Virus record (IMG/VR): IMGVR_UViG_3300045988_131721 | Coordinates: 72,795-136,794 of that record | Source of the DNA: a virus | Direction: 5' to 3' (one strand) | Length of the DNA: 64,000 bases | Shown here: positions 1-64,000 of the stretch, in pieces | How positions within the stretch are numbered: position 1 is the stretch's first letter | Layout: each line of letters begins with the position of its first letter | The notes under the pieces: model-generated | The model's input: only the letters and a program-made list of their open reading frames with translations | Told to the model about the DNA's origin: nothing | Database searches by the model: none | Made by a program: the position numbers and the translations under genes

Positions 1-1
1 A

Positions 2-670
2 GCAACATATATAGATTACAACGACAGAGAAGAAAATGTATTGGTTAAATATACTAAAAATAATAAAATAGAATATATGAATAAAAGAGACGTGAAATAT
101 TTATTAAATTTAGGAGACACGGCGTTTAAGTCTTTTTATAAAGAAATAAAAGAAAAAGAATTATTATTTGAAGCTAATGGTAAGATATATTTAAACCCAG
201 TATACGTGAATAAAGGTAAAAGTAATTTTAAAGATAAAGAATATGCAAGAATGTTTATAGATACGACAAGAGAGTTATATGAAAATTGTAAGCCAAGACA
301 ACACAAACATTTAAGTTATGTTTATCAATTATTACCATTTTTACATTATGAAACTAATATATTATGCAAGAATCCAGAAGAAATAGATATTAATAAATTA
401 GATAAATTACATTTCACTGATATATGTAGAATGTTAAATTTAAGTAATGATAAAAAAACAATGGATAAATTAAAAAGAGATTTGTTTAAATTTTATATAA
501 CTAGAGATGATGAGAAATATTATTTTTTATCATATGTCACTATAAGACAAGAAATTGGAACAAGAAGTTATTATGTTGTGAATCCTTATGTTGTATGGAA
601 AGGTAAAAATTTACAAGTAGCTAAAGATATAATAGGTTTTTTAACATTAGAACATATGAAAGGTAGATAA
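2..670 (+). CDS. putative replication-initiator / winged-helix DNA-binding protein, 5' end probably cut by window edge
   Basis: The frame is open from base 2, with no stop upstream of the listed TTG at 41. There is a loose RepL-like look (the C-terminal ...VVNPYVVWKGKN). It is followed directly by two 22-bp iteron-like direct repeats and an AT-rich spacer. Confidence 0.4.
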   Translation, partial: ATYIDYNDREENVLVKYTKNNKIEYMNKRDVKYLLNLGDTAFKSFYKEIKEKELLFEANGKIYLNPVYVNKGKSNFKDKEYARMFIDTTRELYENCKPRQHKHLSYVYQLLPFLHYETNILCKNPEEIDINKLDKLHFTDICRMLNLSNDKKTMDKLKRDLFKFYITRDDEKYYFLSYVTIRQEIGTRSYYVVNPYVVWKGKNLQVAKDIIGFLTLEHMKGR

Positions 671-672
671 AT

Positions 673-727
673 TCAAAGTTAGGTATTCTACGACTAAAAT
701 CCAAATCAAAGTTAGGTATTCTGCGAC
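673..727. repeat. two 22-bp direct repeats (TCAAAGTTAGGTATTCT[A/G]CGAC) 33 bp apart, iteron-like
   Basis: Copies at 673-694 and 706-727 match at 21 of 22 positions. They lie just downstream of the RepL-like ORF and before an AT-rich non-coding stretch. Confidence 0.7.
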
Positions 728-868
728 CATATTTATTTTCAAAATAATATATAATTAATATAATATTTGTTATAAAATAGCCTTTTAACTCTTCTATATT
801 CTATAGCACTAGATTAGATATAAGATATAGTTGAGATACAGTATAGAAAACTAAAATTAATTAATATT

Positions 869-884
869 TACCCCTAGAGGGGTA
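869..884. repeat. perfect 16-bp palindrome TACCCCTAGAGGGGTA
   Basis: Read directly. It is a GC-rich island inside the AT-rich 671-1000 non-coding region. It could be a protein-binding site or a small hairpin. Confidence 0.6.
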
Positions 885-1001
885 TAGTTTGAAAAAATAA
901 TTGCTCTTTGATTATTTTAGAAAACGAAAAAGGGTGGTGGAATTTTAATAAAATTTTCATTCATTAAATATTAATATACTAATATAAGGAAAGGAATTGA
1001 T

Positions 1002-1784
1002 GTGAAAATGGTAGCAAAAATTAATAGAAAAGGAGAAAAGAATTATAACACTTTCGGAAGTGAAATGATAATTACAGAATATAGAGAACGTATGGACATT
1101 GATATATATTTTCCAGAATATGATTGGACTTTTAAAGGAGCAACATATCAATCTTTCAAAAACGGTAGAATTGCATGTCCTTATGAAAGAAGATATTATG
1201 GAGTTGGTTGTATTGGAGATGGAGAATACAAAGTAAGTGAAAACGGTAAACTAACTAAGGTTTATAACACTTGGCATCATATGTTGAGAAGATGTTATGA
1301 TGAAAAATACCACAAAAAACATCCTACGTATATTACTTGTGAAGCATCTGAGGAATGGTATAATTTTCAAAACTTTGCAGAATGGTACGAGGAAAATTAT
1401 TATGAGGTAGATGGTGAAAGAATGGAATTAGATAAAGATATAATAATTAAGCATAACAAAATATATAGTCCAGAAACTTGTATTTTTGTACCTCAAACAA
1501 TAAATTTATTATTTGTTAAATGCGATAGGAGTAGAGGGGAATCAGTTATTGGAACAAGCCCATATCGAGATAAATATAGAGTAAATTGTTGTTTAATCAA
1601 TCCTCGAACTGGTAAATCAAAGAGTGAATATTTAGGGTTATACGACACTCAAGAGAAAGCGTTTGAAGTGTATAAATATTACAAAGAAAAGAATATAAAA
1701 GAAGTAGCTGACTACTTCAAAAGACAAATACCAAGGGAATTGTATTATAGTATGTGTACTTATGAAGTAGAAATAGATGATTAA
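1002..1784 (+). CDS. AP2-domain putative homing endonuclease (HNH-like), paralog 1
   Basis: Paralogous to 6826..7548 and 10411..11190. The C-terminal KYRV.C.LINP.TGKSK.E.LG.Y.T.E.AFEVYKYYKEKNIKEVA resembles an AP2/integrase-type DNA-binding domain. Free-standing position typical of homing endonuclease genes. The start could be GTG 1002 or ATG 1008. Confidence 0.55.
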   Translation: MKMVAKINRKGEKNYNTFGSEMIITEYRERMDIDIYFPEYDWTFKGATYQSFKNGRIACPYERRYYGVGCIGDGEYKVSENGKLTKVYNTWHHMLRRCYDEKYHKKHPTYITCEASEEWYNFQNFAEWYEENYYEVDGERMELDKDIIIKHNKIYSPETCIFVPQTINLLFVKCDRSRGESVIGTSPYRDKYRVNCCLINPRTGKSKSEYLGLYDTQEKAFEVYKYYKEKNIKEVADYFKRQIPRELYYSMCTYEVEIDD

Positions 1785-1798
1785 AAATAATTAATAAA
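1785..1798 (+). repeat. AT-box AAATAATTAATAAA (perfect)
   Basis: Starts right after the stop codon of 1002..1784 and is followed by early promoter/leader unit A. Confidence 0.8.
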
Positions 1799-1808
1799 AA
1801 TTTTAATT

Positions 1809-1860
1809 CATAGGTAAATTTTACTCATTAATTGTTAATATATTAAATATAAGGGGAGTG
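1809..1860 (+). promoter_or_regulatory. early promoter/leader unit A (CATAGGTAA..TGTTAATAT..TATAAGGGGAGTG)
   Basis: One of five similar units. It has the conserved ATAGGTAA box, an extended -10-like TGTTAATAT at 1833-1841, then a strong SD-like leader. Confidence 0.45.
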
Positions 1861-1867
1861 ATGTAAA

Positions 1868-2332
1868 TTGGATGTAATACAAAGGAATAAAACAGAAACG
1901 ATAGATACAATACATGATTTGTTAAATTGTTGGAAATTTAATATAGAAAGTGAATATTCTAATCTAATAGACTTAACTAATATAATTCTAATTGTATCAG
2001 ATAGAGATGTGGATATTATGTTAGATAAGTTATTGACTGTTATTAATACATTTGAAACATCATTATCGTATGATAAAATTAAATGTAAAGATTTTTATTT
2101 AGTTGTGTTGAAATTTTATTTTGATAATTTAGATATTAATATACATCTACAATTTAGAGTAATATCATATGAGAAATATTTAGAATTAACATATCACTTG
2201 AAATATAGTCTTCTATTATTTGATATGAATTATAATAAATTCAAAGAAATTGATTTAGATAAGGCAAAGAAAATAATTAACAAAGAACCAGAGAATATGT
2301 TTATAGATTATGGTATTATTAATTTATATTAA
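1868..2332 (+). CDS. hypothetical protein
   Basis: 154-aa ORF with a TTG start 9 nt after a GGGGAG SD. An ATG-TAA start-stop pair lies between the SD and the start. Confidence 0.6.
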   Translation: MDVIQRNKTETIDTIHDLLNCWKFNIESEYSNLIDLTNIILIVSDRDVDIMLDKLLTVINTFETSLSYDKIKCKDFYLVVLKFYFDNLDINIHLQFRVISYEKYLELTYHLKYSLLLFDMNYNKFKEIDLDKAKKIINKEPENMFIDYGIINLY

Positions 2333-2345
2333 AGGAGGAGATATT

Positions 2346-2726
2346 ATGGAGAAAACATTTCAAGAGGTAATGAATACAATTAAAGAAGGTGAAACATGGA
2401 TTAATAAATATGATGATAGAAGATTGGCAAAAATAGAAAAATCTTCAAATGTTATACATTTTAAATTTAATGGTGAGTTTGAAAAAATTGGTGTCATGTT
2501 AGATGACATATTTGTATTAGACAAGAAAAAATATACTTTTGAGGAGGCTATGAAAGCCTTAAAAGAAGGTAAAGAAATAGAAAGCTGTTATAGTGAAATA
2601 AAGTATGTAATGTCCCCTAAAGGGAATGAAAATGTACATTATTTTGATACAGAATATAATAAATGGAATGAGTGTAGTATGTTTAGTCTTAAAGAAATAT
2701 TCGGTGTTTGGTATATAAATAATTAA
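2346..2726 (+). CDS. DUF2829-like (Tad2-family-like) protein, tandem motif
   Basis: The ATG at 2346 is preceded by AAAGGAGG. There are two copies of TF(Q/E)E(V/A)M..(I/L)KEG(E/K) and a ...FGVWYI tail, reminiscent of the F.EAL.ALK.GK ... DW.I hallmarks of DUF2829. This is from memory only. Confidence 0.4.
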   Translation: MEKTFQEVMNTIKEGETWINKYDDRRLAKIEKSSNVIHFKFNGEFEKIGVMLDDIFVLDKKKYTFEEAMKALKEGKEIESCYSEIKYVMSPKGNENVHYFDTEYNKWNECSMFSLKEIFGVWYINN

Positions 2727-2729
2727 ATT

Positions 2730-2783
2730 CATAGGTAATTTTTATAAAAGTTTTGTTAATATAGTAATATGAAGGAGGTGATA
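2730..2783 (+). promoter_or_regulatory. early promoter/leader unit B
   Basis: CATAGGTAATTT, then 13 nt, then TGTTAATAT (2754-2762), then GAAGGAGGTGAT. Same architecture as units A, C, D and E. Confidence 0.45.
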
Positions 2784-2785
2784 AT

Positions 2786-2875
2786 GTGAATGATAGAGTA
2801 CATAAATGGTTTTACATAGGTTTTTGTTGTTCACTACTTAGTATTTTATTCTTTGTATTAGAAATAATTTTATAA
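2786..2875 (+). CDS. small hydrophobic peptide (29 aa, VNDRVHKWFYIGFCCSLLSILFFVLEIIL)
   Basis: GTG start 7 nt after GGAGG, one predicted transmembrane helix, and a stop that abuts the AT-box before nrdD. Below the 60-aa cutoff of the ORF track. Confidence 0.35.
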   Translation: MNDRVHKWFYIGFCCSLLSILFFVLEIIL

Positions 2876-2889
2876 AAATAATTAATAAA
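2876..2889 (+). repeat. AT-box AAATAATTAATAAA (perfect)
   Basis: Directly abuts the AAGGAG SD of nrdD. Confidence 0.8.
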
Positions 2890-2902
2890 AAGGAGCGATG
2901 TT

Positions 2903-5161
2903 ATGATAGTTAAAAAAAGAAATGGAAATATGGTGGCATTTGATAAAAACAAAATAATAGTAGCTATTCAAAAAGCAATGTTAGAAGTAAATATAAATAC
3001 AGATAGAGCTTATGATATAACTGAAAAGGTGTTAGATAAAATATCAGATAAAAATGAAATATCTATAGAAGAAATCCAAGATATTATTGAAGAAACTTTA
3101 ATAGAAAAAAATTATCCTACAGTAGCTAAAGCATATATACTTTATAGAGAAAAAAGAAAAAGAACTAGAGAGAACCAAGCTAGACTATATGAAGAATCTC
3201 AAAAACAAATATCAGAAATTATGGCAATGAAAAACATAGAAAATTCAAACGCAAATGTGGATGAGGCTTCATTTAGTGGCAAAAATTCCAAGGTAACTTC
3301 TTATTTTTTAAAAGAATATGCTTTGAATAATTTAATGAGACCAGAGGTTGCAAAGGCACATAGAGATGGTTTATTATACACTCACGATTTAGATAATTAT
3401 GCAAGTGGGATGCATAATTGTTTATTTATAGATTTTGAAGATTTATTTAATAATAAAGGTGGTTTTACAACTAGAAATGGTGATGTAAGAAAACCAAATG
3501 ATATTATGACATTTTTTCAATTAGTAGCAGTAACATTTCAATGTGCCTCTCAATGTCAATATGGTGGAATCGCTAGTAATAAAATAGATTATGATGCATC
3601 TCCTTATGTAGCTATAACCTTTAGAAAAAGTTTTAGAAATGCTTTAATGGATATAGATGGAATAAGTAAAGAACACGCAGAATTAATAATGAAAAATATA
3701 GAAGATACCAACGGAGACATTATAAAATTAGAAAATGAAAAGCTTAAATTATTTTATCCTAAACATTACAAAGTTGCAGAAAGACATACTATAGAAAAAA
3801 CCATGCAAGGAGCAGAGTCTTTATACCATAACCTTAATACTCTTGAGTCTAGAGCAGGAAGTCAAGTTCCTTTTACAAGTATAAATTTTGGGACAGACAC
3901 ATCACCAGAAGGAAGATTAGTATCTAAGGCGTTATTGACAGCTAGTATAAATGGTATTGGTAAATTTAATAAAACATCAATATTCCCAATAAGTATATTT
4001 AAATATGCAAAAGGAATAAATGACAAAGAAGGAACTCCAAACTACGATTTAAAATTATTAGCTTTAGAATCTTTATCAAAAAGAATATATCCTAATTTTT
4101 GCAATGTTACAATAGAGGGTGAAGGTGATATAAATGACCCAGATACCCAATCAGCAACTATGGGATGTAGGACGAGATTAGGGTATGATGTAAATGGTAT
4201 GGGTTGGCACAAATCTGGCAGAGGCAATATAACACCTGTAACATTGAATCTTGTTGATATGGGAATTAGACATGGTATCTGTTTAGGTAAAAGAGATGTT
4301 GCAGATATTGACGGATTTATGGATGAATTAGAAGAGAATCTAAAATTATCTGAAACAGCATTATTAGATAGATATGAATGGATTTGTTCTCAAAAATCTA
4401 AAAGTGGATTCTTTACTCATCACAACGGGTTAATGAAGAATCTCTTAGGAAGAACGCTGAAAGATGAAGAAGATGTAAAAGAATCGATGAAACATGGCAC
4501 ATTAGCTTTAGGATATATAGGAATTGCAGAATGTATGTATGCTATGTTTGGTGAAACTCATACATATAATAAAAATGTTTATAATTTTGCATTAAAAATA
4601 GTACAAAGAATCAATTCATTTGCAAAAGAGTGTGTAGAAAGAAATCATCTAAATTTTAGTTGTTATGCTACTCCAGCGGAGGGTAGTTGTTTTACATTAA
4701 GAAATAAATTAGTTGAAAAATATGGTATTATAAAAGGTGTTACAGATAGAGAATACATAACTAACTCACACCATATACCTGTGTATGAAAAAATATCTAT
4801 TAAAAACAAAATAGATTTAGAAGCACCTTTCAGTAAATTAGCGACTGGTGGATATATTTTATATGTTGAATTAGAATCATCTTTTATGAATAATATAACT
4901 GCTGTTGAAAAAATAATAGATTATGCAATGAGTAAAGATGTTTATTATTTTGCATTAAATTTTCCAATAGATACTTGTATGAATTGTGGATATTCTTCAG
5001 AAATAAAAGAAAACTGCCCAAAATGTGGCAGTAATAAAATTGAAAGACTTAGACGTGTCACAGGTTATTTAACTACTGATTATTCTAAATTTAACAATGG
5101 TAAAATAGCTGAAGTAGAAGATAGAGTTAAACATTCTGTTGGTGATATTAATGAATATTAG
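2903..5161 (+). CDS. nrdD: anaerobic ribonucleoside-triphosphate reductase (class III)
   Basis: N-terminal ATP-cone (VKKRNG.MV.FDK.KI), a C-terminal Zn ribbon CMNCG...CPKCG, and the glycyl-radical motif RRVTGYL. Followed by its activase. Confidence 0.95.
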   Translation: MIVKKRNGNMVAFDKNKIIVAIQKAMLEVNINTDRAYDITEKVLDKISDKNEISIEEIQDIIEETLIEKNYPTVAKAYILYREKRKRTRENQARLYEESQKQISEIMAMKNIENSNANVDEASFSGKNSKVTSYFLKEYALNNLMRPEVAKAHRDGLLYTHDLDNYASGMHNCLFIDFEDLFNNKGGFTTRNGDVRKPNDIMTFFQLVAVTFQCASQCQYGGIASNKIDYDASPYVAITFRKSFRNALMDIDGISKEHAELIMKNIEDTNGDIIKLENEKLKLFYPKHYKVAERHTIEKTMQGAESLYHNLNTLESRAGSQVPFTSINFGTDTSPEGRLVSKALLTASINGIGKFNKTSIFPISIFKYAKGINDKEGTPNYDLKLLALESLSKRIYPNFCNVTIEGEGDINDPDTQSATMGCRTRLGYDVNGMGWHKSGRGNITPVTLNLVDMGIRHGICLGKRDVADIDGFMDELEENLKLSETALLDRYEWICSQKSKSGFFTHHNGLMKNLLGRTLKDEEDVKESMKHGTLALGYIGIAECMYAMFGETHTYNKNVYNFALKIVQRINSFAKECVERNHLNFSCYATPAEGSCFTLRNKLVEKYGIIKGVTDREYITNSHHIPVYEKISIKNKIDLEAPFSKLATGGYILYVELESSFMNNITAVEKIIDYAMSKDVYYFALNFPIDTCMNCGYSSEIKENCPKCGSNKIERLRRVTGYLTTDYSKFNNGKIAEVEDRVKHSVGDINEY

Positions 5162-5639
5162 TGGAATAGTGTATGATTCAGTTGTTGATGGAGAAGGTTT
5201 AAGAAATACAATATTTGTATCGGGCTGTTTTCATTTTTGTAAAAACTGCCATAATCCACAAACATGGGACTTTAATTATGGTTATGAGTTTACAGAAGAT
5301 TTACAAGATGAATTTATAGAAAAATGCAAAGAAAATATTTTATTAAATGGAATAACTATAAGTGGGGGAGACCCTATTTATAGTTATCGAGAATTAATTC
5401 CTTTTTTAAAGAAGTATAAAAAGAAAAATCCCACACACGATATTTGGTTATATACTGGATTCAAATATGAGGGTATAAAAAACAATGAAATATTAAAATT
5501 AATAGATGTTTTAGTTGACGGAGAATATATAGAAGAATTAAAGGATTCAACATTGTCTTTTAGAGGTAGTAGTAATCAAAGAATTATAGACGTGCAAAAA
5601 AGTTTAAAAGAAAATAAAGTAATATTATTGAATATATAA
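5151..5639 (+). CDS. nrdG: anaerobic ribonucleotide reductase activating protein (radical SAM)
   Basis: CFHFCKNC (CxxxCxxC) cluster motif and adjacency to nrdD. The likely start is ATG 5151 (MNISG...) after GGTGAT, overlapping the end of nrdD. Confidence 0.9.
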   Translation: MNISGIVYDSVVDGEGLRNTIFVSGCFHFCKNCHNPQTWDFNYGYEFTEDLQDEFIEKCKENILLNGITISGGDPIYSYRELIPFLKKYKKKNPTHDIWLYTGFKYEGIKNNEILKLIDVLVDGEYIEELKDSTLSFRGSSNQRIIDVQKSLKENKVILLNI

Positions 5640-5644
5640 ATTAA

Positions 5645-5658
5645 AAATAATTAATAAA
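5645..5658 (+). repeat. AT-box AAATAATTAATAAA (perfect)
   Basis: Lies after the nrdG stop and runs straight into promoter/leader unit C. Confidence 0.8.
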
Positions 5659-5716
5659 CATAGGTAATTTTTATATCAGTTTTGTTAATACACTACTATA
5701 AGAAAAGGAGGTGATA
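5659..5716 (+). promoter_or_regulatory. early promoter/leader unit C
   Basis: CATAGGTAATTT..TGTTAATAC (5683-5691)..TATAAGAAAAGGAGGTGAT. The perfect SD is not followed by a real ORF (TTG-TAA); the next gene starts about 70 nt further on. Confidence 0.45.
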
Positions 5717-5784
5717 ATATTGTAAGATGAAATCATTCTAAATAAAACATTAATAAAAATAACAAATTTTAAGGAGATGATGTT

Positions 5785-6021
5785 ATGGTAATGATTTTTA
5801 TAGATTCAAAAATAGAACATCTGCAAGAAATCGTAGGGCAAAGAGTTAGTTTGGATTTTGATAGTATGACAGGTGAATTATATATTAATGCATTACAAAC
5901 AGGAAAATATATCAAATTATCATCTAATATAAATATAAATAATGAAGGTAGATATGTAATAATTTCAGATAATGATAATAATAGTTTATTTATAATGAAA
6001 GATTTAAATGAGGAGGAGTAA
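5785..6021 (+). CDS. hypothetical protein
   Basis: 78-aa ORF with an AAGGAG SD 8 nt upstream. Confidence 0.6.
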   Translation: MVMIFIDSKIEHLQEIVGQRVSLDFDSMTGELYINALQTGKYIKLSSNININNEGRYVIISDNDNNSLFIMKDLNEEE

Positions 6022-6028
6022 ATATAAT

Positions 6029-6751
6029 ATGAATATAAAAGTAGGAGATAAAGTTAGAATAAAAGAAGATTTGAGTGAATGTGAATTTGGATATTGTGGT
6101 TATATGGAAGAGTTTGCAGGTAAAGAGACAACTGTAATAAGTACTTTTGGTAAAGGTGTGATAAAGTTAGATATAGATGAACAAGTCTGGGATTGGTCAG
6201 AAAATGTATTAGAATTAATAGAGGAAGGAAAAACAATGAAAATGAAAAGAATAGATTATATATTAAATGCCAGAGATAACATACAAGCGATACTAGATGA
6301 AACAGTACTAGATTGCGATATATGTCCAGCTTCTTGTGAGAACTGTAATGGTAATTGCGAGTTTCATTATAAAAAATATCTAAATGAAGAAATAGAAGTA
6401 AATGAATCAGATTTAAAAGACGTTGGGGTTAAAGAAGAATTAGATACAAAAGAGAATATAGTTAACGACACTGTAAATCCATTTATGGAAGAATATGAAA
6501 AAATAGTAATGGATACAATGGAATTGTGTAAACGTAAAAATAAAGATTATGGTAATGCAACAGATGAATCATTTAAACAATTCGGTGATGTAAGTTATTT
6601 GGTAAGATGTTTTGATAAATGGAGTAGAATAAATACATTATTAAAAAATAGAAAAGCCGAGGTATCTGAATCCCTAGAGGACAGTTTATTAGACCTTAGT
6701 AACTACTTATTCCTTTGGGTTACAAGTAGAAGATTAAAAGAAAATAATTAA
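6029..6751 (+). CDS. two-domain protein: N-terminal GDKVRI..EDL small-barrel-like module plus C-terminal DUF1599-like helical domain
   Basis: The start is placed at MNIKVGDKVRIKEDL by analogy with the paralogous modules at 8425 and 9632. The C-terminal KNKDYGNA...FGD...VR..DK..R...L pattern resembles DUF1599, which is associated with nucleotide metabolism and modification. From memory only. Confidence 0.45.
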   Translation: MNIKVGDKVRIKEDLSECEFGYCGYMEEFAGKETTVISTFGKGVIKLDIDEQVWDWSENVLELIEEGKTMKMKRIDYILNARDNIQAILDETVLDCDICPASCENCNGNCEFHYKKYLNEEIEVNESDLKDVGVKEELDTKENIVNDTVNPFMEEYEKIVMDTMELCKRKNKDYGNATDESFKQFGDVSYLVRCFDKWSRINTLLKNRKAEVSESLEDSLLDLSNYLFLWVTSRRLKENN

Positions 6752-6825
6752 TCAATGCAAGGTGATGTTATGAGCAAAAAATTGATAGGATAGGAGAAAA
6801 AAGATTTAATAATTTTGGGAGCGAA

Positions 6826-7548
6826 ATGATTATAGTTAGATATAAAAAAGCAAAAAATATAGATGTTTATTTTCCTCAATACGATTGGATTGCCAAAAAT
6901 AAAACTTATCAGAATTTTAAAAACGGTCAAATAAGTTGTCCATATGAGAAAAGATATTTTATGATTGGCTATTTAGGTGAAGGAGATTATAAATCAAGAG
7001 AAAATGGTAAAGATACTAGGGTTTATGATACTTGGGTTAATATGATGCAGAGATGTTATGATTCTAAATATCACGAAAAATATCCTACTTATAAAGATTG
7101 TGGTGCATCTGATGAATTTCATAATTTTCAAAATTTTGGAATGTGGGATGGTGATAATTTCTATCAAGTTGAAGATGAAGTAATGTGTCTTGATAAAGAT
7201 ATTTTAATTAAACATAACAAAATCTATTCACCCGATACTTGCATTTATGTGCCTAAAACAATTAATAGTTTATTTACTAAGAGACAAAATGATAGAGGTG
7301 TCTCGGCTATTGGAACAACTCCTACTGAAAATGGGAAATACGAGGTACAATGTTGTTTAATTAATCCTGAGACTGGAAAATCAAAACAAGAACACCTAGG
7401 TACTTATGATACCGAGTTAGAAGCCTTTGAAGTTTACAAATATTATAAAGAAAAAAATATTAAAATGGTTGCAGACTATTATTTTGGAAAAATATCTGAA
7501 AGACTTTACAATGGTATGTATAATTATATAGTAGAAATAGACGATTAA
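6826..7548 (+). CDS. AP2-domain putative homing endonuclease, paralog 2 (5' end disrupted by a frameshift in an A6 run)
   Basis: The conserved N-terminus KIDRIGEKRFNNFGSEM is encoded upstream (6778-6828) in frame but without a start codon. ATG 6770 (MSKKLIG*) is in a different frame, and A6 lies at 6776-6781. Confidence 0.55.
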   Translation: MIIVRYKKAKNIDVYFPQYDWIAKNKTYQNFKNGQISCPYEKRYFMIGYLGEGDYKSRENGKDTRVYDTWVNMMQRCYDSKYHEKYPTYKDCGASDEFHNFQNFGMWDGDNFYQVEDEVMCLDKDILIKHNKIYSPDTCIYVPKTINSLFTKRQNDRGVSAIGTTPTENGKYEVQCCLINPETGKSKQEHLGTYDTELEAFEVYKYYKEKNIKMVADYYFGKISERLYNGMYNYIVEIDD

Positions 7549-7581
7549 TAATTATAATGAATAAGGGAGGAGGAAATATGT

Positions 7582-7884
7582 ATGTTAAAAGAAAATAAAA
7601 ATAAACAAGTAAAAATATATGAACTTGCAGAAGATTTTTCTGTAATATTAATGAGAGAAGACGTGGATAGAGCTTATAATTGGACGCTTTATTATGACGA
7701 AGAAAAGCCCGATGAAAACAATATCATAGAAGGTATTCAATATGTTGAATGTTGTTGTGACACGAATAAAGAATTAACATTTAATACAGCGTTAGAATAT
7801 TTAATGGATGTAACTAGATTTATAGACGTACATTTTGATAGGATAGTTGAAGGCGAGGAATACGACGACCCTTGGGAAGATTAA
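7582..7884 (+). CDS. acidic hypothetical protein
   Basis: 100-aa ORF with a GGGAGGAGG SD. Rich in D and E. Confidence 0.6.
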   Translation: MLKENKNKQVKIYELAEDFSVILMREDVDRAYNWTLYYDEEKPDENNIIEGIQYVECCCDTNKELTFNTALEYLMDVTRFIDVHFDRIVEGEEYDDPWED

Positions 7885-7911
7885 ATCCTATTCATTTAAT
7901 TAAAAAAGGAG

Positions 7912-8409
7912 GTGATTATTATACCAAATAAAAGTAATAAAATAGGTGCTAAATTTGAAAATAGATTAACAAAACAATTTGAAAAATATAGAAAAGAAGG
8001 AAAGGCTTATATATTTAAGATTCCAACTGAATTTATAGTATTAAGAAAAGGAGCTAAAATCGTATCGGCTTTTCCTAAAAAACAATCACCTTGTCTGGAT
8101 TACATAGGTATATTACCTAATGGAAAAAGCATAGTATTTGAGGCTAAAACAACAGCTAACAAAACTTCTTTTCCTCTTTCAAATATAAAAGACTATCAAT
8201 ATGATTTAATTGATGAGATTCAAAACTATGCAAATAATGTATTCTTTATAATAGAATTTAGAGAATTTAAAGAAGTGTATTTAGTGAGTGGGCTAGCAAT
8301 CAAAAAGTTTAAAGAAAATAACAAGCGTAAGAGTATACCATATAAAGAGTTTAAAAATATAGGTATATTAATGAACGATTTAGATGTATTAAAATATATA
8401 AATTATTAA
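7912..8409 (+). CDS. recU: RecU-like Holliday junction resolvase
   Basis: G.KFE..L......Y...GKA.I.K.PT ... LDYIG.L..GK...FEAKTT.NKTSFPL.NI...Q matches the RecU/PBP-related factor A pattern. The start is ambiguous: GTG 7912 sits directly against the SD, so a nearby non-canonical start is possible. Confidence 0.65.
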   Translation: MIIIPNKSNKIGAKFENRLTKQFEKYRKEGKAYIFKIPTEFIVLRKGAKIVSAFPKKQSPCLDYIGILPNGKSIVFEAKTTANKTSFPLSNIKDYQYDLIDEIQNYANNVFFIIEFREFKEVYLVSGLAIKKFKENNKRKSIPYKEFKNIGILMNDLDVLKYINY

Positions 8410-8424
8410 TAAAGGAGAGATGTA

Positions 8425-9165
8425 ATGAGTAAATTTAAGATTGGTGATAAAGTGAGAATAAGAGAAGATTTAAATGAATATAATTTCCATGATATAATAC
8501 CAGAAATGTTAAAATATGCAGGGAAGGAATTTGAAATAATAGATATACGTTATAATGCTATCTTTGGCGAATGTTATGTGTTAAACGATGTTAATTATTT
8601 TTGGTATGGAGATGCGTTAGAATTAGTAAATGAATCAGAAATTAAAATATTAGGTGTTGATTATACAACAAGCACATTAAAAATAGAAGAAAGTGTCTCA
8701 CAAAAAGTAAGGGGATTTGAAATTGTGTCTAATGAATTTAGAAAACATCCAAATGTAGATATAAGAATACCTACACGTGCCACTAGTGAATCAGCAGGAT
8801 ATGATATATCTACTCCAATAGATATTAAAATACCACCTCATGGTATATCCGAAGCAATACAAACAGATATCAAAGCATATATGTTATATAATGAATATTT
8901 GGAAATAGTACCTAGAAGTAGCATTGGATTTAAAAAAGGATTAATGTTAGTAAATACATGTGGAATTATAGATAGTGATTATTATGGTAATCCAGATAAT
9001 GATGGGAATATAGGGTTTAAATTTAAAAATTTAACAGATAAAACAGTAGAAATAAAAGCAGGAGAAAGAATTTTGCAAGGGATATTCAAGAAATATTTAT
9101 TAGCAGATGAAGATAATTGTAATATAATTAGAAAGAGTGGGATTGGTTCGTCGGGTACTAAATAA
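8425..9165 (+). CDS. dut: dUTPase with about 100-aa N-terminal GDKVRI..EDL module
   Basis: Trimeric dUTPase motifs SAGYDI, PRSS and GIIDSDYYG are present. The N-terminal MSKFKIGDKVRIREDL...YAGKEFEI...ALELV is paralogous to 6029 and 9632. Confidence 0.85.
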   Translation: MSKFKIGDKVRIREDLNEYNFHDIIPEMLKYAGKEFEIIDIRYNAIFGECYVLNDVNYFWYGDALELVNESEIKILGVDYTTSTLKIEESVSQKVRGFEIVSNEFRKHPNVDIRIPTRATSESAGYDISTPIDIKIPPHGISEAIQTDIKAYMLYNEYLEIVPRSSIGFKKGLMLVNTCGIIDSDYYGNPDNDGNIGFKFKNLTDKTVEIKAGERILQGIFKKYLLADEDNCNIIRKSGIGSSGTK

Positions 9166-9179
9166 AAATAATTAATAAA
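9166..9179 (+). repeat. AT-box AAATAATTAATAAA (perfect)
   Basis: Starts right after the dut stop and is followed by promoter/leader unit D. Confidence 0.8.
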
Positions 9180-9189
9180 TTTTATAACG

Positions 9190-9245
9190 GATAGGTAATT
9201 TCTTTATGCTATCCGTTAATATATAAGTATAGAAAGGACGTGATA
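9190..9245 (+). promoter_or_regulatory. early promoter/leader unit D
   Basis: GATAGGTAATTT..CGTTAATAT (9214-9222)..TATAGAAAGGACGTGAT. Here the ATAGGTAAT box lies in the loop of a 9-bp hairpin, AACGGATAG/CTATCCGTT. Confidence 0.4.
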
Positions 9246-9247
9246 AA

Positions 9248-9424
9248 ATGAATAGATATGAAATATTACACACATTAACATTAGAACAATTAGCAGAAGT
9301 ATTAGGTAAATATAAATTATGTAATATATGTAAATACCAATCAGATAATAAATGTCTAAGTATTTCACATAAAGAAAGTAATTGTTATGAAGGCATAGAA
9401 CTATTTTTAAGAGAGGAGTTTTAA
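9248..9424 (+). CDS. small Cys-rich protein (58 aa, MNRYEILHTLTLEQLAEVLGKYKLCNICKY...)
   Basis: ATG follows the unit D leader and the stop lies 2 nt before the next gene. Not in the ORF track because it is under 60 aa. It replaces the implausible antisense ORF 9216..9545. Confidence 0.55.
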   Translation: MNRYEILHTLTLEQLAEVLGKYKLCNICKYQSDNKCLSISHKESNCYEGIELFLREEF

Positions 9425-9426
9425 AT

Positions 9427-9630
9427 ATGAGAAACATAATAGATGTTTTAAAACCTATATTGGTCGGTGCTATTCCATTAGGATTTACTGTAGGACTTAT
9501 TTTATTTGCTTTATATAATGAATATGGTTGGATTTTATTAAGCATTATTTTATTTTTAACAGTAAGTTTTATAATAGGTAAAACAATTATAGATGATTGG
9601 AATAAATTTTATAAAAAGGAGGCTAAATAA
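9427..9630 (+). CDS. small membrane protein (2 TM)
   Basis: 67 aa with two hydrophobic helices. Tightly packed against its neighbours. Confidence 0.6.
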   Translation: MRNIIDVLKPILVGAIPLGFTVGLILFALYNEYGWILLSIILFLTVSFIIGKTIIDDWNKFYKKEAK

Positions 9631-9631
9631 T

Positions 9632-9868
9632 ATGTTTAGTATAGGAGATAAAGTTAAATTAATAATAACAGAGGAAGAATTAAATGAAATTTTAAAAACC
9701 AATAAAGAATTAAAAGAAAGTATTTTAAAATGTTATAATCAACGAGTTGGCACAATAGTTGATAAATTCTTACCAAGCGAACTCATACCAGAAACTTATT
9801 ATTGTTTAGATGTAAGTCCAGACGTTGCTTGGAAAGAAAGCGAATTAAAGTTAGTGAATGGAGAGTAA
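9632..9868 (+). CDS. stand-alone GDKV small-barrel-like module protein
   Basis: MFSIGDKVKL... start follows an AAAAGGAGG SD. Paralogous to the N-terminal modules of 6029..6751 and dut. Confidence 0.55.
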   Translation: MFSIGDKVKLIITEEELNEILKTNKELKESILKCYNQRVGTIVDKFLPSELIPETYYCLDVSPDVAWKESELKLVNGE

Positions 9869-9872
9869 TCTT

Positions 9873-10028
9873 ATGAATCTTTTAATTAATTTTATATTAT
9901 TAATTATACTTAGTTATGTTTTAGAAGAATCTTTTAAGTTATTAAAACCGTATAGACATATAATAATTAGCATTGTGATACTATCAGTTGTGTTAATTAT
10001 GTTTAATTCGTTTGATTTATTATTCTAG
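9873..10028 (+). CDS. small membrane protein (51 aa, 2 TM)
   Basis: MNLLINFILLIILSYVLEESFKLLKPYRHIIISIVILSVVLIMFNSFDLLF. It fills the gap between 9868 and 10041. Below the ORF-track cutoff. Confidence 0.4.
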   Translation: MNLLINFILLIILSYVLEESFKLLKPYRHIIISIVILSVVLIMFNSFDLLF

Positions 10029-10040
10029 GGAGGATATATT

Positions 10041-10391
10041 ATGAAAATGAACAAAAAAGAATTACAACAGTTTGATGCTTATGTAGAAGAATTAGGAAGA
10101 GGACTTAAAAATACAATATTATGGGAATCTACGGATGAATACTTGAGATTACAATGTGAATATAAGTATGACAGTTTTCTTGTTAATTATATTGAAAGGT
10201 ATATGGGGATACAATACGAAGATGTCAAAGACGATATGAGATTGAAATCAAGATTTGATAAAATTTTATTTCCAGTATTAAAAGATATGAGAGAAGAGTT
10301 AAAGATTGAACACGAAGAAAGAATAAAAGAAGAAAGAAAAAGAGCAAGAGAAAAAGAAATGAAAAAAGGACATAAAAGAAAGATAAAATGA
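10041..10391 (+). CDS. hypothetical protein with Lys/Arg/Glu-rich tail
   Basis: 116-aa ORF with a GGGAGG SD. Confidence 0.6.
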   Translation: MKMNKKELQQFDAYVEELGRGLKNTILWESTDEYLRLQCEYKYDSFLVNYIERYMGIQYEDVKDDMRLKSRFDKILFPVLKDMREELKIEHEERIKEERKRAREKEMKKGHKRKIK

Positions 10392-10410
10392 TTGATAAGG
10401 GGTGAACAAT

Positions 10411-11190
10411 ATGGGAAGAAATAAAATTAATAGAACAGGAGAGAAGAATGTTAATAATTTTGGAAGTGAAATGGTAATTATTAAATATAATAATGCACAT
10501 GATATAGATGTTTATTTTCCAAAATATAATTATACAGCTAGAAATAGAGAATATGGAAGTTTTAAAAAGGGGAATGTCAAATGCCCATATGATAGAACTG
10601 TGTTTGGAATAGGTTATGTTGGTGAAGGAAAATATAAAGTGAGTGAAAATTGTAAACTAACTAGAGCCTATAATACATGGATGCATATGTTAGAAAGATG
10701 TTATGATAAAAAACTACATGAAAAACGTCCCACTTATATTGGATGTACAGTATCAGAAGAATGGCATAACTTTCAAAATTTTGCTAAATGGTATTATAAT
10801 AGCTATTATGAGATAGAAAGTCAAAAAATGCATTTAGATAAAGATATTTTAATTAAAGGAAATAAAATTTATAGTCCAAAAACTTGTATATTTGTACCAG
10901 AAAGAATAAATACTTTATTTACTAAACGACAAAATAAGAGGGGAGAATCGGTTATTGGAACAAGTCCTAAAAATGGCAAATATGTAGTGCAATGTCATTT
11001 AATCAATCCTAAAACAGGAGAATCTAAACAAGAACATTTAGGCTATTATAATACACAAGAGAAAGCTTTTGAAATATACAAATACTATAAAGAGAAAAAC
11101 ATTAAGGAAGTGGCAGATTATTATAAGGAACAGATACCTCAAATTCTTTATAACGCTTTATATAATTATGAAGTTGAAATATATGATTAG
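10411..11190 (+). CDS. AP2-domain putative homing endonuclease, paralog 3
   Basis: Full-length paralog of 1002..1784. ATG 10411 lies 8 nt after AAGGGG. Confidence 0.55.
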   Translation: MGRNKINRTGEKNVNNFGSEMVIIKYNNAHDIDVYFPKYNYTARNREYGSFKKGNVKCPYDRTVFGIGYVGEGKYKVSENCKLTRAYNTWMHMLERCYDKKLHEKRPTYIGCTVSEEWHNFQNFAKWYYNSYYEIESQKMHLDKDILIKGNKIYSPKTCIFVPERINTLFTKRQNKRGESVIGTSPKNGKYVVQCHLINPKTGESKQEHLGYYNTQEKAFEIYKYYKEKNIKEVADYYKEQIPQILYNALYNYEVEIYD

Positions 11191-11194
11191 TCCA

Positions 11195-11248
11195 AAAAAT
11201 AAAAAAGTTGGGATAGATGTTAATTTAAAACACCTATCCCTTTATTTA
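11195..11248. terminator. bidirectional intrinsic terminator at the convergence of the two arms
   Basis: Stem GGGATAG(11210-16)/CTATCCC(11234-40), flanked by an A-run upstream and TTTATTTA downstream. Confidence 0.6.
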
Positions 11249-11341
11249 TGTCTGTTTTTACAGGTATAAACTATCAATGAAGAAATTTAAACGCCTTAGA
11301 ATCGATTTTACAGCGTCATTATTTCTGCAATACTCGGAAAT

Positions 11342-12172
11342 TTATATAATTTCTAAATATTTTTTATTGACAAACCCATAATCTGTATTTGTATAAACAG
11401 ATACCCATCCATTCAATGAATATCCTATAGTTACAATTTCACCTTTCTTTAATACAAATTTAACTTTACCTAAATTACCATTTTTATCTGGTCGTGTATC
11501 TCTAACATTTAAAGTTGTACAATTAATTACTCTTGCTTGAACATTATAAGCCTTCTTGTCTTCTATTGTCTTATCAACAACTTTTTCTTCTCCAATTACA
11601 CTGTTACCTTTTCCATTGGTACAATTTCTTATGTTTGATTCTTTTAATTTTCCTATCATATAGTTATAACAATCTAATTTAAATTGTTCCCATTGAGATT
11701 TATGATTTACAAAGTATCTTGGACAAATTTTACCTGTAACATCGTAATGTCTTATAAAATCTTTTCTAGGGTCTAACCCGTATAATTTAGCTAACCAAGC
11801 ACCTGTTTTAATCATTGAAACATATTCTTTGTCAGTGTAATGGTCGTCTGAACCTGTTGTTGCACATTCTACTCCTACACTATAAGCATTTGCACTATTT
11901 GTTGTATAAGCTATTTCGTTAAATGGAATTATATGATATATTTCTCCTTCAAGTCCCATAACTAAATGAGAACTAGCGTATATATATCTACCATTTACTC
12001 TATATCCATTAGCTACAACGTTAGAAAAATAACTTACTGTATTTTTAGCAGAAACATCATGTTGTCCTGTAAAATGCCATGCTATTTTAGTTGTTCTTCT
12101 TCTTTTAGTTCCAGGTCTCCCATATTTATTGATTTTCATAAATTTTTCTATCATTTCTGGTTTTTGTACCAT
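11342..12172 (-). CDS. endolysin: N-acetylmuramoyl-L-alanine amidase (Amidase_2/PGRP-like) with C-terminal SH3-like cell-wall-binding domain
   Basis: The AWHFTG...SSH...YSVGVECA pattern is typical of Amidase_2. The C-terminal NVRD...G.....LKKGE.V......NGW..V is SH3_3-like. Sits next to the holin. Confidence 0.85.
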   Translation of the reverse strand: MVQKPEMIEKFMKINKYGRPGTKRRRTTKIAWHFTGQHDVSAKNTVSYFSNVVANGYRVNGRYIYASSHLVMGLEGEIYHIIPFNEIAYTTNSANAYSVGVECATTGSDDHYTDKEYVSMIKTGAWLAKLYGLDPRKDFIRHYDVTGKICPRYFVNHKSQWEQFKLDCYNYMIGKLKESNIRNCTNGKGNSVIGEEKVVDKTIEDKKAYNVQARVINCTTLNVRDTRPDKNGNLGKVKFVLKKGEIVTIGYSLNGWVSVYTNTDYGFVNKKYLEII

Positions 12173-12190
12173 ATTAATCAACTCCTTTAT

Positions 12191-12228
12191 AAAATAAAAA
12201 GAGAGCAGATAAAATCCACTCTCTTTTG
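12191..12228. terminator. hairpin with flanking A/T runs between holin and endolysin
   Basis: AAAAGAGAG(12197-12205)/CTCTCTTTT(12220-12228). In the leftward sense it is followed by TTTTATTTT and then the endolysin SD. Confidence 0.5.
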
Positions 12229-12300
12229 GCTTTGGTTTATATTTAAATTATAAGAAATTTATAAATTAATCTTACTTATAATTTAAATAGTAGTATTATA

Positions 12301-12314
12301 AAATAATTAATAAA
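12301..12314 (+). repeat. AT-box AAATAATTAATAAA (perfect) in inverted orientation relative to the surrounding leftward genes
   Basis: This is the only perfect copy whose orientation opposes the local transcription direction. Confidence 0.8.
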
Positions 12315-12386
12315 GTTTTTGGAATATAATTTTGACAAAATTTATCCTTACTTTATTATAACACTTCACATCTTATTTTACAATAA

Positions 12387-12653
12387 TTATTTTTCGTCTT
12401 TATTAATTAAATTTCTATAAGCTTCATACAATCCTGTACTTGCTAATCCTGTAATTAAACCACTTAAAATTACATTAAAATCATAACTTTGAGCATTAAC
12501 TATTGCAACAAGCATACCTACAATTCCCATAATTAAAGGTATATATCTATTTGGTATTTTAGGTATTGAAGTTTTAATTATATATCCAATCACCAAACAA
12601 AATAACATCACACCACCATTTATTAAACTCATGTATAAATCTAAATCAATCAT
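12387..12653 (-). CDS. holin
   Basis: 88 aa with 2-3 transmembrane helices and a charged C-terminus (NKDEK). Immediately upstream of the endolysin. Confidence 0.65.
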   Translation of the reverse strand: MIDLDLYMSLINGGVMLFCLVIGYIIKTSIPKIPNRYIPLIMGIVGMLVAIVNAQSYDFNVILSGLITGLASTGLYEAYRNLINKDEK

Positions 12654-12943
12654 TATTCATTTCCTCCTTTTTCATGTTGTTTCATATCTCTAATATCCAT
12701 TTTTAAATCACTCATATCATGTTTTAAGTCATCAATTTTTACATTTGTATCTCTTACTTCATTACTTATTTCTTTTATCGTTAATGAGAACTCATTTACA
12801 GTTTTATGAAATTCTTCTACTGAAGTTTTATATAAGTCTCTATTTTGATTATCCTCATTTAAAACTTGTTGTATTAAAATCCATACCAATATTACAAAAA
12901 CTCCCATTGCACCATAATTACTCAACACCTCCAATAAATCCAT
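12653..12943 (-). CDS. BhlA/UviB-like holin-associated membrane protein
   Basis: N-terminal transmembrane helix followed by a coiled-coil region. Likely start is MDLLEV after AAAGGTGG. Lies in the lysis cassette. Confidence 0.45.
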   Translation of the reverse strand: MDLLEVLSNYGAMGVFVILVWILIQQVLNEDNQNRDLYKTSVEEFHKTVNEFSLTIKEISNEVRDTNVKIDDLKHDMSDLKMDIRDMKQHEKGGNE

Positions 12944-12960
12944 TATTAGCACCACCTTTC

Positions 12961-12974
12961 TTTATTAATTATTT
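12961..12974 (-). repeat. AT-box (perfect, gene-sense AAATAATTAATAAA)
   Basis: Abuts the GAAAGGTGG SD of 12653..12943. Confidence 0.8.
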
Positions 12975-12982
12975 ATTATGGG

Positions 12983-13005
12983 TATACAACTTTAAGTGTG
13001 GAAAG
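12983..13005. repeat. left arm of inverted repeat (core AACTTTAAGTGTGG 12988-13001)
   Basis: Perfect 14-bp reverse complement of 13603-13616. Confidence 0.8.
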
Positions 13006-13209
13006 TCTAGAAACATTAGTTGCATGTCCCAAATCTGTCTAGCATTTAAATCCTCTTTGTTCCTCAGTAGCAAGAATCTATCTTTTTCAAAAACCCGTAT
13101 TTTTTATTAAATTTCTTCTGTGTCCTTTTCTTTTTACTTCTTCTTTTGGGAATATTTGTTTCACTTTCAAATGGATAATCCACTATTTTTACTTGCATTC
13201 CATTAAAAA

Positions 13210-13566
13210 TCAAGTTCTTTCTCCTTCCTCATAAAATTCATTCAACACTTTATTTATAGTAGCTACATTGGGTCTACATGAATCATATTTTTCAGTTCCA
13301 TCACTATACATTCTAAATATTTCTATTGTTTCCTCATCAATTAGTTCAAACTCTAAATAATCGCCATTATCTTTTTCATATTCAAATCGAATACTCTCGC
13401 ATACAGTTGGAAATATTTCAGGTTGATATTTTAATCCATAAATTAAATTTCTCATTATATCAATTAAATCTTTACTAATAGGTTCTGCTCCATATAAGTC
13501 CCAATTATATTTTAATTTTGAAATTAATTTAAGTTTTTCTAAATTAGTCGAATATTTTGCACACAA
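13210..13566 (-). CDS. hypothetical protein (moron-like, bracketed by inverted repeats)
   Basis: 118-aa ORF with a TTG start after AGGGGGTG. It sits between the fibre genes and the lysis genes, with about 250 bp of non-coding DNA downstream. Confidence 0.55.
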   Translation of the reverse strand: MCAKYSTNLEKLKLISKLKYNWDLYGAEPISKDLIDIMRNLIYGLKYQPEIFPTVCESIRFEYEKDNGDYLEFELIDEETIEIFRMYSDGTEKYDSCRPNVATINKVLNEFYEEGERT

Positions 13567-13598
13567 ACTTTACACCCCCTGTAATATTTTTACCTCAT

Positions 13599-13622
13599 TA
13601 TACCACACTTAAAGTTATATTT
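13599..13622. repeat. right arm of inverted repeat (core CCACACTTAAAGTT 13603-13616)
   Basis: Perfect 14-bp reverse complement of 12988-13001. Confidence 0.8.
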
Positions 13623-13649
13623 TCCACAGTTATAGTTTCATACCCTTTA

Positions 13650-14345
13650 TTATAAGGCTATAGTTATTTCAATATATGGTCGAGTACTACCCGTACCACT
13701 AAAATATCCATAATCTGTAACTGCGAATCCAGTTGGTGCTAATAGTCTAAAACCATCAATAGTACCATTTTGGATAGATTGTATTGCTGTACTATTTAAT
13801 GTTAATGTTAAAGTTCCTCCTTTATTAAAATGAGTACTACTACAATATTGAGTAGAATTAACATTATTCATTGAAAAGCTTGTAGGTCTATAAGTATTCA
13901 TATTAGTTGCTCCACTTATTATAGTGTCTAATCCTGCATAATAATACGAATGTAAATTAGTTAATTTTAATTTTACGCTTGTTATTGTTCCTAGCTGTCT
14001 AGCTTGTTCAAATAAACTTTTAAAACATATTATTCCTAAATAATTAAAATTAGGATAATAACCTTGATATATTCTATCTCTTCTATCGTCATTGAAATTA
14101 TCTGTAAATGTTCCAGTTGTACTAGAGCCACGATAACTTCCACTCCAATCAGCATAACCTTTTACAATATATGGTGAAGATGGAGTTGAACCTCCACCTC
14201 CAGAAGAGCCATTGCCTAAATCTATTCTTTCCATACCATTAGAAGTTTTTTTATAAACAGGACAAATTTCCATACCATTAGAAGTTTTTCTATAGATAAG
14301 TATGTTATTTAATGAACCATTTTTATTGATGTATATACCACTCAT
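13650..14345 (-). CDS. tail-fibre-associated structural protein
   Basis: Lies downstream of the fibre gene. Has a Gly/Ser linker and an internal 22-bp perfect direct repeat (14229-14250 and 14268-14289) that encodes a duplicated KTSNGME. Confidence 0.45.
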   Translation of the reverse strand: MSGIYINKNGSLNNILIYRKTSNGMEICPVYKKTSNGMERIDLGNGSSGGGGSTPSSPYIVKGYADWSGSYRGSSTTGTFTDNFNDDRRDRIYQGYYPNFNYLGIICFKSLFEQARQLGTITSVKLKLTNLHSYYYAGLDTIISGATNMNTYRPTSFSMNNVNSTQYCSSTHFNKGGTLTLTLNSTAIQSIQNGTIDGFRLLAPTGFAVTDYGYFSGTGSTRPYIEITIAL

Positions 14346-14355
14346 AAAATCCCTC

Positions 14356-16635
14356 CTAATTAATATTTGAAATTTGCGAATCTGTTAAAACCGAATCATA
14401 TACTTTGATGTATTCATAATCAGAATAACTATTTGTAGCATTGTATAAGTATCTTAATGATGAGGCTCTTCTTGTATAAGTTCCTTCATATTTAGTGTCA
14501 CCTACATTTAAAGTTAATTGTTTCTTAGTAGAATCACATCTCATAACTAAAATTATTTCTCCTGTAGCAACTTTACCTGTTACATTATCACCATTAATTA
14601 TAGCTTGGTAAACTGTGCTTGAAGGCATTATATTACAAGCCATATTATCAGTCCAATTTCCTGTTCCTGCTCCTAAAGTCACAATGTTATCACCAGAAGC
14701 TACTACGCTTGCATTTGTAGGATTAACTAATATTTTAGCCACCACTGTATAACTATTTAAATTTAACGAACCAACATTGCATAAGAAATATTTATCTCCA
14801 TTAAATCTAACTCTACCATTAACTTTTTGCACAGTTCCATTAATTGTAGCTGATTTATCTCCTACTAAATCCACCCATTTATTTGCTCCACTTGTAAAAT
14901 TAGATGCATTTAATTCAAACACAGGATTAGGAACAGTTGTAGTGGTTGTCAATGTAGCACTTGCTGTGATTATTACATTACCAGTAACTTTAGATATGTT
15001 AATTGTATTATTTGCCACTGAAGTAGAAGTTATATTTGTTCCACCCATTGTAACTACTATAGAATTAATAGTATATCCATTATAAGCTGTTAATTTTGCA
15101 CTATATGATTTATTTTTTTCTATACTTGTCATATCATTGTTTGTAATTACATTAGTTAAGTTATTTGAAATAACATATTTATCAGTACTTGGAGTAGTAC
15201 TTCCTCCACTAGAAATTCCTTCTATTTTTATTAATATATCATTTTCTCTAGCGTCTGAAGGGAATTCTGAACCTGTATAAATTCTGATTCCATTTATTTC
15301 AATACAACCTAATGCTAATCTACTATTATTGATTTCTCCATTTCTCTTCATTTCAAATTGAGAATTGTCAACACTGTAATCTATTTTTCCTTCAACTGAA
15401 ACATTTATATCTCCGTTAACATCTAATCTATCTGTTACATTTTTTACCGAATTAACTTCATTTATATCAGCTTTATTAACATACGCTTTATCAAATCTAT
15501 ATTCTTCTGAACCTAAACTAGAACTTATTCCTCTTTCATAAGGTATTAAGCCTTCTTTAGTTGTACGAATAGCTCTAGTTTCATTACCATCTTCAGTAAT
15601 CATACCTTTGTAACCGTCTATCTCTTTAACTAATAAACCTTTTGTTTCATCTATTTTTTCAATGTAATTATTATGTGTATGATTTATATCGGCATATTTT
15701 TTATCGCAATTATTTTTAAAATCTGCTAGAGTAGTTTTAACACTATCTTGTAAATCTTTTATATCTTTTTCACTAGCAAATCCATCAAAATCAATATTAT
15801 TATTGTCCATAATTATTTCAACTAACCATGTACCTATATAACTTAATCTACACTTATAATAACCTCTAGCAAGTCTATAAACATAATCTTTTTCTGCACT
15901 TCTAAATGTTGCATAAATCACTTCTAATGTATTTATGTATAGTATAAATTCATTATGAAAGTCTATACTAGGAAGTTTTATAACTAAATCATTATCTGTA
16001 GTTACACTTTGATATCTATCTAAAGATAAACTTATTTCTCCATTTACAGGAAGTTTATTTACAACCAAATTGTCTAATGAATAATATAAAGCGTCCTCTA
16101 TCTTATTCATTTTTTGTGCTGTTATAGTGTCTTTGTCATACCATGTGGTTTTATTATATCTTTTATTTACATCAAATATATTTATAGGGTCTCCTATAGT
16201 TATATGAGAACTTCCTATACCACCTTGATTTACTCCACTTGAAGTATCCTCTGAATAATCAATTATAGGATTTACATGAAATTGATTATAAATTATAGGT
16301 AAATGGATTTCACTGTTATCTTTACCAAATAATTTTATTTGAAAATTATAATCTCCTATTTCTACAACTTCATCAACTATATCTTCTGTAACTTTTAAAA
16401 TTATTTCGTTAATATCTACTGCTGTTTTGGGAAGAACCACTTTGGTTTTATTAGGTTTTTCTAATGTTATTTGAGAATAACTAGCACCTTCTATACCTTC
16501 GCCATTAGAAAATTTATAAGGAAAACCATCAACAGTAAAATAAAGCACTATATCTTTATCTTTTTTGCTTAAAAATATATCTCTATCTAATGTTGCTTTA
16601 CCACTTTTTATTTTTATATTAAATTTGCCGTACAT
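14356..16635 (-). CDS. tail fibre / baseplate upper protein-like, with Ig-like repeat and C-terminal LamG-like domain
   Basis: The N-terminus is paralogous to 20782..22023 and 42358..43656 (BppU-N-like). Contains the motif TTWYDKDTITAQKMNKIEDAL typical of fibres. An Ig-like 75-aa module is shared with 40424..42343. The C-terminus looks concanavalin/LamG-like. Confidence 0.6.
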   Translation of the reverse strand: MYGKFNIKIKSGKATLDRDIFLSKKDKDIVLYFTVDGFPYKFSNGEGIEGASYSQITLEKPNKTKVVLPKTAVDINEIILKVTEDIVDEVVEIGDYNFQIKLFGKDNSEIHLPIIYNQFHVNPIIDYSEDTSSGVNQGGIGSSHITIGDPINIFDVNKRYNKTTWYDKDTITAQKMNKIEDALYYSLDNLVVNKLPVNGEISLSLDRYQSVTTDNDLVIKLPSIDFHNEFILYINTLEVIYATFRSAEKDYVYRLARGYYKCRLSYIGTWLVEIIMDNNNIDFDGFASEKDIKDLQDSVKTTLADFKNNCDKKYADINHTHNNYIEKIDETKGLLVKEIDGYKGMITEDGNETRAIRTTKEGLIPYERGISSSLGSEEYRFDKAYVNKADINEVNSVKNVTDRLDVNGDINVSVEGKIDYSVDNSQFEMKRNGEINNSRLALGCIEINGIRIYTGSEFPSDARENDILIKIEGISSGGSTTPSTDKYVISNNLTNVITNNDMTSIEKNKSYSAKLTAYNGYTINSIVVTMGGTNITSTSVANNTINISKVTGNVIITASATLTTTTTVPNPVFELNASNFTSGANKWVDLVGDKSATINGTVQKVNGRVRFNGDKYFLCNVGSLNLNSYTVVAKILVNPTNASVVASGDNIVTLGAGTGNWTDNMACNIMPSSTVYQAIINGDNVTGKVATGEIILVMRCDSTKKQLTLNVGDTKYEGTYTRRASSLRYLYNATNSYSDYEYIKVYDSVLTDSQISNIN

Positions 16636-16646
16636 AAAATCACCTC

Positions 16647-17036
16647 CTATTTACCAAAACAAGTTAAAAATACTGTAAAACTACCTTCTAATTTTATATT
16701 TGAATCCAAATGTCTTAATCCTATCTTTACTTTATCTTTTCCAGATGGGATAGCTACAACATTTAAATTGCTATAAATGTATTTAGTAGACTCACAACTA
16801 CAAGCTACTGTAAGTATCACGTTAGGAAACGACTTCTTTAATGTAATTTCTTGTGTTATATTTTCCGAACTACCATCAGCAGTTAATGAAATAGTCATAC
16901 ATTCTACTATCATTCCATTTATGTTATTGTAAATATAATCGTCACCTAATGTAACCGAACTTGAATTATCTCCAACTGTAGTTGTTCCTAATGATTGGAA
17001 TGCACCATCAATTTTGCCTAATATTGATAAATTCAT
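16647..17036 (-). CDS. hypothetical tail-module protein
   Basis: 129-aa ORF with an AGGAGGTGG SD. Confidence 0.55.
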   Translation of the reverse strand: MNLSILGKIDGAFQSLGTTTVGDNSSSVTLGDDYIYNNINGMIVECMTISLTADGSSENITQEITLKKSFPNVILTVACSCESTKYIYSNLNVVAIPSGKDKVKIGLRHLDSNIKLEGSFTVFLTCFGK

Positions 17037-17047
17037 TAAACCACCTC

Positions 17048-18817
17048 CTAAAATCCATTTTTGTGATTAGCTCTTACATATGTTGGATAATCGAAATAGC
17101 AAGTATCAAAATCTACGTCTACTCCACCGTAACCACTTAATTTCTTATATCCACCTTGCCATAATTTAACATCAGTTCTAGTCCAAGTACAAGCTGAACT
17201 CCATTGAGCCACCCATATGTGGTCAGTATATTTTACATTATTCCAATTTACATAATTTGTTGCCCATGAGTTATTAGTATAAATTCCTGCCATATATCCT
17301 GCATCATTTATTATTTGACAAAAAGCGTTCATACAATTTGTCAATACGGTTTTGCCAGGATTCCCTAATTTATCAACTAAGTCATTTTCTTGGTCAAAGA
17401 ATATTGGGAATTCAAATGTTTGAGAATACTTATTTAATTGTTGAACCACCCAATTTGCTTCTATTTTAACCTTTTCAACTGTATTTGCATATGAGAAAAA
17501 ATACACACCTACAGGTATTTTGTTTTCAACACATCCTTTTAAATATTCTTCAAATTTAGGGTCTATTATAGGTTGTCCACCTTTTCTGCTACCATAACCT
17601 ATTCTAAGTATTGCAAAGTTAGTTTCGCCATAAGTTTTAATTTTAGCGAAGTCAAGATTTCCTTGATATTTAGATATATCTACACCCATACAAGGCACTG
17701 TAAATCCTGTATTGCCACCTACTTCTCCCGTTCCTCCTGCATCAACTGTTATAGTGGATATAGTTACATATGAGGGATTAGCATTTATATACCCTATACT
17801 ATTATTGTAACTTACTTTAACCCATGAAGTATTTGTATAGGTTTCAAGTATTGGTAATGTATATCCATTAGGTATAGCTCCTAATACTGGATATTTTACA
17901 CCCATACCACTTCTAACGTTTAAAGCATTACAAATTACTTTTGCAACTTTAGTAGTAGAAGATAATAATAATCCCACATACGCTTTACCTGTATTTTCTC
18001 CTATTGCAGTAGCAGTAGGTTGGTCTTTACAGTTTATAGCGAATACGGGAAGACTGTGTGAAGAACTTAATCCTAAAGCATCCTTACTTATTGTTCCTGT
18101 TATTTGGAATACCTTACCATCTATATCTTTTCCAGTGTCTGCAAATTTAACATATTGTCCAACATATCTTTGGTCGGTAGTTAAACATACATTTTTATCT
18201 GGATATTTATCACTTGTAAATTCTGAATCTATATAATAACCCATTATAGTTGAGTCTAAAGTTAAATTAGATACCCATACAGTTTTATCTTCAGCAGGTG
18301 GTTTTATAGGTGTTGGATTACTCGGAACATCTTTACCGTCGTCGTCATCGTCTTTAGGTTCTTCATAAATTCTTATCCATAATTTATATTTTGGGTCATT
18401 AGGAATATCACTACCAATATATATTTCTTCTTCTGTAAAATGTTCAAACATATATTTAAATATATCATTAAGAGAATCGAATTTAGTTCCTTCAATTAAA
18501 CCTTCTTTATAACTGCATAATTCTTTTCTCATAGTTTCAATTAATTCATCTTTAGTCATATCGTTATTATCTAATAAAGCTCCTATGCCTTTTACTTCAT
18601 ACGCAACTTTAATTTCCGTATCTAACTCTTCAAAAGAAGAAATTATCAAACATTCTCTTTCTTCGTCATATTCTGGTTTTACTCCGTTTATTTTTTTAAA
18701 CCCATATCTTTTCATTAAATCTTCATTTGTATTAAAATTAGTAATTAATATCCCATCCGAAGTTTTGTAATTTATCGGAGCAAATATTAATTTTCCGTTA
18801 ATAATTTTACCGTACAT
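17048..18817 (-). CDS. tail-module GH25 muramidase with SH3-like domain
   Basis: The C-terminal GVDISKYQGNLDFAKIK...FAILRIGYG...VGVYFFSYA pattern matches glycoside hydrolase family 25. The central ALNVRSG......G.......W.KV is SH3-like. Confidence 0.8.
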   Translation of the reverse strand: MYGKIINGKLIFAPINYKTSDGILITNFNTNEDLMKRYGFKKINGVKPEYDEERECLIISSFEELDTEIKVAYEVKGIGALLDNNDMTKDELIETMRKELCSYKEGLIEGTKFDSLNDIFKYMFEHFTEEEIYIGSDIPNDPKYKLWIRIYEEPKDDDDDGKDVPSNPTPIKPPAEDKTVWVSNLTLDSTIMGYYIDSEFTSDKYPDKNVCLTTDQRYVGQYVKFADTGKDIDGKVFQITGTISKDALGLSSSHSLPVFAINCKDQPTATAIGENTGKAYVGLLLSSTTKVAKVICNALNVRSGMGVKYPVLGAIPNGYTLPILETYTNTSWVKVSYNNSIGYINANPSYVTISTITVDAGGTGEVGGNTGFTVPCMGVDISKYQGNLDFAKIKTYGETNFAILRIGYGSRKGGQPIIDPKFEEYLKGCVENKIPVGVYFFSYANTVEKVKIEANWVVQQLNKYSQTFEFPIFFDQENDLVDKLGNPGKTVLTNCMNAFCQIINDAGYMAGIYTNNSWATNYVNWNNVKYTDHIWVAQWSSACTWTRTDVKLWQGGYKKLSGYGGVDVDFDTCYFDYPTYVRANHKNGF

Positions 18818-18842
18818 ATTATACCTCCTTTATTAACTTTTA

Positions 18843-18878
18843 GCAAAAATAAAAGAAGAGGAAAATAATCCTCTTCTT
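18843..18878 (-). terminator. intrinsic terminator upstream of the GH25 gene
   Basis: Leftward sense AAGAAGAGGA-TTATTT-TCCTCTTCTT followed by TTATTTTT. Confidence 0.65.
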
Positions 18879-18960
18879 AAAATAGAAATAATTAAATTTT
18901 TGAATAACAACATGGTTGTTTTTATAGACATTAATATTATGTGTTTTTTATTTAATTTAG

Positions 18961-18986
18961 ATACACAATATTTTTAAATTGTGTAT
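18961..18986. repeat. post-stop palindromic site ATACACAAT-ATTTTTAA-ATTGTGTAT
   Basis: 9-bp perfect arms. Abuts the stop codon of 18986..20767. Confidence 0.8.
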
Positions 18987-20767
18987 TACAAATTCTCTAA
19001 AAATTTCAAAATTTTCGGAGCTATTAGTTCTTGATGTGCTAAAGAGTTTGGATGAGTTTGGTCGTGAAAATATTTATCGGTGAAAGTTTTATTCCACACA
19101 AAAAGTCCACTTTCTCCATTTAAATCATAAACTTTTATAGAAAATCTCTTACCTATTTTTATCATTTCATCTGCAATTTTTCTAATATTATTATCATAAT
19201 CATATCTATAAGTAGTGTTTGTTGGAGTTATAAGTGCTATCTTTGCGAATGGAAACTTTTTAGTTAGTTGTTCACAACAATAATGAATTGCCCCACAGAC
19301 AGTATCTTTTGTAGTGTCACCACATTGACCTATACTAAAACTTCCACTATCATTTATACCTGCTAAAATTGTAATATAATCATATCCTTCATTTCCTGTC
19401 AAAGTGTCTATTCTATCACATATATTTTCACTTGCATTGTAAGTTTTTATAAATCCAGTACCAGCTTTTGCTTTATCAATAACGATTATCCCAGTTTCAT
19501 CAGCAATATAACTATGATACTTCCTTACACCCTCGCTCGAACTATCGCTTGTACTATCTCCTATTACGCACCACTTTTTGCCCTTTAATTTATTATCTAC
19601 TCTTTTTAATTGTTCGGAAATATTTTTAGCATACTTTTCAGTTGAAAAATTTATACTTCCTTCTAAAGAATAAGAAACATATGATGTCGGTAATGTTCTA
19701 CTCATTATCATATAAGTATCTTTTAAATTCATGTTTAAAGACATTCTTAAAAATTTTGCTCTAGAAGGAGCAACCGCATTAGTAGTCCCGTATTCCTTTA
19801 ATGAAATATATTCTTTATTAGCATCGTACCATGCACCATTCCAATTATTTGTAAAGTAATAAGTTTTTCCACTCTCTACAGGAATGAAATCACTTATACA
19901 ACCAACATCACTAGCTACAGGAGCACCATTAGTTTCAATTATATAATTATCGGTTGTTTTAGTTTTATCAAATAAGTTGTTATCATCTTCAATTTTCAGA
20001 AATGTTGTTTTATTCGGTGTAATATTATTATTTATAGTGTCTTTAATTTTTTCACTAAATTTAGTTGTAAACTCAATACTATATTCGCCAAAACCAACAT
20101 AATTTTGTGGTAATACATTCCCTTCAACAAGCATTACTGTATCTATATTAAGCATATTAATATTTTGTCTATAAAATTTTGCATTTGCAGGTGATGTAAA
20201 AGTTGATTCACCGTAAGGTTTATCTGATATATAAGTCTTTCCACTATCGAACCAAGCTCCACTCCAATTGCTAGAATAAGTATAAATTGTATTGCCTTTT
20301 ACTGGTATATAGTCGCTAATACAACCATTTGTATTTTCAACTAATTTATTTTTTTCTAAAATATAACCTTGATTTGAAATAGAATTTTTATTAAAAAGAT
20401 TCATAATTGATTTTTTAATAAATGTTAAATTGTTATAATCAACACAATCATTCATTAGTTTATCTTTTGAGATTGTATTATCTCCAACTATGGCATTTAT
20501 GGACGCATTACCGGCGATTTGTTGTAAAAATTCATCTGTCATATAAGTTTGGTCAAATTTGCCTAAATTCTTGTTAATTTGATATATTGAAATATCAGTT
20601 GTATTTTTATCAAGCTTTTCATTCGCAATATCTTTACATTGTGAATTTACCCCATCTAAATTTTCTCTTAATGTTTTACCATCTTCACATAATACATTAT
20701 CATCAGTACTCCAAAACGAAACAATATTTCCATTCTCATCACTATATTTATTCTTCATATACTTCAT
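18986..20767 (-). CDS. tail fibre with tandem carbohydrate-binding-like repeats and C-terminal SGNH/GDSL esterase
   Basis: Block I CVIGDSTSD and the DQTHPN catalytic D..H are present. There are two roughly 105-aa tandem repeats (NLF.K...GCISD(Y/F)IPV..G..Y......W.GAW(F/Y)D). The N-terminal NSQCKDIAN anchor motif is shared with other fibre genes. Confidence 0.75.
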   Translation of the reverse strand: MKYMKNKYSDENGNIVSFWSTDDNVLCEDGKTLRENLDGVNSQCKDIANEKLDKNTTDISIYQINKNLGKFDQTYMTDEFLQQIAGNASINAIVGDNTISKDKLMNDCVDYNNLTFIKKSIMNLFNKNSISNQGYILEKNKLVENTNGCISDYIPVKGNTIYTYSSNWSGAWFDSGKTYISDKPYGESTFTSPANAKFYRQNINMLNIDTVMLVEGNVLPQNYVGFGEYSIEFTTKFSEKIKDTINNNITPNKTTFLKIEDDNNLFDKTKTTDNYIIETNGAPVASDVGCISDFIPVESGKTYYFTNNWNGAWYDANKEYISLKEYGTTNAVAPSRAKFLRMSLNMNLKDTYMIMSRTLPTSYVSYSLEGSINFSTEKYAKNISEQLKRVDNKLKGKKWCVIGDSTSDSSSEGVRKYHSYIADETGIIVIDKAKAGTGFIKTYNASENICDRIDTLTGNEGYDYITILAGINDSGSFSIGQCGDTTKDTVCGAIHYCCEQLTKKFPFAKIALITPTNTTYRYDYDNNIRKIADEMIKIGKRFSIKVYDLNGESGLFVWNKTFTDKYFHDQTHPNSLAHQELIAPKILKFLENL

Positions 20768-20781
20768 TACTTCATACCTCC

Positions 20782-22023
20782 CTAATTTATATAACCCTCT
20801 TCAGAAGAAATTTTATTAAAAGGAATTTTTGTGATAGTTCCCGTTGTTCCTCCCGATGTGTCACCTTTAATCACAGGCACATTTTCATCATGTATTAAAG
20901 TATCTCCATACCAAACTTCATTTAAATAACTTAATTTTATTTGACATAATACATCTTTTTTTAATATTGGTTGAGTTCTCCATGCTATACTTGGAAATAT
21001 TAGAATTAAATTATCCACTGTCGGTCTAATAAATAAATTTAATTCCACAAATTCATCCATTTCTGGTAACACAATAGTTGATAATGTTTCTGTTTTTAAA
21101 TATTGATATTTATCACCTGTTAAATTTAATTTATCTTCATCATCGGTAATAACTACATTTAAATAATCTACTATTTGTTCTTTTTTATTTTTTATTTTAT
21201 TGAATTTATATAATTTGAAATAATCTTCATTAAAACAACATAAACCATATGTATAAGTATCTGTATTACTTGTTATATATGTATAATTTCTATTACCATC
21301 TAAATATATTATTTCAGTACTAGAATTAAAATCTTTTGCCCAACCCTTTAATATATAAGAACCTTTACTTAATTCTGATATTATTATAGGTGTATCTTCT
21401 GTACCCTTTTTAATTGTATAGCCTTTACTTTCTTCTAATTCTATTAATTTTGTTTTATGTTGTAATATTTCATCTCTGATTTCGCTAGTTGCTTGTTCTA
21501 ATTTATTCAATTTAGAATCGGTAATTACATCTCCAGATATCCAAATAGTTCTATTATAAGACCCATCGTCATTGAAAGTTTTTAATTCTTTTCCATATTT
21601 AGCAACTTTTGTGTTATCTATTGCTGTTCCGTCAACTGTTCCATAAGATAAATCGTCGTCATCCACTTCACATTCTTCAACCGACATTATAAAATAAGGT
21701 AGCTTTATTCTTCCACCTTTATCATCATAAATTCTAATATGAACATGATAATTTCCTATTTCGTCAATTTGATTCATTATTTCATTATTGATTGTAAATA
21801 ATATTTTATTATCTATAATAGGTACTATATCTGATTTTATTTGTTTTTTTAGAGGGCTAACTAATACTATATCAGATAACAAATAATTAGAACTTAAATC
21901 TAAATAATCAGTATCCATTAATTTAAAATATATGTCTACGCCTTTATCGTGTTGAAATATTGACAACTGACGATTTAAAATACTCTTTTGTTTATTGATA
22001 ATTATTGAATATTCTTTTTTCAA
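20782..22023 (-). CDS. baseplate upper protein (BppU-N-like) / fibre adaptor
   Basis: TTG start after AAAGGAGG. The N-terminus is paralogous to 14356..16635. Contains the motif TIWISGDVITDSKLNKLEQAT. Confidence 0.5.
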   Translation of the reverse strand: MKKEYSIIINKQKSILNRQLSIFQHDKGVDIYFKLMDTDYLDLSSNYLLSDIVLVSPLKKQIKSDIVPIIDNKILFTINNEIMNQIDEIGNYHVHIRIYDDKGGRIKLPYFIMSVEECEVDDDDLSYGTVDGTAIDNTKVAKYGKELKTFNDDGSYNRTIWISGDVITDSKLNKLEQATSEIRDEILQHKTKLIELEESKGYTIKKGTEDTPIIISELSKGSYILKGWAKDFNSSTEIIYLDGNRNYTYITSNTDTYTYGLCCFNEDYFKLYKFNKIKNKKEQIVDYLNVVITDDEDKLNLTGDKYQYLKTETLSTIVLPEMDEFVELNLFIRPTVDNLILIFPSIAWRTQPILKKDVLCQIKLSYLNEVWYGDTLIHDENVPVIKGDTSGGTTGTITKIPFNKISSEEGYIN

Positions 22024-22046
22024 AATTTTATACCTCCTTTTAATTA

Positions 22047-22292
22047 TTAAATATCTACTTCTAAATCATATTTAATCCAATTTATAAAATTTGATACATC
22101 CTCAATACCATATCCTTGTTCTAATGAATTTTCAGATAAAAATTCTTCCCTAATTAATCTACTTAGAAATAATCTAAATTCATCCTCTGATAAATTTAAT
22201 AAATATTTTTTAATATCTTCTTTTGAATGATTTATTCCACTATCTGTTGCTCCAGTATCATAAGCAAATTTTTCTAATATTTTATCTTTCAT
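22047..22292 (-). CDS. small acidic hypothetical protein
   Basis: 81-aa ORF with a good SD. Confidence 0.55.
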   Translation of the reverse strand: MKDKILEKFAYDTGATDSGINHSKEDIKKYLLNLSEDEFRLFLSRLIREEFLSENSLEQGYGIEDVSNFINWIKYDLEVDI

Positions 22293-22307
22293 AATATAAT
22301 CTCCTTC

Positions 22308-23834
22308 CTAAACATTTGTATTATTTTCAAGAGCATCTAATCTTGATTCTATGTTAGATAATCTTGAATTTATATTTCCTATTTTAGAATTTAAATCATT
22401 AACTTGATTTTGAACTTCTAAGATTTTATCATTTAATCTTTTTTCAATTTGTTGTAAATTAACTTCACTTGTTGCTGAATTAATTAAATTTATACAGTTT
22501 AACATTTGTGAATTTAATTTATTTCTAGCTTCCCTATATAATGCTAATCTTATATTGAATTCTTTTCTCTCGTCTTTATTAAAAATTAAATCTTTCATAT
22601 CTACTCGTATTGAATTAATGAAATTTGTATGTTTTGCTTTAAAATCATCAAAATATTCTTTTAATAGTTGTTTATTATTATCTCCTAATTTTTCATTATT
22701 ATAGTAAGATTGATAACTAGCTTCTATTTTAGAAACATAATTAACCATTCCATTTGCTAAAGCGTCCAATGAATTATATTGTGCTACCGTTAATTTCCCA
22801 TCCGTATTCAACAATGACTTAGTTATAGGCAACATATCATTTGAGTACTTTTGATTTGCATCAAAGTATCCTTGAATAGTTTGTTGTTCTTTAGCAAATG
22901 AATTAATTAGTGAAGCTTGTAATTCATTCATATTGTTAGATAAATCGTCTATTCTAGTATTTGTATTATAAACTTCATCTGATATAGTACTTGAAGCTCC
23001 TAATGTTTTTTCGCCTTCTGTAGAAATGGATAGAGTTGTACTACATGAATCTTTAAAAGAAGATAATGTTATCAATATCGTAGTTATATTAGATGTTATA
23101 GACGAAATATCTACTAATGTTATATTTTCTCTATCATCTTCTGTGACGATTTTAATTTCTACAATTAAATCAGCCAGCATTTTTTGCAAAGATAGTTGAT
23201 ATTCTAAAAAAGATGTTGTGTCTACATCATTAGAATTTTCTGCCATCATATCAATTAAAGCATCACTATATCCAAGCATTTCTTCAAATTTATTATTGAT
23301 TATGTCAAGTCTATAATTAACATCTGCTTTTTCTGCTGAATTAAATGTCTCATCGGAAAGTCTATCGGTTAATGTGGTCTTTAAATCTATCATTAAAGAA
23401 TTGGAATTTATTATTGCTGTATTTAATAATTCTTTAATTTGTTCAAATGATAAGTTTTCTTGATATTCTTTTGATAAATTCTCAATATTATCTTGAGTGA
23501 TTTCAAGTTGTTTTTTATAAAATTTATTGTTCTCGTTCACTCCCTTTAATTTTTCTGATATTGATTTTTTGTCATATCCATCAAATAGCATATCTAATAA
23601 ATCTGTTGTAGTTGTTACTCCTATGCCATCTATATTTTTAATAATAAATATTAAATTTTCCTCTTCATCTAATTTATTATTTGAGCTTACTAAATCAGAA
23701 GTTTCTATCTTCCAATAAATATATTTATTACTGGTGTATAGATTATTTATTGGATATAATTTTTCTGAATATTTAATAACTAAATCTTTAATGTAAATAT
23801 ATTTTTGTGTGGGGCTATTATTTTCAATCGCCAT
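22308..23834 (-). CDS. coiled-coil tail/baseplate structural protein
   Basis: 508 aa with long heptad-like regions, directly downstream of Tal. Confidence 0.5.
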   Translation of the reverse strand: MAIENNSPTQKYIYIKDLVIKYSEKLYPINNLYTSNKYIYWKIETSDLVSSNNKLDEEENLIFIIKNIDGIGVTTTTDLLDMLFDGYDKKSISEKLKGVNENNKFYKKQLEITQDNIENLSKEYQENLSFEQIKELLNTAIINSNSLMIDLKTTLTDRLSDETFNSAEKADVNYRLDIINNKFEEMLGYSDALIDMMAENSNDVDTTSFLEYQLSLQKMLADLIVEIKIVTEDDRENITLVDISSITSNITTILITLSSFKDSCSTTLSISTEGEKTLGASSTISDEVYNTNTRIDDLSNNMNELQASLINSFAKEQQTIQGYFDANQKYSNDMLPITKSLLNTDGKLTVAQYNSLDALANGMVNYVSKIEASYQSYYNNEKLGDNNKQLLKEYFDDFKAKHTNFINSIRVDMKDLIFNKDERKEFNIRLALYREARNKLNSQMLNCINLINSATSEVNLQQIEKRLNDKILEVQNQVNDLNSKIGNINSRLSNIESRLDALENNTNV

Positions 23835-23884
23835 TTTTTCACCTTCTTTTAAAGAGGGATGTTATACCCTCTTTATTGATTATT

Positions 23885-26800
23885 TTAACTATTTAATATT
23901 GTCCAATAAATAGTATTTCTAATGTTTTTGTCCGTATCATAGAATTTAGTAAAATTAATTAATACGCCATCTCCATTATTCATATAATTTTTAAATGCTG
24001 TTTTGAATCTTGACAAACTACCATTATTGTATGCTATTTTATAAGTGTCAGTAAAACTGTAATTTTTGATATTACTTGTACCCCATTCGATTACATATCC
24101 ATCTAAACGTTTTGGATTAGTCCAATTTGAAGTACAGGCTTGTATAGTAGAACCTGCCACGATATCGCAATCTGTCATGAGGATACCACTATCTGTTGCC
24201 ATAAGTATACCATCTAATTTTGTTTGACTGCCATCTGCATTAGTCCATATTCTTCCATCTAGTTCTGGGAAATACACTAATGTTCCATATGGTAAATTTC
24301 CACAACCAAAAGTTTTACCTATATGAGTTCCTAATCCAGAACGTCCACCTTTATCATTTTCGGTTGCATTGTAGCAAGTACATCTTAATCCTTTAAATTT
24401 ATAAATATATTCATGTCCATTTATAATACCTTGTTCATTGAAACAGTTCTTGTATTCTTCTACGCCATTACCAATATTTGTATTTCCATTAGAAGTGTTT
24501 TTATCAGCTTCAGCTACCTCTTTAATTCTTATAAAGAAATGTTTATTTGTAAAATTAATTTTTTGTTTTAATATACCAGAAGTAAAACCACTCGCATGTA
24601 GAACTGTATTTCCTCCACCACTAATCATAACATGGTGAGTACTAACCGTTGTCATATTACTATCTGTAACATTATAATTAGCGACCATTATAATATCTCC
24701 TTCTTTTAACTTGTCAACACTTTCTTGTCCTGTATATCTCCAAAATTCAGCTCCATGATTTTTACATACAGTTTGTAATGAGCCTGCCGAACATGAAAGT
24801 CCTTTTAAATAGTCTATACCTGCATATTCATAACATACGCCAGTAAATGAACTACAATCATAACCTATTGTTTGATTTAATACAACCCATGAAGGCTGTG
24901 TATATAATTGATTTCCTACATATTCAGTTCTCGATTTAATGGTATTTGGAGCTTTATAACTTATTGTTCTATATCTTTGACTATAATTACTAAGATGGTT
25001 TACACACATTCTAACTATTTCTTCAGCTTTTTCCATAATCTTTTGTCTTATGGGATTTACTCCATTTGTCCCACTGTCTTCATCATCTGGAGGAATAAAA
25101 GAACTTACATTATTTTTGATTTGATATTTAATATTATTTAACAACATTTTACATCCTACTACATTTAAGTCTAATCCATTATAAGTATAATGTGAAGCTA
25201 ATATATTGCTTTCAACCATTCCACCTTGAACTGTTATAGATTTTAATCCTAATTCATTTGCGATTTTTTGTAACATATTATTATAATTTTTAATTTGACT
25301 ATTTAATTGTTCATAGCTATAATCTACAGTTGCATAATTTATACCGACAGGTAATTCATTTGCTACAAATATGTATTTTCCTGTGTATTTAGTTTTTATA
25401 GAATTTAATAATGTCTTTATTTTGCTTATGTCACATAGAGAATCATTGTTTAATCCTAACATAACAACGATAGCTTTTGGGTCTGATGGATAAGTTGTAA
25501 TATCAAAATCTTCAACAATATTTCCAAAATACGTCATTTTTGGGGCTAAATTATATTCCTGTAGATTTTGAATTCTTTTTGTTCCTATAATTAATACTTC
25601 ATCTAAATCGTCTATATTTATTTCTGCCTCTTTACCACTAACTGTAACTGTGCAAGATGCTTTTATTTTAGAATTTTTATTTGATATAGCTGTTATAGTA
25701 CATTTTCCTTGACCTACACCTGTTATTAATCCCTCATTTGATACTTTAGCTATATTACCATCGGAACTAATATATGTTATTGATTGATTCGCATTAGTAG
25801 GAATTACTGTAGGTAATAAATAAACTGATTCATGTTTATCTATTTCTAATGAATTTGTATTTAATCTGATACCTGTAACATTAACATTACTACTATCCCC
25901 CATATCAACTTCTACAACTACTTTACAAGTATCTGTTTTATTACCGTCTTCTGTTATTACGGTTATTATGCAAGCTCCATATCCATTTCCTACTATTACA
26001 CCGTCACTTACACTTGCAATGTTTTCATCACTACTAATCCATATTACATTTTTATTTTTAGCTGTATCTGGTAGTATTGTCGCCTTTAAAATATATTCTT
26101 CATTTAAATTTATATTTAAAGTATGCTGATTTAAATCTACACTTGAAACACTGTCAACGTAAGCTTTATTAGGGGAAAAATCTAAGTCTAAATCCATACC
26201 AGTCATTAATGTACTATTAACTTTATTGTATTTTTGTTTATTCCACAACCATTTATTAACTGATATAATTTTTTTTGTTTCTTTTGATTTTTTTAATAAA
26301 TCAGCAATTACTCTAGTATCTTCTTTATTAGTTTTTTTATTCGAGAAGGTTAAACCTAATTTATTATCTTCATAATTCATAGTCCAACCTGTAAAAAAAA
26401 CTAATTCTTCTTTATCTCTTTCTTTATCGTAAGTAGATATAACGTCTCCTAAACCTAATTGAATTTCTGGACTCAATCTACTTTTATCACCCAACAATCT
26501 ATTTACAAAATTCACTGAATCTATCGAGAATTCTACCGTAGGTTTACATTTAGATTCTAAAATATGTTTTCCTGTTTTTATTAATTCATTAGCATCTACA
26601 AAACTATCATCTGAATATGTATCATAATAAATATAATCTTTTAATTCACTTAATAATTTTTCATCAAATAATAAATTCCCTGCCTCGTCTTCTGATGTCT
26701 CTCTTCTACATAATTTGTTTAATCTATTAATTTTAATATCTAATTCTTTTAATTCTCTTTCTATTTTATATATTTGACTTGAAACAGATTGTAATTCTAA

Positions 26801-27871
26801 ATTAGATACATCTAATTCACTTTTTATATCATCTAATAAATAATATTCTTCTTCAGTTTCCATATCTGTATAACCGTCTATTATATTTTGTAATTGATTA
26901 CATTTAGTCATAAGTATATTTTCTGATGAATCCAATGTAGACAATTCTGAATTTTTTTGTGCTTTTAAACTTACATATTCTTTCCATTTTTCCATTCTTT
27001 TAGGAGTTAATTCTTCAAATAGTTTTAAAGCTCTAATTAATTCTTTGCTCATATCTTCGTTTTCTATAAAATATGAATAATTTTCAATATAATTTAATCC
27101 CGTTGGGTTTGCCTCCTCTACTATACACTCTTCTTCATTACCTTCAAGGATTAATCTAGTTACAATATCAGAAGAATTAAAAGTTTTTTCCAACGATTTT
27201 AAGTAATTATCTTTATTTAAAACTAATTTTAAATCATTCCCAAATCCGTCAATATCATATAGGTTTATTAATTTATTTTTTCTATCAAATATAGGAACAC
27301 AACAAAATTGTTCTGCAATGGTTTCAGTTATAAATGAATAAAAAGAAGTATTTGTTTCTTCTTGCATACGAAGTTTAGGTTCTCCATTATCCATATATCT
27401 AACTGAATCATCTATATGACCCAATCTCCAACCTGTTTGTTGATATAAATATTCATCAAAAGAATAAGTATATGTCTCTTCATCTTTATCTTTTAACATA
27501 AGTCCACAATCTGATAAAGCTATTGTGTTTTTTTCTAATTTTTTTTCTAATCCATAAGCAGTAATTTCTTTTGTATGATTTGATTGATTTTCATTTATTT
27601 CTTTAATCACAAAATATTCACCATCAACACATATTAATCTTTCTGCTATAACTTCATCATATACATAATAATTTACCATCTTCTTTGAGAAATTGTCTCT
27701 ATATCTCAAAGGTATTGTAAAAGTTATCGTATCTACCTCGTCGATATTTCTACTTTCTTCTGTTAAATAAAACATAGGTATTTCTGCAATAACGTCTCCA
27801 TTTAATTTTGTTAATACAATCTCTTGTATTGGTTTTAATTCCTTAATAATTACATCATTCATATCTATCAC
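23885..27871 (-). CDS. tail-associated lysin (Tal) with 2 Big_2 domains, SGNH-like region, NlpC/P60 endopeptidase and C-terminal 3D domain
   Basis: Follows Dit. Has two Ig-like Big_2 repeats (...ATILPD.A.N..V.W.SSD..IA.V...G...). NlpC/P60 signature GYDCSSF...HHVMISGG. 3D-domain-like CTCYNA...G...G...G.LPYGT.VY...ATDSG. The start could be GTG 27871 or ATG 27862. Confidence 0.75.
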   Translation of the reverse strand: MIDMNDVIIKELKPIQEIVLTKLNGDVIAEIPMFYLTEESRNIDEVDTITFTIPLRYRDNFSKKMVNYYVYDEVIAERLICVDGEYFVIKEINENQSNHTKEITAYGLEKKLEKNTIALSDCGLMLKDKDEETYTYSFDEYLYQQTGWRLGHIDDSVRYMDNGEPKLRMQEETNTSFYSFITETIAEQFCCVPIFDRKNKLINLYDIDGFGNDLKLVLNKDNYLKSLEKTFNSSDIVTRLILEGNEEECIVEEANPTGLNYIENYSYFIENEDMSKELIRALKLFEELTPKRMEKWKEYVSLKAQKNSELSTLDSSENILMTKCNQLQNIIDGYTDMETEEEYYLLDDIKSELDVSNLELQSVSSQIYKIERELKELDIKINRLNKLCRRETSEDEAGNLLFDEKLLSELKDYIYYDTYSDDSFVDANELIKTGKHILESKCKPTVEFSIDSVNFVNRLLGDKSRLSPEIQLGLGDVISTYDKERDKEELVFFTGWTMNYEDNKLGLTFSNKKTNKEDTRVIADLLKKSKETKKIISVNKWLWNKQKYNKVNSTLMTGMDLDLDFSPNKAYVDSVSSVDLNQHTLNINLNEEYILKATILPDTAKNKNVIWISSDENIASVSDGVIVGNGYGACIITVITEDGNKTDTCKVVVEVDMGDSSNVNVTGIRLNTNSLEIDKHESVYLLPTVIPTNANQSITYISSDGNIAKVSNEGLITGVGQGKCTITAISNKNSKIKASCTVTVSGKEAEINIDDLDEVLIIGTKRIQNLQEYNLAPKMTYFGNIVEDFDITTYPSDPKAIVVMLGLNNDSLCDISKIKTLLNSIKTKYTGKYIFVANELPVGINYATVDYSYEQLNSQIKNYNNMLQKIANELGLKSITVQGGMVESNILASHYTYNGLDLNVVGCKMLLNNIKYQIKNNVSSFIPPDDEDSGTNGVNPIRQKIMEKAEEIVRMCVNHLSNYSQRYRTISYKAPNTIKSRTEYVGNQLYTQPSWVVLNQTIGYDCSSFTGVCYEYAGIDYLKGLSCSAGSLQTVCKNHGAEFWRYTGQESVDKLKEGDIIMVANYNVTDSNMTTVSTHHVMISGGGNTVLHASGFTSGILKQKINFTNKHFFIRIKEVAEADKNTSNGNTNIGNGVEEYKNCFNEQGIINGHEYIYKFKGLRCTCYNATENDKGGRSGLGTHIGKTFGCGNLPYGTLVYFPELDGRIWTNADGSQTKLDGILMATDSGILMTDCDIVAGSTIQACTSNWTNPKRLDGYVIEWGTSNIKNYSFTDTYKIAYNNGSLSRFKTAFKNYMNNGDGVLINFTKFYDTDKNIRNTIYWTILNS

Positions 27872-28612
27872 CTATATTACTTCTGGGAAACTACAATAAA
27901 TAATTATATTACATTCTCCTTCAACGATTAATTGATTATCTCCTTGTTTTAAAGTAATCCATTTTCTATTACAATCTGATATAGGATAATATCGTTTATT
28001 GGATTTAACTAAACACATTTTATTGTCTATTTTAATAGTTTCCTCTTCAAGTAAATTATTTATTACAAAATCGTTTATTTTTACCTTTTGATTTCTTTTA
28101 CAATTACTTTCAATTACAATTATAGGTTCATAATTTAAGTCTCCACTATTATGTATATCTATTAATTCTTTACCTTTTACTTCTTTTTCTATAATTACTT
28201 TTTTATATGCATATTGACTTAAAGGTTTAAATGTAACTTCTATACAACCTTTAGGTTCACCGTATGTAAATTTTTTTTGTATTTTCGTACATTTTAAATA
28301 ATATACATAATCTAAATTGTCATAAGAAATAAATTCTTCAAAGTCATCACTTACTAACCATTTTTTAATTTCTCTAAAATTTTCACCAGTCCATATTAAA
28401 GGCATTCCGTCTTTTTCTAAATATAATTGTAATGTTATATCTTCGGGTTCTTCTTCTTTTTCATTATATAAATCTAAATTATCTTCTTTTTCTAATGTTT
28501 TATTATATGGAACTCCAAAATCATTTAGAACATCATTATCAGTGGTTAATATACTTAAAAATTTATCTTTAGATTGTTTTCCTTTCCAAATAAAATATTG
28601 ACTTTTAAACAA
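27872..28612 (-). CDS. distal tail protein (Dit)
   Basis: Positioned between the tape measure and Tal, with the right size. TTG start preceded by GGAGGGTG-ATG-TAA. Confidence 0.6.
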   Translation of the reverse strand: MFKSQYFIWKGKQSKDKFLSILTTDNDVLNDFGVPYNKTLEKEDNLDLYNEKEEEPEDITLQLYLEKDGMPLIWTGENFREIKKWLVSDDFEEFISYDNLDYVYYLKCTKIQKKFTYGEPKGCIEVTFKPLSQYAYKKVIIEKEVKGKELIDIHNSGDLNYEPIIVIESNCKRNQKVKINDFVINNLLEEETIKIDNKMCLVKSNKRYYPISDCNRKWITLKQGDNQLIVEGECNIIIYCSFPEVI

Positions 28613-28628
28613 TTACATCACCCTCCTT

Positions 28629-28657
28629 ATAAAAGAGGGCTAATATATTAACCCTCT
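28629..28657 (-). terminator. hairpin plus U-run overlapping the tape-measure stop codon
   Basis: Leftward AGAGGGTTAA-TATA-TTAGCCCTCT followed by TTTTAT, immediately before the Dit SD. Confidence 0.5.
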
Positions 28658-31600
28658 ATAATGATTTATTAACAATATCTTTTAAAGTTTTATTAATCAT
28701 TTCTTGCATGTCATCAAGAACATTTTCATCAACACTTCCTTCAACATTAATATTGATATCACCTACATTTAATGTTTTAGAAGTTGTATCTTTATTCATA
28801 CCTTCTTTATAATTTACATTTCCTAATTGTTTGAATCCAAGTTCTTTAAATATATCTTTATAGTCTTTTAAATAATCCAAAGCTACTTCAAGATTATCAC
28901 ACAATTCTGTTTTAATTGAATCACCTAATATTCCTACTGCGTCTCCACTTGTTTCTGCAAAGTCAATCAATTTATCTTGTAAATTGGTAATATTACCATT
29001 TAAATCAGTAAAAGTATTAGTCATCATCGCATCTTTAACCATTTGTGCTATCTTTTGTTGAGTATAAGTGTCATCTATATTTTGCGTCATATCTTCTTTC
29101 TTTTTATCTAAAGCGTCTAATTGTTCTTGGAATATATTGTCTATATCTTCATCAACCTTATTTTGAACTGTTTCATCTAATTTATCTTGAGCTTCTTTTA
29201 AATCGTCTAATAATTCTTTTAACTTAGATTTACCACTCATAGAATTATCTCGTTTTGCTAATTCTATCTTTTTATTAATAGTGTCAATTTCGTCTTGTTG
29301 TTCTTTTAAATTTTTTGCATAATCATCTTCATCACGTTGTTTTTTATAATCATCTCTTCTTTTTTCTATTAATTCTTTTTCTTTGTCATATTGTTTTTCT
29401 ATAGCGTCTTTACGTTTATCTATTTCATCTTTTATTACATCTGTGATTTTATCTTCTATGTCTTTCACTTTATTAAGTTTATCTTTTTGTAAATCTACTA
29501 TGTTTTTTTGTAAATCAGCATAATTTTTTTCTGCGTCGGCTAAATCGTCATTTATTAAAGAAGTATATTCTTCTAATAAATCATTAACTTTTTCTAAATC
29601 TTCACTGTTTTGAAAACTGTTTAATACTTCGTCTATATTACTTACATTTCCTTCTACATCAAATGTGAAACCATATTTAGATAAACTTTCTTGATATGTA
29701 GGAATCTTATTTTTCATATTAGTCATTAAATCCATTTGTTTAGATAGTTGTTCATTCATAAGTTTTAATTTTTCTTCTGTCAATTTAATTGTATCTACTC
29801 CATTTGAATTTTCTAGTTTAACATCTATTATATCAATTTTATTTCCTAGTATATCGAATTGATTTTTTAATTGAGTTATGGCGTTGCTAAATTTATACAA
29901 TTTATCTTCTCTAGTTAGTTTTTCAATTTCGTCATTATTTTCTTTAATTGTATTTTTCATTTCTTGCCATTGTTCTTCACAACTAAATATATCACTTTGT
30001 TGTATATCATAATATTTATTAGCTAAGTTTGTAAGTTTATCCAATTCTTCTTTATATTTACTAGCTTTATCACTTGCTGTATTATTTGAAGAACCACTAG
30101 AAGAGCTACTCTTAGAAGATTTATCAGCTACATCTTGAAGTCGTTTATATTCTTTTTGCATAGCTAATAATTTTTCTTCATAGTTAGTCATATTCCCATC
30201 TTCATTAAATTTGAATCCTTCTTTTTGAAGTTTTTGTTGAAGTGTTTCTCTTTCAGAAATTAAATCGTCATAATATTCCTTTTGAAGTTTTGCTTGTTCT
30301 TCTAATAATTTATTTTTTTGTTTAAGGTATTTAATTTTTTCAGTACCTACCGCTTTTTCCATTTGTTTATCTAACAATGAAGTTTTCTTAGTTACTGTTT
30401 CAATTCTATATTGCAACTCTTTAAATAGCTCTACAGAGTATTCAATCATATCTAATACATCTTGATATTTAAGACTTATAGGGGTTAAAGCAGTTTCTAT
30501 ATCACCTATGCTATTAAAATCTCTCGTAGCATAGGTACTTATTCCACCAGAACTATCTGAAGTAGGAGTTGTTGTGTTTATATCATTTGCAGTTACTACA
30601 GGTTGTGAAGTCACCATTGGTGTAGCACTTAATTGCTCTACAGAATAAGGATTATCTTCTATATTAGAAAATTCACCTATAGAATCTCCCCACATTACTG
30701 ATTTTCCCTTTCCACTATGGGGAACTTTTGATTTACCTTTTTCTGTATAGGTTAAAGTAGCCATTATTGATATACTTCGTGGTATTTCTTTTATTTGTTG
30801 TTTTAAACTAGCTAATTTGCTTGCTACATCGGCACTATTACTAATTATTTTAATATATTTCTCTGGAATTTTTAATCCTTGCAACGCATAAAGTTGCTGT
30901 AATGCTTGAAAAGCCATTACGGTAACATCTACAACTTTATTTTTTAATTGTATAGCATCTACAGTTCCAAGTTCATCTAATGCGTTAGATAATGCTACTC
31001 CAACTTCAATTTGTTTTTCTGCTGGTAATTGCCCTATTAAGTCCATTATGGTTGCTATGTCACCTTGAGCTAAAGCTTTATCTATTTTTACTTTTATGTC
31101 TTTTTCATCTTTTTCATTTAATAGACTATCTATTTCAGCTTTAGCAGTTTTTATTGTATCTTCACCTAAAACATTTATATGACAACTTGTTACTGCTTCT
31201 GGATGGTTAAATACCCATTGAATCATGTCTTCATAAGATTCTAATTTAGATAAATCTTCAATGTTATTTTTAAAGAATGTTTCAATGTCTTTATCTTTAC
31301 CTCTTAAATTATCCATTAATTTGGCATAATTTTCAACTTGGTCAGTATTTTCTATATTCGCTCTTAAAGTTTTTACTATTTCATCTTTTCCGTCAAATTG
31401 TTTAAAACTCGCAAAAGCGTCATCTATTTTCTTTTTATCGTCATCAGATACAGCATATTCTCCTGTAACAAATAATTTACCTACGTCTATTTTACCTTTT
31501 CCAAATTGTTTATCTACAAGATTTTGAACGTCTTGAATTAAATTATTTCTAGTTTCTTCATCATCTTCTACATAAATTTGAGATAATTTAGCTGTTAACT

Positions 31601-34600
31601 CCATATCGTCTAAAGAAAATTCACCGTCATCCATTAATTTATTAACTAAATCTTTTACTTTATCGGGCAAACTACTATCTTCTAAAGTGGCTTTAACTTC
31701 TTTGATGTTATAAACCATTTTTCCGTCTTTTTCTACTGTATCAAGACCACCTAAATCTTCGAGAAAATTATTGTAAGCATCCCATGTTGCCATTAAATCT
31801 TTAGTTTCTTTATCAGTCATGTTTATGTTTTTACCAAAAGAACGTAAATAAGCATCCATAGCATTTTGAGCCATTTTAGCACTTTCTGGTAATTCCACCA
31901 TACTTCTAGCTACGTCTTCATTTACTCCCCATAATTTAGCTAAAGAAGGGATTAATTTTTCAATTCCTTGTTCATAAGCAGTAATGTCACTTGTGTCCGC
32001 ATATGCTTGTTGTAAATCATACAATTTTCTTATTGATTTATCTATTGTTCCAGAATCAAACATTTTTTTCATATTTGATTCAAATAAACTTTGTTGTCCA
32101 CTTGTTAATTGAGAAAAATCTAATGCGTTTACAACTTCTATCATTTCAGATTGAACATCACTTTTTAACCTACTAAAACCATCGCCCACCTCTAAGGAAT
32201 TTACTATACCTTTATTTATTTTTTGAGATTCCGCACTTATTTTTGCCTCGGCATCTACAACCGCTTCTTTAGCGTTAGCATAGGCATCACTTAATTTAGC
32301 AAGTCTTTCTGAATAATCTTCTAGCCATGCTGAATCACCTGTTTGAGTAAATGTATTGTTAAGTTCACTTTTCTTTTTTCTGATGTTTTCTATTTGTCTA
32401 TTATATTCCTTAATTGCTTGTTTATTGAAAGCCCCATCTTTACCAGCAAATCCTTGTCCTTCATTCATTTTGTCTGTAGCATTTCTTTGTTGGTCTTTAT
32501 ATTCTTGATTCAAAGCCTCTTGTTGTTTCTTGATTAATTTATCATATTTTGCAATTAATTTATCAATATCTCCACCCATTGATAAAATCGGGTTATTATC
32601 TTTATCATAACCCAAGACTATATCTTCTCCACAAATATCAATTATTTGTTGCTGTAACTCTTTAAATCTTTCTTGCTGTTCAGAAGTTTTATCTACCGTA
32701 TCATATAATTTTTTATATTCGTCTCTAATATTTGAAAGATTTGTTTTTGCTTTTGTTGAGCTAGTTACTTTATTATTTAAATTGGTTATATTTTCTGCAT
32801 TTTTTTCTAAAGCGTCATTAAGTCTATTAGCCTCGTCTGTAAAATGTTGAATAACTTTACCTATGCCAAATGATATAAGCATACCTATACCCATATTTAC
32901 AACACTCATAGCTAAATTCATAGCTCCTAAAGCTATTTTTGTCCCTAATGCTTTAGCCTCTACACCTGCTAAAGCACTTCTAACTGCTGTTAATCCAGAG
33001 GCAAATACTCCAGATGATTGACGAGCCTCTTTAAATGAAGTACCTATTCCTCTCATTACATTTATAGTTTTTCCAAGATAACTAGCTTGAAATCCTTCTT
33101 TCATTGTTGCTAAAAATCCTGGATTAGTAGTTCCAATCATTGTAGCACTAGATGCTTGTCGTGTTGCAGTGGCTTGTCCTTCTAACGCAGTAGTTGTACT
33201 CAAAGCTTCAGCTTTTAATCTTCTTTCTTGATTAATTAATGCTTCAAATCCACCACTTCGACTAAATTTTAATGATTGAAAAAGACCAGAAATTGCACCT
33301 GCTATTACGGGAAGTGCTACTCCTGCATCGTCTAATTTTTTAATAATCTTATCTATTATATCTAATACAGTTATACCAATATCTAAAAATTGTTTTGCCG
33401 TATTACCACTTACGGCAGTATTAATTATACTTCTCCATTTTTCTTGCAATAATGTAAGTTTCCCTTGCACAGAGTCTATATATCTCGCATTTTCTTTCAT
33501 TGAACTTCCGAAAGTGTCGCCATTTTCGTATTCTTTTAAGAATTTTTCTGCTTGACTCCAGTTACTCATTATTGCTGTGAAAACGTTCAACTGGTTTTTT
33601 CCTGCAATCGCTTCAGCTACAGAAGATTTACTTTTTTTATCTAATTTATCCCACATTCCTGCTATATCGCCCATGATGTCATAGAAATCTCTAACTTGAC
33701 CATTTGAATCGTGCATATCAATTCCAGTTATTTTTTCTATAGCCATTGCTGTTTTATTCATTGAAATGCTACCGTCTTTGGCACTTGTTTTCCAACCTGC
33801 CATGTTTTGCATGATTGTTTTTAAACCATTACCTAATTTACTTGCATTTTGTAATGGTTCTTGCCCTGCAATTATAATAGCAACCAACTCTTGCATACTA
33901 ACACCTAATGTTTTCGCAACAGAAGATGAACGCATCATTGCTTCAGATACGTCTTTACCTGTAACAGCATAGTTGTTGTTTGCATAGTTGACCATATCCA
34001 TCATTTGCATCATTTTGGTAGTTTCTTTGGTGTTACCTTTGACTTTCATTGTGACTTTATCTAATGAGTTTGCAACACCACCATAAGATGCTAATGTTGA
34101 TTTCAAGTATTTATCTGCATCTGCTTGGCTTGTATCTATAACGTTGGCAAACATAGATGCGTTTTTAGCATATTGTAAAGCTTTGCTGACATTATGGAAA
34201 CCAGATTGTAATGCCTCGGCAGTGGAATCAATTATATCAATACTACTTCTGGCAACCTCTTGACCTGCCTCACTTGCTTTTTGAGTTAACCAATCTAATT
34301 GCTTGGCTGTTCCTGTAAAGGTGTCTGGTGCAACTTTTAATAATTTTTTAATAGCCGTATCTGTATCAATAATAGTACTAGGAATTGAAGATATACCTTG
34401 AGTGATAAGTCTACCAATCATATTTGGTATTGAATACATTGATAACATAGAGGCTAAATTACTGAAAAATCCAGACGTTTTCTTGGTTGCATTTCCTAAT
34501 ATATTCATTGCTTGAGTTGCACTTCTAGCTCCATTAGCAACACCATTTATACCATTTCCGTTAATATTAGATAAACTACTAGAAAAAGTACTCACATCTT

Positions 34601-35801
34601 TAGTTAACGCTTTTAACTCTGCATCTCTATCTTTTAAATTACTCATATTAGCTATCGTTTGCAATCTTTGTCTAAATTCTTCTATTTTAGATGACGAAGC
34701 TCCTAACTCTTGACATCTTCTTGTTAAGTTTGTTAAATCTTGAGATACTTTATTAAAATCTGCATCAAATTTTACATTGGCTCTTTTAGTGGAAATTTCA
34801 CTTTCAAATTGTTTATATTTATTTTCACATTGTGCTATTTTATCTTTTAAACCATCAAATTCAGCTTTAGCACCTTCTGTATTAGGGTCTATATTTCGTA
34901 ATTTTGATTGATATTGTTCTATTTGAGTTATTAGTTCTTGTATTCCAGATGTATTAGCAAATTTACTCGTTCCTAATTCAGCAAGTTTAGTTTTAAAAGA
35001 TTCTAACTTAGCAACAGATGTATTTATCTTATCGGTGAATGTAATTGAGCCGTTCAACCCTTTTAATGATACCGACACATTACTAATCTCTGCATTTAAA
35101 TTATGTATTTGTTCATATGCCTTGTCGGATTTTAATATTTGACTTAAATCAGCACCTTTAACATTATTGATTTTATTTTGAAGTTCTTGAAGTTGCCCCA
35201 CCTGTGAACTTGTTAAGTTTTTATTTTTGAACATATTATTAATTTGTTCAGAGGTGTTATTAGCCTTTTGTTGAATTTTATCAAATGAACTTATTAAATC
35301 TCTACTTATATCTATATTAGATTTATTTTTTAAGTTGTCCATTTTTTGTGCAGTAGATTGCATCTCACTGTTAATTTTTGATAACTTAGATTCTAACTCG
35401 TTATAAGCTTGAGTATTTATAGTTTTAGACATTTGTTTTTGAAGTGATTCTGATTGTTTTTGTAAAACTTTATATTTAGCTATAGTATTATCTAATTCTT
35501 TATTACCAGTAGAAGTCTTAGTAGAACCATTACCAAATAAATTTTTCTGTACGTCTTTACTTAAAGAATTTATTTCTTTCAAAGTATTCTGTATCTGTTT
35601 AAGATTGTTTAATTGGTCGTCTTTAAGTTTAAAAGCATTATTTAATACTTTTTGAAGTTCCTCCATTTGAGATTTCATTTTTGTTGTATCAAATTTCAGA
35701 TTAACTTCTTTTTTTTCTAATTTCTCTTTCAGTTTTGCAACTTCTTGTTCTGCTCCACTTCCGTCTACAGAAGTTTTTAATCTAATAGTTAAATCTGCCA
35801 T
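28656..35801 (-). CDS. tape measure protein (2381 aa)
   Basis: Giant, mostly alpha-helical and coiled-coil ORF with a central hydrophobic/Gly-rich stretch. Sits in the canonical position upstream of Dit and Tal. Confidence 0.9.
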   Translation of the reverse strand: MADLTIRLKTSVDGSGAEQEVAKLKEKLEKKEVNLKFDTTKMKSQMEELQKVLNNAFKLKDDQLNNLKQIQNTLKEINSLSKDVQKNLFGNGSTKTSTGNKELDNTIAKYKVLQKQSESLQKQMSKTINTQAYNELESKLSKINSEMQSTAQKMDNLKNKSNIDISRDLISSFDKIQQKANNTSEQINNMFKNKNLTSSQVGQLQELQNKINNVKGADLSQILKSDKAYEQIHNLNAEISNVSVSLKGLNGSITFTDKINTSVAKLESFKTKLAELGTSKFANTSGIQELITQIEQYQSKLRNIDPNTEGAKAEFDGLKDKIAQCENKYKQFESEISTKRANVKFDADFNKVSQDLTNLTRRCQELGASSSKIEEFRQRLQTIANMSNLKDRDAELKALTKDVSTFSSSLSNINGNGINGVANGARSATQAMNILGNATKKTSGFFSNLASMLSMYSIPNMIGRLITQGISSIPSTIIDTDTAIKKLLKVAPDTFTGTAKQLDWLTQKASEAGQEVARSSIDIIDSTAEALQSGFHNVSKALQYAKNASMFANVIDTSQADADKYLKSTLASYGGVANSLDKVTMKVKGNTKETTKMMQMMDMVNYANNNYAVTGKDVSEAMMRSSSVAKTLGVSMQELVAIIIAGQEPLQNASKLGNGLKTIMQNMAGWKTSAKDGSISMNKTAMAIEKITGIDMHDSNGQVRDFYDIMGDIAGMWDKLDKKSKSSVAEAIAGKNQLNVFTAIMSNWSQAEKFLKEYENGDTFGSSMKENARYIDSVQGKLTLLQEKWRSIINTAVSGNTAKQFLDIGITVLDIIDKIIKKLDDAGVALPVIAGAISGLFQSLKFSRSGGFEALINQERRLKAEALSTTTALEGQATATRQASSATMIGTTNPGFLATMKEGFQASYLGKTINVMRGIGTSFKEARQSSGVFASGLTAVRSALAGVEAKALGTKIALGAMNLAMSVVNMGIGMLISFGIGKVIQHFTDEANRLNDALEKNAENITNLNNKVTSSTKAKTNLSNIRDEYKKLYDTVDKTSEQQERFKELQQQIIDICGEDIVLGYDKDNNPILSMGGDIDKLIAKYDKLIKKQQEALNQEYKDQQRNATDKMNEGQGFAGKDGAFNKQAIKEYNRQIENIRKKKSELNNTFTQTGDSAWLEDYSERLAKLSDAYANAKEAVVDAEAKISAESQKINKGIVNSLEVGDGFSRLKSDVQSEMIEVVNALDFSQLTSGQQSLFESNMKKMFDSGTIDKSIRKLYDLQQAYADTSDITAYEQGIEKLIPSLAKLWGVNEDVARSMVELPESAKMAQNAMDAYLRSFGKNINMTDKETKDLMATWDAYNNFLEDLGGLDTVEKDGKMVYNIKEVKATLEDSSLPDKVKDLVNKLMDDGEFSLDDMELTAKLSQIYVEDDEETRNNLIQDVQNLVDKQFGKGKIDVGKLFVTGEYAVSDDDKKKIDDAFASFKQFDGKDEIVKTLRANIENTDQVENYAKLMDNLRGKDKDIETFFKNNIEDLSKLESYEDMIQWVFNHPEAVTSCHINVLGEDTIKTAKAEIDSLLNEKDEKDIKVKIDKALAQGDIATIMDLIGQLPAEKQIEVGVALSNALDELGTVDAIQLKNKVVDVTVMAFQALQQLYALQGLKIPEKYIKIISNSADVASKLASLKQQIKEIPRSISIMATLTYTEKGKSKVPHSGKGKSVMWGDSIGEFSNIEDNPYSVEQLSATPMVTSQPVVTANDINTTTPTSDSSGGISTYATRDFNSIGDIETALTPISLKYQDVLDMIEYSVELFKELQYRIETVTKKTSLLDKQMEKAVGTEKIKYLKQKNKLLEEQAKLQKEYYDDLISERETLQQKLQKEGFKFNEDGNMTNYEEKLLAMQKEYKRLQDVADKSSKSSSSSGSSNNTASDKASKYKEELDKLTNLANKYYDIQQSDIFSCEEQWQEMKNTIKENNDEIEKLTREDKLYKFSNAITQLKNQFDILGNKIDIIDVKLENSNGVDTIKLTEEKLKLMNEQLSKQMDLMTNMKNKIPTYQESLSKYGFTFDVEGNVSNIDEVLNSFQNSEDLEKVNDLLEEYTSLINDDLADAEKNYADLQKNIVDLQKDKLNKVKDIEDKITDVIKDEIDKRKDAIEKQYDKEKELIEKRRDDYKKQRDEDDYAKNLKEQQDEIDTINKKIELAKRDNSMSGKSKLKELLDDLKEAQDKLDETVQNKVDEDIDNIFQEQLDALDKKKEDMTQNIDDTYTQQKIAQMVKDAMMTNTFTDLNGNITNLQDKLIDFAETSGDAVGILGDSIKTELCDNLEVALDYLKDYKDIFKELGFKQLGNVNYKEGMNKDTTSKTLNVGDININVEGSVDENVLDDMQEMINKTLKDIVNKSL

Positions 35802-35822
35802 ATATTAATCTCACCTGCCTTT

Positions 35823-36266
35823 CTATATAACATCTAAACCTTGCTCTATTAAATATCTTTTTAATTCAGTTGGTATTTGTTGAGCTATTTTAACTTGTGA
35901 ATCTGGTATAATCGTTGTTGGAGGATAATAAGCAACCGTAGAATCACTTTTAAAACTCCAAACTTTACCTGCTTCCCAACCTATAATTGGAAAGAAATGT
36001 TCTCCCGTTAATACACTTGTCCAATCTCCATTATCTTGAAATTCTACTACAGCACAATTCATATCAATACTCGATATTTGTGCTATTTCTCCCATTTGTC
36101 CTGTACGTTCATATACAGATGGTTCATGGTCAGCATATATTTGTTCATTTACTTCTCGTTGCATTATCTCTACCATTTTATTTGCCATAGGTGTCATAGC
36201 AGTAGAAACAACGGATTTAATATAATTGACTGCACTTTCAATATCATTTACAACCAAATTAATCAC
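35823..36266 (-). CDS. tail assembly protein (possible T-part of a chaperone pair or HK97 gp10-like)
   Basis: Overlaps the upstream ORF by 8 nt. Its frame opens only 9 nt before its GTG, across an AAAAAAG run. Confidence 0.4.
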   Translation of the reverse strand: MINLVVNDIESAVNYIKSVVSTAMTPMANKMVEIMQREVNEQIYADHEPSVYERTGQMGEIAQISSIDMNCAVVEFQDNGDWTSVLTGEHFFPIIGWEAGKVWSFKSDSTVAYYPPTTIIPDSQVKIAQQIPTELKRYLIEQGLDVI

Positions 36267-36723
36267 CTTTTTTCATTTCTTGTATTTCCTCTTCCAATTT
36301 TTCACATTGTTTATTTAATATTTCTAATTTTTCAGCCTCTAATAATATTCTTTTGCTTAAAGTTAATGAAGTCATATTTGCTAATAGATTTTGTTTTTCT
36401 AACATTACTTCTATAACAATTTCACTTACTATTTCGTCTACATCTTGTGCAATAAACATTAATTCTTTTTTACCTTTATTTATTGATTCTATTAAATCTT
36501 CGTCTAATTCTAAATCAGTAGCCAATTCAAATGCTTCCTTGTATATAAGTTCCATTAATGCTTTTTCTTCTAATCCTTGTTCTAGTCCTTTAGATATTTT
36601 TTCTTTTAATTCATTTCTATTCTCACCAAATATATTATAAACTAAAACAGTTTCTATTTCGTTATTTACTTCCACATCATATGAACTTCTAATCATATCT
36701 AATGTTAAATCACTTAATTTCAT
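36259..36723 (-). CDS. tail assembly chaperone-like acidic protein
   Basis: 154-aa acidic helical protein just upstream of the tape measure. Ends ...EMKKGD on an A6G run. Confidence 0.5.
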   Translation of the reverse strand: MKLSDLTLDMIRSSYDVEVNNEIETVLVYNIFGENRNELKEKISKGLEQGLEEKALMELIYKEAFELATDLELDEDLIESINKGKKELMFIAQDVDEIVSEIVIEVMLEKQNLLANMTSLTLSKRILLEAEKLEILNKQCEKLEEEIQEMKKGD

Positions 36724-36739
36724 TCCTTAATCTCCCTTC

Positions 36740-36753
36740 TTTATTAATTATTT
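36740..36753 (-). repeat. AT-box (perfect)
   Basis: Abuts the GAAGGGAG SD of 36259..36723. Confidence 0.8.
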
Positions 36754-36794
36754 TTAATATCTTTCCTCTCTTTATTCATCTTTTCATACAACGA

Positions 36795-36824
36795 AATAGG
36801 AGAAGAAATTAATCCTCTCCTATT
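36795..36824 (-). terminator. imperfect hairpin downstream of the tailspike gene (weak terminator)
   Basis: AATAGGAGA../..TCTCCTATT. Homologous to the terminator at 18843-18878 but lacks a clear U-run. Confidence 0.35.
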
Positions 36825-36910
36825 TCCACACATTATACAAATAGTAATTAGAGTTAATACACAGCTGGTTTTGTGTACGTTTATATTATATGATTTTTTT
36901 TAATTTATAT

Positions 36911-36931
36911 ACATAATATTTTTAAATAGAT
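36911..36931. repeat. degenerate post-stop copy of the palindromic site (ACATAATATTTTTAAATAGAT)
   Basis: Overlaps the stop of 36922..38649. The flanking 3' sequence is homologous to 18879-18990. Confidence 0.55.
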
Positions 36932-38649
36932 ATTACATTATTATAATATCTATAATCTTTTTCAGCATCTGTAAATTTTATATTTATATCACTATTATTT
37001 TCTATACAGTTTATACAAGATATATTATTCAATATAATATCGGGTGTATATGAACCTGTGGTTACATATCCTATCATACTAGAAGTTCTTTTATTTCCAA
37101 TATTTTCTATTATACCATTTGTCATTAAAAAATGAGGTGAATTAGTTTTCGTATACTTAACCCCGTTTTTTGCATTCCATCCAAAATGATATAAATTATT
37201 AACCATTATTATACTATTATATAAATCTACAGAATATATATCTTCACTTATAATATTCATGCCATAATTATTAGTACCACTATAATCAATAATAGAATTA
37301 ATAAATTGTAATTTTTTACTCCCTGCAACTAATCTAAAAGTACAATATTTGTTAATTGAATTAAGTATTCTTAAGGAACATTTTTTAAATATTATAGAAT
37401 TATTAACATAAGAATAGTTTTGGGTTATTTTCTCAAAACTATCCAGGATGAAATTACAATCTATAAATTCACATTTTGAATTATCATTAAATTGTAATAA
37501 TCTAGCATATGTAGCATTATTACCAACAGCTTCTATATCACAGTTTATAAATCTACAATCAGATGAATTATGCAAATAAAATAAGGTACTTGTAATAATT
37601 CCATTTATTTTAGTATTTTTTACAATTATATTATTTACGGCACCGTCATTAGACCCACATTTTATTATGTTTGACCCTGTACCATTCATACGTAAATCGT
37701 TATTATCAATTACTACATTATTACTATTGTATCCTAAATATATAGCATGACCATATATATCTGTATTAGTTTGAGTTGTAATTTTTGTATTTAATATTTT
37801 TAAATTATTACAATTGTCACTATATATACCAAAATACGCTTCATCTATAACTAAATCAGATAAAATTGTATTATCTGCTTTCATATTAGAGACAAGAAAA
37901 CTTAAGTTTTTTGATTTACAGTTTTTTACGCAATTATTTAAAATTTTATTAGTTGTATTACTCACTATTGTTATTCCACAAATATTAGACACTATCGCAC
38001 TTGCGTCAAATTCTTTTAATGTATTTTTATATTCTAATTGACTGTAAAAATTTAATTCTTCTATACAGCAATTATCATTATTTATTGCAAATACTGTAAA
38101 ACTTGTTTCCTTTGGATTTATATATATATTTGCTCCATTTCCTATAATCTTTGTATTTTTAGGTAGTATAATAGTATTATCTATTAAATAATTACCCTTT
38201 TCAAAAATTATTACTACATTTTCTTTATTATCTAATGTGGCTTTTATTTTATCAGAACAATCTGATAAATTATAAGTTTTAGTAGTTTCATCATAACTAA
38301 CTTGACTGGATGGTTTCACTCCAAATTTTGATAAATTGATATAAAGTTTATTTATTCCATCTATCTCATTCACAATATCTTTATATTGTGCATTAACTTC
38401 ATTTATACTGCCTATTAATGTTTTATCCTGTGTAGTTAGTGTATCATACTCATTGTCTTTTACACCTTCCATAGATGTCTCGTCTTTAACTAAGGTTACT
38501 TCATTATCTTTTAAGGTTTGAATATCTGTTTTCATATTATTATTTTTTGTAGTTTGACTCTCTCCTGTACTGTCTACAACTAAATCTGGTGAGGTATAAG
38601 GATAATTAAATCCGTCTTTACCTTTTCTAGTTTTTATATTTTTTGACAT
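36922..38649 (-). CDS. tailspike with right-handed beta-helix (pectate-lyase-like) domain
   Basis: The N-terminal GKDGFNYPYTSPDLVVD and ...TLIGSINEVNAQYKDIVNE anchor is shared with 43763 and 40424. The body has repetitive N/I/G-rich turns typical of parallel beta-helices. The likely start is ATG 38649 after GAGGTGAT. Confidence 0.6.
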   Translation of the reverse strand: MSKNIKTRKGKDGFNYPYTSPDLVVDSTGESQTTKNNNMKTDIQTLKDNEVTLVKDETSMEGVKDNEYDTLTTQDKTLIGSINEVNAQYKDIVNEIDGINKLYINLSKFGVKPSSQVSYDETTKTYNLSDCSDKIKATLDNKENVVIIFEKGNYLIDNTIILPKNTKIIGNGANIYINPKETSFTVFAINNDNCCIEELNFYSQLEYKNTLKEFDASAIVSNICGITIVSNTTNKILNNCVKNCKSKNLSFLVSNMKADNTILSDLVIDEAYFGIYSDNCNNLKILNTKITTQTNTDIYGHAIYLGYNSNNVVIDNNDLRMNGTGSNIIKCGSNDGAVNNIIVKNTKINGIITSTLFYLHNSSDCRFINCDIEAVGNNATYARLLQFNDNSKCEFIDCNFILDSFEKITQNYSYVNNSIIFKKCSLRILNSINKYCTFRLVAGSKKLQFINSIIDYSGTNNYGMNIISEDIYSVDLYNSIIMVNNLYHFGWNAKNGVKYTKTNSPHFLMTNGIIENIGNKRTSSMIGYVTTGSYTPDIILNNISCINCIENNSDINIKFTDAEKDYRYYNNVISI

Positions 38650-38701
38650 TTTTTTTATCACCTCATTTTTAATTTTTTATTATGCAATTAATTCACATTA
38701 A

Positions 38702-38727
38702 GTTCACAATATTTTTAAATTGTGAAC
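38702..38727. repeat. post-stop palindromic site GTTCACAAT-ATTTTTAA-ATTGTGAAC
   Basis: 9-bp perfect arms. Overlaps the last base of the stop of 38727..40355. Confidence 0.8.
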
Positions 38728-40355
38728 TAAATTTCTATATTATTAAAATTCCAAATGATATTATCTCCATATGTTGTTCCTATGTTAAAAGGGATTCCTT
38801 TAATATAACTGTTATATGCTACAACTGCATCAGTTTTTGCACTGAATACCATTTTTGTACAACCACTTTTATTCGTAGTCCAATTATTTTTAAATATTCT
38901 ATAATTTTCACTATCTACCCTAAAATCTAAAGTTGTATCTTGAAATTCATTATTAAACATTGCAATATTTCTACTTTTTACAGATATTACTTGTTTAACT
39001 TGCCCGTTATTACAAATAAATTTACAATTTTTAACTATATGACCGTGAATATGTTGCCCCCCATCTTCCCAGTCTATATGTGACGCAGGGTCATAATAAC
39101 CGCAATTTACAAATTCACAACCGTCTAATATTATATTATTACCACCTTGAGGACTCATACCAGTAGACATAGTTTCTTGAAATTTACAATTTTTAAATGT
39201 AACATCTTCCAACTTACCAACTGCAAAAATGTGTACAATACCACCAAAATCGGGGTCACTCGCAGTAGGAAGGTAGTTTTGATAAAACTCTATTTTACAA
39301 TATTTTGCGGTAGAAGGAAATTCATAATATTCAAATTGTAAACAATTATTAAGTTTAGAAACGAATTGTTTATTTTCATCGAAGAAATATATATTATATA
39401 TTCTGCCAACAACATAGGCATATCCGCCATAACCTTGCATACAACCTACACCAAATGTGTTAGTATTATAATTATGTAAAGAAGAAATGTCTATATAATC
39501 CTTACATCTAAACCTAGTTGAAATACTATCATTATTTTTACCAATATCTGTATACCCACCCATTTCAGTATTACTCAATTTAAAAGGTATACGTGTATAT
39601 AATTTATATCCTAATCCAACATTAAAACCAGGAGAATATGAAAATTCACAATTCACAATATTAACATTTTTACTTCCAGTAAGTTCTAAAGTTTGTTCCT
39701 GTTCAATATGATATTTTTTACTACTTATATAATTCTCGGCATAAAATTTACCATTTAAAACATTTAAATTTTCAATATTTTCAATATTAAACATTTTATA
39801 TGCATATTCATTACCTGCTCTAATACCATGCCAATCCGCTATGTTTTTATTTTTTCTAAATTCTAATTGTATAATAGAATTATTCCAATCAATTGTCATA
39901 TTACTTGGATAAGAAATACTTCCCACATCGCCTTGAACATTATAAGTTCCAGTAGGGAAAACAACTTTATCATAATTATTTTCTGACGCATATTTAAAAA
40001 CATTTATAATACCTTGTGTATTAGCTATACCACTATCACTTTTACCAGTATTATTTAAATTGTAAGTATTTAAATCAACATTCAACACTTTTAAATTATC
40101 CGAATTTATATCGGGACGTTCTACCACATTTATTTCTATTTGTTTTGAAATATTTTGTCCTACATATTTTACAGTTATTGTGGCTGTTCCAATAGAATTT
40201 GCAAAGAGCACACCAAATTGACAAGATATAACAGAAGTATTAGAGGATGTTATAGAAACACTATTATTATCACACCTCATATCCCATTTAAAAGGATTTT
40301 CTGATTCATCTTGCAATCCTACTGCCCATAAAACATATTCATCACCAATATACAT
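38727..40355 (-). CDS. beta-helix (pectate-lyase-like) depolymerase-type protein with N-terminal Ig-like domain
   Basis: Contains LNNTGKSD...NYDKVVFPTGTYNV..., like the Pectate_lyase_3 N-terminal cap, and repeated N.....C.F turns. No SD is recognisable before ATG 40355. Confidence 0.55.
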   Translation of the reverse strand: MYIGDEYVLWAVGLQDESENPFKWDMRCDNNSVSITSSNTSVISCQFGVLFANSIGTATITVKYVGQNISKQIEINVVERPDINSDNLKVLNVDLNTYNLNNTGKSDSGIANTQGIINVFKYASENNYDKVVFPTGTYNVQGDVGSISYPSNMTIDWNNSIIQLEFRKNKNIADWHGIRAGNEYAYKMFNIENIENLNVLNGKFYAENYISSKKYHIEQEQTLELTGSKNVNIVNCEFSYSPGFNVGLGYKLYTRIPFKLSNTEMGGYTDIGKNNDSISTRFRCKDYIDISSLHNYNTNTFGVGCMQGYGGYAYVVGRIYNIYFFDENKQFVSKLNNCLQFEYYEFPSTAKYCKIEFYQNYLPTASDPDFGGIVHIFAVGKLEDVTFKNCKFQETMSTGMSPQGGNNIILDGCEFVNCGYYDPASHIDWEDGGQHIHGHIVKNCKFICNNGQVKQVISVKSRNIAMFNNEFQDTTLDFRVDSENYRIFKNNWTTNKSGCTKMVFSAKTDAVVAYNSYIKGIPFNIGTTYGDNIIWNFNNIEI

Positions 40356-40423
40356 TTGAGATATAGGGTTAACTATTAATATTTCATTGATGTTCCTATT
40401 CTGTTTTTTTGCTAACTCTTTAG

Positions 40424-42343
40424 TTAGAGATACTCCTCATCTGTACTAGAAATTTCTTTACCTACTACCACAGGAATGGTTTTAGTAAGATTCTTTGCAA
40501 CAATATTAACATTAGAAGTACCATCTTTTAATGCAGTAATACTATTATCATCATTAATTTTTATTATATCGTCAGTATTTGTTTTTTCTAAAGATACACT
40601 ATCTGAATAATTTATTACTGGTGATGTAGAATATGGTATAGAATATGTTTCACCAACACCCATATTCAATGCATCTATTGAATTTACACTTTCAACATTT
40701 AACGCCTCAAATATAACATCTGTAGTATAACTATTTCCAACGTTTGTGGTTTTTATAGTTACAGTAAATTCTTTATCTGACAATCTTGTTACATTTCCAA
40801 GACTATCTATTGTTGCATTATTTTTATCACATATAAACTCTATATCATAAAAAGACTTATCTCCAAAAGGTAATGTAACAGGATGTAATAAAACAGTAGA
40901 ATTAACAGCTATATTATATGAAGTAACCTTAATTTCATTACTATCAGTAAGAAAGTTTCCATCAACTTTATAATTTCCTATACCAGTAATAGAATTATCA
41001 CAATATGGAGTAAAAGTATATTTTTTATTATTAACAATTATAAAACCGTTAATAGCATTTTTATATAATGGTTGAATATTATAAACCCAAGTATAATTAT
41101 TTGTTTTTTGAAAACCTAATTTAATGAATTTAGTTCCTTCTTTAAGGCACATAGAACGTTTCTTTTCATTCCAAGGTAGATAAACAACATTATATCTATC
41201 ACCAGTAATAGCCCCCAATGATTTTTTATTTTCATCATAACAAATAATTGATAAAACAAATCCCTTATATCCCGCAGATATAACAATTTCTTCTGAATTA
41301 ACTTCAATATATTCACTTGTAGAACAAGATGTAGTTACACTATTACCATAAGAAAAATCTACTTGGGTAGCGTGCGACCTTTGTAAAGTTAAAACATTAC
41401 CATCTATAATAGTTTCATTTTGTATACTTGCCCCATTTGCATTTATAATTATATCTCCAGTAACAGAATTAATTGTAGCTGTTCTCTCATATTTATCATA
41501 AACTTCATTAGTAATATCTTTACCACCCATACTAATAGAAAGTGTATTTGGTTCATACTCCAAAATAGGTTCTAATTTAGCTACATATTTAGTATTTGGA
41601 GTAATAGACTTATTAGTATTACTATTTGTATAATTAGTTAAATTGTTTGTTATAGAATAACTTGTAGGTTGAACAATTTCTGTACATTTTACGGTTATAA
41701 CAATTTTACCGGTAACTTTAGGTATATTAATATTTCCATTATTATACACACTATCGGTAATATTTGTACCACCCATAGTAATAGTAACACTATTAATAGA
41801 ATATCCTTCACTAGCAGTAATAGTTGCAGTATAAGATTGATTCTCCTCTATTTCGGTTGCGTTATTATTATTACTTGCATTAGATAGTGTATTTGTTATA
41901 GTATATTTTGTTACGACAGGTTCAACAGGTGTAGTACCTCCAATAGGTATTTCTGCTATTACTTTGTTTCCACACTTTATTTTATAAGAATTAGTGGTTT
42001 GTTCTGTGGTAAATAAGTTCGCAATATCTTTATATTGCGAATTAACTTCATTAATAGAACCTATTAATGTTTTATCCTGTGTAGTTAATGAGGGATATTC
42101 GTTATCTTTTATTCCCTCCATAGATGTTTCATCTTCAATTAAATTTATTGCATTATCTTTTAAAGTTTGAATATCAGCTTTTATTGCAGTAGTATCTGAG
42201 CTATTTTTAGCTTCTTCTATTTTCTTTTCTAGTTCTTGTTTAGCACTTTTGCCAGTTCCGTCATAGTCAACATTCTCTAAATCAACTAATTTAAAGTCGC
42301 CATTATTCTTTTGAGTAAGTTTTCCTATTATTTCAATACCCAT
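40424..42343 (-). CDS. tail fibre with two Ig-like 75-aa repeats and C-terminal Big_2-like domain
   Basis: The N-terminal ADIQTLKDN...TLIGSINEVNSQYKDIAN anchor is shared with 36922. It has repeats KYTITN...ITMGGTNIT...VTGKIVIT, as in 14356..16635. Confidence 0.6.
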   Translation of the reverse strand: MGIEIIGKLTQKNNGDFKLVDLENVDYDGTGKSAKQELEKKIEEAKNSSDTTAIKADIQTLKDNAINLIEDETSMEGIKDNEYPSLTTQDKTLIGSINEVNSQYKDIANLFTTEQTTNSYKIKCGNKVIAEIPIGGTTPVEPVVTKYTITNTLSNASNNNNATEIEENQSYTATITASEGYSINSVTITMGGTNITDSVYNNGNINIPKVTGKIVITVKCTEIVQPTSYSITNNLTNYTNSNTNKSITPNTKYVAKLEPILEYEPNTLSISMGGKDITNEVYDKYERTATINSVTGDIIINANGASIQNETIIDGNVLTLQRSHATQVDFSYGNSVTTSCSTSEYIEVNSEEIVISAGYKGFVLSIICYDENKKSLGAITGDRYNVVYLPWNEKKRSMCLKEGTKFIKLGFQKTNNYTWVYNIQPLYKNAINGFIIVNNKKYTFTPYCDNSITGIGNYKVDGNFLTDSNEIKVTSYNIAVNSTVLLHPVTLPFGDKSFYDIEFICDKNNATIDSLGNVTRLSDKEFTVTIKTTNVGNSYTTDVIFEALNVESVNSIDALNMGVGETYSIPYSTSPVINYSDSVSLEKTNTDDIIKINDDNSITALKDGTSNVNIVAKNLTKTIPVVVGKEISSTDEEYL

Positions 42344-42357
42344 ACTATTTACCTCCT

Positions 42358-43656
42358 TTATTTTATAGTTATATTAGTAGTCCCTAAATTTGCATTATCT
42401 GATTTATATATATCATAGTTTTCCGCATAGTTATCGCTGTTAGTAAAGTTTACAGTTGCCACCTTGCTAAATCCTCCGTCAAAACCACCAACGTTGAAAC
42501 TACAAGTACCTAATCTACTAGGAACACAATAGAATATATATTCTCCAGCTCCTGCATTTACTGTTATGGTTCTATTCTTTGAATTAGATAATTGTTTTGT
42601 TAATCCACTAATCAAAACACTATCATAAGTTGTTGTAGTAGATTTTCCATAGTAAACACCATTAGCAAATGTAATAGTAGCAGTCTTTGATTTTTGAACA
42701 CCACTATTAGATATTCCAGCTAAAGTATAAGTAGTTGTTGTAGTAACTGCTGTGAATGTTTTCGTTCTTAATGTATTCTCAACAGTTGCATTATTAATAG
42801 TTTGACTTTTTATTGTACTATGGGTATAGTTCCATGTTAATTTAGGACTAACAGTACTACCCATTTGTGATATATTTGGTGTTACTGAAAAGGATGAAAT
42901 ATCAAAAGGATTTTGTATATCCCATATTTTAGCATCAAGTTCAATTTGACTCTCTTGTACTTTCTTTATTTTATTATTTACTTCATTTATCCCACCAGTA
43001 ATTGTTTTTTCGTCGGTATTTAAAAATTCATCATTTTTCTTTTGATAATTTGTTAAATCTACAGTTCCTCCACCGATTCCAGAATTAACATCTTCTCTTA
43101 ACTGATTTATTGCACCTACTATAGTTTTGTTATCACCAACTAAATTTTCATCTCGTTTCATCTGAATTTCATTTTTATTTATTCCGTTGGTTATTTCTTT
43201 AACATCTTTTATTAATTTTTCTAATATAGGTAGATTTTTATCATTTTTTATTTTTTTATTTAACTTAGCAGTTATATTTGGTTTAACTACATAATCAAAT
43301 TCTTCAGATGTAAAACATTTTAATTCATTTTCTATTGTTCCAGAAACTCTTATTTCACATGAATATTTACCAACTATATCAAAATAATCTGTAGTTAAAT
43401 CAACTTGATATAATAAATCTTCTTTAGATATTAATGTTGCGTCTAAAGGTTTAAATTCATCTGTCTCTGGTTTTAATACTGCAAATTCAACGATTAAATC
43501 ATCTGGTATGGTTTTATCTTCATCAGTACAAATTAATTTTATAAAAATATTACATATATTTAAATCTGTATTATAGAAAAATATAGTTTTATCGGATTTA
43601 ACTTTTGTATTTTTTAAATCTACGGTAATTAAATAATCTTTATCTATATTAATCAT
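42358..43656 (-). CDS. BppU-N-like baseplate/fibre adaptor protein
   Basis: The N-terminus is paralogous to 14356 and 20782. Contains the NKTIVGAINQL and EKTITGGINEV fibre motifs. Confidence 0.5.
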   Translation of the reverse strand: MINIDKDYLITVDLKNTKVKSDKTIFFYNTDLNICNIFIKLICTDEDKTIPDDLIVEFAVLKPETDEFKPLDATLISKEDLLYQVDLTTDYFDIVGKYSCEIRVSGTIENELKCFTSEEFDYVVKPNITAKLNKKIKNDKNLPILEKLIKDVKEITNGINKNEIQMKRDENLVGDNKTIVGAINQLREDVNSGIGGGTVDLTNYQKKNDEFLNTDEKTITGGINEVNNKIKKVQESQIELDAKIWDIQNPFDISSFSVTPNISQMGSTVSPKLTWNYTHSTIKSQTINNATVENTLRTKTFTAVTTTTTYTLAGISNSGVQKSKTATITFANGVYYGKSTTTTYDSVLISGLTKQLSNSKNRTITVNAGAGEYIFYCVPSRLGTCSFNVGGFDGGFSKVATVNFTNSDNYAENYDIYKSDNANLGTTNITIK

Positions 43657-43683
43657 TTAATCATCCTCCTTTATTAATTTTTA

Positions 43684-43715
43684 TATAAAAAGAGTGGTAA
43701 ATTAACACCACTCTT
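43684..43715 (-). terminator. intrinsic terminator after tailspike 43763..45379
   Basis: Leftward AAGAGTGGT-GTTAATTT-ACCACTCTT followed by TTTATAT. Confidence 0.6.
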
Positions 43716-43737
43716 ACAATTTCATTTCGATACTAAG

Positions 43738-43762
43738 TACACAATATTTTTAAATTGCGAAC
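43738..43762. repeat. post-stop palindromic site TACACAATATTTTTAAATTGCGAAC
   Basis: Abuts the stop of 43763..45379. Matches at 22 of 24 positions the copy inside the same gene at 45237-45260. Confidence 0.8.
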
Positions 43763-45379
43763 TTAAGACAATAAAATAAAATCATTACTCGCTATTCCTG
43801 TTTCAGAAATTCTTAAATATATTTTTTTATCACAACAAACTAGATTTCCAATTTTACTCCCAACTGTATTTGGTAATTCATTAACTTTACCAACATTAAC
43901 AAAATTATTAATTATTGTAAAACTTCCTTCATCTGTAATTTTACCACTTCTATTTCCAATATTCATTGATGTATATTCTGAATTACTTCTTATTCTATGT
44001 GTCATAGCTCCATTACTTGCACAAGTAACTTTAGTTCCTTTGCAATAATTGATATCTATTCCCGTACCACCATCACAATTTATATAACCTATTATAGTAT
44101 CCTCTACTTTGCTTTCTGTTCCATTACTTAAATCTTCTATTTTTATTCCACATCCTGTAATATTTGTTGCGTATATTTTTCTAATCTCATTTGCTACAGG
44201 ATGACCCGTATTGGTAGATTGTAATACGATTATATTTCTTGCATCTTTAGCACTTTCTGTTGTATCATCATTATCTGTTCCCGTTAGATATTGAATACAG
44301 TCAAAAATATTATTTTTACAATTTCCTTTTACACTTATACAATCTTGATTATCATTTATGACCCTTTCTAAAACAACATCTCTAAATCTATTTCCTATTA
44401 TTTGCATTTTATTTCCATCTAATATAATATGTCTAGTCTTTATAAAAGCTATATGAAGATAGTCAAAATACAGTTGACCAACTTCTCTTTTTTGATTACT
44501 TCCCCCAACAACTAATCCATAATCACAATACTGTATATCAACTTTTCCATTGAATATTAATCTAGCAGTACCTCTAATTTCAATTCCAGTTGTAAAATAA
44601 TTATCTGTATTATTTACACCTCTTATTGTTATTCCAAGTGGAAATAATATATTTTCGGGTTTTTCTACATCATCTATTAACAATCCCGCTGAAACAATCC
44701 CATCACAACTTAATTCCCCATACATATTTATTATAGCTTGGTTGCATTTATCATCTAAAACCCAAGGTTCAGTTAATTTCCACACCCACCAATTTATATC
44801 ATTATCACTTAATTGTTTTGCCCCCTCTTGATTAGGGTATGGTTTAGGCACAATAAGCTCATAGTTTCTCCAACTTTCCAATGTTTGTTTTATTTTATTC
44901 CATTTTATATTAAAACTATCACCAGAATACCAACTTAAAACAATTGGAGTGGAAGATAGATGGATATCTGCAATACCCTCACCATCAAAAATAGTATAAT
45001 TTCCAGCAAAAATTTTTCCATTTATTATAACTTTTTTATTAGTAGCAATTTTTATTTTAGCACCCATATTAAATTTAAAAGATATATTGGAAGGGATTGT
45101 AATAGTTTCGCTTATCAAATAAGTTCCTTTTGGTAAAGTTACCAAAATTTCATCTGAAAACTTATTTATTATATTTTCAAGAACTTTACTATTATCTAAA
45201 CCGTTTTTATCCCCACCATAGTCAATAAAATTTAGATTCACAATATCTTTAAATTGCGAATCAATTTCTTCAAATTTCTTTGTATTTGATTTTCCGTTTT
45301 TATCTATAACTAAATCTGGGGAAGTGTATGGATAAGAGTAACCATCATTCCCTTCTCTGACTTTCACTTTATCGCCCAT
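43763..45379 (-). CDS. tailspike, pectate-lyase superfamily-like beta-helix
   Basis: The N-terminal GNDGYSYPYTSPDLVID...SQFKDIVN anchor is present. FIDYGGDKNGLDNSKVLENII...LPKGTYLI resembles the Pectate_lyase_3 cap. Confidence 0.65.
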   Translation of the reverse strand: MGDKVKVREGNDGYSYPYTSPDLVIDKNGKSNTKKFEEIDSQFKDIVNLNFIDYGGDKNGLDNSKVLENIINKFSDEILVTLPKGTYLISETITIPSNISFKFNMGAKIKIATNKKVIINGKIFAGNYTIFDGEGIADIHLSSTPIVLSWYSGDSFNIKWNKIKQTLESWRNYELIVPKPYPNQEGAKQLSDNDINWWVWKLTEPWVLDDKCNQAIINMYGELSCDGIVSAGLLIDDVEKPENILFPLGITIRGVNNTDNYFTTGIEIRGTARLIFNGKVDIQYCDYGLVVGGSNQKREVGQLYFDYLHIAFIKTRHIILDGNKMQIIGNRFRDVVLERVINDNQDCISVKGNCKNNIFDCIQYLTGTDNDDTTESAKDARNIIVLQSTNTGHPVANEIRKIYATNITGCGIKIEDLSNGTESKVEDTIIGYINCDGGTGIDINYCKGTKVTCASNGAMTHRIRSNSEYTSMNIGNRSGKITDEGSFTIINNFVNVGKVNELPNTVGSKIGNLVCCDKKIYLRISETGIASNDFILLS

Positions 45380-45484
45380 TTAATTATCCTCCTTTTGTAT
45401 ATTTTATTGGAGGTGTTTATTGCCCCCATATAATTTATATACTTTCGTAAAACCATTAATCCAAATACTCTTACAAAAGTATAT

Positions 45485-45515
45485 AAAAAAATATGGGGAC
45501 ATTTCTGCCCCCATA
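45485..45515 (-). terminator. strong intrinsic terminator after the major tail protein gene
   Basis: Leftward TATGGGG-GCAGAAATGT-CCCCATA followed by TTTTTTT. Confidence 0.75.
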
Positions 45516-45523
45516 AGTTAAAA

Positions 45524-45537
45524 TTTATTAATTATTT
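45524..45537 (-). repeat. AT-box (perfect)
   Basis: Begins right after the stop codon of 45538..46047 and is followed by the terminator. Confidence 0.8.
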
Positions 45538-46047
45538 TTACACACTTGTTTTATCTTCTTCAAATGTCATAAAATCTCCATTTGTATCAGTACCTATATC
45601 AAAAGTTACAGAATAAGTTTGTAAATCTAATGAACTTGTACCAAAGTCTTCAGTTATTTGTGGAGTACAATTAGCTATTGTTGCATTTAATATTTTTCTT
45701 GTACCGTCTGGGAATTTTAATTTCATTTTTCCTGTATAAGTATAAGTAGTAGATGGAGAATCACCTATATGTACTTTACCTTCTGCATCTTTTGTAGCTC
45801 CTAAAGTAATTAAAAACATATCAAAATTCATAACTTCCATTTCTGCTGTGAAAGTCATAGCTTTATTTGCTTTTAATGTTATTTTATTTTTACCATCAGC
45901 TCTAGCATTTAAAGTATCTTCTGATTGACCTAAATTAAATGCATTTACATAATCTAACGCTACGTCTTTTTCTGTTCCAGTTTCACCGTTTGGATGAAGT
46001 TTACCTTGCATAGCACCTTCTATTACGAATAAAGTTTCTTGTGCCAT
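45538..46047 (-). CDS. major tail (tube) protein
   Basis: 169 aa with a beta-rich composition and a strong SD, followed by a strong terminator. Lies downstream of the head-tail connector genes. Confidence 0.55.
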   Translation of the reverse strand: MAQETLFVIEGAMQGKLHPNGETGTEKDVALDYVNAFNLGQSEDTLNARADGKNKITLKANKAMTFTAEMEVMNFDMFLITLGATKDAEGKVHIGDSPSTTYTYTGKMKLKFPDGTRKILNATIANCTPQITEDFGTSSLDLQTYSVTFDIGTDTNGDFMTFEEDKTSV

Positions 46048-46063
46048 TTCACATTACCTCCGT

Positions 46064-46077
46064 TTTATTAATTATTT
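46064..46077 (-). repeat. AT-box (perfect)
   Basis: Overlaps the stop of 46076..46816 and abuts the ACGGAGG SD of the major tail protein gene. Confidence 0.8.
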
Positions 46078-46816
46078 ATTCATCCCTCATTAGTCTTGTA
46101 CCCATATACCAAGGAGGAATTTCTTTACCTTTATATGCTCCTGCAATAGCAAGTTTCCAAGCCAATTCGCAATCTTCCATTGCTTTCATTGATTTATAAG
46201 TGTCTTGTAATTGCCAAGCAGTCCAATTTTTTATTTCTTCATACGTAGTTTTTCTTGTATGTATCACTTGTCTTACTATTTCTTCAAAATATATAGCATT
46301 TCTTTTTATTTGTTTTTCTTTGTATTCTTTTTCATACTTTTCAAACAATGCTATATCTTCAGCCGAACCTTCAATCTTTTGCTTGATTTCTTTTTTAGGT
46401 TCATCATAATACATTATTTCTAAAACAATTTTAGACAATATATTAAAATTACTATCGTCTATAAAAGATTCAATATTATCTTGAGATTTAATAAATATAC
46501 TATATCCTTTATCTCCACAATTTTTTAACTTTATATCTTTCGTATCATATAAAATCATAAGATATAATATTAAATCTATTAATAAAGATTTATTCTTTTG
46601 AGATAAAGTATAATATATATTAAAAGGCATTTCCACTTCTTCAAAAGCACCATTATTATTCCAATATCGAACCATATAAAAAGGTTTTATAAATTCTATA
46701 CTATCTACCACCTCTATAAAGGTTTGAACCTTGGGTTGTTTAATAATGCCTAAATTAAATTCTTTTAAATCAATATCTTTACCAGATAATAACTCTTTAG
46801 TGAATTTACATTTCAT
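46076..46816 (-). CDS. hypothetical head-tail/tail-completion module protein
   Basis: 246-aa ORF overlapping the upstream gene by 11 nt. Confidence 0.5.
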   Translation of the reverse strand: MKCKFTKELLSGKDIDLKEFNLGIIKQPKVQTFIEVVDSIEFIKPFYMVRYWNNNGAFEEVEMPFNIYYTLSQKNKSLLIDLILYLMILYDTKDIKLKNCGDKGYSIFIKSQDNIESFIDDSNFNILSKIVLEIMYYDEPKKEIKQKIEGSAEDIALFEKYEKEYKEKQIKRNAIYFEEIVRQVIHTRKTTYEEIKNWTAWQLQDTYKSMKAMEDCELAWKLAIAGAYKGKEIPPWYMGTRLMRDE

Positions 46817-47333
46817 TGAAATATCTCACTGTAACACTTGTTATATAAGTGTTATAATCAATTGGTATTGAATAATTTTGTGATGTAGTTCCTATAATTG
46901 GTTTTCCAATAGCCTCTAATCTTTCATCTTCTCTAAGAATTTCATTTATTCTTTTGTAAATGATAACATCTCTTGAACCATTTAATGTATTGGAACAACT
47001 ATTGTGACAAACTACACCTATATCTAATCTAAAAGAACTTATAAATGAAGAGGTTTTACCATTATTTAAAGAAGCTGGTTCATCTTTATACATATTTAAA
47101 AATATATAACAATCAGATTCAAATATAGCGTCAAAGAGTTTATTAACTCTACGGTCTATAAATATTTTTTTATCATTAAGGTTCTTTATAGGCTCTTTTA
47201 CTTTAGGTAGAGATAAAATATCATCTTCAGTGGTGTTTGTATAATACAACATTTTATTAATTGTATCATCAAGCATTAAAAGAGTTCCCACTTTATTTAT
47301 ATATCTATCTGGAAATGTTATTAACTTGCCCAT
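46806..47333 (-). CDS. hypothetical tail-completion/terminator-like protein
   Basis: 175 aa. Called from position only. Confidence 0.45.
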   Translation of the reverse strand: MGKLITFPDRYINKVGTLLMLDDTINKMLYYTNTTEDDILSLPKVKEPIKNLNDKKIFIDRRVNKLFDAIFESDCYIFLNMYKDEPASLNNGKTSSFISSFRLDIGVVCHNSCSNTLNGSRDVIIYKRINEILREDERLEAIGKPIIGTTSQNYSIPIDYNTYITSVTVRYFNEM

Positions 47334-47334
47334 T

Positions 47335-48330
47335 TTAAGATGCCCCCAATCCTCTTATTGTTATATTTTTAATATCTATAGTTTCACCATTCTTATTTTT
47401 TGCTATTAAAGTAATAACTTCTCCAATAATATCAAAATCTAAATCTACAGATATAGTACATTCTTTATTATTTGCATTAGTAATTTTACAAAAACCATAA
47501 TCAAAATCTAATTCAAAATTTACTTCTTCGTCATATTGAATTTTATAAATTAAATCTTCACCTATATGTATTTTATCATTTCCTTCTATTTCTCCAGATT
47601 TAACAGACGAGTCATAAAAAGGATTATAAGCAACTAAGTTATCGTCATCGTCTTCAACTAATTGAGTAGTTTCAAGTAACAACCATTTAATTAATCCATC
47701 ACCTGGAGTTTCTCTTCTGGTATATTCAAAATCATTTTTATGAGTTATTTTATAGGCTTGTCTATCTTTACCCATAAGTCTTGCACCGACTCTTAAACTA
47801 GAAGTTATAGGATTAGCACCTACCAAAACTGTTCTTTTTGCATCTAGGTTAGAAATATATTTATAATCGTGAATACCTTTAGAATACATTGTTAAGTTTG
47901 TAATATTAACAGGTATTCTATAAATTTCACCTTTGTATCCAATATTGAACCATTCATTACATCGTTTTAATGTATACTTTTTATGAGTCATTGTACTTAT
48001 TACTTCTTCAAATTCTAATATGTAATATGATTTATTCCAATATATATAGCTACCTACATCTACAGGACATTCTAATCTACAAACTAAATATTTTTCATCA
48101 AATGCTGTTTTATCATTATCGGCAATGTCTTTTATAACCATTCTTTCATGTGAATTAGTTTCTTTATTTATTAATTCATCTGGTCTCGTATATTGGATTT
48201 CATAAGCACTTCGAGCCTCTTTAGTTAAGTAAAACTCAAAGTCGTTAATCATATCATTTCTTTCTTTTTCCTCTATTGTATTAAAATCTTTTAGATTTCT
48301 TTTTCTATATTTTTCAAAGTAATTACTCAT
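47335..48330 (-). CDS. hypothetical head-tail joining structural protein
   Basis: 331 aa. Called from position only. Confidence 0.45.
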   Translation of the reverse strand: MSNYFEKYRKRNLKDFNTIEEKERNDMINDFEFYLTKEARSAYEIQYTRPDELINKETNSHERMVIKDIADNDKTAFDEKYLVCRLECPVDVGSYIYWNKSYYILEFEEVISTMTHKKYTLKRCNEWFNIGYKGEIYRIPVNITNLTMYSKGIHDYKYISNLDAKRTVLVGANPITSSLRVGARLMGKDRQAYKITHKNDFEYTRRETPGDGLIKWLLLETTQLVEDDDDNLVAYNPFYDSSVKSGEIEGNDKIHIGEDLIYKIQYDEEVNFELDFDYGFCKITNANNKECTISVDLDFDIIGEVITLIAKNKNGETIDIKNITIRGLGAS

Positions 48331-48733
48331 TTATGTCAACTCCTCTTGTGGCATAACCTATTCTTAACTTTCTTAATTCTTTAACATACATTTCTCTAGT
48401 TTTCAAAAGGTTATTCAATAAGGTTGCAGGTGACTTAATAGAATATTCACTATCTGTTATATGAATAGTTAACGCATCTCTATTAAGTATTTTTGTATCT
48501 ACAAAAGGAATTAACATACCTTTAGCTAATATTTGCTTTTCTTTCCAAGTTAATTCTGATTTAAAATAGCCGTCCTCTATAGTTAAATCTTGTTTGCATT
48601 GTTCAAAATTAGATATTGAAACATATAAGTAGGATTCTAACAAATCTTCAAGGACGGATTCATCTATTTCTAATAAATCATCTTTACCTAAATGTTTTAA
48701 AAATAAATCATAAATTTCTGTGACAGGTGTCAT
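48323..48733 (-). CDS. head-tail connector/adaptor-like protein
   Basis: 136 aa with a helical N-terminus, in the position downstream of the capsid gene. Confidence 0.45.
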   Translation of the reverse strand: MTPVTEIYDLFLKHLGKDDLLEIDESVLEDLLESYLYVSISNFEQCKQDLTIEDGYFKSELTWKEKQILAKGMLIPFVDTKILNRDALTIHITDSEYSIKSPATLLNNLLKTREMYVKELRKLRIGYATRGVDINE

Positions 48734-48743
48734 TTAATCACCT

Positions 48744-49340
48744 CTATTCATCAATATCTATTAATTGTTCTCTTCCTAATTTTCTGCATAAAACACGTTC
48801 TTTTTTTCTTGATAACTCATAGTCAGATTCTTCAGATTTAGTTAATAATATAGCTTTACAAGCTAAAGTTCTTATAAATTTATTACTTCTTCCTTCAATT
48901 TCTCTTTCAAAAACATCATCTGAAAGATTTAATATTGAATCTATTTGCATAGCAAATTGATTTTCTTCACTATTATATATACTTGTTATACCTAAATAAT
49001 CAATTATATTATCTATTGTATATTCATCAGATAAAACATCTGTTATTGCCAACATATAATCTTTAAAATATGATTTATTTTTAGTTGCAACTTCATATAA
49101 TTCCGATAGTGGTAATTCAGCATATTCATTTGGATATAAATCAAAATAAGTTTCTTCATTTTTATTCATGTATATTACACTCATAAAAGACATATTGCAA
49201 ATTTCAATATATATTTCATCTTGTTTTTTTCTTAATTCCATATTTATCTGTCTTTTAGTTTTTTTTGTTTCTACTTTTTTTTTGATTTCTTCCGTTTTAT
49301 CTACAGTCTTCGTTTTAGTAGTTTTCTTTATTTTTTCCAT
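48744..49340 (-). CDS. hypothetical protein with Lys-rich N-terminus
   Basis: Start placed at MEKIKK after AAGGGAG. Confidence 0.5.
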   Translation of the reverse strand: MEKIKKTTKTKTVDKTEEIKKKVETKKTKRQINMELRKKQDEIYIEICNMSFMSVIYMNKNEETYFDLYPNEYAELPLSELYEVATKNKSYFKDYMLAITDVLSDEYTIDNIIDYLGITSIYNSEENQFAMQIDSILNLSDDVFEREIEGRSNKFIRTLACKAILLTKSEESDYELSRKKERVLCRKLGREQLIDIDE

Positions 49341-49410
49341 TTTATTCTCCCTTCTTGTAGAATTAAGCACTACTAATTAAAGTAGTGCTATATTATTTAA
49401 ATATTAATTA

Positions 49411-50412
49411 TTATGCAGATATTTTTATCATTGCGTATGTAGAAGCTATAGCAACTCCTAAGTGTAACATACGATTCATTTCCATTTCTATTTGATAGTC
49501 TTGTCTATCTCCTTCTGTATCTTCGTACAATTCAACATCACCTTCATATCCAAGTTTTACAAGTGATTCTCCAACTGGAACTATTAATAACATATCGTCA
49601 TCAACTTCAAAAGCACCAGTAGTTTTATCATAATAATTTGGTAATGGAACTAAAGGAGTACCTTCAAATACTTGAGTATATCCATAATTTCTTCTATCGT
49701 CTTTTTCAGCATCTGATACAAAAGTCGCATCTGATTTTACATGAGCTAATGCTGTTTTAGTTCCTAGTATTTGAACTTCTTGACCTGTAGAATCTGCAAC
49801 TTTAGCTATCATTTCTTTTAAAGTAGTTGATAAAGCACCGTCATTAGATGCTTTACATAAATTTGGATTTCCAGAAGCATCATAAGCTCCAAATATAGTT
49901 TTTGTAACTAAAGTACATACTTTTTTATCAAAAGATTTAGATACTCTATCTACAAATAAAGTCCAGTCTATATTTCCTTTTAAGAAATCAAACATTTCAG
50001 CATAGATTTTAACGCCTAATCTGAAAGCTTTAGTATCTACCTTTTTATCATAGATTCTTTGTCTATGAACTGTTTTGACACCAGTAGCCATTATAGCAAC
50101 TTTGAACAATTCGTCATTTTGAATTAAGAATTCTTTTTTATCTCCTATATCAAAAGTGTCAACATCTACTAAATCCCCAAAAGATTCAACAGTTATTTCG
50201 TTATGAGTTACAGTTATTAATTCTTCTAATAATTCAAATACTGTATTACCATTTCTTTTTAACCATCTTCTATAATTAGATTTCTTTTCTGGAAGTGGTT
50301 CTACTTTTTCAAATATCATATTTCTTATAACATCTGAAGCTTCTTTTCTTGAATAAGAACACACACCGTTATGTAAGTCTATTACCATTTGTCTAACATC
50401 GTTATCTATCAT
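49411..50412 (-). CDS. major capsid protein
   Basis: About 333 aa, in the position after the scaffold and decoration-like genes. Strong SD (TGGAGGT) 7 nt before ATG 50412. Confidence 0.65.
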   Translation of the reverse strand: MIDNDVRQMVIDLHNGVCSYSRKEASDVIRNMIFEKVEPLPEKKSNYRRWLKRNGNTVFELLEELITVTHNEITVESFGDLVDVDTFDIGDKKEFLIQNDELFKVAIMATGVKTVHRQRIYDKKVDTKAFRLGVKIYAEMFDFLKGNIDWTLFVDRVSKSFDKKVCTLVTKTIFGAYDASGNPNLCKASNDGALSTTLKEMIAKVADSTGQEVQILGTKTALAHVKSDATFVSDAEKDDRRNYGYTQVFEGTPLVPLPNYYDKTTGAFEVDDDMLLIVPVGESLVKLGYEGDVELYEDTEGDRQDYQIEMEMNRMLHLGVAIASTYAMIKISA

Positions 50413-50427
50413 TCTTTTAACCTCCAT

Positions 50428-50441
50428 TTTATTAATTATTT
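50428..50441 (-). repeat. AT-box (perfect)
   Basis: Lies between the stop of 50447..50953 and the capsid gene SD. Confidence 0.8.
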
Positions 50442-50446
50442 TATTC

Positions 50447-50953
50447 TTAATAGAATAATATTTGCACCATATCTTTACCCATTAAGTTTGAAGTACCTAT
50501 AACTTCCCCTACTATTCTTTTAGCATCTGCTTCTTCACCAGTTGGAGCAGTGTATTTTTTAAGATTATGTGAACCAGCTTTAACAGTTAATTGGTCTCCT
50601 TTAGCAACAGTTCCATCTATAAGTGTTTTTTCTATATCAACAACCATACCTTTGTGTAAGAAATAAATTCTCACTGCTTCTCCAGCTGGTGTGTTTGCAT
50701 AATCACCAAAATTATAAGATGTTTCTTTTTCATATCTATGACCGTCAGATGCTACCATAGCTAATATTTTATTAGCGTCATCTTCTAAGTCTGTCACTTC
50801 ATAACATTCACCTTCAACTCCTATATCATCTATTTTAGCTAGAGTTGAATCAGCTAGTCCTTTTACTAATACTACTTCACCATTTTTTAATTCAGTAGAG
50901 CATATTGCTGATTTAGCAAAATTATCTTCTACATAAGTTAATATTTGATACAT
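50447..50953 (-). CDS. capsid-associated (decoration/auxiliary) protein
   Basis: 168 aa, between the scaffold and capsid genes. Confidence 0.4.
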   Translation of the reverse strand: MYQILTYVEDNFAKSAICSTELKNGEVVLVKGLADSTLAKIDDIGVEGECYEVTDLEDDANKILAMVASDGHRYEKETSYNFGDYANTPAGEAVRIYFLHKGMVVDIEKTLIDGTVAKGDQLTVKAGSHNLKKYTAPTGEEADAKRIVGEVIGTSNLMGKDMVQILFY

Positions 50954-50973
50954 AAATTTTACCTCCTGTTTTA

Positions 50974-52236
50974 TTATTTTTTAGTTCTCCATTTTTCTAA
51001 TCTACCACCGTAAGGTGCATTAGAATCTATAAATTCTTCATTTGGATTTATTATACCTATTGAATTAGCCTTTCCAGTTTTAGTTTTACTAAATGATTGA
51101 GCTTCTTTAACTTGTTTAGCCCACATTATAGCTAATTTCCCTTCATATTCTTCTTTAGATATTTCATGTTTTAATACTGTGTCTTGAAGTGCTTTAGCAT
51201 CTTCTGTATCTAAAGAATATTTTTCAGTTATAGAATCAATTTCTAATTTAAATTGTTTAGCATCGCTATCAGCTTTAAATTGTTTTAATTCTTCATAATC
51301 ACTCATGTTTTCTAATTGAGTTTTTAATTCTTCATATTCAACTTTTAATTGGTCAAAAGCAGTTTTTAATTGTGTATATTTTTCATCTTCTGTGTTATCT
51401 TCAACAGAATGATTTTCCTTATCTTTATCTTCTTCCTCTTCTGAACAATCTTCTTTCTTTTCTTCAGAATTATCTTGAGAACATTCTTCTTCATCTGGAG
51501 TGAAATCTTCTTGTTGAGTTTCCTCTTGATTTTCAAATTCTTCAGTTTCTTGAACTTCTTGATTTTCAAACTCTTTGTCCATTGTTTCACCTCCCTTTTC
51601 TAAAGAATAAATTTTCTTCATTTCTTCTAATTCAGTTTTAACATCTCCACAAGTGAACAGAGATAAGTTAGCTCCTGCCATAGCAGGTTTAACACCTACA
51701 CCAAGCATTGTTATACCTAAAAAAGTAAAATCAGTTATTTCAAAGAATCCATCTTCTCTAAAGCTGAAATCGTCAACATCTATTTCCATAGATACCTCTA
51801 ATGTACCATCATTAGAATCTAATACATCAAGTAATTGTTGGGAATATTCTCTCCATATTAATGCTGTGCAAGATAAATATTTCTTGCCGTCTTTTTCTAC
51901 TTGTGTAATTATAGTATCTTCTGGAACGAATCCATAAGCTTTTTCAAGATATATTAATTGATAATCATAACCATCTGGGGTGTCTGTAGTTTCTATTTTA
52001 GTATCATGTCCACCTAAAACCCATTTGTCATCTTCATTTTTATAAACATGAGCCAATAAAGGTATACCCCTAATACTTTTTTCGGCACATTTCATTTGTG
52101 TTTCTGAATCAAACCAAGAACCATTTAAATTGTCTTGGTCGTGGCATACAAGTATTCTGCATCCTACAAATCTACTATCACTTGAAGATTTAAAAACTTC
52201 CATTTCACTATATAATTTTAAATGTTTATTTCCCAA
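50974..52236 (-). CDS. scaffold protein, possibly with N-terminal prohead-protease-like domain
   Basis: Has a very acidic central linker and a C-terminal coiled coil. The N-terminal ...IPLLAHVY...GGHD loosely recalls HK97-type prohead proteases. TTG start. Confidence 0.45.
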   Translation of the reverse strand: MGNKHLKLYSEMEVFKSSSDSRFVGCRILVCHDQDNLNGSWFDSETQMKCAEKSIRGIPLLAHVYKNEDDKWVLGGHDTKIETTDTPDGYDYQLIYLEKAYGFVPEDTIITQVEKDGKKYLSCTALIWREYSQQLLDVLDSNDGTLEVSMEIDVDDFSFREDGFFEITDFTFLGITMLGVGVKPAMAGANLSLFTCGDVKTELEEMKKIYSLEKGGETMDKEFENQEVQETEEFENQEETQQEDFTPDEEECSQDNSEEKKEDCSEEEEDKDKENHSVEDNTEDEKYTQLKTAFDQLKVEYEELKTQLENMSDYEELKQFKADSDAKQFKLEIDSITEKYSLDTEDAKALQDTVLKHEISKEEYEGKLAIMWAKQVKEAQSFSKTKTGKANSIGIINPNEEFIDSNAPYGGRLEKWRTKK

Positions 52237-52260
52237 TTCTAATTCACACCCCCTTTCTTC

Positions 52261-52446
52261 TTAGAAAAATAATTTATTAGAAAACATGAATTTTCTTTTA
52301 TCTTCATTACTGAATTTAACTTTAGTACTATTAAGAAAAATATAAACAGTTTTATTGTCTATAATACCTTCAGATAAAAACACTAATCCTTGATTTAAAA
52401 GTTCATGTTTATCTTCTTCATTAAATGCATATATGAATTTATTCAT
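52261..52446 (-). CDS. small DUF5659-like protein
   Basis: 61 aa. The pattern IY.F......LLN.GL......I....VY.F is paralogous to 54336..54512. Confidence 0.45.
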   Translation of the reverse strand: MNKFIYAFNEEDKHELLNQGLVFLSEGIIDNKTVYIFLNSTKVKFSNEDKRKFMFSNKLFF

Positions 52447-52456
52447 AATATATCAC

Positions 52457-53308
52457 CTACTCATTTATATATAAAAATCCTTCACCTTGAAGTTTTGAAC
52501 TTATACCTAAGTCTTTAGTATGCTTAATAAGTCTTGCATATAATTCTTCTTCTGAAGGAATTCTACCATATTTATTTATAAATTTTTCTCTTAACAATAA
52601 TGCTGTTCCTGCAACTATAGGGCAAGCCATTGAAGTTCCACTACTTTTGCACCATTTATTGTTAAAATATACTGAAACAATATCAGTTCCAACAGCCACC
52701 AAATCTACCCATTTATTTGAATTACTATATTTTGCAATAGATAAATCTTGATTTACTGCACCAACGTTTACACATTCTTGATAACTAGCAGGATATCCAT
52801 ATTCATCTGTATCTGCATTTCCATCACCGTCATTACCTGCTGAAGTAACAACAAGAATACCACGTTTATTAGCTTCTTTTACTAATTCATGTAATTCTTC
52901 ATCACTTTTGGTACTTCCTAAACTCATAGATATAACATGAACATTTTGTTCTAAGGCATATTTAAAAGCATTTATAATACCTTCTATACTACCTTTACCT
53001 TTAGAGTTTAACGCTTTAGCAACTACTACTTCACACTCTGGTGCTACTTGTATTATCTCACCTATACAAAAACTACCATGATTATTTTTATCAGTGTAAT
53101 CTTCTGAAGTTCCTTCATTTGTAAAATTTTTACCTGCTACAATATTATTAACTATAAATGAATGAAGATGTGAACCTGTATCAATAATACAAATTCTTTG
53201 TCCTTTTCCTTTATATCCTTGTTCATGTAAAATTTGTATATTAGAAAGTTGTATTCCTTTACACATATAATTACTATAAGGATTTGTTGATAAAATATTA
53301 TAATCCAT
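52457..53308 (-). CDS. subtilisin-like serine protease (peptidase S8)
   Basis: Full catalytic triad context: IIDTG (Asp), NNHGSF (His), GTSMACP (Ser), and the oxyanion Asn in SAGNDG. Confidence 0.8.
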   Translation of the reverse strand: MDYNILSTNPYSNYMCKGIQLSNIQILHEQGYKGKGQRICIIDTGSHLHSFIVNNIVAGKNFTNEGTSEDYTDKNNHGSFCIGEIIQVAPECEVVVAKALNSKGKGSIEGIINAFKYALEQNVHVISMSLGSTKSDEELHELVKEANKRGILVVTSAGNDGDGNADTDEYGYPASYQECVNVGAVNQDLSIAKYSNSNKWVDLVAVGTDIVSVYFNNKWCKSSGTSMACPIVAGTALLLREKFINKYGRIPSEEELYARLIKHTKDLGISSKLQGEGFLYINE

Positions 53309-53316
53309 TATATCAC

Positions 53317-54309
53317 CTATCCTAAATTTAATTCTTTTATTAATATTCCTTCTATATTATCCATGTCATAATACCAAATTTCTAATAAATTAATATTATG
53401 TTCTTTAGCATAATTTCTTTTTCTTTTATCATGCTCTAATTGTCTTTCAAAATCCTTCTTTGACATCCAGGTCTTTTGCCATGATTTATGTTGTTCTCCT
53501 TGACATTCTATTAATAAATTATAATCTGGTAAATAAAAATCGTATGATAAATTGCCATTTCCTAATCCTAACAATCCCTCATATTTTACTTGTGTCTTAT
53601 AATTAATATTATATTTTTCTAATATATTTTTAGTTTTTGTTTCTAATTGTGAAGAATTACAATTTATGCAAATAACACCTGTATCAGCTCGATTTAAAAC
53701 TTTTAATTCCCTCTCAAATTCACTTCCACATTCTTGACATATAAATTTATATTTTTTATGACTCTTAGGAGTGACTTCATAAGAAGATTTATCATTATTA
53801 GGAGACCAATACTTCGCTTTATCGGGATATAAAGTACCAAAACTATCTAAAGGATGTACTTTACCTCGTCTAGTGCTACAATACGGACATCTATCACCTC
53901 TCGAAAACTGATGTCCCGTAGTTTTATAACTCCCATGTTGATTATTTTTGACACACTTTATATAAACTATTTTTTTAGCACCCTTATAAATCAGATAAGG
54001 ATTTAATTCATTCTTTTTCCAATCCCAGTATTTATTTAAAGGTTCTTTTAATTCTTGTTGAATATAATAGGCAAAACTATTTTCATAAGCATTACAGCAA
54101 TTGGTACATTTATCTTTTCTATTTATAAAACTATATTTAACGACGTCATATTCCTCATCACAATAAGGACATTTAACTCTAATATAAGTAGCATTATGTT
54201 TTTCATTCTTCATATCCATAGTTGTTTCATTTTTATGATAACTTCCTATATAAACATATCCGTCTCCACGATTTTCAACTCTTTCTTTGTGCTTTTCATT
54301 AAAATACAT
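53317..54309 (-). CDS. multi-zinc-ribbon protein with C-terminal PD-(D/E)xK (DUF559/Vsr-like) endonuclease fold
   Basis: Several CPYC...C..C ribbons, each followed by a YW(D/S).(K/N)N-type motif. The C-terminal YDFYLPDYNLLIECQGEQH is typical of DUF559-type nucleases. Likely a free-standing homing-type nuclease. Confidence 0.6.
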   Translation of the reverse strand: MYFNEKHKERVENRGDGYVYIGSYHKNETTMDMKNEKHNATYIRVKCPYCDEEYDVVKYSFINRKDKCTNCCNAYENSFAYYIQQELKEPLNKYWDWKKNELNPYLIYKGAKKIVYIKCVKNNQHGSYKTTGHQFSRGDRCPYCSTRRGKVHPLDSFGTLYPDKAKYWSPNNDKSSYEVTPKSHKKYKFICQECGSEFERELKVLNRADTGVICINCNSSQLETKTKNILEKYNINYKTQVKYEGLLGLGNGNLSYDFYLPDYNLLIECQGEQHKSWQKTWMSKKDFERQLEHDKRKRNYAKEHNINLLEIWYYDMDNIEGILIKELNLG

Positions 54310-54327
54310 ATATATTCCTCCTAATAT

Positions 54328-54341
54328 TTTATTAATTATTT
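54328..54341 (-). repeat. AT-box (perfect)
   Basis: Overlaps the stop of 54336..54512, upstream of the SD of 53317..54309. Confidence 0.8.
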
Positions 54342-54512
54342 TTTATTCCACTTATTTAATGCTAAATCTAAATCTTTATCTCTCATAAATACCCAAAATG
54401 TTTTATGATTATTGGGATTTAATCCACAAACATAATATTTAAGTCCTTCATTTATTAAAAAATTTTTTTGCTTAGCATCATAACATATATATAATGGATT
54501 TTTATATTTCAT
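54336..54512 (-). CDS. small DUF5659-like protein (58 aa, MKYKNPLYICYDAKQKNFLINEGLKYY...)
   Basis: ATG follows TAAGGAGG. Not in the ORF track because it is under 60 aa. Confidence 0.5.
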   Translation of the reverse strand: MKYKNPLYICYDAKQKNFLINEGLKYYVCGLNPNNHKTFWVFMRDKDLDLALNKWNKK

Positions 54513-54529
54513 ATTTAATCCTCCTTAAA

Positions 54530-55996
54530 TTAATAATCTCCAGCATTACTACTCTCTGGCATTCTATTCGGGTCACCAGACTCCTCTGATGCACTCGGTC
54601 TTCCACCAGTATCTCCAATTTCAGAACCATTCATAGTATGCGAGTTGGCTAATGGAGTCATCAAACTATTAAAATCTAATATACTTTCTATTTGAAGTAT
54701 ATTTAACGCTTCTAATGGTGAATATCCACATAATCCTAAATATTCCAATTTGCTTGCCCATGTAGTTAATCTATTGCAACTAGATTGGATTCTTTCCTCT
54801 TTATTAAATTTGGTTGTATCACAAAAACACAATTGAAAGTTCTTTAATGATGAATTTTTACTAAAAGCATAATTTAACCATATTTTAATTCTATCTAATA
54901 GATTTAATGGCATTAAACTATCTACAATTGTTCCATAGATTACAGATTGAGTACTACTTCTATTGTCTCCATTAAATAAATTACTATCTATACCAGCTGT
55001 ATCGTATACATTTTTAGTTAAATTGTTTATTTCCTCATAATCAGAAACTTTATTGGTTTGTAATGAAACGGAATCTATTGGATAAGGTGAACTTACAACA
55101 CCTATACCATCTCTGACATTTTTAACTAATGCTCTATGATAAAACGTTGCCGTTTCTGGTTCTATACTTAAATCACCATCATCATCCGTAGGTAATAATT
55201 GATGAATTAATTTAAAATTATTAGCCTCAATATTTTCCATGCTAGCATCTGCTAAATCTTTTATTCTACTTAAATCTAAAAGCAATCCAGAATAATATGG
55301 AATACCTTTACTTTCTATTACTTCTGGAAGAAAAGCTATTGCATTTTCAAGTGGTAACATATAATAGTTGTCTATGAAATTTTCATCATTTTTCAATTTA
55401 CCTGCTTTATAATCAGCGTATAAATTTTGAATATCTATTGGGTAATATCCTAATTGTTTAGTATTAATACCACTAAGTTTTATACTATAACCTAACATAA
55501 AAGATTCGGTATAAGTAACTTTGCATAAATCTTCTGGTAAAGAAACAAATGTAATATTATCACTTGTTTCTTGTTTATATAAATATATTTCTCCTTTTCT
55601 AAATTCGCTTTCTAAAATCCAGGGACAAAGAGTTTTTAAATTATATTTTTCTAACTCTAAACAGGCTTTTCTGTAAGATTTAAAAAAGTTATCTTGTCCT
55701 TTAGTTATAAATTTACTTGCATCTAATGGGACTAAATAATGGTCGTAAGTTAATAAATTCGATTTATAATTTATTATTTCTTTTAAATTACCATTAATAA
55801 CCCTCATTAATTCAGATTGTTGTTGTAGTGTAGTAACATTAGAATAAGGATTTTCTAAGGCACTAGCTATTGTATCCGTATCAACTTTACTTCTCTTTCT
55901 ACTACTAGCTACCTTATCTATACTATTTATATCAATCATAGAAGATTTCTGTGCAAATTCTAAATTATTCTTTCTATTATCTTTCCCTTCGTTCAA
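54530..55996 (-). CDS. portal protein
   Basis: 488 aa immediately downstream of terL. TTG start after AAGGTGGTGA. Confidence 0.7.
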   Translation of the reverse strand: MNEGKDNRKNNLEFAQKSSMIDINSIDKVASSRKRSKVDTDTIASALENPYSNVTTLQQQSELMRVINGNLKEIINYKSNLLTYDHYLVPLDASKFITKGQDNFFKSYRKACLELEKYNLKTLCPWILESEFRKGEIYLYKQETSDNITFVSLPEDLCKVTYTESFMLGYSIKLSGINTKQLGYYPIDIQNLYADYKAGKLKNDENFIDNYYMLPLENAIAFLPEVIESKGIPYYSGLLLDLSRIKDLADASMENIEANNFKLIHQLLPTDDDGDLSIEPETATFYHRALVKNVRDGIGVVSSPYPIDSVSLQTNKVSDYEEINNLTKNVYDTAGIDSNLFNGDNRSSTQSVIYGTIVDSLMPLNLLDRIKIWLNYAFSKNSSLKNFQLCFCDTTKFNKEERIQSSCNRLTTWASKLEYLGLCGYSPLEALNILQIESILDFNSLMTPLANSHTMNGSEIGDTGGRPSASEESGDPNRMPESSNAGDY

Positions 55997-56013
55997 ACAT
56001 TTTCACCACCTTT

Positions 56014-57774
56014 TTAATTAGCCAAGAAAATATGTCTCTTTTTCTTATTCCTATTTTTCTTTCTTATATCTCTTTCTATCAATTCTGCTAAATAATTACC
56101 ATAAGTAATAGAAGAATATCTATCCTTACGATTTCTTCCTTTTTCTTTAAGAACTATATCACCATTCCCCATAGTTTCATAATCTAAGTTTATTGATTCA
56201 AATATAAAATTAGATGTTTGAATAAATGGTGCTATTTTATTAGCATGATATTCTGCGTCTTGATGATATTTTAAGTCTTTACTAAAATCTCCTCTTTTTT
56301 CATTTTCTTCTATTAATAATCTTATTTTTTTACTACTAAAAGCATTTTTAAGATATACTGCACAATCATTATTTATTTTTTGATTCCCTTTAATTACATA
56401 TATACAATTTATACCATTTTTTAAAGGTTGAAAATCTTTTGATTGCGTACTCATATCATAAATGCCAAAAGGTTCGTAATGTTCATCAATATTTTCGTCA
56501 TAAGATGATTTTTCCATCTCTTGTATTACTGCTATACCTAAACCACCACCATCTATAATGATTTTATCAGCTTTAAATTCTGTATATAATCTCTTAATTC
56601 TAGTGGCTTGTTTTTCAAATTTCATACCATTATGTGATTCCATATAAACAACTTCTCTAATAATATTATTTCCACTAGGAAGTAATCTCCATAAAGTAAA
56701 AATAGAGTTATCATTTTTATTTGATTTGTTAGCTTTTGCCGTTGCTACGTCAACTGAAATTATTCTTATTTCATCTTTCTTTTTAGGCATTCGTTTTAAT
56801 TTTTCTTTCTTTTTATCTGGATTCCTATAATCGTCGTCCGTTAATGGATAATAACAATTCTTTAGAACTCTTGCATTCAACATATCTGCTGTATTAAAGA
56901 AACAATCTCCACTTTGTCCATGCCATATAGCACCATATTCCATATTAAATACAAATTCACCCATATCCTCTTTATCTTCTTCAATCTTATCTTTTAAGAC
57001 AAGTTTATGGTCTAAAGATGCCAAATAAGGAATTGCACAAGCAAATGCTTTTCCACTTTCAAACATTCTATTAAATATGGTTGTGAATTTTTCATAACTC
57101 CAGTGAACTTTTAACCATGCACTAGAAAGATATATTTCCATGTTAGATTCAAGAGGATAATCCTTATATTCGGGTTTTTCTAAAAATGGAGGTTTTCTTG
57201 GATTTGTTAAGAATTGTTTTAAAACTGAATTTATTATATCTAATTTGATAAGCCTAAATTCATCTGCAACCAATACATTCCCTCTCAAGCCCCTCGCTCC
57301 ATCATTAGAAGCTATAGCTGTTATTACAGAACCATTTTTAAATATACATTTAACATTATCTTTATTATTTTGAACTTTTTTAATTTCTTTTGCTAACGCA
57401 GGGTATTCCCTTCGTAAATCTTCAATCTTTTCGGTTATAATTAATCCTGCCTGGTCTTTGTTACCAGATGCAACTATTATTTTAGAACCTGGATATAATA
57501 TTGCTCTACAACATACAAATATCGCAGTTAGAAATGACTTACCGAGACCACGTGACGCAATAAAGCAGAAACTTGTGCATATATTCATCATGTAAAGTAA
57601 TACTTGTTGAAACCAATATAAATTAATTCCTAACCAATCCATACAAAATCTATGTGGATTTTTTCTAAAATATTCTGTCCATATTTTTACACCATCTAAT
57701 AAATTTTCATATGAATCTTTTTTTAAGTTTTTTCTTTGTTTGCATTTTAATCTATTCTCCATATCCTTTTTCAT
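56014..57774 (-). CDS. terL: terminase large subunit
   Basis: Walker A SRGLGKSF, Walker B VLVADEF, and a C-terminal RNaseH-like nuclease region (IIIDGGGLG). The start is uncertain: candidate ATGs at 57774 and 57762, and the ORF is open to 57801. Confidence 0.85.
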   Translation of the reverse strand: MKKDMENRLKCKQRKNLKKDSYENLLDGVKIWTEYFRKNPHRFCMDWLGINLYWFQQVLLYMMNICTSFCFIASRGLGKSFLTAIFVCCRAILYPGSKIIVASGNKDQAGLIITEKIEDLRREYPALAKEIKKVQNNKDNVKCIFKNGSVITAIASNDGARGLRGNVLVADEFRLIKLDIINSVLKQFLTNPRKPPFLEKPEYKDYPLESNMEIYLSSAWLKVHWSYEKFTTIFNRMFESGKAFACAIPYLASLDHKLVLKDKIEEDKEDMGEFVFNMEYGAIWHGQSGDCFFNTADMLNARVLKNCYYPLTDDDYRNPDKKKEKLKRMPKKKDEIRIISVDVATAKANKSNKNDNSIFTLWRLLPSGNNIIREVVYMESHNGMKFEKQATRIKRLYTEFKADKIIIDGGGLGIAVIQEMEKSSYDENIDEHYEPFGIYDMSTQSKDFQPLKNGINCIYVIKGNQKINNDCAVYLKNAFSSKKIRLLIEENEKRGDFSKDLKYHQDAEYHANKIAPFIQTSNFIFESINLDYETMGNGDIVLKEKGRNRKDRYSSITYGNYLAELIERDIRKKNRNKKKRHIFLAN

Positions 57775-58597
57775 CCTCCTCTGTATAAGGAGTTGAATCA
57801 TTATTTATTAACTTTTTAATAGGATTTAAGAAGTAACGATTTAACCACCATTTAATTCTATCCACATCATCGTATTCTGGGTGGACATCTGGAATAGGTT
57901 CATTTTTTTCTACTTTAGCAATTAATGTACCATAACTTAAATTATCGTCTTCACCATATTTGCTCATTTTAGATGGTAAAACATTTAATTCTTCCATACG
58001 TTTGGAAATTTGATTAGTTAAGTTTTCAAATGCTTTTTGGTCATTCTTGACTATAGCTCTTTCTCTTAGAACCTCTAACATACATATTGTTTTAATTAAA
58101 TTAACTTCTTGAATGGCTTTAGACGGATAATTATCTGTGTATTGTTCATATTTTCTTTGGAGTAATTCATACTCATCATCTTGAAATCCCTTACCCCAAA
58201 AGTTAACAACCTCACTTGAAGTAACTGTCTCTCCAGTAATAATATTAGTTACACCATCATAAGTAAGCATATTATCTAAAGATGTTAACCCTTTAAATGC
58301 TTTATCTCTATTCATTATTCTAGTATAATTACCTAAAAAATTATTGCCATATTTCTCAACACATTTCAGATATGTTTCTTCGTCATAATACATATCTAAA
58401 ACCATACATAAATGTATAAATGCTAATCTATGGTCGTTGTTATAATTTTTTAATAACTTTTTAAAATATTTATCAACTACTTCTTTACTCATGGGTAATT
58501 TCTTATCATGCTCATAAAGCATTGATTGTGTAGAGTAGAAATCTCTAACGGTAGGTTTAAATTTACCTGTAGCTGAACATTGTTTTGTGTCTGCCAT
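57752..58597 (-). CDS. putative terminase small subunit / DNA-packaging accessory protein
   Basis: First gene of the late block, overlapping terL. No motif recognised; the call is by position. Confidence 0.4.
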   Translation of the reverse strand: MADTKQCSATGKFKPTVRDFYSTQSMLYEHDKKLPMSKEVVDKYFKKLLKNYNNDHRLAFIHLCMVLDMYYDEETYLKCVEKYGNNFLGNYTRIMNRDKAFKGLTSLDNMLTYDGVTNIITGETVTSSEVVNFWGKGFQDDEYELLQRKYEQYTDNYPSKAIQEVNLIKTICMLEVLRERAIVKNDQKAFENLTNQISKRMEELNVLPSKMSKYGEDDNLSYGTLIAKVEKNEPIPDVHPEYDDVDRIKWWLNRYFLNPIKKLINNDSTPYTEEDEKGYGE

Positions 58598-58619
58598 TAT
58601 ATCACTCTCCTTTAAAATG

Positions 58620-58663
58620 AAAAAAATGGTTACGACTAATGGAAGGAGTTTTTAGCCGTAACC
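58620..58663 (-). terminator. terminator-like hairpin in the leader of the first late gene
   Basis: Leftward GGTTACGGCT-16 nt-AGTCGTAACC (9 of 10 bp paired) followed by ATTTTTTT, about 22 nt before the terS-like SD. Confidence 0.5.
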
Positions 58664-58745
58664 TAAAGGGGAGAATTTAATTTTTGAGCCTTATTTTAAA
58701 GACTCAAAAAATACTGATATAATTATCAATATCATTTCAATCCTT

Positions 58746-58776
58746 AAAATAAAAATACCACTCTTATTCGAGTGGT
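58746..58776 (-). terminator. intrinsic terminator ending the leftward early/middle block
   Basis: Leftward ACCACTC-GAATAA-GAGTGGT followed by ATTTTTATTTT. Confidence 0.7.
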
Positions 58777-58784
58777 TTAATTAA

Positions 58785-59912
58785 TTATTCAACTTTCATT
58801 ACATAACTTGCAACTATTCCATCTTCATCGAGTATTAATAATGTTTGAGAAGGCTTGTTATATAATTTTTTCTTCATAGCATAATCATCTGTTGAAATTA
58901 AACTTCCGTTCACATATATATCTGTATTATATTGTGAAAACATTTTAGGTTGATGATAATGTCCTAATAAAATTAAATCTATATTTTCACCACCTATAAC
59001 CATAGATAATTCTTCACTTACTTTATTTAAATTGACTTGGTCACCATGACATGAAACAACTGTATTTCCTTTTACATTCATTACAGATAATTCACCATTA
59101 TTTATCGAATCTAAAAATACAACATTAGATAAATTCGATGTTCTCATTTTAATCATTTCATTTAATAACATAGAATAATTGTTACTATTACTTCTGTCAT
59201 CTTTCATCATTTCTACTGCTTCATGATTACCATTATTTTGAGTTACAGTTAAATAAAAATAATTTGATAGTTTTTCTATTACCTGTGATATTATTTCGCT
59301 AACACTTACTATTTGTTTTACCAAAGATTCTTGATTAGATAATTTAATACTATTATGTAATTCACCAGATATTAAATCTCCGTTCAATACTAAATGTAAT
59401 TTATCTATATTATTATCAATACAATGTTCTATTGTTTTATCAATTATTTTATCTAACCTTTTTATGGCTATATCTTTATTATATTTATTTATTGAATTTT
59501 CTACAGTCATAGAAATATGTAAATCACTTAATATCAAAATTCCGTCTTTTCCACTAGAATCTTCTTTTGGAACATAGCGGTTCATTAATGGATTTCTTGA
59601 ATTTAAATTATTGATTTCTTCACTTATTAAATTCATTACATTTTCCATCCTAGATAACCCTCTTAATTGTCTATTCACTTCTGTCCTTAAATCAGTTAAC
59701 TTTATTTTTTCCTTTTTTATTTCAGCTAATGTTTTGCTATCTACATCATTTTCATTTATAGTTTCAAAATATAATTTAAATCCATATGCTAATTTCCTTA
59801 AATGGTCATCTGAATAATCTGTTTCATATTTTCTATTTATATCTTCCCATGACATATCGTTTAATTTATTAAGTTTATTTAAACAATCCTGTATTAATCC
59901 TTTTTTATTCAT
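58785..59912 (-). CDS. calcineurin-like metallophosphoesterase with N-terminal helical domain
   Basis: Motifs LSDLH, NGDL, GNHE, HGD and GHYH appear in canonical order. Confidence 0.75.
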   Translation of the reverse strand: MNKKGLIQDCLNKLNKLNDMSWEDINRKYETDYSDDHLRKLAYGFKLYFETINENDVDSKTLAEIKKEKIKLTDLRTEVNRQLRGLSRMENVMNLISEEINNLNSRNPLMNRYVPKEDSSGKDGILILSDLHISMTVENSINKYNKDIAIKRLDKIIDKTIEHCIDNNIDKLHLVLNGDLISGELHNSIKLSNQESLVKQIVSVSEIISQVIEKLSNYFYLTVTQNNGNHEAVEMMKDDRSNSNNYSMLLNEMIKMRTSNLSNVVFLDSINNGELSVMNVKGNTVVSCHGDQVNLNKVSEELSMVIGGENIDLILLGHYHQPKMFSQYNTDIYVNGSLISTDDYAMKKKLYNKPSQTLLILDEDGIVASYVMKVE

Positions 59913-59969
59913 AATTCCCTCCAAATAAACAAAAAAATAATTGGGAGGTTTTGTACCTCCCTTATTTAA

Positions 59970-60161
59970 TTATCTTTCAATTACATTTTCTATCTTAATT
60001 TTAACTTTATCCTCTCCAATAAAATTACTAAATAAATCTTCCAAAGAAAAAGTTTCTAAACCATAACCATCTTTATCTAGTTCTTCAATAATAATACCAT
60101 TATCAGTTTCTTTAACTCTTGATACTTTTATTTCTAATGTTTTTCCTTCTTTAAATATCAT
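59970..60161 (-). CDS. small hypothetical protein
   Basis: Start placed at MIFKEG after GGGGAG. Confidence 0.5.
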   Translation of the reverse strand: MIFKEGKTLEIKVSRVKETDNGIIIEELDKDGYGLETFSLEDLFSNFIGEDKVKIKIENVIER

Positions 60162-60179
60162 CAAACCACTCCCCATTTA

Positions 60180-60461
60180 TTAATTGTTACAAACCAATTG
60201 TTCAAGCATATATTTTAACGACGATTTTATCTCTTCAAAATTATAAAAACGATATATATCTGTTTTAAATATTTTACTACGTACACCTGTAGGGTATATT
60301 CTTTGAACCCCTGCACTCTTATCATTTACCGTATATGCTATTATTCTATTACAATCATAACATACCATTTCATACGTTAATGTATCCTTATTTAATTCAA
60401 ATCCCAACTCTTTTAATTTATTGTCTGTATCTTCATTGAAAATATAATATTTATTAAACAT
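60180..60461 (-). CDS. hypothetical protein
   Basis: 93-aa ORF with a GGGAGG SD. Confidence 0.55.
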   Translation of the reverse strand: MFNKYYIFNEDTDNKLKELGFELNKDTLTYEMVCYDCNRIIAYTVNDKSAGVQRIYPTGVRSKIFKTDIYRFYNFEEIKSSLKYMLEQLVCNN

Positions 60462-60478
60462 TACTCTTTTCCTCCCGT

Positions 60479-60781
60479 TTAAAATTCTAAAACAGATTCA
60501 CTTGTTGTTGCAACAACCACATCGCTTCCAAACAAACCTTTCAATACTAATTCTAAATCATCTATTAATAAATCTGTGTTTCTTCCTTTCATAACTATTT
60601 CAAAATTATTTCTATTCACCACTATCGGTTCTGGTATTTCTAATGCCATTTCTTTTGCTTTATCTAATATGTATTTTTTACTTTGTTCTGTAGCACATAT
60701 TATGGGAGAATCAAGGATAGCAGATAATTTTATCAAGTGGAAAGTTTTGCCATTTCCTCTATCCATTCTTAAAATTTTCAT
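60479..60781 (-). CDS. small P-loop-like protein
   Basis: GNGKT (Walker A-like) and LLIDDLE (Walker B-like) in only 100 aa. Confidence 0.35.
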   Translation of the reverse strand: MKILRMDRGNGKTFHLIKLSAILDSPIICATEQSKKYILDKAKEMALEIPEPIVVNRNNFEIVMKGRNTDLLIDDLELVLKGLFGSDVVVATTSESVLEF

Positions 60782-60801
60782 ATTTATCCTCCCTTTATTA
60801 A

Positions 60802-61104
60802 TTATTCTTCTATTCTTTCTTTTACAGATTTTTTAAGTCTAACTTTTACAGTAACTTTATCATCTGTTTTATAAGGTGTAACTTGTCCTTCTTTAGTTTT
60901 TAATACACCTTCTCTACCTTTTTGTATCTTCTTATCAACTAGAAACATTCCCATACTAACTGTGTCTCCTACTTCCATTTGTTGATATATTGAAGAAACA
61001 GTATCTTCTAATCCTTTTAATATTTCTCTAGCCTCTGCTTGAGATACTTTTAAGCCTCTTTCTTCTAAAGCTCCTTGTAATTCTTTTACTACGTTTATTT
61101 CCAT
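60802..61104 (-). CDS. HU/IHF-like DNA-binding protein
   Basis: Length and pattern (helical N-terminus, GD.V...G.F, beta-arm with Lys/Arg, ...V.VR..KK.K) resemble bacterial histone-like proteins. Confidence 0.5.
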   Translation of the reverse strand: MEINVVKELQGALEERGLKVSQAEAREILKGLEDTVSSIYQQMEVGDTVSMGMFLVDKKIQKGREGVLKTKEGQVTPYKTDDKVTVKVRLKKSVKERIEE

Positions 61105-61156
61105 AAAACATACCCCCTTAATAAATTATAAAATATTAATAAAAATAACAAATATT

Positions 61157-61176
61157 GTAGGCTTTTTTAGCCTTAC
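61157..61176 (-). terminator. small hairpin after the regulator gene
   Basis: GTAAGGCT-AAAAA-AGCCTAC with a bulge, followed by T-rich sequence. A TATAAT (61125-61130, leftward) follows it, before the HU-like gene. Confidence 0.35.
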
Positions 61177-61242
61177 ACAAAATACGCTATTTATACTAGG
61201 AAAAAAGTAGTATATTTTGCACACTTTTAAAATATTCTATTT

Positions 61243-62421
61243 TTATCGGCATTTTTTACATATAGATAATACTCCTTTACTTCCATTTTTATTAAATTTA
61301 TTAATCAATTTAACTTCACCACATTTATTACAACGTTTATATTCTCCTTTTCTTATATTTAAATAATACCAATTTTCCAATTTTTCTTCATATACCTCAA
61401 CTATTTTATTAACTATTCTGTCTAAATATTTACTCACTGTACCTACGCTTTTATTTAACTCTTTAGCTATTTTACTAACCGTCATACCTTTCATCCATAA
61501 ATTTAATAATTCCTCTTGTTTTTCAGTTAATTTAACCTCATTGAGTACATCTTCTAAATCTTTAAATATACATCCTAAATCGCTTTGAAAATCATACACT
61601 TCTAATTCTCTATATAATTGCAATAAAGCTTTCATATGAGTAGAATCCAATTCATCAAGTTCGTCCCAATCGGGCTCCCCTGCATCTTTTAATGGAGCTT
61701 TCCAAACAATAGGTCTTGCTAATTCTATTTTTGCTTGTAGCATGTCTTTTTTAAGTTCTCCTATGTGGTTTACTAAAAATGATTTAGCTTGTCTTTCCGT
61801 TTTAATCTTAGTGTGTCCTTTGTTTTGCATGTACTCCATAAACTCATCCAATCTATCTTCTCTTATGTAAGAACTCAATCTATCTATTTCTTTTTTATAT
61901 TCTCTTAACTCTGGATAATTTTTTAAATCTTCAGCTGTAACTTTTTCATCTTTAGCTTTCTTGTAATTTTCTTTTCTCCTTAATATAATAACACCATCAT
62001 CTACCGATTCTCCATATGTATCAAAATATTTTCTATCTTTAGATATAGCATCTTGAAATTTCTTTTCATTGTCATATATTTTAATATGTTCTTTCTTTTT
62101 TTTATTAGGGTCACACCACATTATATAATTTGCTATAGCTTCCAAAGTCTTTGCTATATTTGATTCAGAATATAATTCTGTTTCTGAATTAGGCATTAAA
62201 TCAATATAACTTGTTTTATTAATACGTTGAACGAATATTTCATTCCAAAATTCATCGTTACTAAATTCTGTTCCATTTTCATCTTTCACTACATTTAATA
62301 AATCATATACATATTGTATTCTCTCTTCTAAATCATTTATATTTGTATCTAATTTTGCATAATCATATATACCCTTTTTATCTATTTTGCTAAAAAATCT
62401 ATTGAAATATACTCTTGACAT
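61243..62421 (-). CDS. transcription regulator: sigma-70 region-4/LuxR-type HTH plus C-terminal zinc ribbon (candidate late-gene activator)
   Basis: LTEKQEELLNLWMKGMTVSKIAKELNKSVGTVSKYLDRIVNKI is a classic region-4-type HTH. The C-terminus is CNKCG...CKKC. Confidence 0.55.
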   Translation of the reverse strand: MSRVYFNRFFSKIDKKGIYDYAKLDTNINDLEERIQYVYDLLNVVKDENGTEFSNDEFWNEIFVQRINKTSYIDLMPNSETELYSESNIAKTLEAIANYIMWCDPNKKKKEHIKIYDNEKKFQDAISKDRKYFDTYGESVDDGVIILRRKENYKKAKDEKVTAEDLKNYPELREYKKEIDRLSSYIREDRLDEFMEYMQNKGHTKIKTERQAKSFLVNHIGELKKDMLQAKIELARPIVWKAPLKDAGEPDWDELDELDSTHMKALLQLYRELEVYDFQSDLGCIFKDLEDVLNEVKLTEKQEELLNLWMKGMTVSKIAKELNKSVGTVSKYLDRIVNKIVEVYEEKLENWYYLNIRKGEYKRCNKCGEVKLINKFNKNGSKGVLSICKKCR

Positions 62422-62436
62422 TTTATCCACCCCTAT

Positions 62437-62450
62437 TTTATTAATTATTT
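62437..62450 (-). repeat. AT-box (perfect)
   Basis: Overlaps the stop at 62445-47, upstream of the ATAGGGGTGG SD of the regulator gene. Confidence 0.8.
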
Positions 62451-62920
62451 ACAAAGTATTTCTTCAATCATATCCTCATCTTTTAACCATTCGATAGGTA
62501 ATAAATATCCTTTAGCATTATCTCCCATATCTATTTGAGAATATTTATTTTTATAAGAGTGTATAAATTTTTTTACACTCTTGATATCCATTTTATATAT
62601 CTTTTGATTTTCATATATATACCAAAATACATAATCAGCTTTTGTTTTTCTAAACATCCTATTGTGTTATTTTTTATATTACTTCGATATTCATAGGGTA
62701 AATTTCCTGTCTTATGCGCCTCATAATCGGTTTTAATTTCTATATTTAATTTTTCCCCATTACTAAATATAACAATAAAATCTATATCCATATCTCTATA
62801 TTTTTCATCATCTCTAACATCGATGACATTATTGACATTAGATAAATTAATAAAATAATTATATATTATATTTTCTCCTATTTCCCCTCTTTCAATATCT
62901 TCTTTGAATTTATAATTCAT
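62445..62920 (-). pseudogene. PD-(D/E)xK nuclease-like gene split by a -1 frameshift at an A5 run (or a programmed/assembly frameshift)
   Basis: ORFs 62573..62920 and 62445..62657 overlap. Joining them at GAAAAAC (62644-62650) gives one continuous protein: ...DIDFIV...IEIKTD...TGNLPYEY...GCLEK|TKADYVFWYIY... Confidence 0.55.
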
Positions 62921-62934
62921 ATATTAATCTCCTT

Positions 62935-62948
62935 TTTATTAATTATTT
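62935..62948 (-). repeat. AT-box (perfect)
   Basis: Lies just after the stop of 62950..63108 and abuts the AAGGAG SD of the nuclease gene. Confidence 0.8.
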
Positions 62949-62949
62949 T

Positions 62950-63108
62950 CTACTTTGAATAATCATCTATTCTATCAATTTTATATTCAATACGCTCCAA
63001 GCTTAAAAACAATCTTTCTATATGTTCTTTATTTTTACCTTCTTCAATTGCTTGTTTAATTTTTTCTTCTATTTTTATAACCCTATCTATCTTAGATATC
63101 CTACTCAT
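62950..63108 (-). CDS. small coiled-coil protein
   Basis: Start placed at MSRISKIDRV after AGGAGG. Confidence 0.5.
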   Translation of the reverse strand: MSRISKIDRVIKIEEKIKQAIEEGKNKEHIERLFLSLERIEYKIDRIDDYSK

Positions 63109-63122
63109 TTCGTATTTCCTCC

Positions 63123-63329
63123 TTAAAATAAACTTCCATATAATAAATAATGTAACAAGCAAAATATAACTATAAAATCCTTAACCAAATCTATTATACA
63201 AAATAATGATTTAATCATATCAGTACATTCCCCATCATATTCTCCATTATAAGATATAAATTTTGCTATACCTAAACCTATACAGATTATTAATGAAAAT
63301 AATAATATAACTAAATAACCACAATTCAT
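63123..63329 (-). CDS. small membrane protein
   Basis: Start placed at MNCGYLVILLF after AAAGGTGGTGAT. Two hydrophobic helices. Confidence 0.5.
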   Translation of the reverse strand: MNCGYLVILLFSLIICIGLGIAKFISYNGEYDGECTDMIKSLFCIIDLVKDFIVIFCLLHYLLYGSLF

Positions 63330-63513
63330 ATAATCACCACCTTTATTAATTATTATCAAATATCCATTTAAATCAATTCTAAAAATATTGTATCTCTTAC
63401 TTGATTAAATTATCTTAAATAAGTTTAAAACCTTTTATAATTGATTCTGTTATGCATTTTTGACTATTGTGTAACTATGTACTATTGTATTAATTATTTT
63501 CTACTTTGAATAA

Positions 63514-63759
63514 TCATTCTATCACCTCCCAATCATTTATTTTAAATACAAGCGATTCGTATATGCTGTCTAAAATACATTTATCGTCTTCTATCGTTGT
63601 TATTGCCCAATCTTCATATTCAAATTGTTCCTCTAGTTGTTGCTTTGCATATTCTTTCATTTTGTCTCTAGCTGTGTTCTTATCTTTACAAACACATTTA
63701 ACTTCCCTATGAACTCCTTCTTCACTACAATATATTTCTGTGACAATATACACTTTCAT
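63514..63759 (-). CDS. hypothetical early protein
   Basis: Start placed at MKVYIV after TAGGAGG. First gene downstream of promoter/leader unit E. Confidence 0.55.
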   Translation of the reverse strand: MKVYIVTEIYCSEEGVHREVKCVCKDKNTARDKMKEYAKQQLEEQFEYEDWAITTIEDDKCILDSIYESLVFKINDWEVIE

Positions 63760-63880
63760 GTTTATACCTCCTAAATTCAATTTTAAGCAATTCTACCTCT
63801 TTCTTGAATAACTAATCCTTTTTTCAATTAAAAGTTCTTAGAAAAGCTCTCATTAGATATTTTAACTATGTCTTATTTAA

Positions 63881-63933
63881 CCACCTCCTTATATTAGTGT
63901 ATTAACATTGATGATAAATAAATTACCTATGAG
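63881..63933 (-). promoter_or_regulatory. early promoter/leader unit E (leftward)
   Basis: The reverse complement reads CATAGGTAATTT..TGTTAATACACTAATATAAGGAGGTGG, nearly identical to unit C. Confidence 0.45.
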
Positions 63934-63961
63934 TTAAAATTATTTTTAATCTTTCGTATTT

Positions 63962-64000
63962 ATGAATGAAATGAATAAATTAAGAAAGAAGAGGAAAGAG
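63962..64000 (+). CDS. possible 5' end of a rightward gene (MNEMNKLRKKRKE...), XRE/Cro-CI-like beginning, cut by the window edge
   Basis: Only 13 codons are visible and no clear SD is present. The KLRKKRKE start resembles N-termini of XRE-family regulators. Divergent from unit E. Confidence 0.2.
   Translation, partial: MNEMNKLRKKRKE

Follow-up and report, generated by a model that had tools for sequence, protein, structure and literature searches.

A 14-letter box repeated at the gene junctions of a ~137-kb uncultured gut phage: a possible stoperator-like array of SroF-type operators

The stretch of DNA analysed here (the window, C1:72795-136794, 64 kb of a 136,794-bp phage contig) holds 13 exact copies of the 14-letter AT-rich word AAATAATTAATAAA, all of them at the coordinates and on the strands reported by the initial annotation, which understated the scale of the phenomenon, since the entire 136.8-kb phage genome carries 66. 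We consider that these boxes may constitute an expanded stoperator-like array of SroF-type operators for an integrase-fold repressor encoded by the phage itself, and we give this reading a probability of about 0.5. Shuffles with preserved dinucleotides contained on average 0.08 copies per 64 kb (maximum 2, with 0 of 100 reaching 13 or more), in keeping with the earlier expectation of less than one, and phiCD211 (a composition control of the same supergroup; 26.4% GC, 131.7 kb) contains no exact copy and repeats every 14-mer at most 4 times. Another 32 copies in the entire genome differ by one mismatch, and roughly half of these occupy contexts like those of the exact copies. The box copies are gene-sense and non-coding apart from stop codons, and the word extends to T[A/G]A-AAATAATTAATAAA-A (~17 bp), which is asymmetric and rich in A-tracts. 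The copies in the window are as follows.

1785..1798, plus strand, exact box: adjoins the TAA stop of an AP2/HNH endonuclease gene (1002..1784); phage-type promoter ATAGGTAA..GTTAATA 11 nt downstream
2876..2889, plus strand, exact box: 1 nt to the SD (AGGAG) of an nrdD-like gene (2903..5161)
5645..5658, plus strand, exact box: 1 nt to a phage-type promoter, ATAGGTAA-N-GTTAATA
6742..6755, plus strand, one-mismatch box AAATAATTAATCAA: spans the stop codon of 6008..6751
8400..8413, plus strand, one-mismatch box AAATTATTAATAAA: adjoins the SD (GGAGAG) and ATG of 8425..9165
9166..9179, plus strand, exact box: immediately 3' of the TAA stop of 8425..9165; phage-type promoter 11 nt downstream
12301..12314, plus strand, exact box: opposite in orientation to the lysis genes on either side (both minus strand)
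12961..12974, minus strand, exact box: 2 nt to the SD of a holin gene (12653..12955)
36740..36753, minus strand, exact box: its TAA (offset +7) closes the upstream ORF, followed by the SD of 36259..36723
45524..45537, minus strand, exact box: immediately 3' of the TAA stop of 45538..46047, followed by a GC-rich hairpin and T-run (~45485-45515)
46064..46077, minus strand, exact box: overlaps the stop of 46076..46816; 2 nt to the SD of 45538..46047
50428..50441, minus strand, exact box: 2 nt to the SD of a putative major capsid gene (relative of a phiCD211 structural protein)
54328..54341, minus strand, exact box: provides the stop codon of a small ORF (54336..54512)
60794..60807, minus strand, one-mismatch box GAATAATTAATAAA: followed by GGGAGG and ATG
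62437..62450, minus strand, exact box: 2 nt to the SD of a phage sigma-factor gene (61243..62430)
62935..62948, minus strand, exact box: 1 nt to the SD of 62573..62920
63342..63355, minus strand, one-mismatch box TAATAATTAATAAA: followed by GGTGGTG and ATG
63486..63499, minus strand, one-mismatch box AAATAATTAATACA

This inventory agrees with the eight copies first described as SD-adjoining (2876, 12961, 36740, 46064, 50428, 54328, 62437 and 62935), with the three placed ahead of ATAGGTAA..GTTAATA promoter units (1785, 5645 and 9166) and with the inverted orientation of the 12301 copy. The near-perfect copies proposed correspond to the one-mismatch matches on the minus strand at 60794, 63342 and 63486, and six of the seven looser variants lie within 1-2 mismatches, the one at ~18827 being beyond 2. 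The copy at 45524 does stand between a stop codon and a hairpin with T-run, but the upstream product, previously named a major tail protein, is in PHROGs only a virion structural protein. Beyond the 12301 box, 17 nt on, the plus strand bears a promoter-like TTGACA-N16-TATTAT site (~12332); transcription from it would enter the holin genes in antisense.

A candidate reader of the box is encoded outside the window (genome 22219-23091, 290 aa), with an ANT antirepressor gene following it and boxes on its flanks. Its best PDB matches by phmmer are SPbeta YopR/MrpR and phi3T SroF (E 0.008-0.02), its family profile matches the SroF-phi3T-DNA complex 9RD5 (E 2.6e-6), and the top 7 Foldseek matches of its AlphaFold model (pLDDT 88.8) are SroF/YopR/MrpR, with a TM of 0.61 to DNA-bound SroF as against ~0.38 for Xer and Cre. 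Identity in the fold alignments is 13-16%, and the H-x-x-R motif is absent from the 290-aa protein. Taken alone, the YopR similarity is weak (E about 0.02). By profile and fold together, the phage encodes a remote member of the SroF/MrpR (YopR) family of integrase-fold repressors. The genome, which derives from an uncultured gut phage, additionally carries plasmid-type genes (a Rep_3 initiator, an Xer-like recombinase and a ParM-like partition protein), and one relative is classified as a provirus; a temperate, plasmid-like lifestyle (as a plasmid-prophage) is plausible.

The word is present in all 16 related IMG/VR records (metagenomic phages), at 60-85 copies in near-complete genomes and 63-85 in the 11 of at least 90% completeness. 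Where both flanks are colinear to a relative, the exact box is retained in 84 of 86 cases, while the per-site flank identity of 91-94% predicts ~31%; this excess, seen at core-core junctions whose flanks are both conserved, indicates that the box serves every genome directly, and the box appears to be under purifying selection. Within the window, the copies at 46064 and 50428 are kept in five of five relatives, and that at 45524 in four of five whole relatives. SroF-like alleles that are 97-59% identical accompany the same 14-mer, a 48% allele accompanies the core AATAATTAATAA with other flanks, and alleles of 37%, 40% and 35% accompany the words AAATATAAAATTAATAAAAT, GTAYAAAATAAATAAA and GTAAAATTAATAAAA, respectively, the words of these divergent-allele lineages being in every case gene-sense and positioned before TTGACA or an SD. 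We count this apparent graded co-divergence of word and allele in favour of the operator reading; allele-specific co-variation is not demonstrated, because two alleles of 59-60% identity (G008 and G011) share an identical 14-mer, and the different words of the farther lineages could reflect plain lineage drift. Moreover, L066-L068 and phiCD211 possess an SroF-like gene and no highly repeated word, so that the gene alone does not predict an array.

Across the genome, the box directly follows a stop codon, which it adjoins or overlaps, and is followed by a sigma-A-type promoter (~21 copies), an SD (~32), a phage-type promoter (4) or a hairpin (~6). It lies upstream of 15 of the 17 intergenic perfect-TTGACA promoters (and of none of the 33 TTGACA matches in coding sequence), as opposed to 4 of the 17 phage-sigma-type promoters (ATAGGTAA..GTTAATA), and thus tracks those promoters from which the host RNA polymerase could transcribe in a lysogen. 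At sigma-A-type promoters the box ends 4-5 nt upstream of the -35 or roughly a helical turn farther away, and the core-to--35 distance peaks at 5-6 nt and 16-18 nt in six genomes; altogether, 25 copies keep a fixed spacing upstream of a -35 and 41 are not promoter-upstream. This helically phased position (-41 to -54) would equally suit an activator or an UP element. A generic AT-rich element for a host factor (an UP element for the RNA polymerase alpha-CTD, or S1 binding), kept uniform by cassette copy-paste and lacking a specific reader, fits the A-tracts and the UP-element position at 21 promoters; we regard it as highly improbable, given that UP elements tolerate much variation, in contrast to the 66 identical copies here and the retention of 84 of 86 orthologous ones, that 41 copies have no downstream promoter, and that sister lineages use other exact words. 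Those lineage-specific words argue for a phage-encoded reader without singling one out; an activator or sigma-associated early factor, antiterminator loading or a nucleoid/HU-type organiser could be served by the box instead of SroF-like repression. Such a factor would find its classical class I activator position in the -41 to -54 placement with its second mode one helical turn upstream, the phage encodes several sigma factors, and the word is shared by SroF-like alleles of only 59-60% identity. We nonetheless judge this unlikely, as no specific candidate emerged and as, within this supergroup, experiments have established a reader for dispersed gene-sense AT-rich boxes only in the case of SroF/MrpR, of which a homologue is encoded here. 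Recognition by a phage factor, one of the roles proposed initially, is consequently the best-supported class, with an SroF/MrpR-family repressor likelier than the HTH/Zn-ribbon or HU-like proteins then named, which are improbable readers. A T7- or T4-late-like promoter function of the box itself is contradicted by the immediate terminators and complete sigma-A promoters downstream of it.

The SD-adjoining copies, in which the start codon follows 12-18 nt past the box, bear on the earlier proposal of a translation enhancer or stop box. Read as AAAUAAUUAAUAAA in the transcript, the word could be a multi-frame stop, an unstructured AU-rich enhancer or standby site, or an endoribonuclease site, in agreement with the ~32 SD-adjoining copies, the sense orientation of every copy, the 29 copies (about half of the boxes) that provide or adjoin the upstream stop, and the boxes ahead of the putative capsid gene and of the virion structural protein gene 45538..46047. 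The association with stops thus stands, but a purely RNA-level role is very unlikely: the 25 copies at a fixed distance upstream of a -35 are missing from the downstream transcript, host ribosomes and RNases would not require distinct exact words in sister lineages, phiCD211 has no copy at the same composition, and the TAA of the box closes only two reading frames of three.

In keeping with one role offered by the initial annotation, mosaic boundaries with related phages fall on box edges: homology blocks shared with five whole relatives stop exactly there, with a pile-up of 16 events at the 3' edge and another in the stretch of 5 nt ahead of the 5' edge. Of all breakpoints, 10-17% are no more than 5 nt from a box (1.1% for random positions). 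Informative box-by-relative comparisons are mosaic in 68% of cases versus 41% at boxless gene starts, and flanks are found but non-colinear in 47 of 325 comparisons at boxes versus 10 of 485 at boxless gene starts, counts that paralogous endonuclease genes and repeated promoters push up. At the 54328 box, the homology of relatives breaks at the 3' edge at four loci, and two others, in two relatives, have a 56-nt promoter cassette inserted with the box on one side and a partial copy of it on the other. The box, enriched at mosaic junctions, therefore marks sites of gene-cassette swaps between related phages, and the module-exchange linker proposed earlier holds as a correlate. That short-homology exchange (between phages or within the genome) is its primary purpose, with regulation secondary or absent, is a doubtful explanation, even if one word is common to all exchanging relatives and the TAA in two frames, with the stop provided or adjoined in 29 copies, would suit a linker. 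Boxless mosaic junctions are common (41%), intergenic gaps longer than 30 nt show about equal breakpoint rates whether or not a box is present, homologous recombination normally needs more than 14 bp, the retention at core-core junctions (84/86 versus ~31%) indicates a direct function, and a pure linker predicts neither the phased -35 spacing nor the bias towards sigma-A rather than phage-type promoters.

With SroF-type operators, by contrast, exchangeable promoter-gene cassettes would each need their own operator; the box would then mark cassette borders and, as the sole sequence common to all cassettes, would be where homologous exchange between related phages resolves. We infer that the box is bound by the SroF-like protein and that this represses, with copies inside operons halting elongation. 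The reader would be a monomeric integrase-fold master repressor of the dormant, plasmid-prophage-like state: at sigma-A promoters a ~24-bp clamp footprint from the box would extend as far as the -35 region and prevent initiation, and a repressor sitting at intra-operon junctions (stop, box, SD) would form a polar obstacle to read-through, in stoperator fashion. Weighing against the operator reading are the copy number (66-85, 6-8 times that of SPbeta), the ~6 boxes with a hairpin or terminator directly behind them, which makes a roadblock seem superfluous, and a box ahead of the partition operon promoter (genome 32729), an operon whose expression is expected in a plasmid-prophage.

The exact word is absent from the searchable literature, as was first supposed, yet a described close analogue exists in SPBRE, the SroF box of SPbeta-like phages. 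MrpR, acting as a repressor, occupies the 15-bp SPBRE in ~10 scattered promoter regions (PMC10516654), and SroF forms a monomeric clamp on an asymmetric AT-rich A-tract box (bioRxiv 10.1101/2025.11.27.690993). In the first 100 kb of the SPbeta sequence we found 8 SPBRE copies, gene-sense throughout, ~6-7 nt upstream of a -35, over a -10 or adjoining an SD. Both systems belong to the same supergroup (capsid/portal relatives include SPbeta-like and phiCD211-like phages) and encode an SroF-family integrase-fold protein, and in both an asymmetric AT-rich A-tract word is dispersed gene-sense across distant intergenic regions, a few nt upstream of a -35 or adjoining an SD; AAATAAT is common to the box and one SPBRE variant. 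They differ in number (66-85 copies here versus ~10 ChAP-seq peaks in SPbeta), in the many copies that are here intra-operon and in late structural genes (post-stop or pre-terminator), in the word itself (14-17 bp, a perfect mirror repeat of other sequence, versus 15-26 bp) and in the remote similarity of the candidate protein.

Site density is comparable in the stoperators of Cluster A mycobacteriophages (L5 gp71-type), with about one site per 2 kb and an exact consensus in many copies. Their sites are GC-rich, their host and phage lineage (Actinobacteria, 50-kb genomes) is unrelated, their repressor combines an HTH with a 'stoperator' domain of a fold unrelated to the integrase-like clamp, and elongation block and orientation dependence are experimental there, whereas here we only infer them.

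The PeSL (promoter-early stem-loop) cassettes of T4-type phages, reportedly described by Arbiol and co-workers in 2010, and the boundary sequences of lambdoid phages, said to have been reported by Clark and co-workers in 2001, likewise place a repeated regulatory motif beside small variable genes at the junctions where modules are shuffled. A PeSL comprises an entire early promoter with stem-loop, whereas the box is a 14-nt word apart from the promoter and without stem-loop, and, unlike both, it also occupies conserved core-gene junctions. The start-associated sequences (SAS) of Cluster K mycobacteriophages, reportedly described by Pope and co-workers in 2011, share with the box a conserved gene-sense word (13 bp) directly upstream of many start codons; they contain the ribosome-binding site and are linked to starts only, whereas the SD lies outside the box, of which 40% of the copies stand ahead of promoters or terminators instead.

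The 14-mer AAATAATTAATAAA (hereafter, the box) was found in 66 exact copies in the whole 136,794-bp contig (26.1% GC), of which the window forms the right-hand 64 kb, together with 78 copies of its 12-mer core AATAATTAATAA and 32 copies with a single mismatch, about half of which stand in the contexts of exact copies and differ mostly in the first or last letter. Its extended consensus reads T-[A/G]-A-AAATAATTAATAAA-(A), and the word is a perfect mirror repeat (AATAA-TT-AATAA) whose dyad symmetry is limited to the central TAATTA; on account of this symmetry, a tyrosine-recombinase core site is considered unlikely. The 13 exact copies that the initial annotation had reported in the window were all confirmed in position and strand, and its expectation that so specific a word should be far rarer by chance was borne out by dinucleotide-preserving shuffles (mean 0.08, maximum 2 copies, as compared to 13 observed). 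Among the inexact copies it had proposed, the three near-perfect ones and most (not all) of the looser variants are true matches with one or two mismatches. Since the composition control phiCD211 (26.4% GC, 131.7 kb) has zero copies of the 14-mer or 12-mer at equal GC content and size, and all 16 of 16 IMG/VR relatives (portal 81-96% identical) contain the exact word, we regard it as a clade-specific feature and not as a product of base composition. The 11 relatives that are at least 90% complete harbor 63-85 copies each, with the two-arm strand pattern seen in this genome. In phiCD211 no 14-mer is repeated more than 4 times, and its commonest 12-mer (palindromic, with no consistent context) is uninformative.

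By its portal, capsid, terminase and other genes, the phage belongs with the large SPbeta/phiCD211-like siphoviruses; a megablast of 10 kb against GenBank phages gave no match, and the only pointer to a host is a short MAG contig that bears the name 'uncultured Firmicutes bacterium'. The gene content looks like that of a temperate phage-plasmid: an ANT/KilAC antirepressor is encoded, one relative is classified as a provirus, and genes of plasmid type for replication, partition and resolution suggest a prophage maintained as a plasmid. These genes (genome coordinates, outside the window) are:

Genome 2634-3590: Rep_3 initiator
Genome 4657-5787: FtsK/SpoIIIE-like protein
Genome 18127-19023: Xer-like tyrosine recombinase (intact HDLR)
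Genome 33078-34248: ParM-like partition protein and a small partner

A stretch of 2.3 kb without called genes (6.5-8.8 kb, genome) adjoins this set.

With genes called by a simple method (177 genes, 87.5% coding), 65 of the 66 copies are non-coding or overlap just a stop codon (the single intragenic copy encodes K-I-I-N-K), and the box follows the orientation of the flanking genes in all copies except the one at window 12301; the junctional placement originally described for the window copies was correct. An ORF of at least 45 codons ends no more than 60 nt upstream of 52 of the 66 copies, and in 29 of those 52 its stop is a TAA just 5' of the box or a TAA within the box itself (offsets +3/+7). 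The elements following the box were classified automatically and then curated by eye against the sequences.

Elements following the box (curated counts)
Sigma-A-type promoter: about 21 copies
Phage-type ATAGGTAA..GTTAATA promoter: 4 copies
Shine-Dalgarno site, start codon 12-18 nt past the box: about 32 copies
GC-rich hairpin or terminator: about 6 copies
Tandem partner of another box: 2 copies
Box inside coding sequence: 1 copy

A phage-specific promoter (T7-like or T4-late-like, as the box contains AATAAT) was rejected, given that about 6 copies directly precede a hairpin or terminator and 21 lie upstream of complete sigma-A promoters. A KOPS/SRS-like polar motif for the FtsK-like protein was set aside: the boxes point away from each other near the Rep_3 gene and towards each other at the lysis cassette, but this polarity is confounded with that of the genes, and 65 of 66 boxes avoid coding sequence, from which KOPS/SRS-like motifs are not excluded. 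A homing-endonuclease target or footprint was also discarded, as AP2/HNH genes often end at the box, yet most boxes lie away from such genes. Two tandem arrangements were observed outside the window:

Genome 9774-9813: tandem boxes repeating every 13 nt, with three consecutive copies at 9774, of which the first has one mismatch
Genome 16708-16778: two tandem boxes followed by a -35-like hexamer (TTGGCA) and, at the would-be -10, a third box

The association with promoters was assessed on intergenic perfect TTGACA hexamers with a good -10, scoring a box (core with at most one mismatch) no more than 25 nt upstream. It was present at 15 of 17 such promoters as compared to 0 of 33 matches in coding sequence, and both boxless promoters belong to the maintenance region (Rep_3 and non-coding). 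Measured here and in five whole relatives, the spacing between core end and -35 has its main mode at 5-6 nt and another at 16-18 nt, about one helical turn further. Of the 17 phage-type promoters, which presumably depend on sigma factors encoded by the phage, only 4 carry the box. We take these data as evidence that the box functions at the DNA level and is tied to host-type promoters, because neither an RNA-level signal nor a generic AT-rich tract would show this geometry and preference; a signal acting in the transcript, which would produce neither the spacing to the -35 nor the bias towards host-type promoters, is thus distinctly improbable. The geometry would suit an activator equally well, and we hold another phage-encoded DNA-level reader or purpose to be rather unlikely. 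The second promoter-like family, (C)ATAGGTAATTTT-N-GTTAATA (n=17, 4 preceded by a box), probably comprises middle promoters recognised by sigma factors of the phage itself, and is distributed as follows:

Window 1811, 2732, 5661 and 9192 (+): copies of the family
Window 63929 (-): copy of the family
Elsewhere in the genome: 12 copies

The exact 14-mer was kept in 84 of 86 box-by-relative comparisons in which both flanks are colinear. Per-site identity of the 60 nt on the flanks is 91-94%, from which about 31% retention would be expected for 14 consecutive letters, whereas the box columns are 99-100% identical. This is strong evidence for purifying selection, albeit not formally quantified and drawn from relatives that are not phylogenetically independent. 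The suggestion that mosaic boundaries with related phages might coincide with the box was supported as a correlation: in genome-wide comparisons with five whole relatives, homology-block ends fell within 5 nt of a box in 10-17% of cases (1.1% for random positions). They accumulated at the 3' edge of the box and immediately ahead of its 5' edge. In four loci related to window 54328, identity of about 95% extends to the final box letter, past which the sequences are unrelated, and in two orthologous loci (L009 and L015, about 11650-11740) a 56-nt phage-type promoter cassette sits between a full and a partial box (TAATTAATAAAATATT), apparently the trace of recombination between boxes or of slippage. 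Among the informative comparisons with the five whole relatives, boxes were mosaic (one homologous flank only, or flanks non-colinear) in 68% as compared to 41% at boxless gene starts; paralogous endonuclease genes and repeated promoters inflate the non-colinear class to some extent. We regard the association as real but of moderate strength: all kinds of gene junction in this phage group frequently coincide with mosaic joints, and in intergenic gaps longer than 30 nt the presence of a box adds little to the breakpoint rate. A box that serves primarily as a recombination linker, as the excess of joints at its edges would allow, appears unlikely. In PeSL repeats the unit consists of an early promoter and a stem-loop. 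The box similarly marks variable-cassette borders and recombination joints, but it is a 14-nt mirror repeat without dyad, and the promoter (if any) is separate and downstream.

A candidate reader is encoded outside the window, directly upstream of the ANT/KilAC antirepressor gene and between two boxes:

Genome 22085: box, with promoters downstream
Genome 22219-23091: gene for the 290-aa SroF-like protein
Genome 23189: box

Against Pfam, this protein had no match above threshold (including none to Phage_integrase). Its best PDB matches by phmmer were the repressors SroF of phi3T and YopR/MrpR of SPbeta (E 0.008-0.02), a profile of 16 family members matched 9RD5, the SroF-phi3T-DNA complex, with an E of 2.6e-6, and its homologues carry the precomputed annotation PF22823 MrpR_C_cat. 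With its AlphaFold2 model (mean pLDDT 88.8) as the Foldseek query, the seven best matches were all SroF/YopR/MrpR (TM 0.61 to the DNA-bound form), followed by canonical Xer and Cre recombinases (TM about 0.38). By profile, phmmer and fold, the phage thus encodes an integrase-fold DNA-binding protein of the SroF/MrpR (YopR) family; at the level of sequence motifs, H-x-x-R is absent from it and HDLR is present in the neighbouring Xer-like protein. A clear homologue (profile E 1.6e-37) is also found in phiCD211 (114139-115119, -, annotated as a hypothetical protein), whose genome contains no highly repeated operator-like word.

In SPbeta, MrpR/YopR represses about ten dispersed promoter regions by binding a 15-bp operator (SPBRE) in each (PMC10516654). 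From the SPbeta sequence we extracted the SPBRE as (C)AAATACAAAWAATATGTATAT, with eight copies in the first 100 kb, all of them gene-sense.

Position of the SPBRE in SPbeta
6-7 nt upstream of the -35: aimR, yonX
Over the -10: yonT, yorE, yonP
Abutting the Shine-Dalgarno site: yonX (second site), yopM, yopV

The present box has this same anatomy (that of SPbeta being on a smaller scale), as an asymmetric AT-rich gene-sense element at dispersed intergenic promoter regions. However, it is not restricted to some ten early or lysogeny-control promoters: there are 66 copies here and comparable numbers in the relatives, and about 40 of the 66 lie away from promoters. In phi3T, the target of SroF is an asymmetric AT-rich box of 26 bp containing two A-tracts, to which the protein binds as a monomeric clamp reading 24 bp (bioRxiv 10.1101/2025.11.27.690993). 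Such an asymmetric monomeric clamp would explain both the non-palindromic nature of the word and its strand-locking. Further comparison is offered by the stoperators of Cluster A mycobacteriophages, whose L5 gp71-type repressor combines an HTH with a stoperator domain. The sites are asymmetric 13-mers, more than 20 in number, which lie in promoters and short intergenic spaces and are oriented with transcription; the repressor is monomeric (PMC9283540). The box shares the number, length, asymmetry and transcription-linked orientation of these intergenic sites; unlike gp71, the candidate reader has an integrase-like fold, which would make the system an analogue of the stoperators and not a member. 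A literature search for the exact word had an unrelated plant promoter paper as its sole match; the word itself is undescribed, and elements of this kind, namely SroF/SPBRE operators and stoperator-like arrays, are already known.

The repeated word was tabulated against the SroF-like allele in related metagenomic phage records and loci (G and L handles).

Identity of the SroF-like protein to that of this genome, and the repeated word
97-95% (G002, G003, G006): identical 14-mer
59-60% (G008, G011, L058, L059): identical 14-mer
48% (L062): core AATAATTAATAA, flanks differ
40% (L063): GTAYAAAATAAATAAA
37% (L061): AAATATAAAATTAATAAAAT
35% (L065, Terrisporobacter-type element of ~120 kb): GTAAAATTAATAAAA

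The words of all these lineages are gene-sense and stand ahead of a TTGACA, a Shine-Dalgarno site or a hairpin. Three smaller phages with 30-33% identical alleles have no highly repeated word; large box arrays are confined to a subgroup. The co-divergence of word and allele is graded and lineage-level, not demonstrably allele-specific, since alleles of 59-60% identity share an identical word; both co-evolution with the repressor and plain lineage drift would fit it. As the word changes with lineage, a host-factor reader is excluded, which bears on the generic UP-type element. UP elements are A/T-rich tracts at -40 to -60 of sigma-70-type promoters and act only there. The position of the box is right at about 21 copies, but about 41 have no promoter downstream and the exactness of the word (84 of 86 retained) goes far beyond UP-element degeneracy, so that we consider this explanation very improbable. 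In L061, L063 and L065 an Xer-like Phage_integrase gene lies directly upstream of the MrpR_C_cat gene (one gene intervenes in L062), an arrangement reminiscent of yopP...yopR in SPbeta; in this genome the Xer-like gene is about 3 kb upstream of the SroF-like gene, with other genes between.

From sequence, structural model and analogy, we predict with a probability of about 0.5 that the box array is an expanded set of SroF-type operator boxes, the best supported of the readings considered. At host-type promoters, a repressor on the box would occlude or destabilise initiation; at stop-box-Shine-Dalgarno junctions, it would act as a polar roadblock, following stoperator logic. Exchangeable cassettes would each have to bring their own operator, and if that operator is the only homology they share, both the position at cassette borders and the mosaic joints would follow. 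This reading is tempered by the use of an identical word with 59-60%-identical alleles, by a copy number far above the SPbeta precedent and by boxes ahead of terminators or of the partition-operon promoter. More speculatively, and with a low probability in our estimation, the operator word may have turned into a universal joint for cassette gain, loss and shuffling in these ~135-kb gut phage-plasmids, the exchange being perhaps site-specific via the Xer-like recombinase or the integrase-fold protein itself; such a regulated joint would give Firmicutes phages a cassette system resembling integrons or PeSLs, with silencing and mobility encoded in one 14-mer.

What is new here is the 6-8-fold expansion of the putative operator boxes into operons and late genes, the doubling of the box as stop-codon supplier and mosaic joint, and its presence in Firmicutes gut phage-plasmids that form an uncultured clade. 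Should the operator reading be correct, the recently discovered SPbeta-type integrase-fold repressors would be limited neither to Bacillus nor to about ten operators, and a clade of uncultured gut phages with ~135-kb genomes would possess a genome-wide silencing grid, functionally convergent with the mycobacteriophage stoperators on an unrelated protein fold. They would further offer a concrete, testable case of silencing and modular genome evolution being coupled through one short word, since an operator travels with every exchangeable cassette. For annotation, this word and the lineage-specific variants are a simple marker of gene and cassette boundaries and of immunity groups in these metagenomic phages.

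The exceptional copy at window 12301 lies within the lysis region:

Window 11342..12181 (-): endolysin
Window 12301-12370 (+): box, then at 17 nt a TTGACA-N16-TATTAT site, both oriented against the lysis genes
Window 12387..12653 (-): gene on the other side of the box

RNA from this site would be antisense to the holin genes, possibly for antisense control of lysis or as a type-I-toxin-like arrangement; the site is kept only in G008 and G011. Paralogous free-standing genes starting with MY(F/Y/Q)NE(E/K)HK...RGDGY.YIGSY look like homing endonucleases, and a separate AP2/HNH family often ends with ...EIDD* right against the box:

Window 53317..54309 (-), genome 47329-48804 and genome 51999-53252: MY(F/Y/Q)NE(E/K)HK... 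paralogs
Window 1002..1784 and about 7 paralogs: AP2/HNH family

Follow-up and report, generated by a model that had tools for sequence, protein, structure and literature searches.

A variable fibre island beside a siphovirus tail tube gene, and the 24-nt palindrome that brackets its fibre bodies

In SPbeta, the slot that separates the tail tube gene from the small genes preceding the tape measure gene is occupied by youA, yomT, yomS, yomR (XkdV-like), yomQ and yomP, which are XkdV/W/X-like genes. In phiCD211 the same slot holds a Dit-like gene, unlike the fibre island described here. Both phages have regulators and integrases nearby. Phages of the 936 group have a hotspot around mtp, with nps for a neck structure and tpeX for decoration of the tail (PMC4759559), and in NF5 a side fibre is anchored to the baseplate by a BppU-like N-terminal Ig domain (PMC12917162).

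We analyzed a stretch of 64,000 nucleotides (the window) from a siphovirus of ~135 kb that is most likely SPbeta/phiCD211-like and from a gut Clostridia-type host. In this genome the slot contains an 8.8-kb block of large fibre genes. An earlier sequence-only reading of the window called the siphovirus order of major tail protein, chaperone pair and tape measure 'almost invariant'; the rule is weaker in this lineage, since SPbeta and phiCD211 also have tail genes in the junction.

Layout and variability of the island

The ORF listing of the window places five minus-strand ORFs within 36922-45379. The island and its borders are as follows.

45538-46047, minus strand: tail tube protein gene, 169 aa, the upstream border of the slot
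45492-45515, minus strand: intrinsic-terminator-like hairpin 3' of the tube gene, with a 10-bp stem and a U7 run
43763-45379, minus strand: ORF1, 538 aa
43690-43715, minus strand: terminator-like hairpin in the ORF1/ORF2 gap, -13.9 kcal/mol, then U5
42358-43656, minus strand: ORF2, 432 aa
40424-42343, minus strand: ORF3, 639 aa
38727-40355, minus strand: ORF4, 542 aa
36922-38661, minus strand: ORF5, 579 aa counted from a GTG start
36793-36826, minus strand: strong hairpin 3' of ORF5 and ahead of the 154-aa gene, -21.4 kcal/mol, z -6.39
36259-36723, minus strand: first pre-tape-measure gene, a 154-aa acidic helical protein in chaperone position
35823-36266, minus strand: second pre-tape-measure gene, a 147-aa YomN-family protein

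The tube protein is 91-99% conserved among 17 close relatives. Its AlphaFold model (pLDDT 78.8, pTM 0.74) has its best Foldseek PDB matches among SPR/SPbeta-family tubes (8xkn_B, E 5.7e-7; 9jgh; 8ygm_A), followed by the JBD30, YSD1, Chi and lambda tubes. The earlier identification of 45538-46047 as the tube gene is thus borne out by structure, and with it the placement of five large genes inside the tube/pre-tape-measure junction. The proposed chaperone pair fares less well: the position of the two small genes fits, but a programmed frameshift between them has no support and no conserved signal, so they are chaperones by position only. Homologs of the 154-aa protein lie directly 3' of the tube gene in three island-less lineages. 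The 147-aa gene has a Shine-Dalgarno sequence and a start codon of its own, and its product matches phrog_11057 (E 1e-25) and resembles phiCD211 gp16; the Pfam family YomN is found, weakly, in its L043 homolog. Behind them lies the gene of a tape measure protein of 2381 aa, then that of Dit (phrog_33, E 1.6e-14), then that of a Tal-like protein. Three hairpins reported at 45485-45515, 43684-43715 and 36795-36824 are all real; the first scores -16.4 kcal/mol (z -4.25), and the last has at most a weak U tract, with no clear T run. The ATG at 38649, previously proposed as the ORF5 start, is preferable to the GTG at 38661, as the alignment with the conserved N-terminus of L027_16054, a relative, begins at ORF5 residue 5.

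Relatives whose tube protein is 52-59% identical have the two small genes directly behind the tube gene and the tape measure gene next, so the five island genes are additional to the basic layout. Relatives without the island do exist, as the earlier reading anticipated: the slot is empty in three more distant lineages (L019, L043 and L046). All 17 close relatives carry between one and five different ORFs over 3.3-7.8 kb, with Pfam domains that include SGNH, beta-helix, GH88, CotH and deacetylase, and other cargo such as IS605 TnpB-like ORFs and an Acyl_transf_3 protein; phages of the L042 type have GH25, glucosaminidase and a fibre in the slot. The slot is therefore a hypervariable position throughout the lineage, its content differing in each of the 17 close relatives, although these come mostly from a single metagenome project (3300045988) and so are not an independent sample. 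These results support the view that the island is a receptor-binding and enzymatic fibre block that behaves as an inserted accessory module. It is not a single insertion in this genome: every close relative has the variable slot.

Anchors and bodies of the fibre proteins

The island proteins use three types of N-terminal anchor: a plug of ~40 aa (ORF1 and ORF5), a BppU_N domain with a stalk (ORF2), and the ORF3-type N-terminus. ORF1 combines the conserved plug (G.DG.SYPYTSPDLV) with a probable pectate-lyase-like beta-helix body. The plug is 81-100% conserved in 16 of the 17 relatives, and in ~155 other ORF1 homologs similarity is confined to the first ~50 aa. ORF5 is a second plug-type fibre with a body of the same kind, its plug 57% identical to that of ORF1. 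ORF4, also a beta-helix protein, has no anchor of its own.

Beta-helix features had been proposed for all three, and only ORF5 passes a Pfam threshold (PF12708, E 1.4e-6, 28.7 bits against a cutoff of 27). ORF1 and ORF4 fall below threshold on the proteins themselves (PF12708 at E 4e-4 for an N-terminal fragment of ORF1; Beta_helix PF13229 at E 6e-4 for ORF4) and are backed by matches to the PHROG tail spike phrog_2234 (E 9e-10 and 6e-9, respectively); PF12708 is also present in the ORF1 homolog P0328 (74% identity).

ORF2 begins with a BppU_N domain, continues as a helical fibre-repeat stalk and ends in a beta domain. Its first 175 aa cover the whole PF10651 profile (27.9 bits against a cutoff of 23.1, E 2.2e-6), and 16 of the 21 members of its family also match, so its earlier description as a BppU-N-like adaptor is well founded. 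Across all relatives, conservation of its first 160 aa is 84-99%. Foldseek matches of the ORF2 model to TP901-1 BppU (4v96, 3uh8) and to the NF5 (9m8o) and 80alpha baseplates are only supportive, because the model has low confidence (pLDDT 57).

ORF3 has its own anchor (aa 1-45), a neck that is 79% identical to ORF5 aa 43-98, two tandem ~78-aa repeats (alignment score 127, compared with 39.5 +/- 7.4 for shuffles) and a C-terminal region. The ORF3-type N-terminus occurs only alongside an ORF2 with the 432-aa-type C-terminus (5/5 cases), and we infer that ORF3 docks on the C-terminus of ORF2, and ORF4 on ORF3. The island bodies are most likely three pectate-lyase-like beta-helix enzymes, their enzymatic role predicted from domains, together with repeat-containing fibres.

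A second fibre set behind Tal was thought to comprise an SGNH esterase, a GH25 protein and a LamG fibre, among others. We found PF13472 in 18986-20767 and SH3_3 plus GH25 in 17048-18817, in agreement with the first two; Pfam gives no family in 14356-16635, leaving the LamG assignment without support. The island proteins have modules in common with these post-Tal fibres, and the SGNH fibre also has a plug-like N-terminus.

Homology breakpoints coincide with a 24-nt palindrome

Our main new result, absent from the sequence-only reading, is a palindromic motif at the cassette boundaries. On the coding strand the 24-nt sequence TTCRCAATWTAAARATATTGYGWA brackets each variable fibre body: one copy lies in frame at the junction of anchor and body, where it encodes [STA]Q[FYC]KDIA[NK], and a second, near-identical copy lies 1-8 nt past the stop codon. 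The sites in the window are listed below.

45237-45260, minus strand: 5' motif of cassette A, in frame, SQFKDIVN (ORF1 aa 41-48)
43738-43761, minus strand: 3' motif of cassette A, beginning 1 nt past the ORF1 stop codon
42018-42041, minus strand: 5' motif of cassette B, in frame, SQYKDIAN in ORF3
38703-38726, minus strand: 3' motif of cassette B, a perfect match directly past the ORF4 stop codon
38369-38392, minus strand: 5' motif of the ORF5 cassette, encoding AQYKDIVN
36910-36933, minus strand: degenerate 3' motif of the ORF5 cassette, 19/24 positions, overlapping the ORF5 stop codon (read from sequence)
18962-20767, minus strand: distal SGNH-esterase fibre with its cassette (PF13472 plus motif sites), part of the same cassette system
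20622-20645, minus strand: 5' motif of the SGNH cassette, encoding SQCKDIAN
18962-18985, minus strand: 3' motif of the SGNH cassette, directly past the stop codon

The window has seven motif copies where 0.01 would be expected, every one in fibre genes. In all 17 relatives the copies alternate strictly (5', 3', 5', 3') and only on the coding strand, and there are none in the island-less lineages. The palindrome has 8-bp arms, an asymmetric 8-bp spacer and an invariant core (T.C.CAAT...ATTG.G.A). Its spacer comes as a 5' type (..AAAGAT..) and a 3' type (..AAAAAT..), and the association is perfect, the G variant always at in-frame junctions and the A variant always in post-stop positions. Among 97 distinct 5' copies, GCG accounts for 81/82 Ala codons and TCG for 61/66 Ser codons, compared with genome-wide usage of 7.1% and 3.2%; the motif is under codon-level selection, maintained by rare codons. 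IMG/VR contains at least 118 occurrences, mostly in contigs of 17-73 kb and across unrelated phage types. In other phages 56 of 57 5' copies are in frame within large ORFs, and 47 of 76 3'-type copies have no ORF of at least 100 aa ending within 12 nt, a point against the cassette reading.

When the window is compared with its relatives by BLAST, the edges of the homologous blocks fall at motif coordinates. On the 5' side of cassette A, homology with at least 17 loci stops at 45236-45238, the motif there being also the breakpoint of the L168 chimera, and on the 3' side blocks begin at 43761-43781. A conserved block running from 43761 to 42017/42018 stops at the 5' motif of cassette B in L025, L027, L031, L085 and L126. 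L027 homology resumes past cassette B at 38733 and runs to 38349. Homology with at least 17 relatives begins at 36927, which in the relatives is inside their 3' motif, and blocks around the SGNH cassette end at 20619 and begin at 18981-18983. Pooled over copies, identity is 0.93 before it drops, within ~30 nt past the 5' motif, to the background level of 0.35; at the 3' motif it climbs again, from 0.32 to 0.97.

Near-identical bodies on unrelated anchors demonstrate cassette swapping between unrelated phages. Among 99 complete cassettes, 13 non-redundant pairs combine a body identity of at least 95% with unrelated anchors, and unrelated anchors in 135-kb and ~40-kb phages carry bodies that are 97-100% identical–for example, one pair, a clade member and a 39-kb contig of another metagenome, is identical at 2340/2340 nt. 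At the 5' site partners mismatch only in the left arm, and at the 3' site only at the right end. A BppU_N-anchored protein in a Clostridia MAG matches the ORF1 body at 99% identity, and the DNA identity begins mid-motif and stops ~8 nt beyond the 3' motif. Identity with L168 likewise runs through the 3' motif to ~8 nt beyond it. In L036 the two-gene unit of cassette B (ORF3 body 70%, ORF4 67%), in which ORF4 is the second gene, sits on a plug-type anchor instead. Unrelated ~40-kb temperate phages carry the same cassettes at the canonical last-tail-fibre position.

Mechanism of exchange and site of attachment

We favor, with a probability of about 0.7, the interpretation that the island is an accessory host-recognition module whose fibre bodies are exchanged as cassettes at the palindrome, its most likely function being that of a plug-and-play receptor-binding arsenal diversified in this way. 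The slot would be a permissive, hypervariable position of the lineage, and each fibre would follow a grammar of short conserved N-terminal anchor plus variable body. Recombination inside two motif sites could then move whole bodies from one genome to another and leave the anchor intact, sometimes bringing a second gene such as ORF4, and the exchange extends to unrelated ~40-kb temperate phages. We infer short-homology recombination between co-resident phages or prophages, a mechanism that is not shown. The palindrome might instead be the core site of a phage- or host-encoded recombinase or nuclease, in a natural form of recombinase-mediated cassette exchange; if its 5' and 3' types were heterospecific, cassettes could be swapped between genomes and not deleted within one. 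Its palindromic arms and invariant core do resemble a tyrosine- or serine-recombinase core site, the same sequence stands at both cassette ends, something that plain homologous exchange would not require, crossovers fall inside the 24 nt, and the perfect G/A association, the extreme rare-codon-enforced conservation and the spread over unrelated phage types point the same way. However, there is no recombinase gene next to the sites or anywhere in the 64-kb window (the rest of the ~135-kb genome was outside the search), the G/A difference, which also makes the Asp codon a non-coding variant, may be a coding constraint and not a specificity determinant, and 24-37 nt of identity is sufficient for the single-strand-annealing recombinases of phages (Red/RecT-type). 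We regard a dedicated site-specific system as rather doubtful. Somewhat less plausible still is that the palindrome is primarily an RNA element–a post-stop hairpin that stabilizes or attenuates the mRNA, and a pause site at the domain boundary–with recombination a by-product. The 3' copies do lie just past stop codons, the one behind ORF4 has a folding energy of -13.2 kcal/mol, and motif copies overlap three of the six terminator-like matches of our hairpin scan; but the copies lack T runs, cassette A is followed, 23 nt on, by a canonical terminator distinct from the motif, Rfam gives no family match for the motif, and an RNA role leaves the in-frame motif at the junctions of many unrelated anchors unexplained. 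A hairpin requirement is not demonstrated, because the variable arm pair shows A-C mismatches in 11/34 and 8/32 copies and no covariation.

Whether the five products are on the virion, and where, is inferred from their domains, in the absence of virion proteomics or imaging. We consider it very improbable that they are non-structural cargo of the moron type, secreted or lysis-associated enzymes whose place in the tail operon is a coincidence. The unrelated cargo in relatives, the peptidoglycan hydrolases of L042-type phages and the regulators and integrases near the slot in phiCD211 and SPbeta would suit that idea; it is contradicted by the fibre anchors (BppU_N and plug), the fibre-repeat necks, the PHROG tail-spike matches, the modules in common with post-Tal fibres and the presence of the same bodies in bona fide last-tail-fibre genes. 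The island fibres are probably virion parts mounted on the baseplate through BppU_N/Dit-type contacts. A position elsewhere, as a collar on the distal tube rings, along the tail or at the neck, is the most serious competitor, if still unlikely, and has parallels in NPS and TpeX of the lactococcal 936-group phages and in the collar and L-shaped fibres of T5. The genes adjoin the tube gene and precede those for the tape measure, Dit and Tal, the nps/tpeX hotspot of 936-group phages lies around mtp, and the complete second fibre set behind Tal may take the Dit sites. A BppU-like Ig fold occurs also in the T5 collar protein p132, and the stem of the NF5 RBP touches the distal tube protein (PMC12917162). 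On the other side, the same cassettes, including the 99% identical ORF1 body, are found in canonical post-Tal fibre genes elsewhere, the distal SGNH fibre shares the plug-like N-terminus and the motif, phiCD211 has its Dit-like gene in this very slot, and the characterized BppU_N proteins–those of TP901-1, Tuc2009, PSA, 80alpha and NF5–are all anchored to Dit or the baseplate.

Structural genes and the proteins of the slot

The DNA is AT-rich (about 27% GC), and from about 11.3 kb to its right end almost all genes lie on the minus strand. The structural genes, in minus-strand gene order, are:

56014-57801, minus strand: large terminase, first in the order
54530-55996, minus strand: portal, after the large terminase
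Between the portal and capsid genes, minus strand: HNH endonuclease, then a protease-like protein
49411-50427, minus strand: capsid protein, then five conserved small genes
45538-46047, minus strand: 169-aa ORF
43763-45379, minus strand: ORF1, first of five large ORFs
42358-43656, minus strand: ORF2
40424-42343, minus strand: ORF3
38727-40355, minus strand: ORF4
36922-38661, minus strand: ORF5
36259-36723, minus strand: first small ORF, 154 aa
35823-36266, minus strand: second small ORF, 147 aa
28656-35801, minus strand: tape measure, 2381 aa
27872-28612, minus strand: Dit, 246 aa (phrog_33, PF20753)
After Dit, minus strand: 1328-aa Tal-like protein, then a further fibre/enzyme set

The capsid protein shares 38-42% identity with its counterparts in the ~130-kb Clostridioides phages phiCD211, phiCDIF1296T and LIBA, and 25-29% with those in SPbeta-like, Sundance, Kirov and lactococcal 949-type phages. 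The Pfam families YonD_N, YonB, YomW, YomV and YomN occur in homologs of neighbouring genes. By database search we found no near-identical DNA in cultured phages or plasmids, and the source labels read only 'uncultured Firmicutes', 'uncultured Clostridium sp.' or 'Clostridia bacterium'. At 2903-5639 and 8425-9165 (both plus strand) the left arm has genes for NrdD, the anaerobic ribonucleotide reductase, for its activase and for a dUTPase-like protein, a set consistent with an anaerobic host. An ORF at 61243-62430 (minus strand) has a sigma-70 region 4/LuxR-type helix-turn-helix, and the Tal-like ORF next to Dit has Big_2 domains. A 589-aa SH3_3 + GH25 protein (17048-18817, minus strand) lies within the tail-fibre cluster and a separate 279-aa ORF (11342-12181, minus strand) is similar to the SPbeta endolysin region, so the GH25 protein may be a virion-associated peptidoglycan hydrolase rather than an endolysin. 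A small ORF in the slot of two other loci (L017 and L033) resembles its N-terminus.

The sequence-only reading had placed five large genes between the tail tube gene and a chaperone pair that precedes the tape measure, and the identity of these flanking genes bore out most of that assignment. The AlphaFold model of the 169-aa protein (pLDDT 78.8, from 31 homologs) has the beta-sandwich fold of phage tube proteins. Its best Foldseek matches in the PDB are to the SPR tube protein, from an SPbeta-like phage (8xkn_B, E = 5.7e-7; 9jgh; 8ygm_A), with further matches to 8rk3_f, 6xgr_A and 7t2e_A (E-values from 5.7e-7 to 7e-4 over all of these). Below SPR the same list has tube proteins from JBD30, YSD1, Chi, lambda and contractile systems. 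Going by this predicted fold, 45538-46047 is the tail tube protein; its stacking into hexameric rings in the virion has not been shown. Dit had also been considered as the real tube protein, because its homolog in phiCD211 (gp14, annotated as 'phage tail protein', at 15837-16622 of that locus) lies before the chaperone-position genes. This was ruled out by its matches to phrog_33 and PF20753, which identify it as Dit.

The chaperone pair held up by position only, as two small ORFs directly upstream of the tape-measure gene, the second of which belongs to the YomN family. A programmed frameshift joining the 154-aa and 147-aa ORFs is unsupported, because relatives carry two separate, adjacent genes, each with an ATG and a Shine-Dalgarno sequence of its own. 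The sequence ...ATG AAA AAA GGT GAT TAA closes the first ORF, and the second lies in frame +1; in phiCD211 and in two relatives that lack the island (L019 and L043) the second begins at its own ATG just past the stop codon, and in the window the A6GG run is read as the Shine-Dalgarno sequence of this second ORF. The hairpins that had been noted were also recovered: a strong terminator-like one after the tube gene, and others after ORF1 and ORF5.

All five large ORFs exist at the positions first proposed for them. ORF2, predicted to be a BppU-N-like adaptor, has a complete BppU_N domain. A full-length Pfam scan missed it, and the N-terminal 175-aa fragment was needed to match PF10651 above the cutoff (27.9 bits against 23.1, E = 2.2e-6, profile positions 1-142 of 142). 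BppU_N was also matched in 16 of 21 diverse members of the ORF2 family. The protein is laid out as a BppU_N domain, a helical stalk and a C-terminal beta domain. Its full-length AlphaFold model is poor (pLDDT 57, with the N-terminal half badly modelled) and was used only as support; the best structural matches of this low-confidence model are TP901-1 BppU (4v96, 3uh8) and the baseplates of NF5 and 80alpha. The ORF2-type domain family comprises 447 representative clusters of proteins 154-1630 aa long with many different C-termini. The domain is nearly always N-terminal, and four of the matches listed cover only the fibre-repeat stalk. The distal proteins at 20782 and 14356 have no Pfam match to BppU_N, and hhalign relates them to it only weakly (E = 0.0044 and 0.24).

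Three of the ORFs had been read as pectate-lyase-like beta-helix proteins. ORF5 passes the Pfam threshold (PF12708, 28.7 bits against a cutoff of 27), while ORF1 and ORF4 give only sub-threshold matches: ORF4 scores 19.9 bits against 25.9 for PF13229 (Beta_helix), with a match to tail-spike phrog_2234 at E = 6e-9, and ORF1 has no full-length Pfam match, its N-terminal fragment reaching PF12708 at E = 4e-4. ORF1 also matches tail spikes in PHROG, and a homolog (P0328, 74% identical) is annotated with PF12708. ORF3 contains two tandem ~78-aa repeats and has no family match. Apart from the beta-helix reading of ORF1 and ORF4, which stays tentative, the gene roles are established by these data; that ORF1, ORF4 and ORF5 degrade polysaccharide on the host surface is inferred from sequence alone. 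A sequence search of the island proteins against PDB chains gave no direct match.

The proteins also share parts. The first ~35 residues of ORF1 and ORF5, which form a conserved N-terminal anchor that we call the plug, are 57% identical to each other; a 'neck' common to ORF5 and ORF3 is 79% identical; and part of ORF3 is similar to the distal 759-aa protein (14356-16635). In public data, ORF1-like plugs are fused to esterases, lectin-like domains, CotH and sialidase-like BNR domains, and other bodies found on them include GH16, GH5, lyases and phosphoesterases, among others.

A variable slot between tube and tape-measure genes

We compared the window with 17 close relatives from IMG/VR, which have tube proteins 91-99% identical to its own and genomes of 125-140 kb. 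Every one of them carries 3.3-7.8 kb of differing fibre genes in the slot, between flanks that are 95-100% identical, so the variability of the slot is directly observed. SGNH esterases make up 10 of the 49 slot ORFs of these relatives by Pfam; other domains are beta-helix/pectate-lyase-like, GH88, CotH, polysaccharide deacetylase and acyltransferase, and two ORFs are IS605 TnpB-like. Within the close clade the order is: the tube gene, an optional IS element, a plug-type fibre (present in 16/17, its first 37 residues 81-100% conserved), a BppU_N-type fibre (present wherever the locus is complete, its first 160 residues 84-99% conserved), and optional further fibres. An ORF3-type N-terminus occurs only after an ORF2 of the 432-aa type (5/5 such genomes, 0/12 others), starting 13-14 nt downstream.

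Relatives without the island do exist, as had been anticipated. In three more distant lineages (L019, L043 and L046), whose tube proteins are 52-59% identical to that of the window, no gene separates the tube gene from the two small ones, after which the tape measure comes, an order that we regard as the basic layout. Judged from these gene orders, the block can be described as an insertion relative to the basic layout, but not one specific to this genome. Other lineages fill the slot differently. In a sister lineage (L042, at 8583-13881; also L045 and L048) it holds a 169-aa protein, a GH25 muramidase, a glucosaminidase and proteins of 382, 594 and 69 aa, the 594-aa protein containing a fibre-repeat stretch. 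In SPbeta the genes youA, yomT, yomS, XkdV-like yomR, XkdW-like yomQ and XkdX-like yomP lie between yomU and yomO/yomN, and in phiCD211 the slot holds a Dit-like gene, with none after the tape measure. A literature search on SPbeta YomR and YomU found nothing useful. Because the slot is filled differently across lineages, the tube-to-chaperone junction is a recurrent accessory slot in this supergroup, and the order of tube, chaperones and tape measure, which the sequence-only reading called almost invariant, is not inviolable in the SPbeta-like lineage.

Further breaks in gene order, and insertions within genes, were seen in these genomes. In phiCD211, regulators, an anti-repressor and other morons lie between the chaperone genes and the tape measure; in SPbeta, the site-specific integrase gene yomM (22302-23303 of that locus) and non-structural genes lie between yomO/yomN and the tape-measure gene yomI, which is another break in the canonical order. 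Two loci (L033, 10566-11804; L041, 10597-11802) have ~400-aa ORFs directly after the tube gene without a fibre module. These are most likely the two IS605 OrfB/TnpB-like ORFs among the 49 (Pfam OrfB_IS605, Cas12f1-like TNB), the assignment to individual ORFs being tentative.

In most close relatives (L002-L008, L010-L013 and L015-L017; for example L003, 7170-8749) the capsid gene is split after about residue 285-297 by an insert of 0.4-1.6 kb that looks like a mobile intron or intein and, in eight of these relatives (L003-L008, L010, L012), contains an HNH-like ORF; the gene is uninterrupted in the window and in L009, L014 and L018. An Rfam scan of one split capsid gene (L003, 6000-9500) found no intron family and no group I intron. 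The tape-measure gene, uninterrupted in the window, is broken after residue 677 or 735 by ~310-360 nt in relatives (L002, 20505-20815; L007, 20413-20770; L008, 18523-18881). Rfam gave no match on L007 18000-20993; the phiCD211 tape-measure gene carries an annotated group I intron. The large terminase gene is split in some relatives (L012, 150-497; L013, 339-708; L017, 516-1891). Insertions therefore occur in several essential structural genes and differ from genome to genome. The free-standing HNH/homing-endonuclease gene of the window (53317-54309, minus strand), between the portal and protease-like genes, is absent, moved or only 55-71% identical in several relatives whose flanks are >90% identical.

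A palindromic motif at the borders of exchanged cassettes

By repeat search we found five copies of a 24-nt palindrome in the island. A degenerate pattern finds seven copies in the window (0.01 expected), all on the coding strand and all in fibre genes. One form, the 5' type, is in frame at the junction between anchor and body of ORF1, ORF3, ORF5 and the distal SGNH fibre; the other, the 3' type, immediately follows the stop codon in ORF1, in ORF4 and in that SGNH fibre, and a degenerate copy overlaps the stop codon of ORF5. The two forms alternate (5',3',5',3') in all 17 relatives. The motif is absent from the island-less relatives, from the islands of the sister lineage (L042, L045, L048), from phiCD211 and from SPbeta, and a literature search with the motif strings gave no match in the library used. 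In C. perfringens phage CPQ4, the stop codon of a 720-aa 'pre-neck' protein is followed 1 nt later by a degenerate copy. In another locus (L039, 16349-16609) one 3'-type copy is in frame within an 86-aa ORF, reading VNSQYKNITYI, and 3' copies read in the 5' frame generally look like a decayed coding junction.

The DNA sequence of the motif is itself under selection, as the codons of its in-frame copies show. Among 97 distinct 5' copies, 81 of 82 Ala codons are GCG and 61 of 66 Ser codons are TCG, codons that account for 7.1% and 3.2% of their kind genome-wide. The motif also coincides with breakpoints: identity flips between conserved and background levels within about 30 nt of it (pooled, 32 and 31 copies), and the BLAST blocks that align the window with its relatives have their starts or ends at motif coordinates.

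The same pattern occurs in at least 118 IMG/VR stretches, most of them on 17-73 kb contigs outside the clade. In those contigs, 56 of the 57 copies of the 5' type keep the reading frame of a large ORF, and the anchors that precede them are 8 to 273 aa long. Two of the contigs represent ~40-kb temperate phages, where the gene with the cassette comes last among the tail fibre genes, ahead of the endolysin and integrase. Comparison of 99 complete cassettes (1.2-3.6 kb) gave 13 non-redundant pairs in which bodies at least 95% identical sit on unrelated anchors. In one pair, a clade member and a 39-kb contig from another metagenome are identical over 2340/2340 nt; clade-member bodies are 97% identical to three other contigs of ~40-45 kb; and one body is carried by a BppU_N anchor in one genome of the clade and by a plug in a second. 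Where cassette partners differ, they do so only in the left arm of the 5' site and at the right end of the 3' site. A Clostridia MAG encodes, after a Tal-like SH3/NlpC protein, a protein annotated as BppU-family whose residues 149-649 match the ORF1 body at 99% identity, and the two DNAs are unrelated upstream and identical from the middle of the 5' motif to ~8 nt past the 3' motif.

These exchanges are inferred to have occurred through short-homology recombination. The architecture of the sites also suggests a dedicated recombinase acting on heterospecific 5' and 3' sites, which is an attractive alternative, but we found no recombinase gene in the 64-kb window, which does not cover the rest of the genome. 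Taken further, the motif would be the target of dedicated machinery for cassette exchange between such sites, unrelated ~40-kb and ~135-kb Clostridia phages would share one 'app store' of receptor-binding and enzyme cassettes, and the slot would be an expansion rack that multiplies the docks per virion; we regard this as an improbable reading and put it at somewhat under one in five. An RNA-hairpin role for the palindrome is weakened by mismatches between its arms, by the separate terminator after ORF1 and by the lack of any family match in an Rfam scan of the window. The only variable pair in the arms does not covary.

Where the fibres sit in the virion is likewise inferred. By analogy with BppU they would be virion parts at the baseplate (PMC12917162), with no data on attachment to Dit, and ORF2 might anchor to the Dit ring as trimers, for which the structures of TP901-1 and NF5 are the only model. 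Docking is inferred to run from ORF2 to ORF3 to ORF4. The C-terminal part of ORF2 may hold a separate receptor-binding protein, since the ORF3-type N-terminus accompanies the C-terminus of the 432-aa-type ORF2 in 5 of 5 genomes and in 0 of 12 others, but the two belong to a single constant block that is inherited together. The fibres could also be placed on tube rings or the neck, and the region around the tube gene is also a hotspot of neck and tail decoration in lactococcal 936-group phages (PMC4759559).

Significance and comparison with known systems

Phage host range is set by receptor-binding proteins, which evolve by domain swapping. The locus has an unusually explicit grammar for such swapping, in which a conserved anchor runs into a fixed in-frame junction of 24 nt, a variable body of one or two genes comes next, and the 24-nt site recurs after the stop codon. 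This grammar is common to unrelated phages of one ecosystem, and the 135-kb genome stacks several docks in a non-canonical slot. If the motif does what these data indicate, it provides a ready rule for redirecting Clostridia phages to new hosts by exchanging cassettes, a tag with which to mine receptor-binding and depolymerase cassettes from metagenomes, and a way to connect phages that have a common host; we rate its practical interest for phage retargeting and cassette mining as high. It would also offer a tractable model in which to test whether the mosaic borders of phage modules arise passively, through short homology or under the direction of enzymes.

To our knowledge the position between tube and chaperone genes has not been discussed as a slot, though our search was not exhaustive. 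SPbeta (yomU-yomN) and phiCD211 (gp13-gp16) belong to the same supergroup as the window phage, with capsid proteins 28-38% identical and YomW/YomV/YomN-family neighbours, and likewise have tail or fibre genes between the tube-position gene and the two small genes before the tape measure, but their slot contents (a PBSX-type fibre module and a Dit-like gene, respectively) are unrelated to those of the window and lack the palindrome. ORF2 resembles the BppU and side-fibre proteins (TP901-1 ORF48, Tuc2009 BppU, NF5, 80alpha and PSA) in its BppU_N domain, helical stalk and C-terminal beta domain. The NF5 side fibre combines BppU and RBP functions (PMC12917162), and long ORF2 variants in relatives likewise fuse BppU_N straight to enzymatic or binding heads. 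In BppU systems the gene follows Dit and Tal, whereas the ORF2 gene lies between the tube and pre-tape-measure genes, in a hypervariable slot of several genes.

Klebsiella phages of the phi-K64-1 type and CBA120/G7C carry several enzymatic tailspikes per virion, with short conserved N-terminal adaptors and anchor-less spikes that rely on another spike. As an anchor-less protein, ORF4 would rely on ORF3 in a similar way; hosts and anchor folds differ, and branching in the window is inferred from gene co-occurrence only. In the Mu Gin/gix, P1 Cin/cix and R64 shufflon (Rci/sfx) systems, a short palindromic crossover site lies at the junction of constant and variable parts of a fibre or adhesin gene. 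The window motif lies at such a junction too, but its sites are all direct on one strand with nothing invertible between them, there are no oppositely oriented variable segments, and no adjacent invertase gene was found in the window.

Similar conserved flanks are the 'His-box' motifs of T-even gp37/gp38 and the collagen-like repeats flanking VR2 in S. thermophilus phages. Flanks of this kind have been described for E. coli tailspike phages, in which conserved DNA flanking the receptor-binding domains of anchor-plus-variable-head RBPs forms recombination hotspots, is conserved across phage genera and is proposed to drive horizontal exchange (PMC10408124). The window likewise has a conserved N-terminal anchor with an exchangeable distal domain, flanks conserved across unrelated phages, and breakpoints there. 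It differs in that both flanks are the same 24-nt palindrome, in frame and maintained by rare codons at the 5' side and non-coding after the stop codon at the 3' side; that the breakpoints fall inside the motif and multi-gene cassettes move as units; and that the motif is common to ~40-kb and ~135-kb phages, with several docks stacked in a non-canonical slot. Anchor-plus-variable-head RBPs, and conserved flanks as hotspots, are known; what differs here is the palindrome at both ends, its upkeep through rare codons, its sharing between ~40- and ~135-kb phages, and the stacked slot.

Follow-up and report, generated by a model that had tools for sequence, protein, structure and literature searches.

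A near-invariant 24-base sequence as the border of exchangeable receptor-binding modules in a Clostridia phage and about 100 related viral contigs

Here, we describe a 24-base sequence (24-mer) that brackets the receptor-binding modules of a Clostridia phage in two copies, the upstream one translated and the downstream one non-coding with its own TAG. Homology between related genomes breaks exactly at this sequence, making it a natural cut-and-paste boundary for host-range modules. We favor, with a probability of about 0.62, the reading that the 24-mer is a module-boundary (linker) sequence for receptor-binding cassettes that are exchanged by general homologous or short-homology recombination; the linker is probably used via ordinary homology and not by a dedicated recombinase. 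The window is the whole 64-kb stretch of DNA that was analyzed.

Copies of the 24-mer and the cassettes between them

The window contains eight copies of the 24-mer, all direct repeats, of which seven have at most 3 mismatches and one is decayed. A consensus search of the 64 kb allowing ≤3 mismatches found 7 copies against 0.01 expected, and 0 of 100 shuffles reached 7. Six copies had been listed in an earlier note on this DNA, and all are present at coordinates that were exact or off by 1-2 nt; two at gene F (18986..20767) had been missed (20622-20645 and 18962-18985). The sequence is a dyad with an asymmetric centre, arranged 8-8-8, or 11-6-11 counting the flanking AG/CT. The features are:

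45237..45260, minus strand: coding-type site of fibre gene A (43763..45379), SQFKDIVN, residues ~40-47
43762..45236, minus strand: cassette 1, variable C-terminal module of gene A
43734..43765, minus strand: post-stop-type site after gene A, core 43738-43761, stop TAA 43763-43765
42042..43733, minus strand: conserved backbone, gene C anchor and gene B (42358..43656)
42018..42041, minus strand: coding-type site of fibre gene C (40424..42343), SQYKDIAN, residues ~101-108
38727..42017, minus strand: cassette 2, variable part of gene C and gene D (38727..40355, beta-helix)
38699..38730, minus strand: post-stop-type site after gene D, core 38703-38726, abutting stop TAG 38727-38729
38369..38392, minus strand: coding-type site of fibre gene E (36922..38661), AQYKDIVN, residues ~90-97
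36934..38368, minus strand: cassette 3, pectate-lyase-like module of gene E, Pfam PF12708
36910..36933, minus strand: decayed post-stop-type site after gene E, own TAA 36922-36924
20622..20645, minus strand: coding-type site of fibre gene F, SQCKDIAN, residues ~41-48
18986..20621, minus strand: cassette 4, GDSL esterase module of gene F, Pfam PF13472
18962..18985, minus strand: post-stop-type site after gene F, TACACAAT...ATTGTGTA, abutted by stop TAA

In gene A, the coding site sits between a 39-aa anchor and the module, and the backbone block from 45236/45237 is 95-99% identical to four relatives (L028, L030, L112, L027). As previously claimed, this site and the copy at 43738-43761 are identical at 22 of 24 positions. 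None of the fetched relatives has a cassette 1 homologue of ≥150 bp, though both flanks of the cassette are 92-99% identical; its module also occurs behind a BppU-type N-terminus in P0002. The post-stop site has mirrored flanks (TAAG/CTTA), the backbone block ending at 43761-43781 is 92-93% identical to L112, L114, L022 and L110, and the real terminator lies downstream of the site, at 43715-43690. The adjoining backbone (42042..43733) matches five relatives at 92-93% identity over its whole length between the two sites and takes no part in exchange.

The coding site of gene C has the perfect 10-bp arms described earlier, and backbone block 42017-43766 begins here. A copy had been proposed after the stop of each fibre gene, which describes three intact sites and a decayed one and fails for gene C, whose cassette continues through gene D up to the copy at 38703; the 68-nt gap between these two ORFs has neither a 24-mer nor a clear ribosome-binding site. 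A relative of gene D was found only in L004 (77% identical), with homology beginning at 38702. The arms of the site after gene D (AGTTCACAAT/ATTGTGAACT) are 10 bp once the flanking AG/CT is counted. Its RNA folds at -12.3 kcal/mol (z -5.2) and, having no U-tract, is not an intrinsic terminator.

Homology of the gene E anchor to L110, L048 and L112 (91-93%) begins at 38366-38374, and no homologue of cassette 3 was found in relatives. The copy after gene E, earlier called degenerate, exists at 36910-36933 with its centre intact and two substitutions in the 3' arm; its 5' arm has been supplanted by the end of gene E, and its own TAA is the stop codon. Alignment with L025, L112, L022 and L110 shows it to be orthologous to canonical post-stop copies of relatives, and it contains the end of backbone block 36000-36927, whose identity is 94.5-96.6% in eight relatives and ~75% in L009. 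At gene F, block 17000-18981 (96% identical to L108) likewise ends inside the post-stop site, and ~80 nt downstream of the site there is a distinct terminator-like hairpin. On contigs of 136 kb and 41 kb, the module of cassette 4 is found at ≥90% identity on N-termini giving proteins of 580, 590, 593, 653, 703 and 707 aa.

Homology breaks and module exchange among relatives

The comparison set consisted of 109 IMG/VR loci (~100 related viral contigs), most of them retrieved via the 24-mer itself. Anchored on the 24-mer, 152 unique sites were compared for shared flanks (≥85% identity), and, counted in pairs that do not equal independent events, coding copies shared the left flank only in 99, the right only in 68 and both in 7, while post-stop copies shared the right flank only in 112 and the left only in 12. 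Ungapped homology ended 0-2 nt past the site edge in 73/74 left-sharing pairs and 0-4 nt past it in 59/70 right-sharing pairs. In a control comparison, the coding site itself gave 5 pairs sharing both flanks, 91 left only and 63 right only; an anchor point 150 nt upstream gave 76, 0 and 3, respectively, and one 150 nt downstream gave 39 pairs sharing both flanks and no one-sided pairs.

Within the window, blocks that are 92-99% identical to relatives stop at 18981, 36927, 38366-38369, 42017/18, 43761-43781 and 45236/37. The suggestion that the sites are borders of exchangeable receptor-binding cassettes is borne out, since in relatives homology ends at the site edge, different C-terminal modules follow the 24-mer, and different anchors precede it. 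Between them, 23 anchor clusters and 39 module clusters form 61 combinations, with one anchor joined to 9 modules and one module to 9 anchors, spanning ~136-kb SPβ-like and ~40-kb phages (contig sizes of ~27 to ~140 kb). Module swaps appear to be frequent, as unrelated modules are found in relatives with 98-99% identical backbone, and the roughly 24 bases (up to 28-32 with flanks) are often the sole DNA in common between phages of one host group that are unrelated otherwise. What is exchanged is the C-terminal portion of a tail-fibre gene, encoding an enzyme or fibre part, and in some cases one to three further ORFs as well. Polymorphisms at site positions 2 and 4 track the left flank, position 9 does so partly (0.70), and those from 25 onward track the right flank; this linkage indicates that crossovers are spread within the site.

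Two classes of site and constraint on the DNA

Copies of the 24-mer are either in frame and coding (...AAAGAT...), translated as the last anchor residues ([S/A/T]Q[F/Y/C]KDI[A/V]N), or non-coding and post-stop (...AAAAAT...), with a built-in T(T)AG at the 5' side. Site position 14 marks the class, with G in coding copies (GAT = Asp) and A in post-stop copies, and no exceptions in 171 unique contexts. Since TAG, TAAG or TAA stands immediately 5' of the post-stop site in ~80% of cases, it is counted as part of the element. The claim that non-coding copies abut stop codons applies to all three intact post-stop copies of the window and to only 18 of 57 cases across relatives; in another 14 the real stop is found 4-12 nt upstream, and in 22 the distance is 22-55 nt. 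These variable remnants of 4-55 nt, which separate the real stop from the site in most relatives, argue for an untidy assembly of cassettes by homology plus illegitimate joining.

Codon usage in coding copies departs from background, with TCG for Ser in 56/62 (background 3%), GCG for Ala in 74/75 (6%), ATT for Ile in 87/89 (34%) and AAC for Asn in 45/59 (17%), a pattern repeated in 10 loci retrieved through protein similarity. Codon 7 also keeps its third-position G through residue changes (GCG, GTG, ACG, GAG) at a background of 27% G+C. Retention of the rare codons TCG and GCG indicates that the constraint acts on the nucleotide sequence. These data and the shifted-anchor control already contradict a reading of the 24-mer as the by-product of a peptide motif, with no significance at the nucleotide level and with post-stop copies as independent, decaying relics of truncated fibre genes, which we regard as very improbable. 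INEVNxQxKDIxN is indeed part of a motif common in Gram-positive phage fibres, with diverged versions in gene B, and one locus (L046) has an anchor remnant before a post-stop-type site. However, breakpoints cluster at the site, most post-stop copies lack a preceding anchor remnant, and all of them share both the G-to-A change and the arms, and so are not independent decay products. Truncated-fibre relics, an alternative also raised in the earlier note, probably explain the single origin of the post-stop class, given that TTAG plus the site reads Val-Ser-Ser-Gln... in some anchors, but not its present uniform, conserved state.

The central G/A difference would split the 24-bp identity into 13 + 10 bp, which should reduce harmful recombination between coding and post-stop copies within one genome and leave like-with-like exchange unaffected. 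Anchor-only genes joined to a post-stop (A-type) site and then backbone, in L101 (940-1110) and L046 (~4197-4350), are natural coding x post-stop deletion products, in keeping with the earlier idea of a deletion-prone system.

We consider it unlikely that the 24-mer is kept for another function, as an operator or as an RNA hairpin for 3'-end stabilization, pausing or processing, and serves as a crossover point only because it is shared. Sense-strand RNA at the sites folds at -7 to -12 kcal/mol (z -3.1 to -5.2 versus shuffles), a post-stop location is typical of 3' hairpins, similar palindromes follow chromosomal genes in two Clostridium genomes, and the promoter-early stem-loops (PeSLs) of T4-type phages act as accidental recombination substrates (PMC2839356). 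Yet the arms do not covary (score 0.095, shuffle mean 0.095), pair 2-23 is unpaired in 45/77 post-stop copies and variants of pair 4-21 assort independently, giving no support to a selected hairpin. No U-tract follows the sites, a terminator-like hairpin with a T-run being found 20-80 nt further downstream instead, and isolated half-sites occur at chance level. Nor does any function readily suggest itself that would be required at a domain boundary within an ORF as well as behind a stop codon, in fibre genes only.

Possible routes of exchange and comparable systems

If the 24-mer is a linker used by homology, two crossovers, in the upstream and the downstream pair of copies, would replace a module precisely and in frame, with the anchor and the downstream backbone left untouched. 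Exchange would proceed by general homologous or short-homology recombination between co-infecting phages and resident prophages, and candidate functions are host RecA and the RecU resolvase (PF03838, E 1.6e-26) and metallophosphatase exonuclease encoded in the window. The site may be uniform because each successful swap would copy it and because lineages losing it could not renew host range. Several points weigh against homology. It does not need a palindrome, yet 8-bp arms are kept in both classes, which is very unlikely by chance, and 24 bp is at the lower limit for efficient homologous recombination, yet swaps appear frequent; published estimates of minimal homology stand at about 23-27 bp for E. 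coli, with longer values for B. subtilis. Recognition by a sequence-specific protein could be another reason for the near-invariance across many samples, and inspection covered 64 kb of the 136.8-kb genome, on the phage side only.

A true cassette system, in which the 24-mer is the target of a dimeric phage or host enzyme that excises and integrates cassettes or cuts to start exchange, seems doubtful to us. Candidate enzymes would be a tyrosine/Xer-like or serine recombinase, an HUH/IS200-like enzyme acting on a hairpin with a 5' TTAG, or a homodimeric homing-type nuclease. In geometry, the 8-8-8 / 11-6-11 dyad corresponds to simple recombinase core sites, the near-invariance includes the spacer, TTAG is conserved at the 5' side, homology edges are base-sharp, and anchor-only 'empty' forms occur. 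A 327-aa tyrosine recombinase lies 0.4-5 kb from a post-stop site in seven loci (L046, L029, L076, L002, L050, L034, L105), but such integrases occupy the usual temperate-phage position. The 24-mer matches a Clostridia dif site at 17/28 positions (Kono et al., PMC3025954 supplement, which lists dif of C. perfringens and C. beijerinckii as 'not determined'), but without the conserved ATAA-N6-TTAT core, and the likeness is statistically unconvincing.

The earlier note saw no recombinase, and none was found in the 64-kb window of the 136.8-kb genome by tblastn with Hin or the L046 tyrosine integrase, nor any serine or tyrosine recombinase in PHROGs/Pfam scans of 40 window ORFs, a part of all ORFs. 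The eight direct repeats bracket essential structural genes, including those for 2381-aa and 1328-aa tail proteins, so that the genome would not survive an active reaction of the resolvase type. The would-be spacer contains the polymorphic position 9, whose linkage to the left flank is only partial, and therefore exchange does not occur at one point; in addition, stop-to-site spacers are untidy and no silent cassette arrays were found. The site-specific logic of integrons or of Gin and Cin, proposed earlier, is thus not upheld, crossovers being scattered within a site that is, unlike attC, short and sequence-invariant.

Gin/Cin/Min and Rci shufflons also have a crossover site in a fibre gene at the constant/variable junction and switch host range, but they use inverted sites, modules of opposite orientation in one genome and a neighbouring gene for an invertase or Rci, whereas here all copies are direct repeats, the alternative modules are found in other genomes and the window has no such gene. 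Integrons share an imperfect palindrome at or near the cargo stop, a related site at the fusion with a constant part, and 'empty' forms. Sites of the attC type measure 57-141 bp, and their structure, not their sequence, is conserved; the 24-mer, at 24-32 bp, is sequence-invariant without covariation, and the present system has no IntI and no silent arrays, and joins its cargo to an anchor in frame. Recombination at conserved motifs of adhesin genes is said to have been described by Tétart et al. in 1998 for the His-box motifs of T-even gp37/gp38, and collagen-like repeats reportedly flank VR2 of Streptococcus thermophilus phage receptor-binding genes (work of Duplessis and Moineau in 2001). 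In both, as here, short conserved coding motifs flank the host-range segment and recombination there swaps specificity, but those motifs, which are repetitive or degenerate and have no palindromic structure, lie in coding sequence on both sides, whereas the downstream partner of the 24-mer is non-coding with a built-in stop, and its nucleotide identity defies codon bias.

The PeSL cassettes of T4-type phages phi1/RB49 (Arbiol et al. 2010, PMC2839356) resemble the 24-mer as short repeated stem-loop motifs that begin at the upstream gene's stop codon, surround the most plastic genes, and bound insertions, deletions and replacements between close relatives; recombination between nearby copies yields deletions or circles. 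A PeSL is, however, an intergenic regulatory unit with a strong sigma-70 promoter and a working terminator, neither signature of which is found in the 24-mer, and is variable in sequence and arrangement and flanks non-essential ORFans, whereas the 24-mer is nearly invariant, carries a receptor-binding module as cargo, and has one of its two copies translated inside a gene. The same protein logic, a conserved adapter, a sharp similarity breakpoint and then diverse enzymatic domains, is described for tailspikes with exchangeable C-terminal domains in Klebsiella, Acinetobacter, Ackermannviridae and E. coli phages (bioRxiv 10.64898/2026.02.20.706991; see also PMC10408124, PMC8432352, PMC11414711). 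Breakpoints there are defined at the protein level, and the searched text of the bioRxiv article mentions no palindrome, junction motif or homologous recombination. The 24-mer is a natural border, set in the DNA itself, for swapping host-range modules in this Clostridia phage and ~100 related viral contigs.

Site copies, their two flavours and their constraint

The window has a G+C content of 27% and carries its structural genes on the minus strand, and the site reads TTCRCAAT-WTAAARAT-ATTGYGAA in gene sense. The consensus of the earlier note (up to 3 mismatches) finds 7 copies in the 64-kb window against 0.01 expected by chance, with a decayed copy at 36910-36933 making eight in all. Isolated half-sites (TTCRCAAT) show no excess in the window, with 5 outside full sites and about 7 expected.

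Copies of the site in the window
45237, 42018, 38369 and 20622, minus strand: coding copies, in frame in fibre genes, encoding [S/A]Q[F/Y/C]KDI[A/V]N
43738, 38703, 18962 and 36910 (decayed), minus strand: post-stop copies, behind stop codons

The six copies of the earlier note are all present, but its list is incomplete: it lacks the pair 20622/18962, which lies on either side of the GDSL-esterase module in gene 18986..20767. All copies (8/8) are co-directional with their genes, as had been said of the fibre units, and are direct repeats. Four cassettes (exchangeable C-terminal modules) are each bracketed by one coding and one post-stop copy, with the same pattern in relatives. A post-stop copy had been described for each fibre unit; this holds for the bracketed cassettes and not for gene 40424..42343, which has none behind it and whose cassette runs on through gene 38727..40355 without an intervening site. 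In the region 40344-40440, the 68 nt between these two genes contain neither a fibre site nor a clear ribosome-binding site, and both ends resemble Ig-like (Big_2-type) repeats; from sequence, the two are possibly one fibre gene split by mutation. A relative of gene 38727..40355 (locus L004) is likewise a separate ORF of 532 aa.

Related loci (109 from IMG/VR) were collected with the 24-mer (70), with its 18-mer core, or by protein similarity (10). Because most were retrieved through the site itself, conservation of its core is partly a product of collection, which leaves the flank analyses, controls and protein-retrieved set unaffected. Position 14 divides all copies into two classes with zero exceptions, G where the site is translated (GAT, Asp) and A where it is non-coding. 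TAG, TAAG or TAA stands directly 5' of ~80% of non-coding copies, even where the real stop is upstream (in 57 cases, abutting in 18/57, 4-12 nt upstream in 14/57 and 22-55 nt upstream in 22/57). Since T(T)AG is found there even with the real stop further away, it is part of the element, and the opposite side often has CTAA or CTTA as its mirror image, which extends the arms to 10-12 bp. TTAG plus site is the same string that some anchors (shared N-terminal fibre parts) read as Val-Ser-Ser-Gln, which suggests that the non-coding flavour arose once, out of a coding copy.

Codon use in coding copies of the site and in the background of the same loci
Codon: site; background
TCG (Ser): 56/62; 3%
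GCG (Ala): 74/75; 6%
ATT (Ile): 87/89; 34%
AAC (Asn): 45/59; 17%

The codon pattern is identical in kind in the ten loci obtained by protein similarity, and the third-position G of codon 7 is retained despite residue change (GCG, ACG, GAG). Judged from codon choice and base pairing, the constraint on the site acts on DNA and not on structure. Plain RNA hairpins, the alternative named in the earlier note, are predicted to fold at -7 to -12 kcal/mol. No compensatory change was found in the arms: the R/Y variants of pair 4-21 vary independently of each other, and 45/77 post-stop copies have pair 2-23 unpaired. Covariation score and percent paired are both equal to their means in shuffled data, the observed score being reached by 257/500 shuffles and the observed percentage by 194/500. 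The post-stop copies are followed by CTTAGT, CTTAAT or TCTAAA and not by a U-tract, and Rfam gives zero matches in the 64-kb window. A sense-strand G·U bias, considered as a sign of an RNA hairpin, was rejected: post-stop copies have more G·T than A·C, coding copies have more A·C than G·T, and the numbers are compatible with independence. A simple terminator scan gives loose consensus matches at coding copies 45237 and 42018 and, on the opposite strand, at 38703. None of the three has an uninterrupted T-run, and an intrinsic terminator was rejected; separate terminator-like hairpins with a T-run lie 20-80 nt beyond sites (43715-43690, flagged by the scan, and ~80 nt past 18962, seen in the sequence).

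Joints between anchors and modules in related loci

Comparison of 146-nt flanks at 152 unique sites shows that most related pairs share homology on one side of the site only.

Pairs of sites sharing flanks (pair counts are not independent events)
Copies: left flank only; right flank only; both
Coding: 99; 68; 7
Post-stop: 12; 112; 3

Ungapped homology ends 0-2 nt past the site in 73/74 left-sharing pairs and 0-4 nt before it in 59/70 right-sharing pairs. In a control subset, 91 pairs share the left flank only, 63 the right only and 5 both when anchored at the site; with the anchor point shifted 150 nt upstream, both flanks are shared by 76 pairs, the left alone by 0 and the right alone by 3, and with a 150-nt downstream shift both are shared by 39 pairs and a single flank by none. 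As read from these alignments, mosaic breakpoints coincide with the site and not with neighbouring sequence. In the window itself, blocks 92-99% identical to relatives stop at 18981, 36927, 38366-38369, 42017/18, 43761-43781 and 45236/37, and the four cassettes between those blocks are without a close counterpart in those same relatives.

Clustering yields 23 anchor types and 39 module types in 61 combinations, with a single module found behind 9 different anchors, and one module cluster at 90% identity spans proteins of 580 to 707 aa. The contigs that carry the site range from ~27-50 kb to ~134-140 kb. Different C-terminal modules do follow the site in relatives, as the earlier note had proposed to check, and its adverse case, sites lying away from module boundaries, is not what the homology edges and controls show. 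The anchor of gene 36922-38661 is itself chimeric, its first ~35 residues resembling the anchor of gene 43763-45379 and residues ~40-98 that of gene 40424-42343; therefore recombination also occurs inside anchors.

Recombination also occurs between the coding and post-stop flavours, and two related loci hold natural examples of the deletion junctions that had been predicted. L101 carries an intact 56-aa anchor-only gene (940-1110, …EIDSQFKNIAY…) followed by the usual downstream backbone (DNA between cassettes), and L046 carries a frameshifted anchor joined to a post-stop-type site. The prophage region around the L101 remnant is decaying, and a 437-aa transposase-like ORF (1580-2893, ISL3-like by eye) lies ~0.5 kb downstream of it.

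Recombinases, relatives and neighbouring genes

No serine recombinase was matched in the 64-kb window by tblastn with Hin, which has one match only among the loci, in L002. Likewise, no tyrosine recombinase was found in the window by tblastn with the integrase of L046 or by PHROGs/Pfam searches of 40 ORFs, in agreement with the earlier note, which saw no recombinase there. The search yielded only three HNH endonucleases, a RecU resolvase, a metallophosphatase nuclease and a sigma factor.

HNH endonuclease genes, proteins beside them, and lysin-type genes
1002-1784, 6826-7548 and 10402-11190, plus strand: three paralogous HNH endonuclease genes (phrog_953, E 1e-55 to 1e-64)
2310-2726, 6008-6751 and 8425-9165, plus strand: three proteins with a recurring N-terminal domain (phrog_17705/7488/3523)
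17048-18817, minus strand: 589-aa lysin-type gene (uncharacterised 290-aa N-terminus, SH3, GH25), directly downstream of a fibre cassette
11342-12181, minus strand: amidase-type endolysin gene, near the holin

The HNH genes are interspersed among nucleotide-metabolism genes (NrdD/NrdG, RecU, dUTPase) and look like free-standing homing endonucleases by sequence; no link between them and the fibre sites was found. The recurring domain, a repeated module, adjoins the HNH genes and is fused to dUTPase in one copy. RecU and RuvC cleavage consensuses match the site arms only partially and were dropped. The 589-aa lysin may be a virion-associated lysin.

A 327-aa tyrosine recombinase occurs in related loci (L046 2847-4167; L029 1349-2665; L076 1821-2801; L120 1630-2613), unusually placed beside the fibre cluster and not after the lysis genes. 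It lies ~0.4 kb from a post-stop site in L046, L029 and L076, and is paired in L046 and L029 with a divergent 66-74-aa HTH gene; L046 has no further site copy beyond it.

Only the terminase, 41% identical to those of SPβ and phiCD211, places the phage near known phages. Among GenBank phages, no match was returned by megablast of 36000-46000 or by tblastn of gene 40424..42343, and gene 43763..45379 gave five weak matches only, to Xanthomonas/Erwinia jumbo phages (26-28% identity over 37-45% of its length); within these searches, the fibre genes are in no isolated phage. A PDB sequence search with the fibres of genes 40424..42343 and 36922..38661 gave no matches. A protein search with the anchor of gene 40424..42343 returned mostly fragments. 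The record P0038 (locus L120), which stops close to the end of its contig and shows a shift in composition, is uninformative.

A scan of species genomes for the site returned only 3 Clostridium/Clostridiales contigs, two of which carry it as non-phage intergenic repeats.

The palindrome or near copies in non-phage chromosomal DNA
L071, 4250-4273 and 4823-4846
L072, 41-64, 6062-6085 and 6248-6271

These two loci, from Clostridium guangxiense and a Clostridium MAG, have the palindromes after putP- and fruK-like genes and beside a yjdF riboswitch, within longer repeated inverted-repeat elements (…ATTGCGAAGTAAYAST…), perhaps a repeat family of the host to which the phage site is related. Short repeats in tandem (CCAAGTAAATAC / GCTAAGTAAATAC) stand directly 3' of the post-stop site in many ~40-kb contigs (L064 9397-9440, L018 1262-1300, L067, L068), and may be a regulatory array in the backbone.

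Mode of exchange and its meaning for Clostridia phages

Conserved motifs around an adhesin segment are already known from the His boxes of T-even phages and the collagen-like repeats of S. thermophilus phages, and the arrangement of homology-driven exchange at boundary motifs, a short conserved sequence on both sides of a variable segment, is also found here. Integron logic, suggested in the earlier note, does not fit: no IntI-type tyrosine recombinase was found in the 64-kb window of the 136.8-kb genome (tblastn with the L046 integrase, PHROGs/Pfam scans of 40 ORFs), and whereas attC is conserved in structure and variable in sequence, with RYYYAAC/GTTRRRY cores, the site here is 24-32 bp, near-invariant and without covariation. 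By inspection, the sequence beside its arms (GTTAGTT or GTTAATT) is a misfit to GTTRRRY. No silent-cassette arrays were seen: none of the right flanks of post-stop copies matches a module seen after a coding copy, and downstream of the 91 post-stop copies every open frame ends within 52 codons except in L085 and L092, where a read-through frame of ~100 codons bears no relation to fibre modules. The Gin/Cin comparison fails as well: in Gin/Cin/Hin/Min, inverted crossover sites flank alternative modules, whereas here 8/8 copies are direct and the Hin search found no invertase in the window. The string AGTTCGCAATT-TAAAAA-TATTGCGAACT has the 11-6-11 geometry of dif and matches 17/28 positions of a Clostridia dif site (possibly not the host's), but the conserved inner ATAA-N6-TTAT(G) arms of Xer/dif sites (28 bp, 11-6-11) are absent from the phage site. 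On the defining features tested, membership among integrons, invertases, shufflons and terminators fails, and the dif/Xer resemblance is kept only as a lead.

By analogy, the nearest described system is the PeSL cassette of T4-type phages: its short stem-loop motifs start from the preceding gene's stop codon, mark the limits of replacements between genomes that are nearly identical, and give rise to mini-circles (PMC2839356). PeSLs, however, are promoter-terminator units in intergenic DNA (PMC2839356), and the phage site is not such a unit. The adapter-plus-variable-domain architecture of receptor-binding proteins is well described at the protein level (for example bioRxiv 10.64898/2026.02.20.706991), and no description of this site was found in the literature searched. 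New here are a discrete, almost invariant element, its use both in coding and in non-coding form, the latter with a stop of its own, and its presence in very different phage types.

Within the site, positions 2 and 4 travel with the left flank, position 9 does so at only 0.70, and positions 25 onward travel with the right flank (few markers, non-independent pairs, recurrent mutation possible). The partial linkage of position 9 suggests crossovers inside the site that are not all at one place. General, homology-guided recombination is favoured for module exchange because crossovers appear to be spread, no serine or tyrosine recombinase is seen in the window, the repeats are direct, silent cassettes are lacking and the stop-to-site spacers are ragged across relatives. 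Two crossovers, one per like pair of sites, would take place between phages that share a cell as residents or by co-infection. The fixed central G/A mismatch would split identity into 13 + 10 bp and so limit deletions between coding and post-stop copies. Dyad symmetry is not accounted for by this homology model and remains unexplained; mainly because of it, a sequence-specific enzyme is kept as a live alternative. The palindrome would then be the recognition site of a dedicated recombinase or dimeric nuclease, possibly host-encoded or in the other half of the phage genome, and receptor-binding modules would be true mobile cassettes that are cut out, form circles and join in frame to any anchor, with unrelated Clostridia phages sharing them. 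We consider this improbable; the eight direct repeats span essential tail genes, so a resolvase-type reaction would kill the phage. If true, it would amount to an integron-like host-range cassette system in viruses. Over-representation and strand skew of TTCGCAAT/ATTGCGAA in the host would mean a Chi-like signal.

These loci give a base-resolution view of host-range modules moving among phages that are unrelated but belong to one host group. One sequence of ~24 bp, kept unchanged against codon bias and serving at one end as codons and at the other as a non-coding stop-plus-site, makes the module a portable unit. For annotators, mini-genes that contain an anchor alone and fibre ORFs that are split are to be read, in these phages, as products of module exchange, and for engineering, the joints (...SQ[F/Y]KDIAN / module ... 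TAG / site) are naturally validated splice points for chimeric receptor-binding proteins of Clostridia phages. The site is also a clean test bed for short-homology versus site-specific recombination, and a manageable system in which to ask if phages evolve sequences that mainly promote exchange (selection for evolvability).
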